Assembly (NCBI RefSeq): GCF_006345805.1
Contig: NW_021832590.1
Location: 186,001-250,000 of the forward strand
Length of the DNA stretch: 64,000 bases
Reading direction: 5' to 3'
Origin: Octopus sinensis
Taxonomy: Eukaryota
Numbering within the stretch: the first letter of the stretch is position 1; every line of letters starts with the position of its first letter. The notes below the pieces were generated by a model. It searched no databases. It saw nothing but the letters and a program-made list of their open reading frames with translations, and was not told the origin of the DNA. Position numbers and translations under genes: made by a program. This document shows positions 1 to 64,000 of the stretch, in pieces.

Positions 1-655
1 GATCCTTACCGTTTCATCGTCAAGCAGAGTGCCAGATGAGGCGTTCGGGAATGCACAAAGCCAAGCTCCGCTAGCCGGGGATGCTGGCGACAGAAGGCAA
101 GCGCGGCGGTGCTGGTTGGACGACTCGAGCAGCAGATTGAAAGTTTGCTTGCATCTAATTCGATCCCAGGCTCGTTGAGACATATGATTTTCCGGAAAGT
201 CAAGACTATGTTCTCTTCAGACTTCGCTGAAATGAGCCACTTTTGTGTCCAAGGAAAATTCAGAAAAGGAGCGTAGAATTTCCATGACAAGTGTGTGGCT
301 CGCGGAGACGGAAGAGAGATAAGCAGGTAACGATAGGTCGGAACATGAGCGGATGCCGAGCCCTCCAAAAGATAACGGGAGGGTTGCCTGTCTCCAACCC
401 ATGTCGTCGAAAGGGGAATTGCATACGTTCTGAGTGCAAGTGCGGAAAAGGAGGTCAATGGCTGAAAGCCTCTCTGGAAAATCAAAGCACGGAGAAGAGC
501 GAAGCAAATAGGAGAGCTTTTGGATCGAAAAGCAATTCCGTAGGAGGAATAATGCAGTGTGCGAGTCCAGCTGTCTGATACGATCAAAAGATTCTTCGAG
601 GAAAAGTTCTTTTTTGCGTAGGGCCACATCGATAGAGTTGCCAGCGACCGGGGCT
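1..655 (-). mobile_element. CRE-clade non-LTR retrotransposon fragment (region downstream of RT), 5'-truncated, runs off the window start
   Basis: ORF 217-627 reads ...LLRNCFSIQKLSYLLRSSPC...WRQATLPLSFGGLGIRS..LSLPAYLSS, a motif typical of the CRE-type RT C-terminus. GC content is higher than the flanks. Confidence 0.7.
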
Positions 656-847
656 CCGAGATTAATATAATTAATAGTTAAAAAAAGATAAATTTCCTTT
701 TTTTACCACATCGCTTTTTTTCCATTATTTTTATTGGTCCCGTAAGTGACAATAAATAGATAAGTTGTGACTTGATATGATCTCCTCTAATGTTGGTTTC
801 CTAATACTCAATCTATCAGGTTCAACACAAAAGTGACATATAAAATA

Positions 848-2271
848 TCAAGGAATATCGTTAAAAAGAGAAGCAGAACTCTGTGCATCACCAATTTTAA
901 CCCAATGTCTATACACGTCGAAAGACGCATTATCAATGATTTGCCTCAACATCCTCGTCCGGTAGGGATCCCTCACCAATTCAGAATGAAGCAATCCCAG
1001 CCTTAGCAAGCCCGTAAACCGAACTACTGCCAACACAACCAATCCACATCTCTACACTCAAAAACCATCAAACACCTTAAAATGAGAAATTCTATGACTT
1101 CTCCCAATTCCCTGAGAAGAGGATCGAATAAACGGATGTTCCAGAGCCTCTGCTGCACTGATCCTTTCACGAGGATCAACAACCAGCAGTCGACTGATCT
1201 GTGCCTGAGTACACACAACTCATACAAAATCACGTGCAGTCTCACTCACAGCTGAATGGGACGGAAATTCATATTCTCCGTCCATAATTCGACAAATAAG
1301 ACTCATTTGAGGGTTCAGTCTCCGACGAGGACGGTGAGGGGATGCTTCCGAAGTGAAGGGAGGCTGTCCGAACAGTCTAGAAATAGTAACCAAACATCCC
1401 ACAGAGTATAACAAATCACACCACACGCCCATCTGGAGGGTTAAGAAGGGAGGAATACTAACAAATCGACTTGGAAGGAATATCCTTCAGGGTCATCGTC
1501 CATACTGCACCTGATCAGTTCGGGGGCCATGTACATTACAGTCCCACATGTCTCTGACATTAAAGCTTTGGGGATACCGAATAGTCGGTCCGTAGAAGAC
1601 AACATTTTGGCAAACCCAAAATCTGAGATCACCAATTCCAAATTATCATCAAGCAAAATGTTCTCCAACTGTCTGGTCTAAAAACACGATAACCTTCAAA
1701 TCCCTGTGAATAAGGCCAATCGAGTGCATATACTTAACCCCTCCCAATATTTGCTCCATAAAATTACTAAAAATATAAATTACAGTCAACCGAGTTCGTT
1801 TTTCCGAAAAAGTGACTTGCCGAGTGTGAAAGTCGAATAACTCTCCACCAGAACAGCTAAACTAATACTAAATGCCACACATACAGTTGTAGGACTATGT
1901 AGGCATATGTATCAGACTCAAAATAGTCCTCGAGTTGTACTACAATCAATCATCGGCTTACTTATGTGTGGGGCATTCTGACATTTTTTAAGGATTTTTA
2001 CTTCAGACAGGGCTGCTTGGCGGTAGTACTCTGATTCTTCTTTGTCGTGTCTTTCCATGCTCAAATCAACGATTTTTGCAGCAAAAAATCTCCCAGAGGA
2101 TCTTTCAAGTACTCGGATCACACTACTGCTTGCTCCACTAAGGAATATGAGGAGGTGGATTTACTATCCGAGAGTGTTCTTGATCTCGTATTTTGAGTGG
2201 AATGTCTTGGCTGCCTCACAATTGGGATTAAATTCAAAACCAAGGGACCTAGTCTCAGATATATTTTCCAT
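848..2271 (-). CDS. PHKG: Phosphorylase kinase gamma catalytic subunit; 11 exons, 10 GT-AG introns of 22-30 nt
   Basis: Spliced model: MENISETRSLG...TLGYGASSSV...AAKIVD...IHRDLKLENILLDDNLELVISDFG...ETCGTVMYMAPE...DLWACGVICYTLLFGQPPF...LVRDPYRTRMLRQIIDNASFDVYRHWVK...LFNDIP*. The C-terminus matches the PHKG calmodulin-binding tail. Example introns: 2138-2164, 1767-1790, 1554-1577. Confidence 0.92.
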
Positions 2272-2974
2272 TTTCTGGAGATCAACGAGGCATTAATTTA
2301 AAATTTATTTTTATTATCTAGCTAAGAATTTATTATTTAAAATAAAAAAACAACAAAATGAAATATTCGCGAAATCTAGTTATAACAGTAATTATATTAA
2401 TAGCAATGTAGCTTCGTTGCACCCTCAGACGGTTTTGTGATTTCATTTAGAGATTTTCTCACCGCTTTAACGTTTTTTTCTTTAACAGCAGTGAAGGATC
2501 AACGGGCTCAATAAAATTCAGTCCAGAAAATTGACCTTGCTTTTTTCTGTTGAGGCTGTCAACATTTTCGGAAAACTTTCTACCAAAATCGGAAAATTAA
2601 ACCCGTCAGAATGTTTTTTAAAATAAAATTCATTTTTTTGATTTCTCAAATGTGTTTAACTCAGTCCTCCTTAATAATTTCCTTGAAGTTGTTCACATTC
2701 ATTTCTTTCTTATATCCCATCCCCCACTCTCCTACTCCACCCCCAACTACTTTTTATTTAGGGATAGTATTATTTGATCTAATAATGGATTTTTTTATTT
2801 CGACAACGTCACTGTTTGGGAGAGCTCACATGACGTGGTTTGAGCGACTTTTCCAAGGTCATTTCCAGATTTATGGATTTATTTTTATTAATTAACTAAG
2901 AATATGTCTGAGGTAAGCAGGGTTAGCGAAAACATTTCTAATTTTAACAAATTTTTTTTGCTTTTTCTAGTAGC

Positions 2975-3115
2975 ATCAAAAACTTCCATTTATAAAGACC
3001 GAAGATCTTACTATTCTTGGTTCTCCAATTCACATGAAAGGAATCAAAATACTCCTTGTTAAAAAGAAACTCGTTCTGGATTGTATTCTCAATAGGATCT
3101 CCTCTCTGGAGGCTC
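2975..3115 (+). mobile_element. Degenerate CRE-like retrotransposon fragment
   Basis: IKTEDLTILGSPI...KKKLVLDCILNRISSLEA resembles the start of the 217-627 ORF. Confidence 0.4.
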
Positions 3116-3380
3116 AGTTGACTTTTTTTCTAAAAATTATTTTTTAGTCACTTTTCTGTTGCAATCGTTTGCTTTTTTGTTGTCTTTGAGGTTTTGTTTA
3201 GAATTGATGATGTAATTTCTTTTGGTCTTAGTTCTCTGCTGAATCTCCAATTGGAGATGGCCTTGTACGAACAGAACGGTTTTGTCGGTTGGAGGAATTG
3301 GTATCCAATGTCTAAAGACTTGGGTCTTTTGTTCTTACTGGCCTTTTTTACGATTCCCGCAATCTAATTGATGCAAAAGG

Positions 3381-3433
3381 TGTCAAAATTGAACATCGCA
3401 TTGTCAAAATTGATATAAAATTGTCAAAATTGA
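3381..3433. repeat. Three exact copies of TGTCAAAATTGA spaced 21 and 20 nt apart
   Basis: Copies at 3381-3392, 3402-3413 and 3422-3433. Confidence 0.85.
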
Positions 3434-3689
3434 ACAGAAAATGGTATAGTCAATCAATGATTTTAGTTCTTTTGGTCATCTGGATCGGGATTTGCCTTCG
3501 TCTGGCCCTTAAGATGAACCAGTCTCATGACTGTCGATAAGGGAAAATTGTCGATTCTTAGTGTTTTCACCCTATCTATTGAAACTGAAACGGGTAGATT
3601 TCCCAGGCACTCCACATATAACGGCATTATCACGAAAGCCTTAGATTCAGAAGGCTTTGATTCTAATTTAGAGTTTTCGAGTTTCAATG

Positions 3690-3900
3690 GGAAAAAAAAC
3701 CCAGAAATGATGAGGCTATTTCCTTTTAAACAAAACAAATATCTCGTCTGGGATATCACCTGTATGGGAACTTTGAAAATCTAATCTAGTAAAATCTGCC
3801 TATTCTCAGCGAGAGTGAAAACTTCTGGTTGACACTTATGCCAGTAGAGACCAGCAGGTTGTTTCAGTTTGTCTCTTTGGAATTGTAGCTGAAACTGCAC
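3690..3900 (+). mobile_element. Degenerate CRE-like restriction-like endonuclease fragment
   Basis: NGKKNPEMMRLFPFKQNKYLVWDITC parallels DGKRPDGSTLFPFKGGLALVWDVTC at 11124-11558. Confidence 0.5.
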
Positions 3901-4101
3901 TGCAATTCGCTGAGCCTAAAAATTCTCGCTTAACTTATCCATTAATTTTTTTGAATAGTATCTTTAAATTAAAAAAAATATATTTTACGAGCTTTTTTAG
4001 ACAAGTTGGTTTCAATAAAATTAAAAAAAGTATTTTTATCTATAATTATTAAGAAATTAATTCGTATTAATGCAATCAAGAAAGAATTAGTATTTTTTAA
4101 A

Positions 4102-4580
4102 TTAGTGACCGACGATTTTACAACCAGGAATGTCGTAGCCAATAAGTGATTTACGTCCGATTACTTCACCCACAAAAAACCAGCAAATAACTTCAAGGAA
4201 AACTAAAAATCCAACAAAAAATTGGGTGACGGTCAACTCCTTGTACTGCCCAGATCTCATATAAAAGACAAATTCTGACAATTCTTTTCCAAATCTAGAA
4301 ATTTCTGAAAAGTTTGGAGGTCTTAGCTCTGTCCTGGCACAATTCCATGAGTTTGTAATTTTCGGAGACCTCAAAACGCCAATTACCGCCCTCCCTAGTT
4401 TACTGTCAAGTGTTGGTTTGAGAGCCTCAGTTGCAACTGCCTGAACTTTTTGTACGCCGGCACATGCCAGAGTAAGAGATTTGGTGGCTATTGGCTTAAG
4501 AAAGGCAGTGCTTCGCTGAGTGATAGTCCGTAGAACAGATGTCTACATTGATGTTAAAGTGGCACACAAGAACAAACCAT
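4102..4580 (-). CDS. ATP5MG: Mitochondrial ATP synthase subunit g; one 35-nt intron (4543-4577) directly after the ATG
   Basis: ATG|GTTTGT...TGTAG|ACA gives MTSVLRTITQ...ARTELRPPNFSEI...SGQYKELTV...EVICWFFVGEVIGRKSLIGYDI. This contains the subunit-g ELxPP and WFFVGExIG(R/K)xxxxGY motifs. Confidence 0.9.
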
Positions 4581-4651
4581 GAAACTATTATTAATTATAT
4601 TTATTTCAAGGCAGAAAATTAAATAAAGTCAAAATCAAAAAATTAATTTAT

Positions 4652-4722
4652 AATTTTGAAAGTTTTACTTTTGGAATTATTAATTGATTTTTCTCTTTCT
4701 TGAATCATTTTTTTGTTTTTAT
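4652..4722 (-). repeat. 71-bp ungapped copy of the NK2 coding segment at 6604-6674
   Basis: 63 of 71 positions are identical. It translates as [22 protein letters not shown] versus [22 protein letters not shown] in NK2. Confidence 0.85.
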
Positions 4723-4777
4723 CAAAAAATTTACAATACACTGCATAATCGACGATTAGTGTAGTAGATTTCGGGAA

Positions 4778-5202
4778 AGGTGAAACAGGAATTAAAATAT
4801 TTGGAGAAGAGAATTTTGAAAAGCGATTTAACTAAAATTATTAATATGGAATATAAAAATATCTCTCCTGAATATTATTTGTTTTTTCAAAACTATCAGG
4901 CATCCTCAGCATATATTGAAAGATGCTTTTTGCAATTCAGGAGTTTCTTGAGGTCAAATAGAAACTTTAATACCCAAAATTCTGAAAATTACGTTAAATT
5001 TTTAATAAATAGTTTTTTAAAATAACTTTTTCCTTCTATTGTCTCGTATAAAAGTTTAAACTGAGAACCTTTCAAGTTTAAGTTGAGAAAAAATAAATTT
5101 AACTTTTTTAATTTTAAAGTTACAAATTTGGGTTTACAGGTTAATAAAGTTAACTTTTTAATGATAATTTTTTAATTTTTAAGGCTAAAAATGTTCGTCC
5201 TA
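4778..5202 (+). mobile_element. 3' terminal fragment of a TAGGG-ended hAT, same family as 38928-42299
   Basis: ORF 4780-5025 (SSAYIERCFLQFRSFLRSNRNF) aligns with ORF 39091-39360. Subterminal TTAACY repeats are present, and the terminus AATGTTCGTCCTA resembles AATGTTGGCCCTA. Confidence 0.75.
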
Positions 5203-6564
5203 ATGATAAGACAATGAAAAGGATATAAAATATAGATTTAATAGATTGAAACAATTTAATAAGATGTATATACCAAATTGAAACATTGAGAAATCAACAA
5301 CGTGCAACAGGAACAAAATTTTGACTATATTAACTAACGTTTAATGTGGCTTTTCTCATAGGGCATGTTTCTACTTTCGAATGCTTTTTGGGTTATCTAA
5401 AAGAATTTCTAACAGAGAGCTGCTCGTAAAACTGACATCTCAATATGTATGTTCTATCTAAATATAGAACATTTATAGTGGTTGAGTGTAAGTCGGTTAT
5501 TATCATTTTTTTCAATATCGGTTTTACGATCAGCCAAATTGAAGCAAGCCAACAAACTTTAGAAAATAGTCCGGAAACTAATACATTTTATAGGCTAAGA
5601 CGACATGTATAAACAGATAGAAAACATACAGTTTTGAATTCGTGAATTTTGTAGTTACCAAATAAATACAGAATTTTTTCTAAAATGTATTTGTTTTTTG
5701 TTTCTACTTAAATACAAGTTTGCAAATAAAAAACGTGGATTTTGGAGGTTTCTTCGATATATAACATTCATGTCAAAAAATTCAAATTAAATGTTATTTT
5801 TGAATTAAACAAGGTCGATATTTACTTTAAAAATGTTAGAAATTAATATTATTTAAGTGCATTACGGCCTTGTTACTCAATTAACTTTTATACAATAAAG
5901 CAGCATGTTTTTTTAGATTATAAAATAAAAAAAACCAATTAATTTATCGCCTAACTAAGTACAGAGCCTTTGAAGTGAACAGAGGATTACACTCCGTGCA
6001 CCTCCTTCCCTTTTTCATCCTTTTCTCTGGCACTATAGACTTTGGAGAAGGTGCAGTCCAGCGCCTCTTGCTGAAAAAATGGCTGAAAGGACGAGATCGT
6101 CTATCATCAAACGAGATACTCACCAGAGTTCTTTAAAGAACAGTTGACTGCATATAAGCTTTATCTACAACTAACTGTCTTAAATACCCCTTGTGGTCAA
6201 TTTTCGACAAAAAGAAACGCGTTTATGTCAAGTAGCCAGATCTAATACAGATTATTTTCAACAGGATTGATTATAACAGCCTCGGATAATGCTGAAATTG
6301 ATTCGCACCTGCACATTGATTTCACAAATCAGCAAAAGCATCTTCAAAGTCTAAAATTCTATCTCAATAAATCTCCTTATAAGATTATAATATGTCTGTA
6401 ATAAACTTTGTTGACCGGATAAAATATAAAATCACCAATTATTATATTTTTGTATATATTCTATAGTTTCGTAGTCTAATTCGTGGCTTATTTTGAGCGA
6501 CTCTGGCATCTTAAACTCCTCAATCTCCCTTGACGAGTCTTTTACTTCGAAAGACGATTCGACC

Positions 6565-7405
6565 TCAGTTTTTAAGAGGAAATTGTCTTCTGTATCTTAT
6601 GGTTATTTTAAAATTTTTACTTTTGGAATCGTCGATTGATTTTTCTCTTTCTTGAATCATTTTTTTGTGTTTATAGCGATGATTTTGGAACCATATTTTT
6701 ATTTGAGTTGGAGTCAGGTTGATTTTCCGTGCGAATTCGTCTCTTTCGGTAGCCGACAGATATCTCTGGACTTTAAATCGGTTTTCAAGTTCTGAATTTT
6801 GAGCAGGAGTGAACAAATTGCGTCGCTTTCGTTTGTGTGTTGGTAACTGAGTAGTTGGGTCGTAAAAAAAGGTTTCGTTATTCCCATGACTAGCAAAATC
6901 TACGAAATATACATTTCCAAAACTACCCGCATAAGTTGCCGGGAAGCCCATAAAACCGGTTCTTTGTGGAAGTCTAGCTTCGGAATCTACGCTAGATTAG
7001 TAAAATCATACATGTTCTCCATGGTTCAAAGAAATAGTTTTGAGCGTAAACATTAGTCCCTCGTGGCCCGTAGTATGGGACGTTGATATCATTGTAGTAG
7101 GTATTTCCCATGTTGAACGAAGGGTAATAATTGGATAACAAATTTGCTGGATTTCCTGGATTTGTTGGATATTCTAAGCGGAGCTGGCTTGGAGTGGATT
7201 GTAAGAGCGGAGGGTAGCATAATGCATTTGTCGAACTTTGAAATCCACTTTCAAGGAAATGCGAGTGGTTTGAAGTGTCGTTGTCTTTGTTTGAATCATT
7301 TGGATTTGAGTAGTACATGTTTCGAGGACTTATAGACATTATATCTTGAGACCTCTCGTCAGCCACTCGGAATACTCTGTATTGTTAGACATCGAAATAC
7401 GGCAT
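6565..7405 (-). CDS. NKX2: NK2-class homeobox transcription factor (NK2.1/NK2.2 type); introns 7377-7400 (24 nt) and 6987-7011 (25 nt)
   Basis: Homeodomain [55 protein letters not shown] has His52 and the NK2-diagnostic Tyr54. The two micro-introns join ATG 7405 to ORFs 6992-7366 and 6565-6951 in frame; the start exon is less certain. Confidence 0.88.
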
Positions 7406-9289
7406 TTTAATACTGAGGAAAAAGCGCTACATGGACGTTACTCACGATTTTCAATATTTTCTGTCCAGCGTGTTCCATCAAGATTTGTGGATAATTTCTG
7501 ACTAGTCTCTTCTTTCTTCTTTGAGTATTTTAATGGATTATAACTTATTCAATGATTCCTTGTTTTGGGGTTGACAAATTGCATCTTAGTTGTCACTGAG
7601 GCTACTTCTGTCATTCGCTGAGATGACCTGTGGAGACAGGTTAGTGGTTTAAAATAAATCATTTCAGGAATAAAAACTCGTATAATTAAGTAAACTAAAT
7701 TTTTTTAATGATTTTTGCTTTAATCATCATCCCAAGGACTTTAACTAATAGCAAACTAATTTCGATGAAAAATTTTTTTTAACGAGCTTGCTTGTACTCA
7801 AACAAGATTATTTGAATTGAGCTCTTTTAATCTAAAAAATAAATTTTTGGACACTACAAATTTAACTCATTTGGTTCTGCTGTAAAATCCAAATAAACTG
7901 TAATTTTATGGAAAAATTGAATTGAAATTTTTTAAATTTGTAAATATTGAATTTTTTTTAAGTAGCTAAGACAGCTCTTCACCAAACTTGAAGTTATAAT
8001 AAGTGGATCTGATCAACAGTATGCTGCCTAATTGATTTTTTCCCAAGATGGCTGATTAACTGGTTGTTGGTGACTTTTGAGCTTAATACAAAAGAATAAA
8101 CACTCTTAAGTTTAAAACAATATTTTTGTTATAGACACGTGTCAGACATCCAAATTTCGATTTTAATATTCAATTTTAACTGTTACATAAACCAGGAAAT
8201 ATTTTTTATTTTTATTAGGCTTACATATCGTGGTAAATTTACGACTGATGCAATTTATGAAATTTCTGAATTATTCACGACCAAAAATCAAATGGAAAAA
8301 ATAATTCAGATATGGTCAAAAAACTTATTTTTAGTTAACCGAGAGTAATGCCGGGAGCAAATATCATTGATAAAAAATCTTTATCCACGTTTCAAATACA
8401 TAAAAAAATATCTTTAATTAAAAAAATACAAAAAACTATTAAAAAGTTAAAAATCTAAATCAAAATACATTTTCTGCGCACTAAATTTTCTGTATAATTC
8501 GTGCAAAAATCCTACAGATCAGATAAAAATATTGCGCGTTAGGAAATGGCATTTTACATTCTCTAAAAAATAATTGAAATTTTTGCGCAGTTTTTCCACA
8601 ATTATCGCATAATCATAAATGTGCAAAATAAAATATTGTGGTGTTACATATTTGATTTCTTATTTTAACGTTTAATCAATACTTAAAATAATTTTTACCA
8701 CATTTTCACGACTTGTCAATTGTTGGTATCATCTTGTCATTAACAATTTTAACATTTTGTCAATTATTTTCAGCATATATGTCATTTAATATATTATTTA
8801 CAGACGTATTAAAAAAATTTCGTTTTAATTTCTTTTACCTGAATACCTTTTTTAAAACCTGCCCTTTGAATACTTTCTACTTTCTTATTAATATTCAAAA
8901 CGTTTTTCATTTTAATAGATTTAGAAATGGAAAAGAATTAAATTATTTAAACAAAGTTACGGTCAATGAATTATAAATTTAGATTGCTCAATTTTTTAAG
9001 ATATTCACTTGGTAATTTTTTAATATTTTAATTTTTTAATCAATAAATAAGTTATTTAAATGATATTAATTTTTTACTTCTTCCAATGGGTCCATCAATA
9101 GTTTTAAAAATTCAATACGAATTGAAAATTTTTCTATAATCAGCACCAAAAAACCTAAGTGTTTTGTCTACTTGCATTGTGGATGTTTTTAATTCGATTA
9201 TCTAATTATTTAAAGATTGGAATTCAAAATTTTTAAATGGCAACATTTAAAAATTTGTTAAAAGAATTTTTCAATAAATAAGAATCCTT

Positions 9290-10050
9290 CGTATTTTATG
9301 TCACCGGCTGGTTACCAAAGATGAACTTGAAGTAATCAAAAATATTCAAATAGATGTTTTTATATTGACCGATTTCAGAAATCTGAAAAAAAGATACAGA
9401 AAATTAGCAGAACAGTTAATTTTCGAGGAGGAAGAGATAGTATACATAAAATACAAAAACCAGAGGTTACGCTTTTTCCCAAAGAAGAAAAGGAACTTAA
9501 ACTAAAAACTATCGAGGTGATCGTTACATAATTATTATAGATTGAACATATGAGGACACATTTTGGAAGAGATAAGTTGCTTTCGATATTGAGAAAGGAA
9601 ATTTATGCAGTAACCCGAGACGAAATTACTGCTGTGATCTCAAAATGCGTTCACTGTCAGGTGCATATGTATTGAATTATTTTTAGTCAAAAAAGTTGAT
9701 GGCGACTAAGCCAACAATCACTCCTATTATTGCAAAAGGGCCTAAAGATCGCTATATTGCAGATTTAGTGGATTTAAAAAGGTATGCTAGCCTTAATAGC
9801 GATAATGGATGGGTATTTTTTTGTATAAATTGTAGTTGGTTGTGGTTATAGACTCATTTTCTAAATTTGCAGTTGTAAAACTTGCCAAGCGGAAATCAGC
9901 GGAGGAAATTAATAGAAGATTAAAGAATATTTTTTACATGATTGGTCATACATTTATTCTACAGACGGTTATTTTCTGTCCAATGGGAAAGATTTTAAGA
10001 ACAAATGTATGAAAACAATTGTAATGATTTGAAAATCATAGACATAAGTG
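9290..10050 (+). mobile_element. Decayed retroviral-like integrase (Ginger2/TDD-like) with spliceosomal micro-introns
   Basis: After removing GT-AG introns 9517-9540, 9661-9686 and 9813-9835 it reads IEHMRTHFGRDK...CVHCQ (HHCC zinc finger), KGPKDRYIADLVDL, WLVVVIDSFSKFAVV and NGKDF. There is a frameshift near 9475, and no RT, RNase H or LTR alongside. Confidence 0.72.
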
Positions 10051-10267
10051 GACTCTAAGATCTGAATGACGAATCATCCAAACATGTACACAAAAGTCGT
10101 ATAAAAAATATGACTCTTATAAAAAATTTTTATATAATAAAAATTCATGAATTTTTAATATTTGTTTTTAAATGGTAGACCTAAAAAATTGTATAATTAT
10201 AATTTTTTTTTTATCCTGAAATGTTTTTATTTCTTAAAAGAAAACAGAGAGTAATTATAATAAAATA

Positions 10268-11560
10268 CGTGCCGCCTTGAATGATATTGTCAAGCGCGCG
10301 CTCAACGCCGCTGGATTCCCTTCGGTCCTAGAGCCGGTTGGTTTAGACCAGGGGTTCTCAACCTTTTTAGCTCAAGGGCCAAATCGATAATTAAGATTAG
10401 CTTCGCGGGCCGCACAAAAAATATTTTTATATTTTCCAAGCCGGTAACTCGCTTGCAATCCGAAGTGCAGCCACTGCTGATGCGTAATGAGTTTTTTGGA
10501 CTCTTTTTTCTTTTTTTTTAATTTCCATTTCCTTTATAAAGAAATAAAAGTTAAAAAATCTACAAAAGGCGTTGTAACTAAAAAGAAAGTATTATTTGTT
10601 TATTAAGTTTTTGAAATCCGGAATAAGTAAAGTCGAAGAAGTTCGTAAAAGCTGACTCGAGTGATTATCCGTGAGTTTGTTACGATATTTATTTTTATTC
10701 GAATCATTTTACTAAATATTGATTCGCATAAATATGTAGATCCAAACATTGATGTAATATATGCATTGTGGTTATATTTTTGAATTTGTCTTGAGGAATT
10801 AATTCGTAAAAATTAATAATGGACGCATTTTTGAACAATGCCGCCAGTTCTATATCATGTTGTAAATTAATGAGTTCTAGTTGAAACTTTGCAGGCGCAT
10901 CCTTAATTTCCATGCTGAATAGAGTTGCGAATATTTTCATTAAAGGAAGGAATTCTTTAAAATTCTAAAAATTAAATTTATATAAATGTACCCCAAAACG
11001 TGCTTCAAATTGATTAATTAAATCACCAATTATGGATATGTTTAACCTTAAGAATAAACATTATTAAAAAATTAAAAAAGTTAGTTACTCTAGAGGGGCC
11101 GCAAAAAAAATCCTGGGGGCCACATGCGGCCCCGGGGGCCGCATTTGAGAACCGCTGGTTTAGACCGTGGCGACGGAAAACGTCCCGACGGGTCCACGCT
11201 ATTCCCGTTCAAGGGGGGACTCGCTCTCGTTTGGGACGTGACCTGTGTCGACTCGTTTTCCTCGTCATCTCTCATGGACTCTGCCTCCCGCCCTGGCTCA
11301 GCCTCCGCACATGCCGAAACAAAAAAAATAACAAAGTATGCCTCATTGGAGAACACCTGCCTTTTCGTCCCCCTGGCTTTCGAAACGAGCGGGATAATCG
11401 GCCCAAAAGCTCTTGAGTTCCTTTCGGAAATCGGCTTGATGATCTCAAGGAAGAGTCACGAGAGACGTGAGTCTAGTTGGCTTTTTCAGCGCATTTCGCT
11501 CGCGATATTGCGCGGAAACTGCCTATCTATTCGCGCATCCTCTCAATCAAAGAATTAACA
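10268..11560 (+). mobile_element. 3' end of a CRE-clade LINE (restriction-like endonuclease), split by a hAT insertion
   Basis: Removing 10349-11157 and one TSD restores [34 protein letters not shown]...VWDVTCVD...FVPLAFETSG...LFQRISLAILRGN. Confidence 0.85.
10349..11157 (-). mobile_element. Non-autonomous hAT (Buster/Charlie type) deletion derivative
   Basis: TIRs CAGGGGTTCTCAA and CAGCGGTTCTCAA. 8-bp TSD GTTTAGAC (10341-10348 and 11158-11165) fits nnnTAnnn. The transposase C-terminus (FQLELINLQHD) contains a 27-nt intron at 10965-10991. Confidence 0.92.
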
Positions 11561-12283
11561 TCATTAATTTACTTAATTAACAATTATTTTAGTTTAATAA
11601 AAAAAATGAAAAAAAAAATAAAAAAAATAAAATACGTTATTGATTCGGAAAAATTGGTGATGCCGGTTTTTGCCGACTCTTGGAAAAATTCATTTAATCA
11701 AAAAATTGATAAAAAATTGAATAAATCGACTTAATTCCATTATCAAGCTATTTTTAATTAATTTTTTTAGAAGAACAAATATAATTCCCAAAAGGTGAAA
11801 AAGTTAACACGAGTTTATAAAGAGCCTAGAGGTCAGCTCAAAAAAATCACATAGAGTTAATTCGGAGTAATTAATCAAGTCATTGTTTTAACTAGCGGAA
11901 TGGAACAAGGGTTTTAGAACTAAAAGTCATATAAAGGGGAGTTCTCAAAGAAAAATTGTCATCTCAAAAAGTGAAATGTATGTCCAAATGAGCGTCCTTT
12001 TATTGTAGACCTCACGAAGTCTTGTTAATAGCCGAAACGAGAATCCAAAAAAATAAATTTTGTGGTTTACTATTATTATTTACAACAAAATAAAATATTT
12101 TTTTCACTTTCTTCTAGTTGATCGTCACCATTTTTATCATTTTCTAAACTGGAAATTATGTCGAACGTCAACATTGAATTTGTAGTTTCTTTAAAATATT
12201 TTTAAACTTTTTAGGCTATTTTAGCAAATAAATCAAAAATTAATTAATTCCTTAAAAATCCATAATTATGAATTAAATGAAGT

Positions 12284-14925
12284 TCAAATTGGCAAGTTCT
12301 GGGGCTCTTCTGGTATTGGAGGTGTTTTCGTCGGAAAAGTAATGTTGGAATACTCTACCAATCGAACCTGTATTTCAATATCCGTCCACGCCTCTAAGTC
12401 CTGATTGTACTCGTCACTTTCCATCTATTTTAATCTATTTAGAATTAACTTTCTTTCCCATAAGTATTCTTATTCCATCGGTCCACAAATCGTGCTCTTT
12501 CTTACTTGGAGCAACAAAAGAAATTTCCCCTTCATCGTCGTCAACAATTAATGTTATATATAAGTGGAAATTTGGCGGAAACTAATTTTTTTATTATTTT
12601 TATACTTTTTTGAAGTCTTGTGGGAAGCATTCTTTTCCAATCATTAGATTTTTAATATTAGATATATAAGCTAAATTGTATATGTATAGAATACCTTTTT
12701 TTGAAAGTTGTTCATAAGACCAGTCGGTCAATACTTGTGCACTGTATACATAATGAAGAATTTTTTTATTCATGGATAACCGAATAAAAAGATTTTTTTC
12801 TAAACAAAAAATATATAATAATTAACCTTTTAATCTATTTTTCGCATTTCTTGTAAATTGGGCTCCCTTATGCATATGGGAGATTCGATTGTCCTCTATG
12901 ACTCTTGTTATTTTTGGAGCAATTATGGTCCTCAATTCTCTCAAACATTCAAAAACAAAAAACACTTGACTGGAAAGGCCGAGGTTTGTATCTCTGCCAA
13001 AGCCTGTTCTTCCGCATTCCAAATTTTTGCAATTTCTGAGTACGGAAATGCATTGAGTTTTCTTTTTATGGTTTCAAACGAGTTCACGTTTTGACAGGAT
13101 CTCGTCAGTTGTTCCTTAAAGACCCGCATGACCTTAAATTAAAAGACAAAAAAGACATTTTTTGACTCACTGCTGGTGGCTTTCATGTCTTTCCAGTTCC
13201 GTAAATACACGTGGAGGCAGACATTAAAGAGCGAATATATCGAAAACTCACTGAAGGCTATTGCCAAAAATGCCTCTTGTGAATTGTCTGATTTTTGATT
13301 TATTTACAACCAACCTCTTTTATCAAGATTGAGAAACTCAAAAATGACTACTACGATATCGACGACATAATTCGAGAATGACAAGTCGTCGGTTTTTGGT
13401 GAGTAGTCGTACAAATACTACTATTTTTGGGTTGGAGGAGTGCCTTGATTAGAGGAATTGGATGCATCCGCGCATATCTTGTGAGACACTCCAGTGCCAG
13501 TCCTCCATATGGGGCGTCTTTGAAAGTCACAATGTCAAAGTAATCGTCCTGCAATAAAAAGACTGACAAAACCAGGTTTATGTTGCTCAGATTTGTGGAG
13601 TTTTTAGAATACGACGAGTTTTCCAGAGAGTCTGAAACCACTTTTTTGATTTTCTCAAATTTCTCTTTTAAAGTCTAAAACAATTTTTCTTCATAAAACG
13701 TTTCCGTCGAGAGTAAGTTCTGCGAGTTCCAATTCTGATTCGAAATAGAACTTTTGAAGAAAAACCAGTACGTCCGCGGTCTCGCTGGATATGTTGAGGT
13801 TATCGGTGATCACGACCTGTCATTCCTCACGCAACAGAGAACAAACCAAACTTCGAATCAAGTTTTCTTTGGACAAATCAACGATCGTCTAAACTCAATT
13901 TACAATCACACTTTTCGGTCTTCTTGATTTGACTTTATCAGCAAATTCTTGACAAATGTAATGATCAGAGTCAGAATGTGTTCTAAACCTGAAAAGGCAT
14001 TATTTTTATCTGCAAGTCCCAGTTTCAGACATCTATAACTGACTATGAAAATAATACTTTTGGGCTACCGAAAACGCGTCTTGAATAAAATCCGAGCAGT
14101 TCACCTCCATAATTCGAGCAGGACTAAATATAGCAATGTTCTTACTAATTAGTAAAGACCGTCAAGATCTCGACGCTGTATTTCATCAGCGACAAATTGG
14201 TCAGACAGGTCCTTGATTTTAAAGTCCCGGCGATCTATAGTTCAGGAGAAGAGTTGGTCACTTTGGTTATAATATTTTTATTTATTTTTTCGCATAATTT
14301 AAAGTCCACTTCGAGTACGTCTGAGATGATTCGAAGACAGATTCTATACTCTTCTTGAACACTGCCATTATTTAAAGAAATTACACATTTCTAGGCTTTT
14401 CAGGACGTTAAGGATTTCAGCAAATCCTCCGACTTTAAGGAAATATTTGACAGACTCGGCGTTCTCAAGGTAAGCCGAAATGTTTTCGAGTGCTGCAAGT
14501 TTTATATTTTTGTCGTTTTTTTTGAGGGTTTCAAGGTTTTGGCTGATTTGTTCTTCCTTGGAATAAGAAATAAAAGGACCATCGGAATCTCAAAGTGGAT
14601 GATATCTCCGTTTTGGACCATTTCTCTGTTCTACTCATATTTATATTTGAATTTATCGGGAATTAGCAAATTGACCTACTTTTTCGGTTATGAGAGTTTT
14701 GGTCTTTCCCATGAGAAAAAATTCGTAGGATTTGTAATTTTCAATGGACCAACTACACAGTTTAAACAAAAATGACAACTTTCGAGAGACGTCTCGTTTT
14801 AGTTCATTGATCTGCTGATTCTAAATCAGAAGTAAATGCTAATTATGTACGTCATTAATTCCAAGGAAAAGTGTGTTCCTGTTTTGGCATACAATAGCCA
14901 CTTTTGTGATTCCATCTTGGCTCAT
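12284..14925 (-). CDS. ELMO: Engulfment and cell motility protein (ELMO/CED-12), many micro-introns
   Basis: N-terminus MSQDGITKVAIV...CSWSIENYKSY...LITEK|NREMVQNG. Middle region: DAPYGGLALECL, NWKDMKATS, VMRVFKEQLTRS. PH/C-terminal region: ISFVAPSKKEHDLWTDGIRILMGKK|MESD...EIQVRLVEYSNI...PPIPEEP. Internal exon boundaries were not all traced. Confidence 0.88.
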
Positions 14926-15479
14926 TTTAGGTAATCCTTTAAAGAGATTATCTATTTATTTCATGTTAAATTTTTTTTATTTTATACTTTTTATTAAATT
15001 TTGTATTCAAATTATTTTTTTAGATATGGTAAACCTACAGAAAATTTTGAGAACTTTTTATTATATATGACCTACGCTGGCAACTAAGATGACCTACAAA
15101 CTTTACGGGGTGAACCGAATTCACCTTAATATGTCCATTTTATCAATTTGACAAACGATAATTACTAGCATTTAAAAAAACTTAACATTTTTAACTTTAT
15201 TCATAGTAATATTTTAGTTTCTTTTAAGAATTTGATTTAAATGTTATTAAAGACAACTAAAAATTAATCTTTTTTACTTTTCCTTTTTCCTCATATGGGA
15301 ATTCAATTAGTTCCTTGATAATTTAATTCAAGCCTAAATTTTAATATTTAATTATATTTCTTTTCCTATTTCCAAATCATATTCTGACTTCTGTATTCCC
15401 ATTTTTCATTCATTTAAAACAAAAATTCATATTTATTAATTTCTAAAAACAAATATATCGTATATTTATTAAGTTAATC

Positions 15480-17216
15480 CAGTGATTCTCAAGTGCGGCC
15501 CCTGGGGCCGCATGCGGCCCCTAGGATTTAATTTGCGGCCCCTAGGTTTTATAAATGTTTTATTTTTTAATTTAATATTTTTAAATTTTATGAATAAAAA
15601 AATGTCACGTTTTTTATTTGTTGTTGTGATGTCTGATTCTAAACGTTGTCGAAAACTTTCCGAGGAAAATAGGATTTTTCAACACATCTGGGAAGAAAAA
15701 TATTTCATTATTGAGATCAATGGAAAGGCTCTTTGCCTAATATGCCATTCTATTATTGCAACTCTAAAAACGTATACAATCGAACGGCACTACCGTTTCC
15801 ACTCTATTCTTTATGACAAATTCACTGGTGTTTCTCGGACGAAAATTCTTTTGCGCTTGATTGTTCCAAAGATATTTCAGATATCGAACAATTAGTAGTG
15901 TTTATAAGGGGAGTAACATCTGACTTTCGAGTATACGAAGAATTTTTTTCATTGAATTCACTTCACGGAGAAACTAAAGGAACACAGATTTTTTCTCCAA
16001 TTGTGAAATTAATTGAAGATTATCAACTGGATCCAAAAAAATTAGTTTCAATTTCAACTGATGGAGCCCCTTATATGATTGGCAGTAAAACTGGTTTTCG
16101 TGGACGTATGAATAAATGGAGGTGTGATAATAACTGGACTCCAGTATTATGGCATCATTGCATTATTCATCAGGAAAACCTAATTTCCAAAAATATTAAA
16201 ATGGAAAATGTTTCTGAAGTAGTGATAAAAATTATCAATTGGATTCGGGCGAACGCCTTGAATCACCGAAAATTAAAACATTTTTAACTGAAACCGATTC
16301 GGATTATGGCGATGTCCTTCTTTTCTCAGTAGTAAGATGGTTAAGCCGTAGCTCTTGTCTCAAAAGGTTAATTTCTTTTATATTTAGATTTTATCAACTT
16401 CTCCCTGAAATTATTTTATTCACTGAAAATAAAGTGGACAATGCATTATTGAAAGACAATAGATGGGTAGCAGATTTAGCATTTTATGTGGATCTATCGG
16501 TGCATCTGTCTGCCCTAAATGTCGAACTACAAGGGGAAAATAAGCTAAATTATCAAATTTATGGATATATAAATGCCTTCGTTAAGAAATTAATTTTATG
16601 GAAAGCGCAGATATCAAATAATGATTACACACATTTTCCTTATTTGTCAGAAAATTCCGAAAGTGGCTCAACTGATAAATATTTAAAAATAATTGAAGAT
16701 TTAAATTTGCAATTTGATGCAAGATTTCAGGTTTTTAGTATTTAATTTAAGCTGACAGAGCTTTAAAGAAGGTGCAAATTCAATGAGATTATTTGCATCT
16801 CCATTAATTATGAAAAGTGAGGAGGTTTCCGGGATTTACCAACTGGAATTGATTGATTTGCAAAATGATGTTGAACTGAAAAGTTTGTTCAACAACATTT
16901 CAATAATTGACTTTTATTCGAGAATTCCAGAGAACCGATTTCCGAATTTAGTCAATAATGCAAAGAAAAATTTAGCAATGTTTGGATCAACATATGTCTG
17001 CGAATCGACATTTAGTAAACTCGTTCGAATTAAAACAAAGTTTCGCAGCAGATTGACTGATACTCATCTGAGTGATTTGTTACGTACTTCAACAAGTAGA
17101 ATTAAACCTAATTTTGATTATTTGGTTAATAAATAATTCTTAAAAATTATTTGCGGCCCCTGTAAATTTTTTTTTTTAATTTGCGGCCCCTGAGCAAAAA
17201 AGCTTGAGAATCACTG
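15480..17216 (+). mobile_element. hAT (Buster/SPIN, GTF2IRD2-like) DNA transposon; internally deleted, one frameshift, two micro-introns
   Basis: Perfect 14-bp TIR CAGTGATTCTCAAG. 8-bp TSD AGTTAATC (15472-15479 and 17217-17224). Motifs ALCLICH, STDGAPYMIG, HCIIHQENL, VRWLSR and FGSTYVCESTFS. Introns at 16367-16387 and 16731-16758. Confidence 0.95.
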
Positions 17217-17329
17217 AGTTAATCTTAAAGAAACGATGCCTCATTATTTTCATTTAAATTATAAGTAAGATAAACCTGGTATTTCATGAATCACGTGTTA
17301 ATCCCAAAAATACGTCTTTATTTGTTCTA

Positions 17330-17990
17330 ACATCAATATGATCAGTCTGGAATCTTTTATTTGGATTTCTTGCTGTTACGTGGTGATTCGAATTGGATAC
17401 CTAAATTCACATCAAAGAAACGTAAATTAATTAAAGTGAAGAAGTATCTTATCCAGAAAATATTGGTTCCAGCTTCCTACTGTTCCCCTCCAATCCGCTT
17501 TCCTCTGCCAGACTCATGGACCGGGATAAAGCGTCCGTGTCCTCGACAGGTTCTATTGATGTCTTATGATGGCTACTTTCTCCATTCAGTCGTTCATTGC
17601 TTGCCCCAACATTCATTGAAATACTTGTTACGTGATTCGTCGCTGAGACTTTGTATACCGGACGCATTCTTTAATCTCGATCGTCTGAACATAAGCAAGA
17701 GTTGAATCCTCGACTTTTAGAGAGTTTTGGTAATGCTTGTAATATTTAGATACTATTGTATCCCATGTGAGAACCAGTGGTACGACGTTCACATTTGGAT
17801 TGTGAATTAACTTCAATTCGCTTGTGAAGAGATCGTATTTATCTAATTTCTCGACTTCTACATGCTTAAAAAATTGTTGAAAAACAATCCCAACTTCGAT
17901 GAGCGTAATGATGTCCAAATGGTCTCTCAAAGTAAATGAAGATAAAACAGAATTAACCACTATTGAACAAATGCCCACCCGCGTGGATTA
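17330..17990 (-). mobile_element. Degenerate non-LTR retrotransposon 3' fragment with restriction-like endonuclease (R2/NeSL-like)
   Basis: DIITLIEVGI...VEVEKLDKYDLFTSEL...VVPLVLTWDTIVSKY in ORF 17628-17978. Confidence 0.6.
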
Positions 17991-18660
17991 AAAGTGAAGG
18001 AACACCAGTAAACTCGGATTTTTATTTGGCGACTCAAAAAGATATTACACGACTGAAGATCTTAGCCACAATAGCATTCAAACAATTAAAATCGATTTTA
18101 TTGTTAAAATAACAAATTCCTGCGAAGATGCAGCTGCGTTTGTCCAACCAGTCCACATGTACAACGCAGGCACTTGGGGAACGTCAAAAAAGACATGAAA
18201 CAACTCGACTCTTTTTATAAAGACCAACTAAAAATTTTTTTGGTTATTCTTGACAAAAGACAATTCCGAACAAAAAATTATACAGGCTGACTGAATGTGT
18301 ACCTATGAGTCTGGATGTTATTGATGCTCGTTGGTGCCTCTTTAATCATATTTTACAGATTAATGAAGAAACACTTTGCAATGCAACCATGGAAGAATTT
18401 TTCTGCCATAATGAATATCCAACTTATAGAGGACGTCGAAGGAGATGTCTTCCAAGACACTTGCGGATGATTATGGTGTCATCGGGGGTCAATTGAAGGA
18501 CGCTGATGATCTGGACAAAATCAGAAGACGAGAAAGACAAAAAAACGGATGGAAAAGACTAACAACAAGAATAGTTAAAAACATGGCACATGCAAAACAT
18601 AAACACTGTTTATTAGTAACGCAAACATGCATTAACTAACTAAATAACTAAATCAATGCC
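17990..18660 (+). mobile_element. Degenerate RTE-clade LINE 3' fragment
   Basis: VQPVHMYNAGTWG, ARWCLFNHILQ, YRGRRRR and LKDADDLD match the RTE C-terminus at 37915-38451. Confidence 0.7.
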
Positions 18661-18904
18661 GAAAAAAGAAGTCAAAAGGCCTTTCTTTTGTAGTTTTGTG
18701 GACGGATTTATTGTAGTCTTTTGCTATTTTTCGACGCACGTTTTATAGAATCCAAAATTTCCATTCGATGCATTCGTGGATGAGATCCATCGTTTTCGAA
18801 ATTGATTAATTTTATTGAAACTAAACACAAAAATATTTACCCCTGTATTCACCCAACTCCTGAAATCGACTAAGACTGCACAGCCATGTGAGATATAGTC
18901 GTTT

Positions 18905-19779
18905 CCTCTGTCTGTATTCCAACTTCAGCTATTTTCGTAACTCTTGGAACGTTCCACCCTGCCCATGGCTTCAAGGCTGAATTTTTTATGTCTCCTTGGT
19001 ATTTTTTGGCATTCTTCGAAGCTTCATTTAACAGTTTCTGCATCAATATTTTCCCATTTTCAGTTTTGAAGTTTCTTTAGAAAAATCCTGGCATCGATTG
19101 CACTGAACTTCGGGTTTTCTGTACCACTCGGCCTTTACATCGAAAACCCGATCTTTAGCCCCAATCGTACAAGCAACTGAGCTTCTCCATGATCAGAAGT
19201 TACTATTATAAAGATAGACAGTCTCACTCACTTTCTCTCACAGCGTTTGAGAGTGATTTTTTCGACATAAAGACGTTCACCTACACGAGAAATTGAACTA
19301 AAATTTTTCTCCAAAATGGTGACCGGTGATGGTGAATCTTTGTTTCTTCACTGGTCAAATCGGGCTTTGTTTCTTTCTGTGTCTAATTGTGGGCAATCCT
19401 CATGCATTTTGTTGCGGAAAAGTTAACAATTCTAAAAGACTTTTCTCTCTCTTGCATATTGAGTCGGAGTAGATTTTCTGAGTACTTCACGTTAAGTGAA
19501 ATTGTCAGGAGAACCCTGGATTTAACAGGCTTTTGCTCTTCTTTTACATTATAAATTCTTCAATATAAAAATGAATATTTAGCATTTGAATTTATAGGGT
19601 TTCTCGATCTATTTCGAATTTGTCACAACCAAAATCAGATTTGTTGCAATCAAATCAGATTTATCAATATAAAAATGAATATTTAGCATTTGAATTTATA
19701 TCTTTTGATAATAGACCATATCGCTTACTGTTTAATAAATCATTATCAAATAATGCAATAAAACTGTCCAAATTGTTGG
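18905..19779 (-). repeat. 875-bp direct repeat, copy 1 (possible decayed gag/zinc-knuckle/protease)
   Basis: Aligns without net indels to 22144-23018 (offset 3239). The minus strand shows a broken C..H..C knuckle-like motif and a D-S-x-S-P-V-T-I-L protease-like motif; the product call is weak. Confidence 0.85.
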
Positions 19780-20419
19780 GAATAAAGAGAATATTCTCAT
19801 TGGGCAGCAAACGCTTGACTCTGAACAAAGGAGATGTTATGGTCCGATTCGGAATGACTGATAGCTTATCAAAAATAACTGGTATTTGTTTCTTTGTTTA
19901 GTATCGACAAAAATTTATCGAAAAAATAAAAAACTACATTTGCAAGACAACTCGTCTAGGCACAAGTTGTCTTGACTCCCCAAATAAAAAATTTAATTTG
20001 ACATTTATTTCTTGTAGCATTCTATATAATTTAGATAGAATTTAAGTTTAAATTTCTTAGGAGAACCGCCCCAAAAATCATATAAACTATAAACAAATTT
20101 ACAAATTAGTTACTCAAAAAAAAAACATAATCCGAATTTCTAATAAGAATTAGAGTTAAATATTTAATAAAAGCTAAAATACAAATAATAATATATTAAA
20201 TTGTAGACAGCATTACTAACCAGCTAAGAGTTGGCAACGATAGCTGTCAATAATATAGCATATTTTCGACCATCATTAAATAAAATGAAGGAGATCTATA
20301 TGCATAAAAGTTAAACATGACAAGCACACTAAACATAAAACATAACACGTGAAAAACATTATAAAACATTTAAATAATTAAAAAACATATTTTAATAAAA
20401 TAAATTAAAAAATAATTTG

Positions 20420-22143
20420 TCAGAAGAAGAATATGGTTTATTTAATACAATAGGTCCAAAAGAAAAGTGGCCGAGGAATTAGAGCTTAGGGGGCTTGATA
20501 ACGAAAGCCACGAAGGTCTCAACTTCGGTTTTGCCCCAGGAGACTGTCTTATCTCCCTCAGCGAGTTCGAGTTTTTGCCAGGATCGCGTCAATCGTGTCA
20601 ACACTCCGCTCATGCAGGTCTTCCAGCGGACTGCTAAGCTCCAGGCCGAATGCCAGTTTGATGGCAAATCGTCTGGTTTTTTCGAGTTTGGCGATTAGAA
20701 GGTCCCTTTCATCAGTTTGGTACCAGCCCTCCGAGCCATAGATTATTAGTGGCTGAACACAAGTCTGGTAGATGTGTAGAAACGTTTCTGCGCTTATACA
20801 AAAACGCCTCAGTCCTTTTAGGATTTTCGTTCCTTGTTTCCGCTTTGCATGCACATGGGGTTTGTATGACCCGGTGGGGTCTATAGTTACTCCCAGGTAA
20901 CGTAGGTTCTTCGATATAATCAGGTTCCATAATTCTCGAAAGTCGGTTTTTTGTCACGACCCATTGAAATCCAACAAATGGTACTTTTGTCCAGAGCGAG
21001 ATTCAAGCCTTTACCATTGCACCAGATTTCAAGTTCCTCCAAGTACGGTTCTAGTCTGCTCCAGGACAGCCTTCTTCTGTGTCGGGGTCCCCACATCGAG
21101 ACATCCGTAACCAAGATATCGTCCGCGTAGATAATTAGTCTGCTCGTAGGAAAATGTGGTTTCGGGACGTCGGCCAGAAATATATTAAGAGCAAGGGGCT
21201 GAGAACCGATCCCCGAGGAACACCTCTCCTCAGATTCACGGCCTTCGATAGCAAATTTCCACAACGAATGAACGATTTTCTCTCGCACAAGAAGTCCTTA
21301 AGCCATCTGACAGTTTTTCGCCCAGCACCCAACTCCGCTACTTTATCTAACAACCCCAAGTGCCAGACACTGTCAAAGGCCTTGCAGACGTCCAGGCAGA
21401 CCGCCGTTAGGCAGGCTTTATGTTGTTTGGCCCGAGTCAGTTCTTCCTCAAGAAGCGAGAAACAGTGACCGGTTGATCGACCAGGTCTAAAACCCCACTG
21501 TTCCTCCGCGAGTATATTATTTTGTTCCACGTAAGCCGATAAACGATTGAAAATAATTCTTTCCATTATCCTCGACGTTGTGCAGATAAGGCTAATTGGC
21601 CTATAACTTCCTGCCTGCGTATTTGGTTTTCCAGGTTTTGGGATCATTCGGACGATTGTTCGTTTCCAGCTAGGTGGGACGTGACCATTGTCCCAACTGG
21701 CATTGAATAGTTTTACCAGAATACAAAGCAAGCATCCGGGTGCCTTCTTGAACACCTCCATAGGGATGAAGTCAAATCCAGGAGCGTTGTTCTTGCAACC
21801 TCTGATTGCTTCGAACGTCTCATCCGTGGTTATTTCTCTGCACAAGGGTCCATCCAAAACAAGCTCTGTCCAGTGTCACCAGGCAAGTATTTCTTGGGCA
21901 TCCGCGGAAACAACGGCCGTCAGTTACGAAATATTCTTCCATAGCAGTTTTTCCCGATACCTCCAGATCCATTTTTAGGATGTGTCTGAAAGGCCTTCAA
22001 TTGCATTCAGTAATTTCGGCTTGCTTGATGTTCTTGCATGAACTGTTTTACTGCTGTGCCTCGAATGTCAATTGGAGACTAGAGTACGCCGAAGTTGGTC
22101 TCTATGGAAGGAATCTAGATTCAAATTATCCGTTTCAGAAAGA
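20420..22143 (-). mobile_element. 5'-truncated I/Jockey-like LINE (RT domain, frameshifted)
   Basis: APGFDFIP, IPKPGKP, YRPISL, EQWGFRPGRST, LDVCKAFDSVWH, GVPRGSVLSPLL, IYADD. Confidence 0.88.
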
Positions 22144-23018
22144 CCTCTGACTGTATTCCAACTTCAGCTGTTTTCGTAACTCTTGGAACGTTCCATCCTG
22201 CCCATGGCTTCAAGGCTGAATTTTTTATGTCTGCTTGGTATTTTTTAGCATGTTTCGAAGCTTTATTTCACAGTTTTTGCATCAATATTTCCCCATTTTC
22301 AGTTTTGAAGCTTCTTTAGAAAAACCCTGGCATCGATTGCACTGAACCTCGGGTTTTCTGTACCACTCGGCCTTTACATCGAAAACCCGATCTTTAGCCC
22401 CAATTGTACAAGCAACTGAGCTTCTCCATGATCAGAAGTTACCATTATAAAGATAGACAGTCTCATTCACTTTCTCTCACAGCGTTTGAGAGTGATTTTT
22501 TCGACATAAAGACGTTCACCTACACGAGAAATTGAACTAAAATTTTTCTCCAAAATGGTGACCGGGAAGGTATAATCTTTGTTTCTTCACTGGTCAAATC
22601 GGGCTTTGCCTCTTTCTGTGTCTAATTTTGGGCAATCTTCATGGATTTTGTTGCGGAAAAGTTAACAATTCTAAAAGACTTTTCTCTCTCTTGCATATTG
22701 AGTCGGAGTAGATTTTCTGAGTACTTCACGTTAAGTGAAATTGTCAGGAGAACCCTGGATTTAACAGGCTTTTGCTCTTCTTTTACATTATAAATTCTTC
22801 AATATAAAAATGAATATTTAGCATTTGAATTTATAGGGTTTCTCGATCTATTTCGAATTTGTCACAACCAAAATCAGATTTGTTGCAATCAAATCAGATT
22901 TATCAATATAAAAATGAATATTTAGCATTTGAATTTATATCTTTTGATAATAGACCATATCGCTTACTGTTTAATAAATCATTATCAAATAATGCAATAA
23001 AACTGTCCAAATTGTTGG
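22144..23018 (-). repeat. 875-bp direct repeat, copy 2
   Basis: Partner of 18905-19779. Confidence 0.85.
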
Positions 23019-23198
23019 ATCATCTCAGGAGATAACATTTAGATAAAAAAGATAGAAGCAATTTGAAAAATTAAATGATTCCCTTTGTAAAAAACGATTG
23101 AAATTGTTTAATGAAAAACAATAGTTGTTACTATTAAAAATAATTAATTTAGTAATTTGTAATTATTAAAAAATTAATTCAAAATAAATTGACGTGTA

Positions 23199-23891
23199 AT
23201 GGGTTTATGTAGTTGTGAACACAGCAAAGTAACCAATCTTTTTTGCTTTGAACATCGAAAAAATGTATGCGATAACTGTATCATAACAGAACACCAGAAA
23301 GTAAAATATTAATATACATTTCTTAAGTGTATAGTCCACACCTATGCAGATTGGATTAAGGACAGCGACCACGAGACAATCTGCACTCTTTGTCGAACAC
23401 AATTCAACGACCAACCTTTAATCCGACTTCCCTGTTATGGTATGTCTATATTTTTTATTTAGACCTTTTCCATGCGTCATGTATTGATAAATATTGGCAA
23501 AATTTTCCCTCTTGGACTGCCCCTGCTGGATATATATGTCCTCTCTGTTCGTCCTCTGTTTTCTCGGTTCCAAATCCGTCTTATGTTTATGATTCCTTCA
23601 TATCCACTATGAGCCAGTTTCCTTGTGCAGCACGTGTCCTTTCTGTGGTTCAAAAAGTATTTTTTGGTTGTTGTTTGTCAGACATCTTCGTTAAAGAGTG
23701 AGACGGATTCGCCTATTTCGATTAAGCTTCCAGAACATTCTAGAAGTTTCCAGAAAGGTGTGAAGTCTCGCCGTTTGTTTCTGATGAGTTATTTTTTCGG
23801 TCGGATGTGCCCTTTTCAAACCAGTAAGCTGATTTGTGGCATAATTGCTGCATGTGTGGTTTGTGGAATTATTATATTTTATTTAAAATAA
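23199..23891 (+). CDS. ZFPL1: Zinc finger protein-like 1 (B-box-like domain, RING, C-terminal TM); introns 23301-23327, 23440-23462, 23657-23681
   Basis: [34 protein letters not shown]|[14 protein letters not shown]...CYD|LFHASC...[11 protein letters not shown], followed by a hydrophobic C-terminus. Confidence 0.93.
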
Positions 23892-24224
23892 TAATAAAAT
23901 ATTTTGGTACATTATTTTGAATTTGTCAGTAAAATTAAGGTTGAATTGACCGACTAATTTTTATTTAGATGAAAATTAAATTTTTATGAATAGATGACCA
24001 TCGAATTATTTAATGCTAATAGATAATATGTCACATGCCCTGTTCGTTACCATGCCCCGCTCGTTACCATTGCTCTAAATTTTTAAAATTTCAATTTAAA
24101 ATATTTAAATGATTGAAATATATTTACTTATTAATTTAAAAATTAATAATATTATGGATTTATTTTTCAATGCTTAACCATTATCATTAAAAAACAATAA
24201 ATTAAGCATGCTGTTTTATCTCAT

Positions 24225-24386
24225 GGTTATGGTTAGGGTATAGGTTAGGGTATAGGTTAGGGTTGGGTGGAGAAGGTTAGGTTTGGGTGAAGGTTAGGGT
24301 TTGGGTGAAGGTTAGGGTTTGGGTGAAGGTTAGGGTTTGGGTGAAGGTTAGGGTGAAGGTTCGGGAATTGGTTGGGTTTAGGGTTT
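24225..24386 (+). repeat. Telomere-like G-rich array (8 TTAGGG in 12- and 18-bp units such as GGTTAGGGTTTGGGTGAA)
   Basis: Read directly from the sequence; all G-runs are on the + strand. Confidence 0.95.
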
Positions 24387-24639
24387 GAAAAAATTTAAAG
24401 TAGAATTTTCGAATGGAGATACAAAGATTGTTCACATGAAAAGAATCAAAAAAGGACAAATTTAATTTTTCGTTTTAAACTTCAGATCTATATATGATTT
24501 TAAACTAAAAAACTGGATAAAGTTTGAGTTTTTTATAAGAGATCTACAGATGATTTTAAACCTTTATCTTTTTACATTTCAAAAAATGTTTTAAATAAAA
24601 CTAAAAATTGGTTAGAGTTAATTATAAAACTATCAAATT

Positions 24640-24990
24640 GCAATTCGAGACCGATCTCTATGGACATCCTGGAGTCCAGATGGCGACTCTTTGGACACAT
24701 ATTAAGACTTGACAGCCTCACTCCGCCGAATATCGCGATGGAAAACTACTTTGCCCATTCCAAAGGAGACTTCCGTGGAAGACCCAGGGTCACTCTGGCT
24801 ACCACGCTAAATGAAGATCTAGCTGGAATTAATAAAAACTGAAAAATGGCGATGATCTCGACTCACTCAGGACGATCGCAACTGACCGGAGAGCCTGGAG
24901 ACGCATGACCGGGAGAATTTCAATGGTGGCACAAGGAAAGCTTAATAACTTATGACTTTTCCGAAAGTGCTTTATAATAATAATAATAAA
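24640..24990 (+). mobile_element. RTE LINE 3' fragment with (TAA)n tail
   Basis: PISMDILESRWRLFGHILRLD...FRGRPRVTLATTL, ending in TAATAATAATAATAA. Confidence 0.8.
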
Positions 24991-25219
24991 TTATGTGCTT
25001 TAAAGCGTTTCACACAATTCACATTTTTAAAATATGTTTTAATGTGCTTATCAGTCAAAATGGTTTGTTGTATAAAAATATTATTTTAATTTATTTGTTT
25101 TAAAGCATCTTTTAGTATATCATTAAATTGTACTCTAATTAACCTAATATATAGGTTGAATTTTATTCGTGTGATGATTATTAATTTTTCTAAAAAATTG
25201 AAAAATCATTAATCAATTA

Positions 25220-28023
25220 TGTCGCGAGCGCAGCGAGCAACCACTCAATTTCTAGATCCGATCAATCAAAAAATCTATAAATTGACAAATACCCAGGCTT
25301 GTATTTGGGATTAAATATATTCGATAACAAAAATTAAAATCGATGCCAAAGCAGAATGAGCTTTAAAACCGATTTCATAAATAAAAATAATATTTTAAAA
25401 TTATAATTGATTTTTTAGAATAATGAGAAAAAATCTAAATGCTTCATAATTTATAAAAATGTCAAAACAAGAATCTTCTGAAGGAGCAAGCCTGTCTGCA
25501 CAGTTCATTTTTGATTAGAAGACCTATTTTAGAGATAAAACGAAAAAATAGCAATGAGATTTGTCAAATTATTACCCCCCTCACAACCTAAACAAAATTA
25601 GCGTTCAGTATTCATTTTTTTTTTTTTTTTTTAGGAATAGGAAGTTTTATTGGAAACAGAGAAGGGTTAAAGGTTAGGGGGGAGTTTGTATAATGAAACA
25701 ATAGGACTACCCTATCGACTTCTTCCCAGAAAAAAAAAAAAAAAAAAGAGACCCCCTCAAGTAAATTTTTTTTTTTTTTTTTCTTTTCTACCTCTGCAGG
25801 TACGTCCAGTGACAATTGAGTTGGATTTATAACCACTTATAGCTTTTTCGACAGTTTCACCGACCATGGAGGATTACTTTCAAGCACAGGGGGATTGGAT
25901 CTTCAACTTTTTGGTGGTAAGCAAGCTTCAAAGCGAGCCTGCGAGACTTTTCAAATTTAGTTAAGATGGTGTCCTTCTTTTTAGAGAAGTACCATCCCTC
26001 TTTTCCGTATAGTAGTCCCGGTAGGATCACCGTATTGAAACGTAGAGGAAAGTATCAGGCTCCAAATTTAACTTCCTCAGGCAGAACAGAGCATTAGTTG
26101 CTTTCCTTTTACTTAATTTTGCGTTTTCGAGATAGTTTCCCTTTTCATCGATGAACAAGCCAAGATATTTAATTGAGTTTTGTCGAGGTATGTTCTTGAT
26201 CAGGCACGGTTAATTTATTAAATTTCTGCTTTCTGTGATTCTCAGTAATGCGGACTTCTCACGCGCAATAATGAACATATTTTCATCGCACCATTGCTCC
26301 ACTGTATTCATATATGATATAATCCTTTGTTCGGATAAGGCAGGTTTCGATGAAATGTCAAGGATTACAACATCATCGGCGTATATCAAAATTTCCGTCC
26401 GTGTGTTGACAGGAGACGGCAGATTGCTCATCACAATGTTGAATAATAGAGGACTGAGGACTGATCCTTGAGGGACGCCTCTTTTAAGTTTCAGTTCATC
26501 CGAGTCATAGTTCAGAAAGCTTATCACAGAGCGCCTGTCGCGGAGGAAGTCTTTTAGCCATAGGAATAGTCCTTTGTCTATGTGACACTTCGCCAGATGT
26601 CTAAGGGACCGAGGTGCCAAACCATATCAAAGGCTTTTGAGATGTCTAGAGACACAATTGTCAGACACTCTTTGAAATCCAGAGCCTTTACAATCGACGA
26701 ATTGAGTGTATAAAGACAGTCAGCACAGGAACGACCCCTCCGAAAGCCCCACTGCACGTCTTTGAGATAACCATTTCTCTCGACGTGTTCAGAGAGTCGT
26801 TCAAACATTACCCTTTCCATTATTCGACTGATGGTAGGAATTAGGCTTATAGGCCTATAACTTGTCGCCAAGTAACCAGGTTTTCCAGGCTTCCGTATCA
26901 TCCTTACCTCCGTCAGTTCCATGAAGAAGGGACGTATCCCAAGCTCACACTGCGGGAGAAGAGACATCCCAAATATTCGTAAGTTGCTTGGGAGCTTCCT
27001 TGAACATGCGCATGGTTATCTTGTCCTTTCCCGGAGCGTTATTTTTGGAGTATCTAACTGCATTTTCCACGTCTTTGCACGTTATAGATTCCGAGCACAT
27101 TGGTAATGAGCTAAGATTGTCTTCCAACTCTTTTTCCATATCAAACAAAGCTGAATCAGATAGATTTGTATCCGGATTGACTTCTTGTATTCTTTTGAGA
27201 CTATCAGCAAATATGTTCGGGATTTCTTCATGAGATGCAGGGGATCCATCTTGTTTTAGCAGTTTAGGTATAGATTTCTCAGACGTCGAGGTTAATTTCG
27301 AGTAGACCTTCCAAAAATTGGACTTCCTTTATGTAGCTTTTTGCACTCAGTATTCCATTTTTATCCTTCGCCACCTTCGCCGATTTTCTTATTTCTTCCG
27401 TAATGGTAAAGATTTCACTTTCCAAAACGGACCGGTCACGAAAATCTGCGCAGCGCCGGAGTTTGTTCCTTAGACATTGTTTTTTCCTTAGTAGGATTTC
27501 AACATTCATGTTTGGCATGTGAGTTTTCCTATTGTTTGAGACGATTTTTGTAGAATATGTTTCCAGATAAGACTTTATGTATCCAATAAGGGAATTGCTA
27601 GACTTCTCGAGGTCCTCAGATGAAATTTTCGTCAAGTTAGGAGCGAAATTGCTCAGATAAAGTGTAAAACATTTTCGGTAGTGTTCCCAGTTTATAGTCG
27701 AGAGGTTATATCGTATAAAAGTTGGTTTACCCTTTAAAGGTCCAAGGTTGAGTTTGTATAAATTGGTAGATGGTCACTTCCAATATCATTTAAGGTGTAC
27801 GGTTGTTCCATAAATGATTGATTCAGTATTCATTGATTTTACTTTTTCTATTAAGGTCTACTTATAATTATTTTATGGGATTCAATGGAAAACTTAAGTT
27901 ATTTCATTTTAATTTTAAATCATGTTAAAATTTTAAATAATTTAATAAATATATTTGTTGATGACAGGCTTGTTAGCTGTCAAATGTGCGCGTCGCGCTC
28001 GCGTGCTCGCTGCGCTCGCGACA
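25220..28023. mobile_element. Second non-autonomous TGT...ACA element (20-bp perfect TIR, 5-bp TSD), nested in the first
   Basis: TGTCGCGAGCGCAGCGAGCA at 25220 and TGCTCGCTGCGCTCGCGACA ending at 28023. AATTA on both sides. Confidence 0.88.
25615..27821 (-). mobile_element. 5'-truncated I/Jockey-like LINE with poly(A) tail and 11-bp TSD
   Basis: RT motifs YRPISL, QWGFRRGRS, LDISKAFDMVWH, GVPQGSVLSPLL and IYADD. AATAAA lies 13 nt before an A18 tail (T-run 25615-25632). TSD TTCAGTATTCA at 25604-25614 and 27822-27832. Confidence 0.9.
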
Positions 28024-28739
28024 AATTATTCTCAGAAATAATTCGGAGGTAACGAGTGGGGCATAGTAATCCCTGAGGCATGTGACATAATATTATCTTT
28101 AATAAAAAAATATAAAAAGGATATGATTATAATACGCTTGCGTTATGGTGGTTTCTTTTTTGATGTATATTAAAGAATAAAATATGCTTTTTTGTCAGTT
28201 TGTTTGTTAATCTTTTGATTCATTTTTAAATAGTCATCTTTTATGTTTGTAAATTCGTTAATAATCGAAAAAGTCTATTCAGTGCGATTTTTGCCATTCT
28301 TTCTTTAATATTTCGTGTATCAAGCTATCAAATGAACAACTTTCCCGCTTTATTCGTTGGATGTTGTTCCTTTTCTCTTTCTTATATCAACGATGGTCTC
28401 TCCTTCCGCTTGGACAATACTTCAGATCTATTTTTGTTGCATTCTGAATTTATCCTTAAATTGATTTATGATTATCCTGCTTCTTGCTACATTCCTATCC
28501 GAATCCTAAAATTTCGGTGGCACTGAATTTATCTTTTGTAATCGCATCCGTCATTTACGATTCTTCCATTTTTAATTGGAATTGTTTGTTCATTTTTCCA
28601 ACTTTCACGGTGGCTTCTCCCGTTCGCTGCCCTGGTTCTACCGGTTCTCTGTTTCCATACGAAAAGAAGCACGATGGTCGTAAATCTCTCGTATCTTGAC
28701 GATTGTACCTCTTTTAAGAGACCTAGCTACTCTAATTTC

Positions 28740-29230
28740 GGCTTTATCCAACGTTGGTCTCGTTCCAGTAAATCGGAGATTGTCAATCTCTTTGTCCAGC
28801 CATCCCTATTTAAGGACTCTTTTTCTTGTTTCTGTGGATTTGCTTCTCAGTTGAGACAGATACCTCTGTCTGATCTGGAAATTTTAGGATTACCGATTCT
28901 CGCCGACTTAGCTAAACGAATCCTCCTTGCTAGAATTTTAATTCTTAAAATTATTTATATGCCTAAGAGCTCGCCCTGTTTTTATGTTGCGCACGTTCTT
29001 TTGCTGAGAAAATTCTTAATGTACATTTTGATGATATTGGATGGTGTGAAGATAAACTTCCTGTGAGTCACAGAGGTCTTGGTCTGCGTTCCGGTTTTGA
29101 TTCGGTTCTTCTACTTTCTTTCTTCGGCTTCTGGATCGTGTCTCCTGGTCCAGAAGATTCTGGAATAAACTATTGAATATTCTTTAGACTCACACGAACG
29201 TAGAACTCGCCCGACTTTGTGATGGAAAAG
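28740..29230 (+). mobile_element. Degenerate CRE-like LINE fragment
   Basis: SKSEIVN, LSDLEILGLPI and GLGLRSGFD resemble the other CRE copies. Confidence 0.5.
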
Positions 29231-29241
29231 CAATATCTGCT

Positions 29242-30114
29242 TTGACACTCTCACATTCTATATTTACATACGTTTACTCTTCTTATACAGCCCCAGACCA
29301 TAACTTTCCCCCCACCAAATTTTACAGTAGGCGAAAGGTTGCTTTTTTGAAGGCCTGTATTGTTTTTCCGATAACAATATTGCCGTTTTTTAATATTAAA
29401 AACTTCGAAACTGCATTCGTCACTGAAAATTGTCCTCATCCATTCAGTGTTTGGCACAGTAATGAAATGCTTTGCCATGTTATAGCGTTTTTTACTATTT
29501 ATTTTGTTCAATAATGGTTTTTTTCTACATACACGAGCATATATTTGCTCCCTTCTTAAATAATTTGCGATGGATCTCTTTTACCGACTGTTTTTCCGGT
29601 TATTCTACGGAGATCATTCCTTAAGCAATCAGCTTTTTTTGGGGGTCCTCTTTAACCAGGTTGAGTAAAATAAGGATATCGTCCTTATTAAGAATTTTTG
29701 GTCTCCCCGAACCTTTCATTCTTTCAGTCGTACCATATTTAATGAATTTTCGGATGAAGTCAGCGATAGTTGATCGCGGGATATTAAGCTCGTCAGATAT
29801 TTTTTTAGTGGTCCAATTTAACGCATTCAAGCTTAGAATCTTTCCTTTTGTTATTACATCAAGCATTCGTAATTTTATCGAGGGTTAAAATTCTAAAAAA
29901 AGTAAAAAATGTCACATTCACCAGAATAAACGGTTTTTTATTGCGCTCGTGTAATTAAAATTTTTAATTTAGACATATAACACAATACAAAAAAATATAA
30001 CAAAATTGATTTAGGGTTAATTTAATGATCCCTTTCGATATCGACAAAGAAAAATCACGGTTATCTTTGCAAAATATGCCGTATTTAAAAAAACGGTTTT
30101 TTTTGCACCTAGTG
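29242..30114 (-). mobile_element. Tc1-family transposon, 5' half (IR/DR-type end), 3'-truncated
   Basis: Paired-like HTH ...IPRSTIADFIRKF...GSGRPK, then ARVCRKKPLL, IFSDECSF and VKFGGGKVMVWGCI. Terminus CACTAGGTGCAAAA sits next to TA at 30115-30116. Confidence 0.88.
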
Positions 30115-30117
30115 TAC

Positions 30118-30640
30118 GTTTGTTTGATCACATTAAGTGCGCCCAGAAGTCATTCTTCAAACGAGTTTACAAACAATACATACGCACTGTATTAAGTTAT
30201 GCGAGTCCAAGCTGGGCGCCCTGCCTATCCATAAACTCGACAATGGGACTTCAATCAGTACAAAACAAGGCTATGCGCACAATATCTGGGTGTCTGAAAT
30301 CAACCTCAATTGATAACCTCCATAGTGAAACAGACATTTTGCCAATTGATGATCATCTAAATATGAAAGGAGCGCAATTTTTATTTGCATCTTGAATTCC
30401 CTATCATCCTTGCTCTGCCCTAAATGTGCTAAACGGAAATTCTCGTTCGGTGAAGAACACGCCGGTGAATCTATATTCCCGGATCCTTGCTAATGGTGTG
30501 CACCAATGTCTATATCCAATGAAGAAAATTCATGATTTGATATCTACGTCAGCTATTCTTCAGCTGACGCCTAACTCTGTACTCAATAAACCCGTTAAGC
30601 GACAACTCGTCTACGAATAAAAATATTTTAAGGGTAAATA
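30118..30640 (+). mobile_element. I-clade LINE 3' fragment
   Basis: YKQYIRTVLSYASPSW...LQSVQNKAMRTISG...LHSETDILPI. Confidence 0.7.
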
Positions 30641-30649
30641 AAATAAAAT

Positions 30650-31590
30650 TTTAAAACAATTACTTTTTATTCTGAACTTTTAAAGCAAATCAAACCATCA
30701 ATTAGCTTAAAATAGCAATCTACTTCAAATTCATGAAAATTTTAACATGCTATTCTCAGTTCAAGTTCCTTTTTGAAGTCTGTCGCAGACACTTCAAGAT
30801 ACCTTCCTGACTTAATTTGTGTCATTATCACAAAAAGTCTTTGTTCTTCCCTGGCCAAAACATTGACAAAAGCTGCCAAATTTGGGTGTGCTCTGTTTAA
30901 AGAACTGTTCAACAGCTAATGCCAACCTTTTAATGAATTAGTTGTCCTGGGCATTGACTTTAATACCTGATGAAAACAACTCCAAAAACAAGATGGGTCA
31001 GCAATAAAATTTTTTTTTAAATAAATCAAAAAATTCATTATTTTTTGGTTGTTTTCTTTTCCTGTAGCATCAAGAGAAAATTTTCAAATTCCAATAAAAC
31101 ATTTTCCACAGGGATGAAAGCTAAATGGTAGCACTGACGTCATAAGATGGGTCAGCAATAAAAATTTTTTTTAAATAAATCAAAAAATTCATTATTTTTT
31201 TGTTGTTTTCTTTTCCTGTCGCATCAAGAGAAAATTTTTCAAATTCCAATAAAACATTTTCCACAGGGATGAAAGCTAAATAATAGCATTTCCTCAATAA
31301 TTTTTGTTCCCACGATGAAACGTCTTTGTAGGCTCACACAAGACCAAGACATTGTATTTTTCGTCATATGATTTGCCCGAAATGGAAATTACAGCCAATT
31401 ACATTAGACGACGAAAAAATTAGACGGCATCTTTCTGGTCAGATGCTTTTTATCTCATGATCCTCAAACGGGCCATGATTATGAGCATTTTTTGTACTCA
31501 ACTTGTTTTGAGCATCCACCGTGCACCTCGCCATGCATTCTCGACTTTTGCACCTCCAATAGGTAAGACCGTCTTTTTTTCTATCTGTAT
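30650..31590 (-). mobile_element. Mutator (MULE) transposase relic, internally deleted, with an internal 137-bp tandem duplication
   Basis: YWRCKSRECMARC...HNH zinc finger, GCNFHFGQIIW, LAFIPVENV and CPRTTNSLKGWH. Duplicate copies at 30990-31126 and 31144-31281. Confidence 0.75.
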
Positions 31591-31759
31591 TATTTTATTA
31601 AAATTTTAATTATTTAGATTTAATCTGGTAAAAATAAAATTTTTTAAGTAGGCGAGTTGTCGCCAAATAAATTTAGGCGAGTTAGGCGACAACTCTACTA
31701 TAGGCGAGTTTTTGCATAGCCGTTTCTGCAAGCTGCTGGTCTTATAACTTAATGTGAGA

Positions 31760-32880
31760 TCGGGGTTACGCAACAACAGCAATAACTCTTCTTATGCCAT
31801 ATACAAGTGGGATAGTAAAAGTGGGCTAATCGATGAACTGATTTGTAGTGAAACTGCTCTCTCCGAGTGCAGAAAACTGATCCGCTAATTATTCGATCAA
31901 TTTGAGTCCACTCCTTTAGCAATTTTATTGAACAGAGAAACTAGTTTGGGGGCCTCGGGGATGCTAGACCCACATAAGAATCGAATCGTGTAGGACTAAG
32001 TGGCAAATCAGGAGCCCATATAGACAACCCCATACTTCGCGTATACACATCACTACTTCGTTGTGTCTTTAAGTTCGGCCAATGCACTATTGAAACAAAA
32101 TCATTTTGAACTCCTTTCTCATGTCACTTCTTAGTGGGATTGGGACAAAATTGTTTGCCGCCGATCTTCAGCTTACTTGGAATTGGTCCTCAACTAACAT
32201 AGATTGGCCTGTTTTCGTAACGCCATCCTCCATATTCAAGCTTCTTGCTTAATCTTTTTCCTTTTCCGCTTTTAAATACTGTCATCGATAAAGATTCCCT
32301 CTGTTTGGGTATCTATAAACTCCTCGAATTTCCTACTTGCGGATCTCACCTTTGTCGCTGTGGTCCTAAAGTTGACGGCTTTAGGCTCTATCCCTTCGCT
32401 TGTAGAATGAGTGCCGGGCGATTTTTTGGAACCTGAAAAGGGCTGGTTTCCCTTCAGTTCTGGAACCGCCTTGACTTTGAAGATGCAAAACTTCCCGATT
32501 GCAGTACACTATTTGATTTTGAATCCGGGAAACAGCTTTTTTGGGACGTCATATGTGCTGAATTTTTTACTATTGGAGTTTTGAATTATACTGCTTTTCG
32601 ACCCGGTTCGTCCGCTGAGAAGGCCGAATCTATGAAACTGTCGAAGTTTGGTCATTTATGCTAACGCTTTTGGTTTTGGGCAACTACCGTAGAGATGTAC
32701 TGTATTTTCGGCGCCAAGACTCTTGATTATCTTAAAAGCTTGGCCGTTTTGGCACTTTTTTTTCTAGAGATTGTAGGGAATTTAAATTTCTTATTCAGAT
32801 GATCTCGTTGGCTGTTTTACGCAGGAATTGTCTTTCAATTATCCGAGCCAGTTCTGTTTACCGTTTCTTATTTATGACTA
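31760..32880 (+). mobile_element. Degenerate CRE-like LINE 3' portion
   Basis: SLGGLG, CGSHLCRCG, LFWDVIC and ISLAVLRRNCLSI match the 10268-11560 copy. Confidence 0.65.
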
Positions 32881-33649
32881 AATAATTATTAATTACCATA
32901 AAAAATTATTACTCATTGCGGAAAGGTTTTAGCGAGGCTTTTTTGCATAGAATACAACAAATAAAAGATTATCTCAATTCTGATCGCGTTCCTTCATCTT
33001 TTAAAGATGTTGATTAGAAAAAAGATATAGATTTGAAAAATTTCTTTTTATATGTTCATAAGTCAGAAATACCGTCAGGACATAGCCAAAAATCGAAATG
33101 ATTGGATTGGAAGATCAAAAAGAAATTATTAATGCGCTTAAAATTGCTTATGATAACATTTTTTGTGGCGGGGAACAAAATGATCAAAAGACGAAAATGG
33201 AAATACGACAAAGATTGCTAATTGCGCTCAGATTGTGTGATTATAAGAACTACCTAAGATGCATGTCGACCAAAGCTGCCTCTATATCAGAAGTTTCCAA
33301 GCTTTTCTTTACACGTCTCCTTAGAAAAATGTACAATCTTGCGCCTCCCTTTTTATTCCGTAATATAATACAATTATTAATTTTACAATTTATTAATAAG
33401 TTAAAATCCAAATCAAGATATAAATTAATTAAACTTCTAGTCGCTCTATCATCTATTTGCAAAGTGATTCAGATAGGCAAGCCCTCCTTTTTCCCTTCGA
33501 GGTACTGACAGGCAGGGGCGATGTTAAAGACATACTAATTTGGTGATAAATCTCGTTTATTCGCTTGTCAAGTTCAAACGTTCTTTTCCATGGTTCAACC
33601 CTGTTTCTAAAAGAAACAATCATGCTCTCAAGAGTCTCAATTATTAATT

Positions 33650-34260
33650 TATCAAAAACAATTTTTTTAAACAAAAAGTTAGTAAGATAATTTTTTTCTA
33701 TCTTTTCGCAAAGTTTTTGAAATCTTTGTGTCATTGAAGAGATTGCTACTCTTAGCTCATTAGTCACTACTAAACGAGTTCGATATTTAGATTTCATTGC
33801 AGCTAGTGCAGAAAATCCAGCTTCACATAAATATGAGATAGAAAATGGCAATAAAACTTTCATTGCTTTATTCGACAAAATTTCATATTCCGTACTTACA
33901 TTCGATGCTAGTAAAGCATTTGAAGAGACAGAAACAAGTTTTTTTAACGATTTCGTTTGGTTATCAAACTCTTTTAATTTTCTTTTAAAAAATTATTCGG
34001 ACTTATGGACATATTTAGAATGTATCGTTTCAAAATGTCTTCTTAATTTGCATGGCCTCATACTATCTGCTGCAAGTGTTTTGAGGCAAAGCAAGCAGAG
34101 GAGTTTTTCCAAGGAATCAACAATGATACGTGTGAATCCTAACAATAAGTAACATGGACAGTATTTTCTTGTCTTTGGAGTGGTATTGATTGTATTCCAA
34201 TCATTTTGACTATTTAACCTTTGTCAATTTTAACAGCCTGGTTTCTGACATTTGAATATT
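33650..34260 (-). mobile_element. hAT Buster (ZBED5/SCAND3-like) internally deleted relic
   Basis: LCLLCLKTLAADSMRPCKLRRHFETIH is joined to EYEILSNKAMKVLLPFSISYLCEAGFSAL..MKSKYRTRL. Confidence 0.8.
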
Positions 34261-34479
34261 TCTGAGTATAAGGGTTTCGACAGAAATATTTTCGAATACA
34301 ATCAAATTAAGGAAACGTTAATCGGAATATTCTTAGAAGATATAAATATTCAGCGTCGACGCCGGTTGGCTGAAAAAGTTTTTCATTTTGGGCAAAAAAT
34401 AATAGTCATTAATCTTTCTTAATCTAAAGACTTTATTTGAGAGGGAAAATTGAAAAACTAATTTCTTTGGACTGTTAGG

Positions 34480-34800
34480 CAGAGATGCCCGTTCTTTACA
34501 TTTAATGTTTCATGGAGACATCAACAAAATTGAATTATCGTTAAAAGTGATTTATAAAAAAAACATTTCAGAGTGCGATGTATGTAAGTTTTCTCTTCCA
34601 CTTAAACCGTGGATGAAACTAATCATGTTTTCGCTTCTGCTCAGAATGATCGGTTTCAAATTGACCTTATTGAGCTGAAAAGGTTTGAAAACGTTAACGG
34701 AAGATAAAAATGGATTCTATCCATGATTGGCGTCTATAGCCGTTTTTATGAATATAATTATCTTAGTTTTGATTTTGCTAGGCCACAAATAAATAATTTA
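34480..34800 (+). mobile_element. Second decayed Ginger/KRBA2-like integrase fragment
   Basis: H-GDINK...ISECDVCK...ASAQNDRFQIDLIEL...KWILSMI, frameshifted. Confidence 0.55.
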
Positions 34801-35051
34801 GGCGTCGAGGTTTCAAAAAATTTTGATTCCCCTTTTAAATCCGTGCTTCGGAAAACATCGGAGACTTCAACCAGGAGAACAAATATGGATTTTCTATGCG
34901 TTCCAAAGGAAAGAAACCTATTTGCGAAATATTCTGAATTTTAAGATAATGGAGGATAGTGTAAAAATTTTGAAAATGTTTAATTATTTTAATTGAAAAT
35001 AATATGACTAAAACCACTCAAAATTCAATAAAAATAATGGTCTAATTATTA

Positions 35052-36440
35052 ATGGGTCAAATTTCATCAGTCACAATTCTTTTATTATTCATTTTGACTA
35101 AAGGAATAGCTGAATTATCGCCTGTGTTTCTCAGTTTGACCATATTGTCCTTAAAATTTAAAGTTCCTGGAGATGGAGGCTCAAAGTTGTACGCAAAATT
35201 TAATAAATCGAGTCATAACAAACTCTGCTTTCAAAGAAGTGATCATTATTTTCTAGTTTGGGCACCATTACGAATTTTCATGCCAGTTATAAAACGATGC
35301 TATTTCTACATTTCCAGGTGAGTTCACTTTTTTTAAACAAAAGACTCCGGTGGTCAGATTCCAAAAAAACACCGATGAACCAAACCGGCGTGGTTGTAAA
35401 GACCGGTGAATTTGGAGACCCTAGTTCAGTCGAGTATCTCGGGGGCGCCCACGTGCGTATACTATTTTCGTTTTAACTTTCACAGTAAAGAATACAACTG
35501 GAAATTTTGCTCAGCTCATTTCCTTTTTAACTTCCACCAAGTCCAGTTTGTCTTACAAAAGAAAATTAAATCTTATGGGGATTCCTTACGACTTTCGAGT
35601 CGGAATAAGTAACTGGTAATTTTAACCAGCAGATAATCTCGAAAATACGTTTATTCAGTTTAAAAATCAAATAGAAACCACATATCAGAGATCTAATAAC
35701 GTATCTGTTACCCTTTTGGCTCACAGCTATGGATGCATAATTACTGCACGATTTTTAACAATGCAAACTCGCGAGTGGCGAGAAAAGTATATTCGGAGAT
35801 TTATCAGCATTTCTGGCCCATACAACGGCTCCACTGAAAGTATCCGGGGATTTTTAATCGGTATCACTTGTTGAGTTAACGATTGATAGGAGTTTCTTGG
35901 GACTTTCATTTTCCATGTGATTATGCACTTCGAGATGCTCTCCGAACATTCCCAAGCACATATGAACTTTTTCCTGATTCAGACAGTGTTGTCCAAGTAG
36001 GGGGCAAGACCTACTCATTAGACGATTATGAAATTCTTATACAAGTATTATCGACTTGCTGAATGGCCAGAAACTAAAAAATGTGGACAAATCTGCAATG
36101 CTCGATATGCTAAATATATATAAAAATGTTACTTCAAATACAAAAGTGCCTCGAGACGTAGAAATTCACTGCATTTATAGCAAAGGAATACCAACAGTCA
36201 ATCGACTTGTGTATATAGCTCAGTAATTTTTTTAGGTATTCATCCTGGAAGACCTATCCCAATTTTCCTTCTATAAAGTATACCGATGGAGATGGGGTTG
36301 TCAGATTGGCTAGTCTACAAGAATGTAAAAAAAGACACCCTTGGGCCACAAATTACGAGATTGGAATAATGAATCATATGAGTGTATTGAACAGTCAATC
36401 AACTTTCGATTACATCAAAAAAGTCCTACTAATACCATAA
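35052..36440 (+). CDS. PLA2G15: Group XV phospholipase A2 / LCAT-family lipase with a signal peptide; several micro-introns
   Basis: VPGDGGSKLYAK, GIPYDFR, LLAHSYG (nucleophile Ser), DGDGVV (Asp) and NHMSVL (His), after a hydrophobic N-terminus. Confidence 0.87.
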
Positions 36441-37289
36441 TCTAAAACTGTATTACTAACAATTCTCTAAATTGACTCACACCTCTAAAACCAACAACTA
36501 TAAAAATGAGAAATAATGATTAAGAGTAGTATAATATCATAAACTGTAAATATAAGCCAAGTTTTATTATTTGATTATTTCTAATGATTTCGCTAAAATT
36601 CTTATGCTTGATTGTTTTGTAACTGAACACTTAGACCGGAATCCAGGAAACTGGCACAGAACCTATAAAAAGAACGATCATGAAGGATTTCCAGCTTTGT
36701 TTTACCGGTGAAAGTTAAAGTCCCTCTCATTTGGAAACGAACTCAAAATTAAACGCAGTGAAAGCAATTATCTGCTCCATTAATGTTGAAGAATGGGCGT
36801 TACAATCCGCAAAGCTATTTACTCAATGTTAGGGTGTGTCTCTAGTGGTGGTTAGAAAGTCATACTAGGGGGTTTCAATTTCGAGATACAATCTATTTGT
36901 CCGAATATAGAAAGTTTGAATATTCCTTTAAAAGGCAACTATCATTTGCTAATTTGAATGAGTTTAACAAAACGAGTGCTTTCTCCTCAAGTGAGTGTGA
37001 TGCAGAACTGTTTTCTTGCTGCACCGTTTCAAATGGGTACGAAAAATTGATACATAAATTACTGATTTTTAAATTTTTATAAAGAAAACTAAATATTTTT
37101 TAGTTACTCCGCTGGCGAAGCCCGCATAAGGGCATTTTAAGGCGAATCAGTTGAGTTTTTTAAGTTTAATATAGAAAAAATATGCGTATTTGTCTCAAAT
37201 ATGCGTCATTGCCTCTCGATTCGCAGCGCATCGTCGTCGGACTGACCCTCAAGTCTGAGACACTTTTAAATTTATCTTGCTATTAATTC

Positions 37290-37760
37290 CAGACCAGCAT
37301 GAACAGGCCCATTTAGATCATTTAGTGATCTAAGCATTCTCTTAACCCAATTTTGACAATCTTCTTTTTTGTAGCTTGCTCTTTGTTTCTCCCAATATTT
37401 GTGAAATGGTACCAATAATATGAATGTTCTTCCCTTTACTTGTAGGATATTTTAAAATGCAGCGCGACCCTTTTGGGGCACGACCTTAGGTTCACATATG
37501 TTTCATCAATGTAAATTATGTGCTTTGCTTGACCAATTTTTTCATTTAATTTTTCAACATAAACACGACGTTTATGTTTATTGTTTTCGGAATTTGCAGC
37601 CACGGTTTCTGGAATTATTTTTTTAATCGTAAATAGTTGTTCATTCAAATGACGATGTACTGTAGTGGTTGATATCTTCATATTTGTTTGACGAAAAAAT
37701 TTATTCACAATTTCGTTTAAAGTTATTGAAGGGTTTTCTTTGACTATAAAAACATCTTCC
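37290..37760 (-). mobile_element. IS630-Tc1-mariner transposase relic
   Basis: NPSITL...ISTTTVHRHL..QLFTIKK...IIYIDETYVNL. Confidence 0.7.
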
Positions 37761-38927
37761 CACAGTTTACAGAAAGTTGAAATTGAAAAAATGAGAAAAT
37801 ATGACCCTTTATCTAATAAGTTGGAATTAATTTATCATGTAAGAGTGAAAATGCAGTCTTTGGTTACGGACGAAAGTTTATTTGTGATCATAATATGATA
37901 TGATGAATACGCTTTTATAATGATGATGAGTTTTCCGTCGTTTTGCAGAGGACTATTAGTAGTGCATCAAGATCGTCCCCGTCCTTCAGTTCTTTACCAG
38001 CCCTCTTTAGGTCTCTATCCAGCGTACCCGGGAGAATATTTCTTGGTCGCCCACGGAAACGATGACCCCCAGCTTCGAAATAGTCCTCCATAGCGGCGTT
38101 TGCCGGTGCATCCAAATCCATTTTTAGAATATGTCCAAACAGCCTCCATCTGCATTCGGTAATTTCGAGCGAGATTGGTTTGCTTGATGTTCTGGCATAA
38201 ACTGTTCTGCTACTCAACCTTGAATGCCACTTGGAGGCTAGAGTACGTCGGAGGTGATCTCTATGGAAAGAGTTTAGGTTGTCATTGTCTGTAGCGGAAA
38301 GTCCCCAAGTTCCGGCGTTATATAGGAGTATTGGCTTCACTAGTGAATTGTATAGTCGTATCCGTGTTTTTGTGCTGAGTCCTTTGCTTTTTAGGCAATT
38401 TTCCTTTAAGCTGCGTAGTGCACTGTTTGCATGTGTTTTCCGCATAATCACGTCTTTGTTCGTCTCACAATAGAGATCCGAGTTTCTTTACTTTTCTCCA
38501 ATGTTCGTCCAGCTTAGACTTCTGTCTTGCTAGCTCAGTAAATTCTGTTTTCTCCACATTTACATTGAGGAACCACTCAGCAAGTCTATTTGGCATCACC
38601 TCCAATAGGCTTTCCAGAGCGTCCTTGACTGAAGAAATAAAATCCACGTCATCCGCGTATGCCACCACATTGATCTTTCCTTCATAATATGGTTTTAGTT
38701 CTCTCAATGCAGCTTCCAGATATATGACAAACAGTATAGGAGATAACGGATCCCCTTGAGGTGTTCCAGATGTTGTTTTAAATGGTTTAGAGCACTTGTC
38801 TCGTACCCTGACCGATAGATAGGTTTCTGATAAAAGTGCCCTGATCATCCGAATAGAAGATTCATCAAGGAATCCTGCAAGGACTTGCATTAATTTTTGA
38901 CGATTAATCGAGTCAAAAGCTCTTGAC

Positions 38928-41900
38928 TAGGGCCAACATTTTTTTAACCTTAAAAATTGAAAAATTTAACCTTAAAAAGTTAACTTTTTAACCTATAAAC
39001 CAAAATTTTTAACCTTAAAATTAAAAAAATTTAACTTTATTTATTCTCAGGTTAAACCTGTAAAGTATAAATAAGAAACAATAAAATACTTTAAAGACTA
39101 TTCATGACATAATTTTCCAAATTTTGTGTAGCAAAGTTTCTGTTTGACCTCATAAAACTCCTAAATTGCGAAAAGCATCGTTCGATAGATGCCGAGGATG
39201 GTTGACAGTTTTGAAGTAACGAATAATCTTCCGGAGAGATATTTTTATTATCCATATTAATAATTTTAGTCATATCGCTCTCTAAAAATCTCTTCTCTAA
39301 ATTTTTTGATCCCTGCTTCATCCTTCCCGAAGTCAAGTGTACATAACGTCGAATATGCAAATTCTATTGTACATTCGTTACTTTCAAGTTGTAATATTTT
39401 CTCTATGAGATTAATTACTATATGAAAAACCTAGAATATGTGAATAGTTATGCGAAATTGCACATAAGCTTTTGACTAGTTTTTCACTTATCAATGCATT
39501 TTTGGTGGCAGTCACTAGTATTCCTTCGTCCTCAATCAAATCAAAAATGTTAATCACTGAGATTAAATTTCTTGAATAAAAAGATGCAGCCTTTAACCAG
39601 GTGCCCCATCTCGTCAACACAACTTTCGAGGAATTCCAATTTCGTAAAACAACAATTTTCGCTTGTGGTTCTTCCTGACAGAAGCTTGCACGCTAGCTAT
39701 CACATCATCAACTTCTGGATAAGATTTTCTGACCTCCATTGAACAATTATGCAAAATATGGGTGACGCAATTAACATTAAAAAGATTAGAATATAAATTT
39801 TTTAAAATTTTCCCGGCTAAATCATTAATTAATTAAAACAATACCGGATGTCATATACCGTGCAGCATCAAAAATGAGAAGCATAAAATTATCCCGTTCA
39901 ACCATAAGGTTTCGAATGGAATCATCAACGATCTGTGCTATGATATTTTTTGTTGGCGCGGATTCGATTGGCTTGAATGAGACCAAATAAGTAATTGTAG
40001 GGAGTTTTATTGATCCCATCAAAACGGCGACATAACGTTTGTTTCGAATTTGAGTTTCATCGGTTATTGTAAAAATTTTTTGTTCTCTAGAAAATAAACT
40101 TTGATGGAATACTTGAATTTGTCGATCCTATGTACAGTCCGACCTCTAAATGGGGCACTAAGTGCCTCAAATCAGAGGTTTCCCCAAAAAAGAGGTTTTT
40201 CAAAAAGTTCAATAAATAAAGAAAAAGAACATTATTTTTTAAAATAATCAGTTAATTTTTCTCCATATTTATATTTATTTTTAATTCCTAACGACACTTT
40301 CTTTCTGAATTCATAAAAATCATGAAGAGAATCTGGAATCAAATCAAAGATGTTTGTCTCTAAGTTTTCCATCAAACTTAAAATTTGTGATATTGATGGT
40401 TCGCAGCTTATATTCTTATAGATATTTGGATCATTATCTTCTATTTCATTAAAACATTCATCAATAACATTATTAAATATTTCTTCAGATGATTCATTTA
40501 TGCAACTCGAGTCTGATGGAGATTGTCGAAAAACCTTTTGCCAGCAGTTATAAATAATATCCGCAGATACATTATTCCAAGCATCTGAGATTATTGTTAC
40601 CACTTGCCGCAAATTTAATTTGGATAAAGACTCTATAAACAAATCCTGGTCGTCTTGAAAACATAAAAAATCAATTAGACAATTCAAATAATTATCCTTG
40701 AAATTTTTAATGATTCCAGCATCCAAAATGGTTGAAGTATTGGTGTCGTATTTTTTGGTAAAAATAAAAAATCAACGTTGCTAAATGTCGATATTTTGTG
40801 GCAAGCAGCGTTATCTGATAACATTAAGATTTTTATTTTTTGAATAATCATTTTTTCATTAATTTTTTTGAGCCAGGATATAAAAATGTCTCTTGTCATC
40901 CACGCATTTTTGGACGAAGAGCATAAAATTCGATAAAAAGAGAAGTTTCGTTACAATTAAAAATGTTCTCCTTTCCATATTGTTCAACTTTGATATTTAA
41001 TTTTGATAAAAAATTCAGAATTATCGCATGATCAGCAGATGCGGATTCGCCTGACAATGTTCGGAATTTTAATTCATGCCTCTGCTTGAATTTTTCTAAC
41101 CATCCATTTGAGGCTTTAAACTTGTTTAAGCCCATTCTCGAAGAAACAGTTTAGGGAAATTTTTTTTAAAAGAGTTCCAGAAACTGGAACATTCTGATCC
41201 CTTAGACGCTGAAAAATATCAAGGACTTTTCATCAAATCCGTTTTTATTTTCACTTAATGATGAGGAAAGAAATCCTTTTTTGATAAATGGAATAATATT
41301 CTTTTTATACGAAAAATAGTTACCTTGCTAGTATTGTACATTATGGATAATCTCCTCTCAGAATGTTCTTTCTTTAAAAGATGATCAGCAATCTTCAACT
41401 TGGTTTCATATTCAAAGGCATTACACAAGAAATTTGAAATGAAACGTGTCTTAAAATATTTATTTTTTAAATTGGTATAATTAATTTTATTTAATAAAAA
41501 ATCAATGCCCCAAATAGAGATGTTAAAATTAATTGATTTTTTATAATTTGGTTAAAAAATTTATAATGCCCCAAAACAGAGTTTTCCCCAAAAAAGAGGT
41601 GCCCCACCCCTGGAGGTGCGCCCCAATTAGAGGTCGGACTGTATTCATTTGCAATATATTTTGCACAATTCCTTGCTTGTGATTGCGAAGGAAGGGAAAT
41701 TTTGTTGCTTTCGAAGAGATCAACAAATAAAGGCATTGATAATTTATTTAGCGGAATGTCACATTTCAGAAAAGCCTTAGTCACCCTCAAATTCCAGTTT
41801 CCAATTTCAGATTCATCTAATTTTTGTTGGCTAAATGTAGTCAAACGATCTATATATTATCGAAAAATCTATACCAACGAAAGTCTTATGTTTCTTTGAT

Positions 41901-42299
41901 ATCCTGTGGAGGTTAACAAAATGCTTTTTCGAGCACTTTACTGTCGTTAAGCATAGTTTAAACAATTCATCGTTGTTATTTAACTGAAATTCCTTTGGGA
42001 ATTCGTTAACAATTAATTTTGCTTTAGTTAGATAAGACTTAGAAGTACGCGGCATACAACAAAAACTTGTAATTTACACGCTGTTTAATATTTATTTAAT
42101 CGTATAATAATAATTTGTTGAAATAATTAAATAAAATAAAGTTAAAAAAATTTAACCTTACGATTTATTTTTTTAACTTTTTAACTTTATAATTTTTTAA
42201 AATATAAAGATAGAACGTTTAAAAATAATATAAAAACAGTTTTTATTTAATTTTTATTTAAAATATTAAAATTTAACTTTATTAACTTTATCACCCCTA
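38928..42299 (-). mobile_element. hAT DNA transposon (CGGBP1-like transposase, TAGGG termini) with a 28-nt intron, split by a pogo element
   Basis: 8-bp TSD CTCTTGAC (38920-38927 and 42300-42307). BED-like N-terminus, DAARYMTS|AGKIL..CVTHILHNC, TRWGTW and SSASIERCFS. Intron at 39817-39844. Confidence 0.9.
40135..41641 (-). mobile_element. pogo/Tigger DNA transposon, internally deleted
   Basis: TIR CAGTCCGACCTCTAA(A/T)TGGGGC with TA on both sides. FKASNGWLEKFKQRH, NCNETSLF, DNAACH and FLPKNTTPILQP. Confidence 0.93.
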
Positions 42300-43961
42300 C
42301 TCTTGACATATCAATGCCAAGAATGTATGTCGCATTTTTGAATTTTTGAATGGCGGAACAATGCCATCTATAGGTCCACACGATGTCAGAAGTCGATCTT
42401 CCTTCCCGAAATCCGCTGTGAAAAGCGGATATAAATAGTTCGGTGCGAGTTTTCCCTTAGCTTTGTTTGGTTTTTGGACAGGGACGAGTATTCCTCGTCC
42501 AAGGGGTAAATGGTTGTTTGTTTTAAACATTCCGTTGAAGAGGTCCGCAATGAGGACATTTAGCTTTTCACTTCCATATTTGAGTAGCTCTGGTCCTAGT
42601 CCGTCTGGTCCTGGGCTTTTATTGTTTTTGAGTTTAGCACATGCTCTTTGCACTTCTGCAGGAGTTATTTCCAACTCCAATTTCCTGGGATGCCCGGTAT
42701 ATCCATCAATTCCTTTGCTGTTGGATCAAAACAGTTTCTCGAAGTGATCTAAACAGTTTCTAGTTCTGCTAATTCTGCGGAATCTGCAATTCGTTTTCTA
42801 TTTTTGTCATTTATGATTAGTGGTTGTCTGTGTTTACGTCCTCGTAATAATCTGATCGCCTCATAATATCTTCCGTTGTCTTTCAAGGCTTCCATGGTCT
42901 TGATCTGTATCTCAGCCTCCTTCCTTGACATATAGGAGACGCACTTCTTGATCTTTTTCTTAATATTCGATCTTTCCCGACCAAGTTTTTGTTTAATGTG
43001 CTTGTCCTCCGTATTTAAATATTGTAGCCAAATAGATTTTTGTTTCTTAACAAGGAGCGATATCTCATTTGTTCCATTTGGTGATTTGGTGACCATTTCT
43101 GTGTCCATGAGCTGTTTCTCCGCTGCTCCTCGTATTGATTCCTGGATTTGTCCCCAGAGTTTGGGGAATGGTTGATTTATTTCCAAACTTCCCAAATACG
43201 TATCAAGGCATTTCCTATAGTTATCTCCCATTTGTTGTATTGAGAGTCCATTTAGGTCGAGTATTCTCTTCCTAAAGATATCCTGCTCTCCTTTGATATT
43301 TGTTTTGTTTTTGTTTAGATGTTTATTCAGTGATATTCTTGCAATGACCATTTTGTGGTCACTGTCAATGTTTGACCCACCATATGACCTTGATCTATCT
43401 GGTTGTAAATGTTTATAAATTCGCCGGATAAATTCTTCCTAAACCCCGTCCAAGTAGTTTTGTGTTTTGCAGGGTGCATGAATACAGTGTTGCAAATGAA
43501 TAGACCGTTTGCCTGACAAAAATCGGCAAGTAATGTTCCTGCCACGTTCCTTATTCCTCTCCCGTGTTTTCCCATAAAGGTTTCATCTGGATTTCTTCGT
43601 AATCCCACTTTGGCGTTAAAGTCGCAGCAATGATAGTTATTGACGAGTGAACAAGTTCAGAATAAGCTTCAGACAGGCAAGAGTAGAACAAGTCTATCTC
43701 AGTGAGGTCTTTTTCAATCCATCCACTGTGGGGTGGGTATACGTTTATAATGGATAGTAAGCTTTTAGATGGGCAAAGCTTATTACAAATCCGATCATTT
43801 ATGCTCCAACAGCGATGAACCATTGGTTTCAATTCCTTCTTTATTACAAATCCTTGGCCAAAGTGTCTGCATTCGCTTCATACTTGCCAATTTTTTATTA
43901 TAAAAATATAATTAATAAATCATCCACAAAAATAAAAACTGGAACAAAACAAAAAATATTA

Positions 43962-44471
43962 TTAATTCCAAGGCATTTCAATATGAGCAGCCTTAAATAA
44001 ATTCACAAGGTAAATTCCCAGAGCCTGATTCAAAGGAATAAACTGAAAAAGTAAGAAAATATAAAAATAACCATTTTGTTGTGAATCATTTTTGGACGAA
44101 TGAAGCAATTGAGGTTCATTTTCGGGACGAATTAAACCACTAGGTGGATAATACTGATTTTTGAAGTAATGACCACGTTCTTGTTGAGAAAAGAATCTTG
44201 GTTCAAGGTAGTACCCTTGGTCGTGGAGAAATTCATTTTGTGGAAAGTTGTATTCATAAAATGAGAACTGATCTTGTTGTGAAGTTGTTGAATTGGGGCG
44301 CTGAGGATAATATAAAGGGGGGTAGTCAATAATTTGATTTTGCACAGGAAACATTCCATGGCTCGGATATTGATAATAGGCCGAATTAATATCAAAGTAT
44401 TGATTTTCGTAGGGGAAACGTCGTGTGTTCATGTCAATGTTTGGTCCACGGTTTCGAGAGGGTCTGTTCAT
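43962..44471 (-). CDS. Uncharacterised Q/P/Y/N-rich low-complexity ORF (169 aa)
   Basis: Open ORF with an ATG start and compositional bias; no family recognised. Confidence 0.35.
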   Translation of the reverse strand: MNRPSRNRGPNIDMNTRRFPYENQYFDINSAYYQYPSHGMFPVQNQIIDYPPLYYPQRPNSTTSQQDQFSFYEYNFPQNEFLHDQGYYLEPRFFSQQERGHYFKNQYYPPSGLIRPENEPQLLHSSKNDSQQNGYFYIFLLFQFIPLNQALGIYLVNLFKAAHIEMPWN

Positions 44472-45003
44472 TTCTTGTCCGTGCTGATGGGGAAGTTTTA
44501 TTTGTTTTTCTAGACCACCTGAGTTGACTTCTGTAAAGGCCTTTTAAGGAAATTAACCTTTTTTCCGTTTTTTGAACATTTCGGCTGGAACTGATTCATA
44601 GTAGTAGATTTTAATATCCTTAAAATAAGAAATCAATTCTTACTTGATTTCCAGATTTGATATACTTTGGGTGAGTCCTCCTAAGCTTGGACATGTTTTG
44701 GCTACTTTCGTAGATATTGCGTTATATAGTAATAAGAAAGATCGCATATATTTATTTCTAAATTATAATACGGAAGGACATCTTTGCCCTATACGTCCGA
44801 CCATTTTCGAAATATAATTGACATTATCCATCCAATTTCCAACAAATTCTACCTCCAATTACTACCTTCTGTCAAGCAGCAAATAATTTTTAAATAAACC
44901 AGTTCTATATTTTTATCTACACCATAAACAAATCAAGCAGTTAAAAATATATTCTTTTAGACATAAATAGTGAAGAACCATAATTAGTAGTAACACCCGT
45001 AAT

Positions 45004-45950
45004 CTATTCTTCCGATAACCCAGGCTCTGTATTCCGCAAGTCGGGCTCAACTGTTGTCTTTTGTGTTATTGCCTTTGCCAAATCATCAATCACTGCTGTT
45101 TGACGATCTCGCTCTTTCTTGGAAACCGTCTGTCTCAAAGTGTTCATTATATGTCTCGTCTTGTCGAAGTACACCGAAGAAAGAGAACTCCTCATCGAAT
45201 TCTCCTGTGCCTCGATCATACTTCCCATATTCCTGATATGCCCCTGAATATCCGACAATGTCATTTGCTGATTTGTCTGTATTCACAAGTAAAACCAAAT
45301 AATAACCTCCTTAATAAGACTTCCACCCAAATTTATGTCAATATCCTTCTCAGAATGCATCCACAACATTATCGAGGTCACCAATTTGTACTTGCACTTT
45401 CCTCCCGACGTCTATAATTATACGTAGAAAGTGATTACATTTGCCTCAAAAATATGAATGGAATCCCACGCGGAATTCACTTTGCTCGAATTTTCTCCCA
45501 TTTTCTTGATAAGGACAGCTCCCCCGAAACTGGCAATATTTTTGGAGTCCATGTTCCATAGGTAAACGGAAGAAAGAGCTCCTCCGTAGTACATATCAGT
45601 GTAGGCCAGGAAAACTTCGTTGAATTTAATTTCCAATTCTCTCAGTTCATCAGACGGGAGTACTCCGTCGAAATTGTCGGTGTAGGTGTTAGTCCAAGGA
45701 GAACGGTAGGAGTCCCCGTCACGGTTATACTCGCAGATGAGAAAGTCCTTTCCACTACTGTCCTGTTTTATTGGCAGTGGTCGGTCGACTAAAGCAAGGA
45801 GAGATTCGCAGATCTCTGGTTTGAGTTTGATGATGTCACTCATAATTTTGTTTATGTTTTGTGGAGGAAGTCGACGACATAGGTCAAGAGCACAGTCTAT
45901 TTCTTTGTCGGTCTATTCAGAAAATTAATTGATCACATCAGACAAACCAT
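45004..45950 (-). CDS. CAPZB: F-actin capping protein beta subunit; introns of 35, 27 and 30 nt
   Basis: M|TDKEIDCALDLCRRLPPQ...EYNRDGDSYRSPW...SSVYLW...WDSIH...INLGGSL. First intron 45913-45947. Confidence 0.96.
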
Positions 45951-46329
45951 ATATGATATTTATTATTTATTCGAAATGAAATTTTATTTATTATAAGTGC
46001 AGTAATGATAATAAATATATATCAAATCCTCTATTAATTTTTAGATGTTATTTTTTAATATAAAATATATTAATTTTTCAATATTTTTCAAAATAATTGA
46101 GATTACCTGTTCCCCTTTTTTTGCCAAATAACTGTAGTTTTGTCGATTTTTCAATCCTTTTTTTATTTAAAAGTAAATTTTCTGATATCTAAATATTGTT
46201 GAATTTAAAATCCTGCAGTCAAACGAGTATAATTCAAAGAAATTGGATTATCGTCAAATAAAGAAATTTTAACTGTTTGGAAATAAAAATTATGAATTTA
46301 ATGTACAAATTTAAAGACAATCAATTCCT

Positions 46330-47620
46330 CAGGATAGAGGAAGGCTTCGGGTTTTTGGTTCCTGTTCTGTGCCTGACTAAAGTTTAATTGAAAATAAAGT
46401 ATTTAAGTTTACGGCGCTCGTTTCCGTGGACGTCCAAGAAATACTTTCCCAATTACACTGGAGAGAGATCTTCTATATGGGGAAAATTAAAAAAAGGAGA
46501 TGATCTTGACGTATTACGGGGCCAAGATAAAGGGAAATAAACCAAACTAATAACTCTTATTGTTTCCTGTCCTTTACAAGCTGTGGAATCGCGGAAGTGC
46601 ATAAAAACGTTTGTCGATAGTGTTAAATTGAAATCTTTGAGTATTGAAGGATCTATTAATTATTGGAATATGTGATCCAGGATTGTCTTCTAGGTGATCT
46701 CAGAGTCTTATGTTGAGCGTTGGCATTTCTGACAAAATTTTTTGGTTTGGGTTCAAAAATAAAACATTTAATAAGTACCAGACTAAGTACAGAATTGCAA
46801 AAAATACTTCGTTTATGAATTATGGGGAGACATTCTTTGTCATTCTGTCTGTTAGAAAGGACTTGCGAAATTGGGACTTTGAGAAATGATAAACTGCATT
46901 TTAAACTACTGTTTTTAAATTATATGACTATATCCTTTTTATACACAGATTTGATGAGCAATTTTATTATCATACAGGAAAATATTCGAATCATATTTCA
47001 TGCTAAAAATTACTTTGTTCATAAAATATAACTAGTAGAATCGTTTTTTGCAGTTTCCCAAACAAGATAATTAGAATTATAATGTCACGATTTTAATTTT
47101 GAAATAATTAACATTTTAAAGTAATATATGGGGCTTATTCGGTCACATCCTAAGAATGGACAGGAACATTCCTGCAAATCTCCCAATCGAACACCACTAG
47201 GCTCCTCATCCGGGAACGACCTTCAGAGGAAGACCACGAATTACTTTAGCAACCCTTCTGCATCAAGACCTAACTTTGATTGGAAAAGGGTTGAAATCAG
47301 CAGACGATCTTGAGCACCTGAGGGAACTATCATTGAACAGGGGGACTTGGAAGCGATTAAAAAAACGCATCCAAGAGAGGGTGGCACAAGCGAGATAACT
47401 TTAGTAACGTTATTTTGCGGTGTGCTTTCTAATAATAAATAAACCACGAAATTGTATTATTATTTGCACTATCATGTGAACATAATGTGAAGAAAAAGTA
47501 ATTAAGTTCCCACATATGCCACACATGAGACTTCTGTCTTTATCATATTTTTTTCAGGATGCGCGGTTGCGTGCTATACTTCTGAGAGTATCAAGGTCGT
47601 CTCCATTTTCAGCTGTCTTT
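46330..47620. mobile_element. Cluster of short LINE 3' fragments (RTE-like at about 46330-46560 +, 47128-47445 + and 47545-47620 -)
   Basis: RFRGRPRNT, GLFGHILRMD..FRGRPRITL..KSADDLEHLR and NGDDLDTLRSIARNR. Confidence 0.65.
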
Positions 47621-47777
47621 AATACGAAATTTTACGAATTAAATTTAATTTGGTAATGAAATGACTTTTTAGTAGCAAAAGCTAATTTCCCGTTATTAAA
47701 TTTATTATAAATGAAAATTTCGCTTAGAAGTGAAGAAAAAAGGAACTGCCAATTTTTAATTGCTGTAAATCTTGCCA

Positions 47778-49370
47778 ATGGTTTTAAATAAATTCAAAAA
47801 TACTGATGGAATTTCATTGAGAGGAAGACTCGTCACAGGAGTTCTCACATTCTCATGCCTGGCCATAATATACGTGCAGAGAGTCAATTTCAATGTTATT
47901 GTTCCTCAAGTCGTGAAAATTAATAATTCTACTGACAATGTAAATGTAGATGATTTAAAATTTAGAAATATTTGTGGACTCAAATGCAAAAATCACTTGC
48001 TTTGATGTCATTCTATGCGGGATATTGGTTTACCCAGATACCTGGCGGTGTCTTGGCTGATAGATATGGATCAAAAGTTCTATTAGGAATCGCAGTTCTC
48101 TTTTCTTCAATTTGTTGTTTTCTGACTCCTCTAAGCATTACAATATCACCTTATTTCGCTGTAGGAATCCGCATTATACTCGGATTGGCACAAGTTTAAA
48201 TTCTAAAAATTCATTAATAGGGATTCTTTCCTCCTTGTTTTCTAGTAGTCATAGGAAATTGGTATCCCCAGAATTGTCGTTCTTCAGCTTTAGGATTTAT
48301 TTTTCCTGGTAGAAAGCGAATTTCATTTTAGGAACGTATTTTGGAACTATATTAGCAATGATAGTTCCTTCAGCATTAGCAGTCAATCAAGAACTATGGG
48401 GTGTCTCGTTTTATATATTCGGTCGTCTTTTCTAACTGACTTTTAGGCACTATTGGATTAATTTGGTTGGCTTTCTGGATGATTTTCTATAACGACAATC
48501 CATCAGATAATAAATGTACTAAGTTGGATGAAAAAAAGTTCATTTTGGAAAACATTGATAGAAAACAATGCACAAACATAAAAGTTAGCTCTTATTTTTC
48601 ACTGCTTAGGAATTCCCAGTAATGAAAGCACTAAAATCAAAACCGATAATAGCTATCATTATCTGTCACATAGTAGCTACTTGGAGTTTGAACATAATTA
48701 TAACTCTGATGCCATCAATGATCAGAGATTTGTATTTCATAGAAGTTAAAGATGTACAATTGTAATTATATCTCTAGCAAACTTACATCACATTTCTTTC
48801 ACCTATTTTGACTTGGATCGGTGGGAATATTGCTTGTGTAATGTTCGATTATATTTTGAGAAAACATACTATCACAAAAATAAAACTCAGGAAGATTTTG
48901 AACATATTCTGTAGCATTAAATGCAGAATTTTTATAGGTTTGTTCCCAACTGGACTTTTCTTTATGTTTGCGACTCTGATTTCTCCTTCACAATACCAAT
49001 TTGGAATATTTTTACTATTAATTGCATCTTTTTTCTCTGGATTTGAAGTTGTAGTAAGTATGCCGAACATTGGAGATATTGCTCCACAATATACAGGAAT
49101 TATTTTTGGATTTGTGAACACAATCGCAACAGTTGCTGGAATTTGTAGCATTCAAAGCAGTTATCTGATTGTATCTGATACTGTAAGTTATTAATACTGA
49201 TTATTTTCGTATAGCACAAACCACGAGAATGGCAAATTTTATTTGGGATACTGATCATAATACAAGTTCTTGGGTTTATAATATTTACAATGTGGGGTGA
49301 AGGAACAATACAAAAATGGGCCATTCCAAAAGAAAAGACAGTTGAATCAGAACTTAAAACTAATCTTTAA
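47778..49370 (+). CDS. SLC17A: SLC17 (sialin/VGLUT-like) MFS anion transporter; introns 23-32 nt
   Basis: YVQRVNFNV, SFYAGYWFTQIPGGVLADRYG, DIAPQYTGIIFGFVNTIATVAG and REWQILFGI. Confidence 0.88.
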
Positions 49371-49723
49371 TCTAATACTTTTCATAGAATTTTTGAACTT
49401 TTGAAAGATTTGTTAGCAATCTCACAATTACGATGGTTAATCACTATTTTTTCAAATTAAAAAACTGCAGGAAGAAAAAATAATGTATTTCATTCTTCTG
49501 AAGGATCAAAAGGTTTCCTAAGTTTAGGGGAAACGAGGTAATATTCAAAGATTCTCACTCACCCTGCGCTTTGTGTTTTAATTAATCTGATTCAATCCAA
49601 AATACAATCAATAAACGATGAAATTTAATGATGATATGAACTTATGAATAATCGATTAAGTATCAATGCATCATTACCGTCACAAGTTTAATATTATTAT
49701 TCACGTGATGGCGTGACTGGGAA

Positions 49724-50426
49724 ATGACTACTCAGATTGACCGTGCAAAGGCTGCTTTCAGTTCACTTCTCGAGAAAATCAACCATTCAGATGAACTTCC
49801 GATATTTATGGCATGGCTGGACTATAAATTGGCCGAGTTTGACATCTACGGTCACATAACCATTGACTGTTATTGACTTTTCAGATTACATTTAGGCCAT
49901 CAAGGACTCCCTCCGTGGATGTCTTCAGTGCTGAGAATCTTCATGGATAAAAAACTGGATTCAATTTTCTCAGTTCAGGCTAATTCTCCACTTTTCAACA
50001 CCGAGGAATGTAATTTTGTTGTATTCTCAATTTGATTAGTTGCTTCTTCACTCTCGATAAAGCCTTCTGACTCGCTTGGTACAACTCCAGTGAAGAAATC
50101 GAGGAATTCCACACCTGCAAAAAGCCCTAGGGTAAAAAAAGAAGTCATTCCAAAAAAATCAGTAAATTTTGATTCTCCTAGCAAAAGTCAGGGTTTTGTG
50201 TTTTAGTTATCTGGTTTAATTAGATCTTTCAGTGACAAAAACAGAGACTTTTCATTATTGCACTGTGTGTGACCATCGCACGAAGTCAAAGTCGGCTCTT
50301 GCAAGGCATATTCGAACACATACTGGGGAAAAGCCATATCCCTGCCGATTTATGTGTGGCCAGGCTTTTTCAAGGTCAGATACCCGTCAAGAGCATGAGA
50401 AAAGAAATCATTCTAATGCTCAGTGA
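49724..50426 (+). CDS. C2H2 zinc-finger protein (two C-terminal fingers), 3 introns
   Basis: [51 protein letters not shown]. Upstream exons join in frame via GT-AG introns; the exon model is less certain. Confidence 0.75.
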
Positions 50427-50599
50427 TTTCTGTTTTATATTTCTTTTTTTATCTGTCAATAATCAGTTAATGGAAAAGAAAATCCTAAAATACGAATTCT
50501 AGCTTTTTAATAAAACAAACAGAGATGAGTAGGCTTATCTGAATTCTCTTCTATTATTATTTATTAACTCCCAGATCACCGAGAAAGATAAGTCAAAAC

Positions 50600-51290
50600 T
50601 AACTAATTAGGTGATCCCTGTCTTCAACAACAGCCGGACTCTCCTTACATGATCTTCTGATGACCCAACCGTATCCCGGAAACGCCTTCTCTTTCTTCTG
50701 CAGAGGAACTCAATCGGAGTGCATTTCTTTATAACCGACCGAAATTCCTCTGCATGGGCCATTTTTTCCTTGAATGGATTTCCCAGTTACTTGCAGAAAC
50801 GTAGGAAACCCTGTCCATTCTTCTGCGTCGCCTCCTCGGAAACAAGGCTGCCAACTGAGGTGTCAGTGTGGAACATAATCTTCCTTCTGAGCGAGTTCAA
50901 ACGTTCCGCTTTCGAACAAGCAATTGCAAACCTCCAGGCTGAGCAGGCATAGTCAACCGTCGGGGCAATCACTTGTTGGTAGACCTTGCTGACACAATCT
51001 TTCAGGGGAAGGGACTCTTCTTTAACAGCGCTTTCAAGACGTTACACTTCCGAAGACTTTTAGCTAGAACCTCCTCCACGTGACTTGAGAACGTCATTAA
51101 GAAGTCGCAAAACTACGCCAAGAATCTTCTGGGTACGCGAAGAGGGAATAGGTTTGTCTCCAATGAATAGTTCCGGTACATTCTTGAATCTTCTGTCAGT
51201 AGTGAAGAGGGTGAACTGGGATTTAGATGCAGACACACACAACATATTTTCAGATAGCCAAGTCTCTTCTATCAACAGGATTTAATGTCT
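50600..51290 (-). mobile_element. I/Jockey-like LINE 3' fragment
   Basis: SASKSQFTLFT, QKILGVVL and VYQQVIAPTVDYACSAW. Confidence 0.65.
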
Positions 51291-52648
51291 TTCGTTGGAA
51301 AAAAAGTTTTTTAATCCCACTGTATTTTAACCACTTGGTGCATTCCCCAATTCTGGACAGTTTTTAGAGAACTTGGCCGAACGAAAAAAACGTAGAGATA
51401 TTGAATTATTCTGCCTTTATGGAGTAGATTAAATTATGTTTTTATATTATACTGGACTTATTTAAGACACGATATCTTTATTTAACCTAAAAAAAACTGG
51501 GAGTTAACTCAGGAAATTATAAACTTTCGATTTACTGGTGATTCTGAACAGTTAATTTGGATTATTCTGATTCTAAAAACGAGATTTTCCATTTCTTTGA
51601 GTATTTGTATCCGATTCGTCAAATAAAATTATCTCATTTAAATTCTTCTGTTTTCAATAATCTGCTCTTTTAAAACAGAATCATTGCTTAACATCGATTC
51701 AAGCATCGAGAGGGGCTTTTTTTCTTTTGGTTGCCTTTTTGAGTCGACTTCCTCAATTCGGCGATTGTTTGGACCAATTTGTTTCACATCTGCCCAGAAT
51801 TATTTTCGATAAGTTCGTCATTGTTTGAATTGACTACTTGGTGTTTGATTTAAAATATTTATTTCAATAAACTCAATTTTTCCAAAGTCATTTTACATGT
51901 TCCTGTAATGACAGCATTTTTATTTCATTTGCAATAAAATTCTTTGTTTCCAATTGATGACGACACGATTGTACGTATTTTATGACATTATAAAAAGTAT
52001 ATTGCTGTTTCTACAATTTATAAATGATTACAAACTCTGAATCGTCCATAGAAAGTGGTTGTTCATTTTTACAGAATTGGAACAGCTTTTCCCCTTCGAG
52101 AAACCTAATTTCATTTAAATGGACTACTAATTCGAGAATAGCAGTAAATTAAAATATTTTGAAAATAGGAATCTGAAATTCAAATATCAAAAAACGAGAC
52201 AAATTTATTGTAGGAACAGTCACATCTCACATTTAGTCAAACAATCAAAAGCAGGAACAAAAATCGAAAGTTACATTCTACAAATATGAAAAAACGTGTT
52301 CAAAATAATGACGTTTTTTCACAAGAAAGCACCAAAAAGTATGTTTATTTGATTTATGACTAAAAGAACTACTCCTGTGCTCTACACACAAGTTTCCGTC
52401 ATAGGGAACAGTGTCAGTTTATTAAAAAAGTGAATTGAGGATAATTATGTTAGGGATTCGTTGGCAGAAGAGCTTAAGTTACTAAAATCTACAATTCTTC
52501 CAAAATATGCAAATTTGATGTTTTATGGACAGGCCTCAAAACCGTGAGTAGTTTTTGTGTTAGTCCTAGAGTTGCAAAAAATGGAAGAACTCAGAAAGTC
52601 AATTAAAATTACTTTTAAATAAAAACTAATTATATAAAATTAACTTAG

Positions 52649-53442
<794 letters not shown>

Positions 53443-53512
53443 GGATTAATATTTATTTCCTGTTTTATCTTAATAAATATTTAAATAATTAGTGCTGTTT
53501 GGTTGTTTGTGG

Positions 53513-54055
53513 ATGAAGTCGTTTTTATTTTCTTCCTTACTTAAGTATGAGTGGGAGGAAGTAGTGGCTGGCTTCTATCGACGGTATCCCAACCCGTATA
53601 GTGGTCATGTCCTCAGCGAGGATATTGTGGAACAGAAGGTAGAGGATGGCAAACTAAGAATTACAAAATTAATAACAAAAGTCGGCACAATGCCTAAATG
53701 GATTTCTTTCTTGATGAAGGGGTCTCACAAAACACTTGTTCTTGAGAAATCAACAGTGGACGTCATTTCTCGTACTTTAAACACATCTACTCACAACATT
53801 GGAACTCTCACAAAATTGGCTTCAGTCGAAGAGAACTGTTCGTATTTTGAGGGAGATGATGGTACCACAGTAGTCCGGAAAAAGTTGTCCGTTTCTCCCA
53901 AACTGAAGGCTCTGACTTCTCCCATTGTCCATTTTGTTGTCGACAAGTATAAAGAGAGTTCTCATAGGGCACTTTTGGGTATCCAACATGTTTTGGAACG
54001 CGTTAATTCTGACAATATTTACAGAGCCGCACGTTTTTCTAAACTTATCCATTGA
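53513..54055 (+). CDS. PRELID1: PRELI/Ups1-family mitochondrial lipid-transfer protein, intronless
   Basis: MKSF...WEEVVAGFYRRYPNPYSGHVLSED...KLITK..MPKW. Confidence 0.88.
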   Translation: MKSFLFSSLLKYEWEEVVAGFYRRYPNPYSGHVLSEDIVEQKVEDGKLRITKLITKVGTMPKWISFLMKGSHKTLVLEKSTVDVISRTLNTSTHNIGTLTKLASVEENCSYFEGDDGTTVVRKKLSVSPKLKALTSPIVHFVVDKYKESSHRALLGIQHVLERVNSDNIYRAARFSKLIH

Positions 54056-54123
54056 TTTTTGGTTTTTTAATAATTTCTTAATTGAGTGATTTAAATATAA
54101 AATTGTATCTTTGACAACAAATA

Positions 54124-56591
54124 ATGGCACTCTCTGCGCCTAGCATTGTCCCTCTTCGACTGCCGACAGAAAATAAATTCACAATCAACCAGGATACTAA
54201 AATAGAAATATTTGGAAGTATTGTCATTCCTAATTGAACAGCACCACAATCGGCCACGTTTTACTATACCACAAACGGAGAGAGTCCTTCCCCTAATAAT
54301 AAATGTGGCATTCTTTTCAAAAAACCCTTTTCACTTAAACCAGGAAAAATTACGATCAAAGCAATAGCTGTCGATGGGTCAAATTAGCTGTTTAAATTCC
54401 AGAGATCGGCAGAGTCCTGTGACAGCAAAAACGTTTATGGTTAATAAAGTTCCTGGAAAACTAGTTCCTCGGTGCTCAAATAAAATGGAAAGGTCAAATT
54501 CACACGAGGCCGATCGACTAATTTTTGAAGCTTTAAAAGGACGAAATGCTTTTGACGAAATTAAAAAAAACGAAAAAATAATTTACGGTAAAACCTTAAT
54601 TTTTAGTCAGCCAGATATTCAAAATCGAGACAAAAAAACTCTTTTTGATAAAAAGGAGACGAAAGAAGATGTGATCACAGGAGTGGAGGCAGTCGACGAC
54701 GAATATATCGCCACAGAATATAAACAAGGGAAGGAAATAACCAGCCAAATAAAGTTACCTTTATAATGATCACTCAAGATGTGCTCATTGCTTCCATCCA
54801 CGCAAATTCAACGACAGTTCAAGTTTTTGTTGCAATTGTGGAAACAAACTCAAAGCCTTTGTTCAAGTCTCTCGTCAACCAGATTTTACAAAAGTTAAGA
54901 AATCGAGCAATAAATAGATGGCTCACTGTGTCAGCTGCAAATCATTTGTCCCACAGAATTTGAGTTCATGTCTTGTCTGTGATGAACCCCTGGTCCAACT
55001 AGCAACCAGAAAACCGCCAATCGAGTCAAACAACGGGAGAATCTGTCTTGAATGTGGGCAGGCAAATTTGGCAGAAGCACAAATCTGCAGTGAATGTGGC
55101 TGTTCTTTGATCAAAAGTTATATCGGGGTTATTCTATCACTCATTCGTAGGGAGGATATCTACAGGCTGCCAGCAAGGAGGCTTTAGATTGTTCTCAACT
55201 GTTCGACAAAGTGAGAATATGCAGCAAATGTGGACGGACGTGCGTAGAGAATTCTCGTTTTTGTGATTGGTGTGGACTGACTGTATAAATTGAGTTGCCA
55301 AAAACTCAGTTGCCGACCGCGGCCGAAACCCTTTGCTGCACTCAATGTGGTTGTACAAACCCGACCAGTGCTTCTTTCTGCTGTCTCTGTGGGACCCTTC
55401 TGACCCCTCCACCCATTTCTTTCCCCTGGTAAGGAATAACTTGTTTATATACGTAGGAAGCAAACAAGTCACCAAAAAACTGTCATGTCACATATTTAGG
55501 ATTTTTTAGATGGACAAGACAGTCAAGTCAGTAATGACTGAGGTCCCTCGAGGGAACGTAGGCACACAGACCATCGGACTATACTACCCTTCACAGAAAG
55601 AGATAAGAGACTCAATGATTCGAACACTGTCTCCTCCGCGACGTCAAATTCTGGGGGCATATAGTCCAGGAAAAGGTTATTTTATAATCATGACGGACAG
55701 GATTTTGGAGACAACAACTCGATCATATTTTTGCTCTTGTTCGACATCACTGCCAACAAACCCAATCCGTGAGACAGGATATTTCGTATGCTCAAATAGG
55801 CAAAGTTTCTTACTAGAGTGTTCATTTTAGTTGCTGGAACTGAAGCTACATGAGGGACTGGACGAGGAAATGATACTCACAATTAAATTGGCTACTAAAT
55901 GTGGAGTATATGAAAACAAATTTCTCTCAAATGTGAATATTGACTCGTTCGTGAGTGATGAGGATGAATGTAAATTTACTCTTCTATTTCCTAGGCGATT
56001 CACTTTTTAGTTATCAAAGTACAATCATCAAGCCTAAGCCTGTCGAGAAAGAGAAGACTAAAAAACCTCCGAAAGTTAATTTATTTATTATTTAACTTAG
56101 CCACGTCTGTCGCTCAATTCTCAATTATTGAAAGAAATATGTCGCCCAGGAAAAGATTGTTCTCAAATTTTACGACTCCTGGATGAAGGAGCTAGTGCTA
56201 CGTGTAAAACGAAAGACGGGGTCCCTGCACTCTTCCTGTCTGTTAAAAAACAAAGATCCGATTTGATCAAAATTTTATTGGAAAGTGGAGAGGACATCAA
56301 TCGACGAATGCCTTCGTAAAAATTGAGTTAAATTTTTCAGAACGGGAACACAGTTTTGCACTACACTGTCTACGGTGGTGATAAAACAATTCCAATTGTA
56401 GAAGAGCTATTAGAGTGATAGTAGTTTGTATGATTAGTAGATGTGGGGCTGACCCTTTGATGAAGAACAAGCGTGGGGATTCTCCATATGAGATCGCAGT
56501 CAGACACAAGTTCGCATTAATTAGTGAAAGACTATTACTCGCACAAGAACAGACTGCTGTGGAAGGGGAATTTGATAAATATTTAAATTGA
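54124..56591 (+). CDS. DZANK1: Double zinc ribbon and ankyrin repeat protein 1; many micro-introns
   Basis: SIVPLRLP...FYYTTNGESP...GKITIKAIAV..DRQSPVTAKTF, repeated CxxC ribbons, VGTQTIGLYYP and C-terminal ankyrin repeats. Confidence 0.85.
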
Positions 56592-57149
56592 TCTTATTAG
56601 TCAAATAATTTGTCTCCTTTTTAAATTCTACCACAGAAACGTAGTCGCCTTACGTCTCAAATCAACAGGTTTTAGAATAGCAGAAACAGAGTGCGGTTTA
56701 TGATATAAGAAAATTCTAGGAGGGAGATATTTTGGGGTTTCCTGAGGATCTCAGTTGCAAAGATATTGAGTTATATAGTAAAACGATCGCAAATGCATAT
56801 TTCTAAATTATATTGGAAAAGGACATCCTTATGCTATATGTCCTACTATTATTAAAATATAATTGATATTCTCAATCCAATTTCCAACAAATGAGACTTC
56901 AGAGTGTTCTTCCGGGAGTCGGTTGAAGTATAAAGTACAGTATTATGATTTAAGCAGTAGCTATATTTTTTTATTATTAAAAAAACATTAGTAGATTATA
57001 AATTTTATACCAAATTAAATCTACTAGGAAAATAAGAGAACAATACAAATTAATTTAAAAACTCTATAACATTATTTGATTAATTTTATTATATGTTAAC
57101 TTGTTTATTAATTATAAATAATAAAATAATTTAAACGTGATTTTAAGTG

Positions 57150-59379
57150 ATGGATACAACTAACACTTTATTTATTCAAAATCTGCCATACAGTACAAAG
57201 AGTGAGGATCTAAAAAAAATATTCGAACCACATGGGAATCTCCTCTCCTGTTTTGTCGTATTCGATAAAGGTTAACAATTCAGTCAACAATTTTTAGAAA
57301 ACAAGCTTTCGAAAGGAATTGGATATGTAAAGTACTCAAACAGCGCTGAATGTCAATTAGCCATCAAAAAAGTAAAAAAAATCGACGATCGAAGAATAAC
57401 AATAACTCAAGCACAAAACAAACCAAAGAAAAAAAGTTTTAAATTAATCTCTCACAAAAATAGATTCTTTTTTGGAAACTTTACGAGTCCGTCCTCAGTT
57501 GGCCAGGAAATGCCTTATTTTGACCGGAATTTCAGTCTCAAATTATTCCCTTGGCACTGGAAAAGTCGTCGTTTCTCTGGAAAGCAGTGGATTTGCTTAA
57601 TTTCATTTCCTAACAAAGCAACCGCCTTGAAGCACGTACCCTTATATAAAAAATGTAACACTTGGTTTTTTGTATAGTAGTCGCTGATACAGTTGAATTG
57701 TATTATAAACATAAGCTGTACGGGAATATAAGATCTTTAAAGACTTTTAGACTGATTGTTCATAATTTGTCATTTCAGGTAGCTCATTTTGTCAATTTAG
57801 GCCTCTCATCGTGATTTGTTTAAAGTTTTTAAAAAATGTGGGGAGATTGTGGAGATTTCAATCCCTTCAGATGGTCAGAATTGTCTATTAATAGTTTCAG
57901 GGGTCAAAAAATCAGCAGGATTTGGGTTTGTGCAATTTACTGATTCAGAATCTGCAGAATTGGCCATAAAAAATATAAACGGCACTAAAATTAAAGGTTT
58001 TTTGACAAATAATTTTCAAAGGGAGAATCGTGGCTGTGGATTACTGTCTTTCCAGAGACCAGTACAAAGCACAGCAAACCGAAAAGGAGGAGGTTCATAT
58101 GACAGAAGAAGAAGGCTCAGTTTCCGCGGAAACCAACGAAGTCCCGGACACGGAGGATGGCAGGACTGTGTTTTTGAAGAATGTGGGATTCGACGTGTTG
58201 AGCGAGGATTTAAACAAGTCTTTAATTGGTCAAGTTGGGAAGACTTTATATACACGTTGTGTCCTTAGAGGTACTCATTGGATGGTATTATTGGCAGATG
58301 GCAGATGTAAAGGCACTGCATTTGTAAAGTTCAGAAGAGTGAAGGATGCTGAGAGGTGTTTGGAGCTGTCTCGGGTAGGTTTATAGTTGGAGTTGTAGAG
58401 TGGTCATTTACTGCACGAAGACAGACAGTTGGAAGCCGATTGGGCAGTGGAGAGGGATAAAATTGAGGACAAGTCAAAGGAGTCGAAAGTGGATAAATTG
58501 GATAAGCGGAATCTCTTTTTAGTCCGAGAAGGAAGTAGATATGGTGTTATAAGACGACAGTGATTAGAATGGGGACTCAGTTGGCCAAGGATATTCCTGC
58601 AAGTGATCTTAAGAAGAGACAGAAGGCAATTCAGTTGTAAAATAGGTTTAGTTGGAGGTGGCGAGGAGAACTAAGCTGAGAGACGATAAATACTTTGTGT
58701 CCCCAACTCGACTGACATTCCACAACCTGGGCAATAAGATAACAGACAAGGGATTGAAGGATATCATCCTGGAGAGAGTGGATGGGTGTAGGAAGACGCA
58801 GATCACCGAGGTATTGGTTATTAAGGAGGTTGTAGTGTCGGGTTATGAAGGACAAAGTGGGTGGAATCTCGTTGGGATACGCCTTTGTGGAGTTTAATGA
58901 GCATTCGGTCGCATTGGCAGTCCTCAGGGAGTTCAATAATAACCCTGATTGCTTTTCTGGAAGGGTACTGTCAACGGATTGAGTTTTAGAGAGCAATTGT
59001 GCAGTTTGCTGTTGAAAATAGACAAGTGTTGTTAGGGAAAGAGCGTCGATTAGCTAAATCTCGTGGGGAGAAAGTGGATGATAAGATTCTGGCCAATAAA
59101 ATGAAAGAAAAGATACTCGAGTCGAGTATTCCAGCCAAGCAGTTGATATGTGAAAATAACGGTGGAGAATATTAATTTATTGACAGGCAAGTTTGTGACT
59201 GGACTTCCTCGTCATTTGGGTCCGAAGATAAGACATTCGTTTAGGGACAGGAAGAGAATGAGGAAGAAGATGCTGAGAAGTTCTGCCATGAAGACCAATA
59301 TCATTCGCAGGAGGGTAAAAATGTGTTTTTTATTTGATAGGTTAATTGTAAAGTGGGTTCTAAGCAGTCGAAAGAGTAG
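57150..59379 (+). CDS. RBM28: RNA-binding protein 28 / Nop4 (multi-RRM nucleolar protein)
   Basis: [91 protein letters not shown] and IVQFAVEN. The 3' exon is approximate. Confidence 0.9.
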
Positions 59380-59982
59380 ATGTTTTATTGAATATATTTT
59401 GTGTCCAATTAATCTAAATTGTTTGCATTTAATTACATGTTTTGAACCCGTGAATTGTGGCTTCATTTTGGTTGCGTTAGATTTTATTAGGCAAAATTAA
59501 GAAACATTCATCAAAAGTCATCCGATTTTGATTAAATCAAGGGTTTTCGGCTTATATGCAAGTGTTCTGTACGTTCGCTATATTTTGTAACATTGGTAAA
59601 TAATATACACTTTTTACAATCGTTTATAAAACAAAAAAATTGATTAGAAATATATCGTAATCTCAAAGATTTGAGTAACCGCGATATTTTAAACTCAAAT
59701 AGTAATTACCCACATTGATGGATATTTTCGGAATGACAAAATTAGAGGAATGGCTCATGTAGGGTTCTCTTTTTCAATTCCTTGGTTATGCTGACCAAAT
59801 TCCGCGAACATCCCATCTGTAGTTTTTTTAAAATAATCCAATTAAAAGTAACAAATTTAAATTATCGAAAACAATTTTTGAATATAAATCTACTTTTTTG
59901 ATAGTCCAACAAGGTTATTTAAAATTAGTAAATTAATAAAAATATTCATTGTTTCCATAGTTTCAAAAGCTTAGTTCAAGCG

Positions 59983-61771
59983 ATGCCTTTACAACCACTT
60001 TATCAATTTAAAATAAACGACCTCTTTCTTCAGTGGATCTCTCAAAAAGAAACACAAGATTTTTTACTCCTAAACCTGCAATGTATATCTCAGGACAAAG
60101 TTCCGAGTCCGTTACAGAGACGGCCGTATGCCAAATATCTTAAAAAACTTTCAAAAAGAAACCGCCCTGTCACGAAATCGGTTTGTATTACTGACTAAAC
60201 TACAGAAAAATAAAAAATCGAAAAAAGAATGCGTTTCTGCCGAGGGAAATAAAAATTCTAGTTTAACTGAAGCCAACCAAGTTGTCGATCAAATGATCAA
60301 AACTCCAGAAACAAATTCTTCTTTGGTCACAAATCAAATTTACTCACAGAAAAAGACAAAATTCGTCGATAAAAATGTCGAAGAATTCCCAGAAGTGCCT
60401 ACGGAAAGACATGAAGTTAAAGACGAGCAGAGTGCCCTAGAATCAACCATTTTGAAGATTTTTAACAAATACGAGGACAAAAAGTTAAAATTAGAGGATT
60501 TTAGTCAAGTCATGTGGGTTTGAGAGTAGTTTTCTATTACAGATATGTAAAATTCCACTTTACTTAAGAGTGCCTCTGTTTGAGTCCATATCTGAGGGAA
60601 GCACCACAAAATTTTCCGATTATATAACTCTTTGGCGAAGGTCCTTTCAATTTGCTCATTTCCAAGTCTTGAACCCTTCGATGGGCAACCTGACAAACTC
60701 ATCTTTAAAATATTAAGTGGAGGATCAGAGTACATAAAAGAAGACCGACTTGATGCTATGATTCAAGACGTCGTTGATACTCAACCAAAGCTACGACACC
60801 TAAAAGCTTCTCCCGAGTTCACAAAGCATACAAAGACACGGTACCAGCATATTTATGTAATCCAGGTTATTGAGAGGATGTTTATTCGAATGGCAAAGAC
60901 GTTGAGGAATGTGATCTCTTTTCCGGAGGCCAAAGCAGCAAAGTTGGCCAAAGTTTATGAATAATAATATTATTGCCAGGATATTGAGAACTTGCCGACA
61001 GAACTGCCTAATTATTTTGATTATAAAGCATTTTATGTCATTTACTGCATTTTCCGCGAGTTGGATAGTGACGGAGATGATTTGTTGAAGGAGCAAGATT
61101 TGGCTAGATACGACGACGGAGGTTGGTGAGTGTAATTGTCCCAGGACTCTCAAAGGGGATTCTCCGTGAGATCTTCAGCCAAAAAAACTTGTTTTCCAGT
61201 TGATTATTTTAAGAAAATCTTCTGAGGGAATTATGACTTATCGAGAATTCGTTCGTTTTATAATCTCAGAAGAAGACAAAAATGACAAAAGAAGGTATTC
61301 TGGACGTAAAATTGTGGTTCAGCATTGAATATTGGTTCGCTGTCTTGATGTAGAAGGAACTGGAGTCCTCGCATATTCCTCATTGAAAAATATGTACGAT
61401 GAACAAATGGAGAAAATGGACTTTATGGTTGGGGAGCAGAGGGAGTTTGACGACATATATTGGCAGGTCGAGGTCACCTCGATGTTTAGTGCTTTGATAT
61501 GATTCGACCTGCGAGTCAGTCTGGGTTTAGATTATCAGATTTGAAAAAGTCCAATTTGGCGAGAAATTTTATTAATACATTTGTCAATATCAACAAATTT
61601 ATGTCACAAGAGGAAATGTATATGGAGGTCTCAATTATATATATAATGTAGGAATATGGAGAATCCGATCCGTGGACGAGGTTCGTAGAGTGTCACTACA
61701 ATCAGTTGGCCGGGGAGTCCAATGAAGAACTCATTCAGCAGTTGAGTGACATTGATCCCCATTTTACTTAA
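59983..61771 (+). CDS. PPP2R3: PP2A regulatory subunit B'' (PR70/PR72, EF-hand)
   Basis: N-terminus LQPLYQFKINDLFLQWIS, FDYKAFYVIYCIFRELDSDGD, FIISEEDK, SIEYWFRCLDVEGTG and FINTFVNINKF. A 25-nt GT-AG intron links ORFs 59983-60198 and 60128-60523. Confidence 0.9.
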
Positions 61772-62439
61772 AATACTTTTTATAATATTCAGTATTTTAT
61801 AAACTATTTATACACAATCTCATTCAAACCATTCAAGAAAAAAATACTGTCCTTTATTTTCGTTTTATGTATGTTAATATCAATAATATTTAAAAGCATT
61901 GTGGGGATTTATAAATATTGAGAATCTGTATTCTTATAAAAGTTTCAACATCGAATCAAAATTAAAAACAAATCAATTTTTGTGAAACTGACAATTCCAT
62001 TTAATTAACACATTTTGCTATTTAGTTCTGAGAGACTCAGCGTTCTTAGCCTACATTTTGATATTGTTGAAATGCATTGAAGTAAGTTTACTTTTTATTT
62101 TAGTTTACATTGAAAAAGGCTATTTCTTTAATTCACAAAGAATTTTTTACCCTGCATCCAAAAAAATTATGTCAAAATAAATAAAATTATAAAATTACAA
62201 AACTCCTTTGTAAAATACGAGATACTTCCTCAAGAGATGGAAGACGCGACGGAAACGGTTGTTCTTGTTCTTGAAAGAGTTTTTTCCTCTCGAATCTTGA
62301 ATTAAATATAAGAAAGAGTTTAACTCATGTCTACTATTGGAATTGATGTTTAGAAGTTTTTCAAGGTACTAAATAACATAAATTAAACCATTAGAATTAA
62401 TAATAGCTTATTTTATGCAATTTTCTAAACAAAATTGTT

Positions 62440-63170
62440 TGAATCATGTACCAGGGCTCTTAAAGGTAATTAAATTGGCAAAGTTTTAGTTTTATTGACG
62501 ACCTGAAAATAGTTGCTCTCAAAGAAGATGTGCTAGTCCGAATTATGGAGGCTGTTAATAAATTTGTTGAAAGTGTTGGTTTAGAGATGAATTTAAAAAA
62601 ATCAGCATTTCGGAGGGGGGGGGGGAAACAGTCGATTACATAATTATTATATCGGGCTAATTAATATCGAACCATCCAAATTTAATAAAATTGACCAACA
62701 AGCATGCCGATTACTTACGACTCTCAAGTTACATCTCCAGCCTGCAAATTAGGAGAGGTTCTATTTGAACCGTAAGATGTTTGGACAGCACTTTCGTTCA
62801 AAGTCCTCTTTCGTTTAAGACCGAATTAATACTCTTCCAGTTTTTAAAAAGTTTGGAAAAACAGTCGACTATCTGTCTGGGAGGGTGAGTATTCCGCGAG
62901 TAATGCAAATAAAAAATGACACTTAGCGACAATTTCGGGATCATTTGACTTGAAATATGTAGTTGTCGGCTGGTTATTTGCAAGATAAGAATATTTTTAT
63001 ATACACGAGATCGCTATGCGTCCATTGCAAAAAAGCAGACAGTGATTATGTCCGAAGACATAATGAAGTAATAAATTGTATCAAGAGTTGTTCCCAAAAG
63101 ACCTTGGGGAGTGAACAGCAAGTTTTTTGCGGATGGGAAAAGACCAGAGCAGGAAAAAAATGATCAGTAG
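62440..63170 (+). mobile_element. Highly degenerate RLE-type LINE fragment
   Basis: CVHCKKA...DYVRRHNEVINCI (CCHC region of R2/NeSL-like elements). Confidence 0.45.
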
Positions 63171-63221
63171 AGTACTTGTCAACATAGCAAAAGCTACAGA
63201 AAGAAGAGATCAAATGGTTCA

Positions 63222-63440
63222 TTAGGTGAGGTAAAAGTTTAAAAAGTGGTAATAACCCAAGCAAAAAAAGGTAAGGTTGATCTGAGAAGAGCGCTCCAAA
63301 AGCAATTCGGGGGGATAAACTTCTGGTGGAAGTTTTTTGAGGACGGGGTTAGGCGTCAGTTTTAGGATGGACAAGGTAGAGATAAAATCGTGGATTTTTT
63401 TATAAACTGTGAACATTGGTTTAACCCGTTGATTTTAGCA
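63222..63440 (-). mobile_element. I-clade LINE 3' fragment, same family as 30118-30640
   Basis: KKIHDFISTLSILKLTPNPVL versus KKIHDLISTSAILQLTPNSVL. Confidence 0.65.
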
Positions 63441-63697
63441 AGGATCCTATTGTTTTGCAGAAGTGCTTTTCAGTGCACCTTAATTGAATTTTGTAAAGTT
63501 TTTTGTATTTTAATTTCCCCCAAAACGTTTTAGGCATCAAAAATATGACTTTTAGCTTTGTAAATTACCATTTGAACAGTCAAGAGTTATTGATTAAGTT
63601 GTTATTATCAAGTTGTTCAAATTTTTAATTTTTCCCTTTTTCCGCTATTTAACATTCATCACTTCAAGTTTTGGATAGTGTGTTTTCGAGCAAAAAA

Positions 63698-64000
63698 CTA
63701 ACGACCAATTTTTGTTATTTTCAACTGCCCGAAAAAATTCAGAGAATATTGCAGCTTACATTGAATCTCTTCAGAAGATTCAAGATTCTTGACTAAGCTA
63801 ATAACACAGGCGGAAATACAAACAGCTATGCAAAAGCTGAAAGCAACACAAATCCAGGAATTGATAGTATAATAGAAAACTTTTGAAATATTGGTCAACG
63901 TCACTAATGTATAAACTATGCAACATTTTAAATGATATAAATCCGGAACATGAGCACAATCTCGCTAGCACAAGGAATACTAAGACGAGAAAACGCCTGG
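63698..64000 (-). CDS. 3' end of a probable membrane-protein gene entering from beyond the window
   Basis: Two hydrophobic segments (FLVLVFLVLARL; WICVAFSFCIAVCISACVISL) separated by a GT-AG micro-intron-like stretch. Confidence 0.35.

Follow-up and report, generated by a model that had tools for sequence, protein, structure and literature searches.

The origin of new spliceosomal introns has long been a question, and animals offer few clean recent gains. A stretch of 64,000 nucleotides filed within the Octopus sinensis assembly (hereafter the window) brings this question to transposon genes. A first-pass annotation listed seven short GT-AG segments in the transposase and integrase genes of four elements, and took them for micro-introns of host size that had either shrunk or been gained. 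Are these segments introns, and how did they arise? All seven are AT-rich and bounded by GT..AG on the coding strand, as described, with lengths of 24, 26, 23, 21, 28, 27 and 28 nt. Our reading, in which we have high confidence, is that they are genuine U2-type (GT-AG) spliceosomal micro-introns in the transposase and integrase genes of DNA-propagated elements of a dicyemid genome.

Source of the DNA and its host introns

The window is dicyemid DNA, i.e. it comes from a tiny parasite of the octopus kidney. Two host genes illustrate the introns of this organism:

45052 to 45912, minus strand: host F-actin capping protein beta (CapZB) gene; its identity is 71% with Dicyema japonicum B9ZYV2 and 100% with the 'O. 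sinensis' model P0127
45412 to 45438 (27 nt) and 45277 to 45306 (30 nt), minus strand: host introns of CapZB
6987 to 7011, minus strand: 25-nt intron of a host NK-type homeobox gene, with ORFs of 124 and 139 codons on either side

The host intron candidates (about 26, a set that is partly ORF-based) are AT-rich, with a median length of 25 nt and a range of 23-32 nt. Ogino et al. reportedly found in 2010 that dicyemid host introns are shrunken forms of conserved ancestral introns. Ultrashort introns are on record for D. japonicum (PMC6736024, PMC13644364), reduced splice signals have been reported for them (PMC13644364), and dicyemid host introns are thought to have shrunk in place (PMC6736024).

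Other contigs of the same assembly provide copies for comparison. L001 is probably from the same organism, since it has 93-98% identical repeats in common with the window. The placement of L002 and L008 in this organism is better supported than that of L001, by a divergent, compact clathrin gene. L002 was first suspected to be true octopus DNA, because the NCBI clathrin model there spans >6 kb, and this would have pointed to transposon sharing between host and parasite. We reject this, since the coding portion encodes a highly divergent clathrin heavy chain and is compact, with closely spaced ORFs. The RefSeq-annotated octopus reference assembly holds at least ~1.6 Mb of dicyemid DNA, with its proteins labelled octopus, and our literature searches found no report of dicyemid contamination of this assembly. 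A scan of the window for Rfam families and tRNAs returned nothing, and exact-product look-ups of its ORFs found no other copies on record.

Micro-introns in three element families

The Buster hAT elements of the window have the following features:

15480 to 17216, plus strand: non-autonomous Buster copy with TIRs (CAGTGATTCTCAAG...) and a perfect 8-bp TSD, AGTTAATC (15472-15479, 17217-17224)
16367 to 16387, plus strand: intron A, 21 nt, phase 2, in frame and stopless, with a collinear junction; L001:3013-3037 (25 nt) has the same site and phase
16731 to 16758, plus strand: intron B, of 28 nt and phase 0; the hAT dimerisation domain lies downstream of it
10349 to 11157, minus strand: MITE-like Buster deletion derivative with TIRs and an 8-bp TSD, GTTTAGAC (10341-10348, 11158-11165)
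10965 to 10991, minus strand: intron B in the derivative, 27 nt; the L002 copy has an identical intron at 11862-11888

The first of these copies has an internal deletion of ~aa 80-178 and a 1-nt frameshift in an A-run near 16270. With introns A and B spliced out, as had been proposed, its product aligns to eight Buster transposases with no gap at either junction, and the removal of intron B is needed to keep the hAT dimerisation domain in frame. The product matches Pfam PF05699 (hAT C-terminal dimerisation), while its best homologues carry PF14291, PF27073, PF27046 and PF05699. The derivative, which has a 93% identical copy at L002:11714-12426, is only ~67% identical to the first copy, and its intron lies exactly at the site of intron B. 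In three subfamilies that are ~65-68% identical in DNA, intron B occupies one site (28, 27 and 27 nt) with differing interiors, and intron A occupies one site and phase in two subfamilies (21 vs 25 nt).

Taking three micro-introns out of a sister copy in L001 gives an ATG-to-stop ORF of 587 aa, compared with 365 aa if they are left in. The spliced product of this copy is 53% identical to the intronless P0001 over 584 aa, with one gap, and keeps the D..D..E-region motifs AxDxSKD, TDG and CExxFSKM. Introns of less than 30 nt are thus compatible with a functional-looking transposase gene. Three copies of the family have TIRs and 8-bp TSDs (AGTTAATC, GTTTAGAC and GTCTATA(T/C), the last with 7/8 matching). 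In these, and in an N-terminal zinc finger, a FAM200/ZBED5 RNase-H-like core and a hAT C-terminal dimerisation domain, the family is like other Buster-clade hATs (AeBuster1 and the domesticated GTF2IRD2 and ZBED5). However, the relatives examined from this clade are single-exon, whereas the dicyemid family has three introns.

A second family of hAT elements, hAT2, supplies one of the listed segments and two further ones:

38928 to 42299, minus strand: hAT2 element of DUF659 type (tblastn with P0246 and P0250), with TAGGG... termini and an 8-bp TSD, CTCTTGAC (38920-38927, 42300-42307)
41850 to 41874, minus strand: micro-intron a, 25 nt, phase 1, beyond the first list
39817 to 39844, minus strand: micro-intron b, 28 nt, phase 1
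39403 to 39430, minus strand: micro-intron c, 28 nt, phase 1, beyond the first list; its removal gives NYSHILEKILQLESNECTIEF, collinear with P0250
40133 to 41643, minus strand: decayed pogo/Tigger-type element nested inside hAT2, with 24-nt TIRs and Pfam DDE_1, too decayed to assess introns
4728 to 5202, plus strand: second hAT2 3'-end copy, 5'-truncated and 76% identical, which reaches no intron site

Two lesions disrupt the hAT2 element, the inserted pogo copy and a frameshift of 1 nt near 39620. It has the 8-bp TSD, TIRs and transposase core of the hAT superfamily; the DUF659 match is below the Pfam cutoff (32.5 vs 34.7 bits), and 627 representatives match at E<=1e-10. Intron b is borne out by the spliced 'DAARYMTS|AGKIL', which is collinear with six homologues. 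The support for intron a is moderate, because the region is poorly conserved.

The remaining three segments lie in an integrase gene:

9290 to 9967, plus strand: 5' part of an integrase gene of retroviral type, degenerate, with an H2C2 zinc finger and the start of the rve core (Pfam zf-H2C2, Integrase_H2C2)
9517 to 9540, plus strand: micro-intron 1, of 24 nt and phase 0; it contains in-frame stops, and the L001 copy has the identical segment
9661 to 9686, plus strand: micro-intron 2, 26 nt, absent from the paralogue L002 and from outside relatives
9813 to 9835, plus strand: micro-intron 3, 23 nt, at a site common to the paralogue L002 (27 nt, GT-AG)

A T-run near 9474-9478 holds a 1-nt frameshift in this gene, and beyond ~9967 the gene is truncated or decayed. 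A partial copy that is 98% identical is found at L001:8183-8556, the relatives P0121-P0124 carry rve, and the outside relatives L003-L005 (metagenome contigs) are uninterrupted ORFs. Splicing of intron 3 restores 'GW|LVVVIDSFSKF', which matches P0121 and P0122. Intron 2 is a clean 26-nt insertion relative to the three metagenome relatives (L003, L004 and L005) and to the paralogue L002 of the same genome, where HCPFCQSKRM is continuous at this site; the window and L001 copies both have this intron, and L002 lacks it but has an extra 26-nt intron after QGQVER. Intron 1 is the weakest case: it has GT-AG ends, in-frame stops and a net length difference of ~25 nt relative to L005, but its exact site is not fixed. 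With this one site less precisely supported, the claim that removal of the segments restores the proteins stands, each becoming collinear with intronless relatives.

A sceptic may argue that these are random short insertions or filler in dead copies, with GT..AG by accident. All four window elements are defective copies, so their particular introns are relics, and the other lesions in these elements include, besides 1-nt frameshifts, a 25-nt non-GT-AG insertion resembling a duplication, so that at least one short insertion in a related element is not an intron. That said, all 14 of the homology-defined 21-30-nt insertions in the three families (Buster, hAT2 and integrase), i.e. the seven listed segments and seven further ones, have GT..AG ends on the coding strand, against 0.3% of random 21-30-nt segments, or 2.6% when the boundaries may slide by 4 nt. 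Furthermore, Buster introns A and B and integrase intron 3 have kept their positions among diverged paralogues (subfamilies ~33% diverged) while their interiors diverged, and the intact 587-aa ORF exists only after removal. Accidental debris is effectively refuted.

ORF-joining GT-AG segments are frequent by chance, and a homology-free scan for them was rejected as a test for introns. Removal of GT-AG segments joined ORFs in 6.96 of every 1000 pairs, compared with 3.4-6.6 for control dinucleotide pairs, which is not above background. ORF-joining alone is no evidence because the controls score almost as well. The scan also returned a proven false positive, 33982-34002, in the negative control:

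33283 to 34227, minus strand: deletion derivative of a third hAT family, hAT3

Comparison with homologues and paralogues is decisive instead. A full hAT3 copy in L002 is without micro-introns, and none were found in a second Buster family of the same genome or in a Tc1 element. The DNA transposons here are not uniformly intron-bearing. The first-pass annotation saw no introns in the retrotransposons, and our results agree, with no AT-rich GT-AG candidate on the coding strand of RT ORFs in what is a weak screen.

The TE introns are of host size, as had been suggested, with a median of 26.5 nt (21-30) compared with 25 nt (23-32) for the host candidates. Their end composition is similar, and nothing sets the TE introns apart. 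Dicyemids are reported to eliminate DNA in their somatic cells, which raises the idea that the segments are removed from DNA, like ciliate IESs, instead of being spliced from RNA. IESs have a similar minimal size (PMC3464196), but their boundaries are TA..TA, whereas ours are GT..AG without flanking TA repeats, and like segments in the host genes are absent from the cDNA-derived D. japonicum protein. We consider such programmed elimination exceedingly improbable.

Nor do we favour domesticated host genes, in which ordinary host gene structure would be expected. Animals have often domesticated Buster and Gypsy/Ginger-type integrases, e.g. GTF2IRD2, ZBED5, GIN1 and KRBA2 (PMC3424704), and for the integrase, a possible Ginger-like element with H2C2 and rve domains, we found no adjoining RT, no LTR and no TIRs or other termini beside its copies in the window, L001 and L002. 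Yet this family is multi-copy and mostly degenerate. Buster and hAT2 are real transposons, with TIRs and 8-bp TSDs in three elements, diverged and near-identical copies, and internal-deletion derivatives that are 93% identical between contigs. Domestication is, in our view, very unlikely.

Gain or shrinkage of the introns

The elements copy as DNA, the hATs by cut-and-paste as their TIRs and 8-bp TSDs show, and DNA-level copying passes the introns to every daughter copy, including the deletion derivatives and the dead copies of the window. The TE introns carry host traits (21-30 nt, AT-rich, weak GT[A/T]...[T/C]AG ends), a full-length enzyme needs their removal by the host spliceosome, and they are probably spliced in vivo. 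Most likely the introns were gained within the dicyemid lineage, after the transposons had settled there, which is the polarity that we infer; some are older than the subfamily split and at least one changed state later. Anatomy, collinearity with relatives, positional conservation and a presence/absence polymorphism are all directly observed.

Whether the introns shrank or were gained had been left open by the first reading. We prefer gain to shrinkage because each of the three families has single-ORF genes as its nearest relatives outside (for Buster, P0001 and P0004 are the closest found, and for hAT2, P0246), and because integrase intron 2 varies between subfamilies. The outgroup contigs are from metagenomes, so 'gain' is read from a thin, unrooted sample, and for integrase intron 2 a loss in the L002 lineage is as parsimonious as a gain. 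The competing scenario has normal-sized ancestral introns at these sites that were compacted along with those of the host after the families entered it. The in-place shrinkage proposed for host introns, the many DNA transposases elsewhere that bear introns (PMC4158355) and the small outgroup sample speak for it. It is nonetheless unlikely, given that the closest relatives are uninterrupted at every site, that in the same genome the homologous sites are intron-free in hAT3 and in the second Buster family, and that integrase intron 2 differs between subfamilies. Gain by tandem duplication of AGGT was rejected: this model calls for downstream exons that start with GT, and ours do not.

With just under even confidence, we propose that resident dicyemid DNA transposons repeatedly gained ultrashort introns de novo, with at least one gain or loss after the subfamily split inside one genome, and that this would lock the elements to spliceosomes that handle introns of <30 nt. 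Here, several transposon families in one small genome have introns that are missing from their nearest relatives. Since positions can be compared over dozens of dated paralogous copies, and one intron is polymorphic, the timing and possibly the mechanism of gain may be testable from the assembly alone. If gain is true, multi-copy TE families would offer a dated, replicated record of intron birth, where host-gene intron positions are otherwise conservative.

Related systems and consequences

The Drosophila P element, maize Ac, medaka Tol2 and plant CACTA elements are likewise cut-and-paste transposons whose introns travel with the DNA copy and whose transposase mRNA is spliced by the host, and intron/exon structure is known to evolve within transposon families (PMC4158355). 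The dicyemid TE introns differ in being 21-30 nt long, below the usual animal minimum, and in having intronless nearest relatives, which points to gain; in the CACTA study loss dominated (PMC4158355).

Transposase genes with introns are nothing new, and ciliates offer a precedent; those of the dicyemid represent an ultrashort version from an animal. Sardine, Thon and Anchois, Tc1/mariner DNA transposons of Paramecium, live in a host whose own introns measure ~25 nt, and the account in PMC3464196 marks predicted introns in their ORFs. Paramecium is a ciliate rather than an animal, its elements belong to another superfamily, and the introns in that account are predictions; it contains no comparison of positions across subfamilies and no ORF that is intact only after splicing. 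Our searches of the literature turned up no mention of introns in the transposons of dicyemids. The D. japonicum host micro-introns share the size class, weak GT...AG signals and AT-richness of the TE introns (PMC6736024, PMC13644364), but host introns are described as shrunken ancestral introns, while the TE introns are at sites that are intron-free in relatives. Introners also tie transposable elements to intron gain (PMC9860276, PMC12130899). Here the relation is reversed, with introns inside TE genes; the 14 introns, at 21-30 nt, are too short to be elements, are mutually unlike beyond AT-richness and have no common sequence and no TIR or TSD.

The first-pass annotation also suggested that splicing could control transposition in the way of the P element, which is a reasonable conjecture. 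Regulated retention, e.g. in soma vs germ line, would limit the transposase as P-element IVS3 does. In logic, translation of Buster reaches the C-terminal dimerisation domain only once introns A and B have been spliced out, and three introns (window Buster A, 21 nt; one of 30 nt in L001; one of 27 nt in L002) are in frame and stopless, so that their retention would yield variant proteins; singly, these three could be read as coding insertions. A passage of PMC13644364, citing microsporidia work, adds that very short introns are inefficiently spliced in some organisms. Host genes carry like introns constitutively, though, and the TE introns are indistinguishable from them; regulated splicing is a feature of the P element, whereas the dicyemid case is known from sequence. 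A regulatory device is doubtful on this evidence.

The proposed barrier to horizontal transfer can also reasonably be inferred. If true, the elements would be confined to hosts that splice introns of <30 nt, e.g. barred from the octopus, and this suggests a simple reason why such elements might fail after transfer to ordinary hosts.

Standard annotation truncates or fuses such genes. The misreading that had been predicted is found in the NCBI models P0127 (CapZB) and P0123 (integrase) and in the 365-aa Buster model of L001, all of which read into micro-introns.

A dicyemid host within an octopus assembly

The DNA of the window is eukaryotic and AT-rich (GC 27-44%). Decayed mobile elements take up its first ~43 kb, ahead of a stretch of compact host genes; tRNA and Rfam scans of the window returned no matches. 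The host belongs to the dicyemid mesozoans. Its F-actin capping protein beta (CapZB; 45052-45912, minus strand) shares 71% identity with that of Dicyema japonicum (B9ZYV2) over the full length, but only ~45-50% with those of other animals. Relative to B9ZYV2 the gene has two interruptions:

45412-45438, minus strand: CapZB intron, 27 nt, GTAATC...TATAG
45277-45306, minus strand: CapZB intron, 30 nt, GTTATT...TACAG

The same CapZB exon matches with 100% identity a protein (P0127) that NCBI lists under Octopus sinensis and that comes from a 310-kb contig with exons found in the window; the model of this protein enters the first intron and ends there ('...EANVITFYV'). Since CapZB matches Dicyema and also equals this 'octopus' protein, the window is dicyemid DNA within the octopus assembly GCA_006345805.1. 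The introns of D. japonicum are ultrashort, with a mean of 38 bp (PMC6736024), and PMC13644364 has no other animal with such introns apart from the myxobolids. The host genes of the window hold ~26 AT-rich GT-AG intron candidates (median 25 nt, range 23-32 nt).

At least two more contigs of this assembly are dicyemid. VCDQ01000492 (1.29 Mb) is taken as such, and not as octopus, because of its clathrin heavy-chain gene, which is compact, very divergent and split into closely spaced ORFs. VCDQ01013161 (39.6 kb) has repeats in common with the window at 93-98% identity, and we infer that both belong to one genome. The NCBI proteins from these contigs and that of the window are labelled octopus and are mis-modelled in several ways: P0127 is cut off in an intron, P0125 is a Buster-integrase chimera and P0123 reads through an intron, a 27-nt segment of the VCDQ01000492 integrase translated as 'VFISSIKSQ'. 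That annotation would misread micro-introns had been anticipated in the first-pass annotation. We found no paper on dicyemid DNA in the O. sinensis assembly.

Several host features were seen in passing. An NK-type homeobox gene (6590-7420, minus strand) has a 25-nt intron at 6987-7011 and a probable second one at 6596-6620. On the minus strand at 12400-14400, a succession of GT-AG candidates, AT-rich and 24-27 nt long, suggests a multi-exon, unannotated host gene between transposons:

12425-12449, minus strand: AT-rich GT-AG candidate
12582-12605, minus strand: AT-rich GT-AG candidate
12800-12826, minus strand: AT-rich GT-AG candidate
13133-13156, minus strand: AT-rich GT-AG candidate
13675-13699, minus strand: AT-rich GT-AG candidate
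14362-14386, minus strand: AT-rich GT-AG candidate

GC skew is strongly positive (0.29) at 58001-60000, the region of an RRM-protein gene (ORF 57816-58268) with an arginine/glycine-rich tail. A dispersed repeat of ~135 bp near host genes (44712-44847 and 56761-56892, 79% identity) may be a MITE.

Micro-introns in three mobile-element families

The first-pass annotation had listed seven segments in transposase and integrase genes, and each does run from GT to AG on the coding strand where it was placed. Their removal was also said to restore protein motifs. Homology bears this out, while the joining of frames by itself is uninformative: among pairs 18-35 nt apart, 6.96 per 1000 GT-AG pairs join ORFs of at least 60 codons, and control dinucleotide pairs do so nearly as often (3.4-6.6 per 1000). 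Homology is therefore the required test. The elements concerned, beside an integrase region, are as follows:

15480-17216: Buster hAT element with TIRs and a perfect 8-bp target-site duplication (TSD), AGTTAATC
10349-11157, minus strand: MITE-like Buster derivative, TSD GTTTAGAC; DNA identity to the copy at 15480-17216 only ~67%
38928-42299, minus strand: hAT2 element with TAGGG termini, TSD CTCTTGAC

The larger Buster copy is an internal-deletion derivative that has lost residues ~80-178 of a ~600-aa transposase; near 16270 its frame is also shifted by 1 nt, within an A-run. Without introns A (16367-16387) and B (16731-16758) its product aligns gaplessly at both junctions with eight Buster transposases (alignment A1), e.g. 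RWLSRSSCLKR/FYQLLPEI with RWLSRASCLKRFYELLPEI. Intron B precedes the hAT dimerisation domain, which it throws out of frame; in the MITE-like derivative a GT-AG segment of 27 nt occupies exactly this site (A2). A third subfamily member, on the minus strand of VCDQ01013161, has introns at the site and phase of A (3013-3037, 25 nt), at the site of B (2643-2669, 27 nt) and, in the part that the window copy has lost, a third of 30 nt (3584-3613; QLIK/TSKDF). Removal of all three turns a truncated frame of 365 aa into an uninterrupted ORF of 587 aa, which keeps the motifs AxDxSKD, TDG and CExxFSKM and shares 53% identity over 584 residues, with one single-residue gap, with the intronless metagenome relative P0001.

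The same contig (8997-9007) passes directly from the equivalent of window position 10203 to that of 11618, so 10204-11617 is a nested insertion. It holds the Buster derivative within another repeat, whose 144-aa ORF (11124-11558) has no Pfam match.

A pogo copy nested at 40133-41643 splits the hAT2 element, whose frame is also shifted by 1 nt near 39620. Once 39817-39844 is taken out, the element reads LLIFDAARYMTS/AGKILKNLY, and alignment A4 shows this to be collinear with six homologues. Two further GT-AG segments add to the original list. Removal of 39403-39430 (28 nt) restores NYSHILEKILQLESNECTIEF; 41850-41874 (25 nt), with moderate support, separates the N-terminal zinc-finger exon from the one after it, in a poorly conserved region.

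The integrase region (9290-9967) encodes an H2C2 zinc finger together with the beginning of an rve core, and has few relatives in the large database. Stops lie in frame within intron 1 (9517-9540), which explains a net difference in length of ~25 nt from an outside relative (L005), a comparison that does not fix its exact site. At intron 2 (9661-9686) three metagenome relatives show a clean gap of 26 nt, and so does the VCDQ01000492 paralogue, which reads HCPFCQSKRM uninterrupted. Removal of intron 3 (9813-9835) restores GW/LVVVIDSFSKF; the paralogue has its 27-nt GT-AG segment at this site, and an additional 26-nt intron after QGQVER whose removal restores FNQSIKRWLS as in the relative P0121.

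Taken across Buster, hAT2 and the integrase, 14 of 14 homology-defined insertions of 21-30 nt have GT..AG bounds. Random window segments of that size have them in 0.3% of cases, or 2.6% if the bounds may slide by 4 nt. The insertions are 72-89% AT, against 67-68% for adjoining exons. The segments are most probably real host-type micro-introns inside DNA-transposon genes.

The remaining lesions differ in kind, being 1-nt frameshifts, several in homopolymers, and one 25-nt insertion that is not GT-AG. The homopolymer frameshifts could be long-read assembly errors, and part of the apparent pseudogenisation may have this source. Two such 1-nt frameshifts are that of the integrase T-run at 9474-9478, where the VCDQ01013161 copy has one extra T and the frame is restored (A3), and that of the Buster A-run at ~16270. 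One other candidate intron, 33982-34002, was rejected: it holds a point-mutated stop codon, and a sister copy reads straight through.

Origin and consequences of the introns

Transposase genes with introns are familiar from the P element, Ac and Tol2. Intron evolution has been described in CACTA elements (PMC4158355), and in Paramecium, also a tiny-intron host, the annotation of Tc1/mariner elements includes predicted introns (PMC3464196). For dicyemid transposons, introns were not reported in any paper that we found. Those described here are thus an animal version, of ultrashort length, of a known phenomenon; their extra value is as a system to study intron gain.

The first-pass annotation allowed for either shrinkage or gain of introns. 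Gain in the dicyemid lineage is favoured over the shrinking of ancestral introns, although the outgroup is thin, because all three families have intronless genes as their nearest outside relatives: P0001 and the Buster relative of the tunicate Clavelina (P0004) are one uninterrupted ORF each, and the nearest hAT2 relative (P0246, 49% identity) is a single ORF of 1380 nt. It is favoured also because hAT3, a second Buster family and a Tc1 element of the same genome all lack micro-introns, and because integrase intron 2 differs between subfamilies, a case whose polarity could run either way. The introns lack the signature that birth by tandem duplication would leave. The hAT3 transposase (VCDQ01000492, 3483-3545, minus strand) is broken by the 25-nt non-GT-AG insertion, which is duplication-like, repeats 22 nt (GAAAGTACAATAATAGAAGATC) present 38 nt upstream and illustrates the raw material of short insertions.

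Because the elements move as DNA, their introns are inherited, and production of the enzymes would require that they be spliced out. That the integrase, too, moved as DNA is suggested by multiple constitutive introns kept across diverged copies; no RT, LTR or TIR was found beside it among the copies examined. Splicing-based control of transposition and a barrier to horizontal transfer, both proposed earlier, stand as logical ideas only.

The retrotransposons had been said to have no micro-introns, and a screen of the window, a weak one, agrees. Two direct repeats of 876 bp (18905-19779 and 22144-23018, 97% identity) flank a LINE-type RT ORF at 21135-21857 (minus strand); the arrangement may be LTR-like or pseudo-LTR, or else a segmental duplication. 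At 30990-31288 there are two tandem copies of a ~145-bp unit, with 96% identity.

What the first reader, a model, noticed from the sequence alone, without database searches (positions are those of the whole stretch)
24029..28087. Nested TGT...ACA elements with 5-bp TSDs: a candidate Ginger-type integrase/MITE system
Seen: the outer element (24029-28087; about 40-bp TIR built from a doublet of CATGCCCYGYTCGTTAC; TSD TAATA) contains an inner element with an unrelated TIR (25220-28023; 20 bp; TSD AATTA), which contains a LINE with its own TSD. With insertions removed they are about 0.9 and 0.6 kb and non-coding. The inner element landed about 65 bp from the outer right end. Established: TG..CA ends and 4-6-bp TSDs are hallmarks of retroviral-type integrases, and Ginger DNA transposons use such an enzyme with TGT-starting TIRs. 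Inference: these are non-autonomous partners of an intron-containing integrase like those at 9290-10050 and 34480-34800.
Basis: partly seen in the sequence, partly recalled or inferred. Interest (0 to 1): 0.7.

Follow-up and report, generated by a model that had tools for sequence, protein, structure and literature searches.

The report
Nested TGT…ACA transposons in octopus
Two unrelated non-coding mobile elements with TGT…ACA ends and 5-bp target duplications sit one inside the other in the Octopus sinensis genome; this is an ordinary transposon nest, and a single locus cannot decide whether they are integrase-type DNA transposons or solo LTRs.

Summary
The outer element (24029-28087) has TSD TAATA, an 11/11 terminal inverted repeat, and a 17-bp subterminal motif at both ends. 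The inner element (25220-28023) has a perfect 20-bp TIR and TSD AATTA. Inside it lies a decayed minus-strand LINE (25617-27821) with a 13-bp TSD. Apart from LINE reverse transcriptase, nothing in the region is coding.

The window is Octopus sinensis, contig VCDQ01009216.1:186001-250000. Neither element has a second copy in the 64-kb window, in another 20.5 kb of the same genome, or in the public collections I could scan. Family size, an autonomous partner and a TSD logo therefore stay untested.

By elimination, TIRs plus TGTNR ends plus a 5-bp TSD fit only the Ginger2/TDD type among described DNA transposons. Animal Ginger2 has so far been reported with 4-bp TSDs. Solo LTRs fit the ends and the TSD equally well, but not the long TIRs.

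The proposed partner integrase (mapped here at 9469-9967) is a truncated, frameshifted remnant, not an intron-bearing gene. It shares no termini with the two elements. Its relatives are stand-alone integrase genes, so a Ginger2-like lineage probably does exist in octopus.

Verdict: a real but ordinary TE nest, with the interpretation partly supported. Interest 0.25.

The parts
24024..24028 (.). Left copy of the outer element's 5-bp target-site duplication (TAATA)
   Evidence: Read directly; identical to 28088-28092
24029..28087 (+). Outer non-coding TGT…ACA element (about 0.89 kb of its own sequence plus nested insertions)
24029..24068 (+). Outer left terminal inverted repeat: TGTCACATGCC, then two tandem copies of a 17-bp motif (first copy degenerate)
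24225..24384 (.). TTAGGG-like minisatellite (18-bp unit, about 6 copies) inside the outer element
   Evidence: TRF
24640..24989 (+). 5'-truncated LINE 3' fragment ending in (ATA)5; start approximate. Could be an insertion into the outer element or captured sequence
   Evidence: 53% aa identity to the C-terminus of the LINE ORF at 37918-38451; TRF
25215..25219 (.). Left copy of the inner element's 5-bp TSD (AATTA)
   Evidence: identical to 28024-28028
25220..28023 (+). Inner non-coding TGT…ACA element (about 0.59 kb of its own sequence plus the LINE)
25220..25239 (+). Inner left TIR, TGTCGCGAGCGCAGCGAGCA
   Evidence: 20/20 with 28004-28023 on the minus strand; 0 expected by chance
25604..25616 (.). 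Left copy of the LINE's 13-bp TSD (TTCAGTATTCATT)
25617..27821 (-). 5'-truncated LINE with an A-tail and a composite 3' end. The reverse-transcriptase reading frame is broken by at least two frameshifts
   Evidence: Pfam RVT_1 in two frames (E 8.7e-18 and 3.3e-13); break counts; homopolymer runs
27822..27834 (.). Right copy of the LINE's 13-bp TSD
28004..28023 (-). Inner right TIR; preceded by a CGCGCTCG x3 micro-repeat (27994-28020)
28024..28028 (.). Right copy of the inner TSD (AATTA)
28048..28087 (-). Outer right TIR: TGTCACATGCC, then a decayed motif copy, then one intact 17-bp motif copy
28088..28092 (.). Right copy of the outer TSD (TAATA)
9469..9967 (+). Context only, not shown to belong: truncated, frameshifted remnant of a stand-alone HHCC-DDE integrase gene (two frameshifts, one in-frame stop; last third of the core and the C-terminus missing)
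   Evidence: Pfam zf-H2C2 E 2.4e-5; tblastn with octopus and other relatives at 47-64% identity; break counts

Best explanation
These are two unrelated families of non-autonomous cut-and-paste DNA transposons. Both are moved in trans by a retroviral-integrase-like DDE transposase of the Ginger2/TDD type, and they have been nested by successive insertions.

Inferred mechanism. The enzyme binds the terminal inverted repeats: a 20-bp GC-rich repeat in the inner element, and an 11-bp tip plus 17-bp subterminal motif copies in the outer. It exposes the 3'-OH at the terminal CA of each end. It then joins both ends to target DNA with a 5-bp stagger. Gap repair leaves the 5-bp duplications (TAATA, AATTA), both in AT-rich DNA.

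Order of events, shown by the nesting. The outer element inserted first. The inner element then inserted 64 bp from the outer right end. A LINE then retrotransposed into the inner element, leaving a 13-bp TSD.

What is shown: the structures, the TSDs, the absence of coding capacity, and the order of events.
What is inferred: the class of enzyme, from TGTNR ends plus a 5-bp TSD plus true TIRs, by exclusion of the other described superfamilies.
What is not shown: any family of copies, or any autonomous partner.
For: - Exact TIRs well beyond chance: 20/20 (inner), and 11/11 plus a 16/17 motif at the same offset from both ends (outer).
- Both ends read TGTCA / TGTCG, which fits the TGTNR pattern reported for Ginger1, Ginger2 and Gypsy (PMC2836005).
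- Both TSDs are exactly 5 bp. Shifting the element boundaries does not give another TSD length (read).
- Among described TIR superfamilies, 5 bp is characteristic only of Transib and of Ginger2/TDD. Kojima 2023 gives '4 or 5 bp for Ginger2' (PMC10045372). Transib-like ends are excluded.
- There is no coding capacity apart from the LINE.
- GC-rich TIRs on an AT-rich body, and repeated subterminal motifs, are typical of transposase-binding ends. They are longer than I recall for the inverted repeats at LTR tips (my knowledge: usually under 15-17 bp and imperfect).
- A stand-alone integrase lineage exists in this genome. The remnant at 9469-9967 and O. sinensis LOC115227152 (P0243, L020) have an HHCC finger and a DDE core. 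Their relatives in L021-L023 have no RT, RNase H or protease in the 1-3.5 kb upstream frames scanned.
- A curated O. vulgaris repeat library lists one Ginger2 family, one Ginger1 family and 123 unclassified TIR families (PMC13282606 supplement).
Against: - Each element is known from one copy only. There is no second copy in the window, in L020, or in the metagenome and viral collections.
- No autonomous element with these ends was found.
- The animal Ginger2 families described so far give 4-bp TSDs with a TATA preference, and their TIRs are 45-180 bp. Here the TSDs are 5 bp and not TATA, and the TIRs are 20 and about 40 bp.
- TG…CA ends with a 5-bp TSD are just as typical of solo LTRs.
- LTR sequence (0.77% of the O. 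vulgaris genome) is far more abundant than annotated Ginger sequence (about 0.05%).
Confidence: 0.5

Rival explanations
1. Both elements are solo LTRs of two different LTR retrotransposon families (Ty3-like or other). Each full-length element was integrated by its own integrase with a 5-bp stagger. Recombination between its two LTRs then removed the internal part, leaving one LTR with TGT…ACA ends and the TSD.
For: - TGTNR…ACA ends and 5-bp TSDs are the classic LTR signature. The literature gives 3-6 bp for LTR elements, mostly 5.
- Sizes of 0.6 and 0.9 kb are typical LTR lengths.
- Both elements are non-coding.
- O. vulgaris has 141 LTR families covering 0.77% of the genome, about 16 times the annotated Ginger sequence.
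- Nesting of LTR elements in one another is common (my knowledge).
Against: - A perfect 20-bp inverted repeat, and a 40-bp structured end with the same 17-bp motif at the same offset at both ends, are much longer than the inverted tips of LTRs known to me.
- The TIRs are GC-rich islands on AT-rich bodies, which is typical of MITE-like elements.
- No gag, protease, RNase H or LTR-type RT signal was seen among the 146 reading frames of at least 76 aa scanned from the 64-kb window. The five RVT_1 hits there are in LINE-type frames.
- There is no second, direct copy of either element nearby.
Confidence: 0.33
2. They are non-autonomous TIR transposons of some other, possibly undescribed, superfamily whose enzyme is not integrase-like. 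The TGT ends would then be coincidental or convergent.
For: - O. vulgaris has 123 unclassified TIR families, and 15% of its genome is 'unknown' repeat.
- The enzyme class is inferred only from the ends and the TSD length.
Against: - Two unrelated families share TGTC…GACA ends and the same 5-bp TSD, which points to one enzyme type with the integrase signature.
- The described alternatives fail: Transib (5 bp, but the ends differ, and re-defining the ends destroys the TSD), GingerRoot/IS3EU (6 bp, TA…TA), Polinton (6 bp; AG…TC termini as that paper writes them) and Ginger1 (CCGG).
Confidence: 0.12
3. The inverted ends and flanking repeats are chance matches in AT-rich, repeat-rich DNA.
For: The TSDs are AT-only in a 35% GC genome, and each element is single-copy here.
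Against: - 0 of 100 shuffles give even one match to either end pattern.
- The combined TIR-plus-TSD scan finds these two pairs against 0.24-1.3 low-complexity hits per shuffled window.
- The three nested layers each have exact TSDs.
Confidence: 0.01

Closest known systems
[quoted passage not shown]
   Same: TIR-bounded; TGTNR…ACA termini; short AT-rich TSD; non-autonomous derivatives of a few hundred bp exist. A 5-bp TSD is reported for TDD-4/5, and Kojima 2023 lists 4 or 5 bp for Ginger2. Octopus carries a stand-alone HHCC-DDE integrase lineage, and O. vulgaris has an annotated Ginger2 family.
   Different: All animal Ginger2 families described by Bao et al. give 4-bp TSDs with a TATA / RTATAY preference, and their TIRs are 45-180 bp. 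Here the TSDs are 5 bp (TAATA, AATTA) and the TIRs are 20 and about 40 bp. No autonomous copy with these ends is known.
Solo LTRs of Ty3-like (Gypsy) or BEL-type LTR retrotransposons
   Same: TGT…ACA ends, 4-6-bp (often 5-bp) TSD, length of 0.1 to a few kb, non-coding.
   Different: LTR tips are usually short, imperfect inverted repeats. Here there is a 20/20 repeat, and an 11/11 tip plus a shared 17-bp subterminal motif. No internal retrotransposon sequence and no partner LTR are in reach.
Ginger1
   Same: TGTNR termini and TIRs of 40-270 bp.
   Different: Ginger1 TSDs are 4 bp and specific for CCGG or CCGT. Here the TSDs are 5 bp and AT-only.
GingerRoot / IS3EU, and Polinton/Maverick
   Same: An integrase-related DDE enzyme and short TSDs.
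   Different: 6-bp TSDs; TA…TA termini (GingerRoot/IS3EU) or AG…TC termini as PMC6839031 writes them (Polinton); TIRs of 100 bp or more.
Transib
   Same: 5-bp TSD.
   Different: Transib ends begin with CAC (my knowledge). Here the inverted repeat runs out to TGT, and moving the boundary inward to the CAC abolishes the flanking direct repeat.

Membership tests
Ginger2/TDD | Termini follow TGTNR … (inverted) | tested here: met
   TGTCA… and TGTCG… at both ends of both elements; pattern as defined in PMC2836005
Ginger2/TDD | Terminal inverted repeats (45-297 bp in described families) | tested here: inconclusive
   True TIRs are present but short: 20 bp perfect (inner), about 40 bp imperfect (outer)
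Ginger2/TDD | TSD of 4 bp (animals, TATA preference) or 5 bp (TDD-4/5) | tested here: inconclusive
   Exactly 5 bp twice (TAATA, AATTA). This fits '4 or 5 bp' but not the 4-bp TATA pattern of animal families
Ginger2/TDD | Autonomous copies with the same termini encode an HHCC-DDE integrase without RT | not testable with these tools
   No further copy of either end in the window, L020-L024, or the metagenome and viral collections. The host genome cannot be searched by DNA here
Ginger1 | 4-bp TSD specific for CCGG / CCGT | tested here: not met
   TSDs are 5 bp and AT-only (definition)
MITE (as a structural class) | Short, non-coding, TIRs, TSD | tested here: met
   0.59 and 0.89 kb net; no Pfam domain apart from the nested LINE; TIRs and TSDs. 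The outer element is at the upper size limit
MITE (as a structural class) | Many near-identical copies in the genome | not testable with these tools
   Single copy in the 64-kb window and in L020 (20.5 kb), about 84 kb of octopus DNA in all
Solo LTR of an LTR retrotransposon | TG…CA ends and a 4-6-bp TSD | tested here: met
Solo LTR of an LTR retrotransposon | The same sequence occurs elsewhere as a direct pair flanking gag-pol, with a PBS and PPT adjacent | not testable with these tools
   No direct second copy in the window. No gag, protease or RNase H domains among the top 25 of the 40 Pfam families hit by window frames of at least 76 aa
Solo LTR of an LTR retrotransposon | Only short inverted repeats at the tips | tested here: not met
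   20/20, and 11/11 plus 16/17 motif repeats. The 'short' criterion is from my own knowledge and is not a strict rule
Transib | 5-bp TSD with ends beginning CAC… | tested here: not met
   The TSD length fits, but the inverted repeat extends to TGT, and no flanking repeat exists if the ends are set at the CAC
GingerRoot / IS3EU | 6-bp TSD, TA…TA termini, TIRs of 100-150 bp | tested here: not met

The most novel reading that the evidence does not exclude
Octopus may carry a Ginger2/TDD-like integrase transposon lineage that makes 5-bp rather than 4-bp target duplications. That length is so far reported only for Dictyostelium TDD-4/5. This lineage would work with short (20-40 bp) TIRs and would have spawned at least two unrelated non-autonomous families. 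Relatives of its integrase in a microsporidian assembly and in other AT-rich contigs would hint at horizontal spread.
Probability: 0.3. Interest if true: 0.45.

Novelty: new member of a known kind. Interest (0 to 1): 0.25.

Why it matters
If the two elements are integrase-mobilised DNA transposons, they add a molluscan branch with a different target stagger to a small and poorly sampled superfamily. That superfamily sits at the junction between cut-and-paste transposons and LTR retroelements. They would also give names to part of the large 'unclassified TIR' and 'unknown' repeat fraction of octopus genomes. If they are solo LTRs, the locus is routine. Either way it is a clean, datable three-layer nest, useful as a worked example for repeat annotation of cephalopod genomes, and nothing more.

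Tried and rejected
1. Other copies inside the window. Pattern searches with up to 3 mismatches, sensitive blastn of each element piece against the window and a custom TIR+TSD scan found none.

2. Public collections.
- The inner 20-mer hit 17 metagenome contigs, mostly 57-75% GC and a few at 43-49%, with no similarity beyond the 20-mer. I take these as chance.
- One phage contig holds the 20-mer twice. It encodes a family A DNA polymerase, and I take the match as coincidence.
- The outer pattern was absent from the viral contigs.
- The bacterial genome collection was not scanned, as it is not relevant.

3. Exact-protein look-ups of small ORFs inside the elements, meant to pull other copies out of Logan/NCBI assemblies. 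All five were negative (and the host ORFs in 27, 29, 30).

4. The integrase route.
- The word-indexed search with the 58-aa core piece found nothing, and PDB gave nothing.
- The exhaustive HMMER search gave 117 WD40 false positives and one true relative, P0163.
- The relatives of P0163 and their loci L020-L023 were fetched.
- No TGT…ACA termini could be defined for any of them, and neither TIR occurs there.

5. Subterminal k-mer sharing between the two ends. It is significant only for the outer 17-bp motif and uninformative for the inner element.

6. Rfam and ARAGORN on the region found nothing. The ending of the outer motif, which resembles a tRNA 3' end, remains an unexplained resemblance.

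7. A full-text search for the TIR strings found only unrelated primers.

8. Rejected readings: Transib, Ginger1, GingerRoot/IS3EU, Polinton (see the membership table) and chance.
Full report
**1. What is there**

The outer element runs from 24029 to 28087.
- It starts with TGTCACATGCC and ends with the exact reverse complement, and it is flanked by TAATA on both sides (24024-24028 and 28088-28092).
- A 17-bp motif, ATGCCCCNCTCGTTACC, lies at 24052-24068. In inverted orientation it lies at the same distance from the other end (28048-28064), matching 16 of 17.
- A degenerate extra copy lies at 24035-24051 (TRF period 17). The matching extra copy on the right is largely decayed.

The inner element runs from 25220 to 28023.
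- It has a perfect 20-bp TIR, TGTCGCGAGCGCAGCGAGCA, and is flanked by AATTA (25215-25219 and 28024-28028).
- Its right end is 64 bp from the outer right end.

Neither end pattern occurs anywhere else in the window, and none of 100 shuffles gives a single match. A window-wide scan for TGT…ACA inverted ends with 4-6-bp flanking repeats recovers only these two pairs, apart from two AT-only low-complexity pairs. Shuffled windows give 0.24-1.3 hits.

Shifting the boundaries does not give another TSD length. The outer inverted repeat can be extended outward by one complementary base, but the flanks then no longer repeat.

**2. The nested layers**

A LINE occupies 25617-27821 on the minus strand.
- Its A-tail abuts a 13-bp TSD, TTCAGTATTCATT (25604-25616 and 27822-27834).
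- Pfam finds RVT_1 in two frames (E 8.7e-18 and 3.3e-13) and nothing else in any of the six frames of 24029-28087.
- The reverse-transcriptase frame is broken by at least two frameshifts.

- A 5'-truncated LINE 3' fragment lies on the + strand (about 24640-24989, ending in (ATA)5). Its 60-aa ORF is 53% identical to the C-terminus of another LINE ORF in the window.
- A TTAGGG-like minisatellite lies at 24225-24384.

After subtracting these, the inner element is about 0.59 kb and the outer about 0.89 kb, both non-coding. The order of events follows from the nesting: outer, then inner, then LINE.

**3. Where it comes from**

A window ORF (45418-45843, minus strand) is 100% identical to 'F-actin-capping protein subunit beta-like [Octopus sinensis]'. 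The locus fetched for that protein is 100% identical to window 35418-58138. This places the window at GCA_006345805.1 contig VCDQ01009216.1:186001-250000.

The window is a typical octopus TE landscape. It holds LINE RT, Tc1/pogo and hAT fragments, alongside host exons.

**4. Are the elements families?**

What I could reach was negative:
- no second copy in the window;
- none in a further 20.5 kb of the same assembly (L020);
- none in three loci from other organisms;
- no meaningful match in metagenome or viral contigs. The 17 metagenome hits to the inner 20-mer are mostly in 57-75% GC contigs and share nothing beyond the 20-mer. One phage contig holds the 20-mer twice, beside a family A polymerase gene;
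- no exact match to small ORFs of the elements in the assembly index;
- no paper containing the TIR strings.

'Single copy' here means single copy in about 84 kb of a 2.7-Gb genome, which says nothing either way.

**5. What kind of element?**

The literature sets the frame.
- Ginger1 has TGTNR ends, 40-270-bp TIRs and CCGG-specific 4-bp TSDs.
- Ginger2 has TGTNR ends and 45-180-bp TIRs in animals, with 4-bp TSDs in an RTATAY target. Only Dictyostelium TDD-4/5 give 5 bp (PMC2836005).
- The Bombyx and Rhodnius Ginger2 MITEs also give 4-bp TATA TSDs (PMC3845634).
- Kojima 2023 summarises TSD lengths as 4 bp for Ginger1, 4 or 5 for Ginger2, 6 for Polinton and 3-6 for LTR elements (PMC10045372).
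- GingerRoot/IS3EU give 6 bp with TA…TA ends (PMC6839031).

Among described TIR superfamilies, then, only Ginger2/TDD combines TGT ends with a 5-bp TSD. Transib shares the 5 bp but not the ends.

Both elements read TGTCA or TGTCG, which fits TGTNR. Two unrelated sequences share the same tip and the same stagger, and that argues for one enzyme type.

The same tip and stagger are also the textbook signature of LTRs, so two solo LTRs would look identical in these respects.

What speaks against LTRs is the length and quality of the inverted repeats. One is 20/20. The other is 11/11 plus a shared 17-bp motif at the same offset from both ends. From my own knowledge, the inverted repeats at LTR tips are rarely longer than about 15 bp and are usually imperfect. 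The GC-rich ends on AT-rich bodies also argue against LTRs.

What speaks for LTRs is abundance. In the curated O. vulgaris annotation, LTR elements cover 0.77% of the genome (141 families). Ginger1 and Ginger2 together cover about 0.05% (one family each). There are also 123 unclassified TIR families, and 15% of the genome is unknown repeat, where non-autonomous elements of this kind would hide (PMC13282606 supplement).

I weigh these as follows:

| Reading | Probability |
|---|---|
| Integrase-type non-autonomous DNA transposons | about 0.5 |
| Solo LTRs | about 0.33 |
| Another TIR superfamily | about 0.12 |
| Chance | about 0.01 |

**6. The proposed partner integrase**

Region 9290-10050 does contain an integrase remnant.
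- Pfam finds the H2C2 zinc finger (E 2.4e-5).
- tblastn with relatives maps it to 9469-9967 at 47-64% identity.
- It is three abutting pieces in three frames, meaning two frameshifts and one in-frame stop. It covers only residues 16-134 of a 212-residue octopus relative.
- It is therefore a truncated pseudogene, and the abutting or overlapping pieces leave no room for introns.

The signal at 34480-34800 is marginal: 27% identity, E about 1e-3, and nothing in Pfam. A third scrap lies at 18662-18816 on the minus strand.

The only true hit of an exhaustive HMMER search was P0163.
- Its relatives are 16 short rve-only proteins. They include O. sinensis LOC115227152 and a protein from a Dictyocoela muelleri (microsporidian) assembly.
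- In the three non-octopus loci, the frames scanned 1-3.5 kb upstream of the integrase hold no RT, RNase H or protease.
- In one of them (L021) the reading frame opens just upstream of the integrase N-terminus.

The lineage therefore looks like a stand-alone integrase gene, which is the Ginger2/TDD architecture. This is an inference, not a phylogenetic placement.

I could not define termini for any of these copies. None carries either TIR. The link between the two elements and these integrase remnants is unsupported. What can be said is that an enzyme of the right kind has lived in this genome.

**7. Verdict**

- 'Ginger-type' should read 'Ginger2/TDD-like, with an atypical 5-bp stagger for an animal'.
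- The solo-LTR alternative is not excluded.
- The named integrase copies are dead fragments with no demonstrable connection to the two elements.

For a specialist this is a tidy example of nested insertions in one of the most repeat-rich mollusc genomes, not a surprise. Its only real interest is the possibility of a 5-bp-TSD Ginger2 lineage in cephalopods. A single genome-wide similarity search would settle that question.

Noticed in passing
window 1-64000: The window is Octopus sinensis GCA_006345805.1 contig VCDQ01009216.1:186001-250000 (+). Locus L024 is 100% identical to window 35418-58138.
   Followed up: yes
window 25617-25790: The 3' end of the nested LINE has three homopolymer runs: an A-run, about 18 nt, a T-run, about 97 nt containing AATAAA, and a final A-run next to the TSD. 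It looks like a 3' transduction or a template switch during retrotransposition.
   Followed up: no
window 24640-24989: A second, 5'-truncated LINE 3' fragment (+ strand, ending in (ATA)5) lies inside the outer element. It is 53% identical at protein level to the C-terminus of the LINE ORF at 37918-38451. With one copy it is undecided whether it is an insertion or captured sequence.
   Followed up: partly
window 24035-24068 and 28048-28064: The 17-bp subterminal motif of the outer element, read inward, ends in …GTTACCA, which is reminiscent of a tRNA 3' end. ARAGORN and Rfam find no tRNA-like structure. This is probably chance.
   Followed up: partly
window 45418-45843 (-): This exon belongs to an annotated 'F-actin-capping protein subunit beta-like' gene. 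It is only 57% identical to the next closest capping-protein beta in the database, so it is a fast-evolving paralogue. Other host-like ORFs in the window are a homeobox exon (6565-6951, -), PRELI (53513-54055, +) and an RRM (57816-58268, +).
   Followed up: partly
window 33283-34227 and 10347-11162; L020 6208-8171 and 15696-16426: Two repeat families are shared at 89-98% identity between the window and another O. sinensis contig. One is a hAT-like element with a Spin-doc-type zinc finger. In both loci it lies next to a weak integrase remnant.
   Followed up: partly
L021 (Dictyocoela muelleri SDVU01000220.1), L022, L023 (Logan contigs, 24-28% GC): The closest full-length-looking relatives of the octopus stand-alone integrase sit in a microsporidian assembly and in very AT-rich contigs of unknown origin. 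This could be horizontal spread of a Ginger2-like element, or host contamination.
   Followed up: partly
L018 314-333 (+) and L019 1496-1515 (-), contig IMGVR_UViG_3300028388_004364: A phage contig contains the inner element's 20-mer twice in inverted orientation, about 5 kb apart. One copy lies at the start of an ORF upstream of a family A DNA polymerase gene. There is no similarity beyond the 20-mer, so I judge it a coincidence of a semi-repetitive GC-rich word.
   Followed up: partly
window 40133-40156 and 41620-41643; L020 12560-12631 and 13389-13404: TACAGTC(C/G)GACCTC… inverted repeats of a Tc1/mariner-type short element occur in both octopus loci. In the window the TIR is 24 nt and 96% complementary, around a 1.5-kb body.
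   Followed up: no
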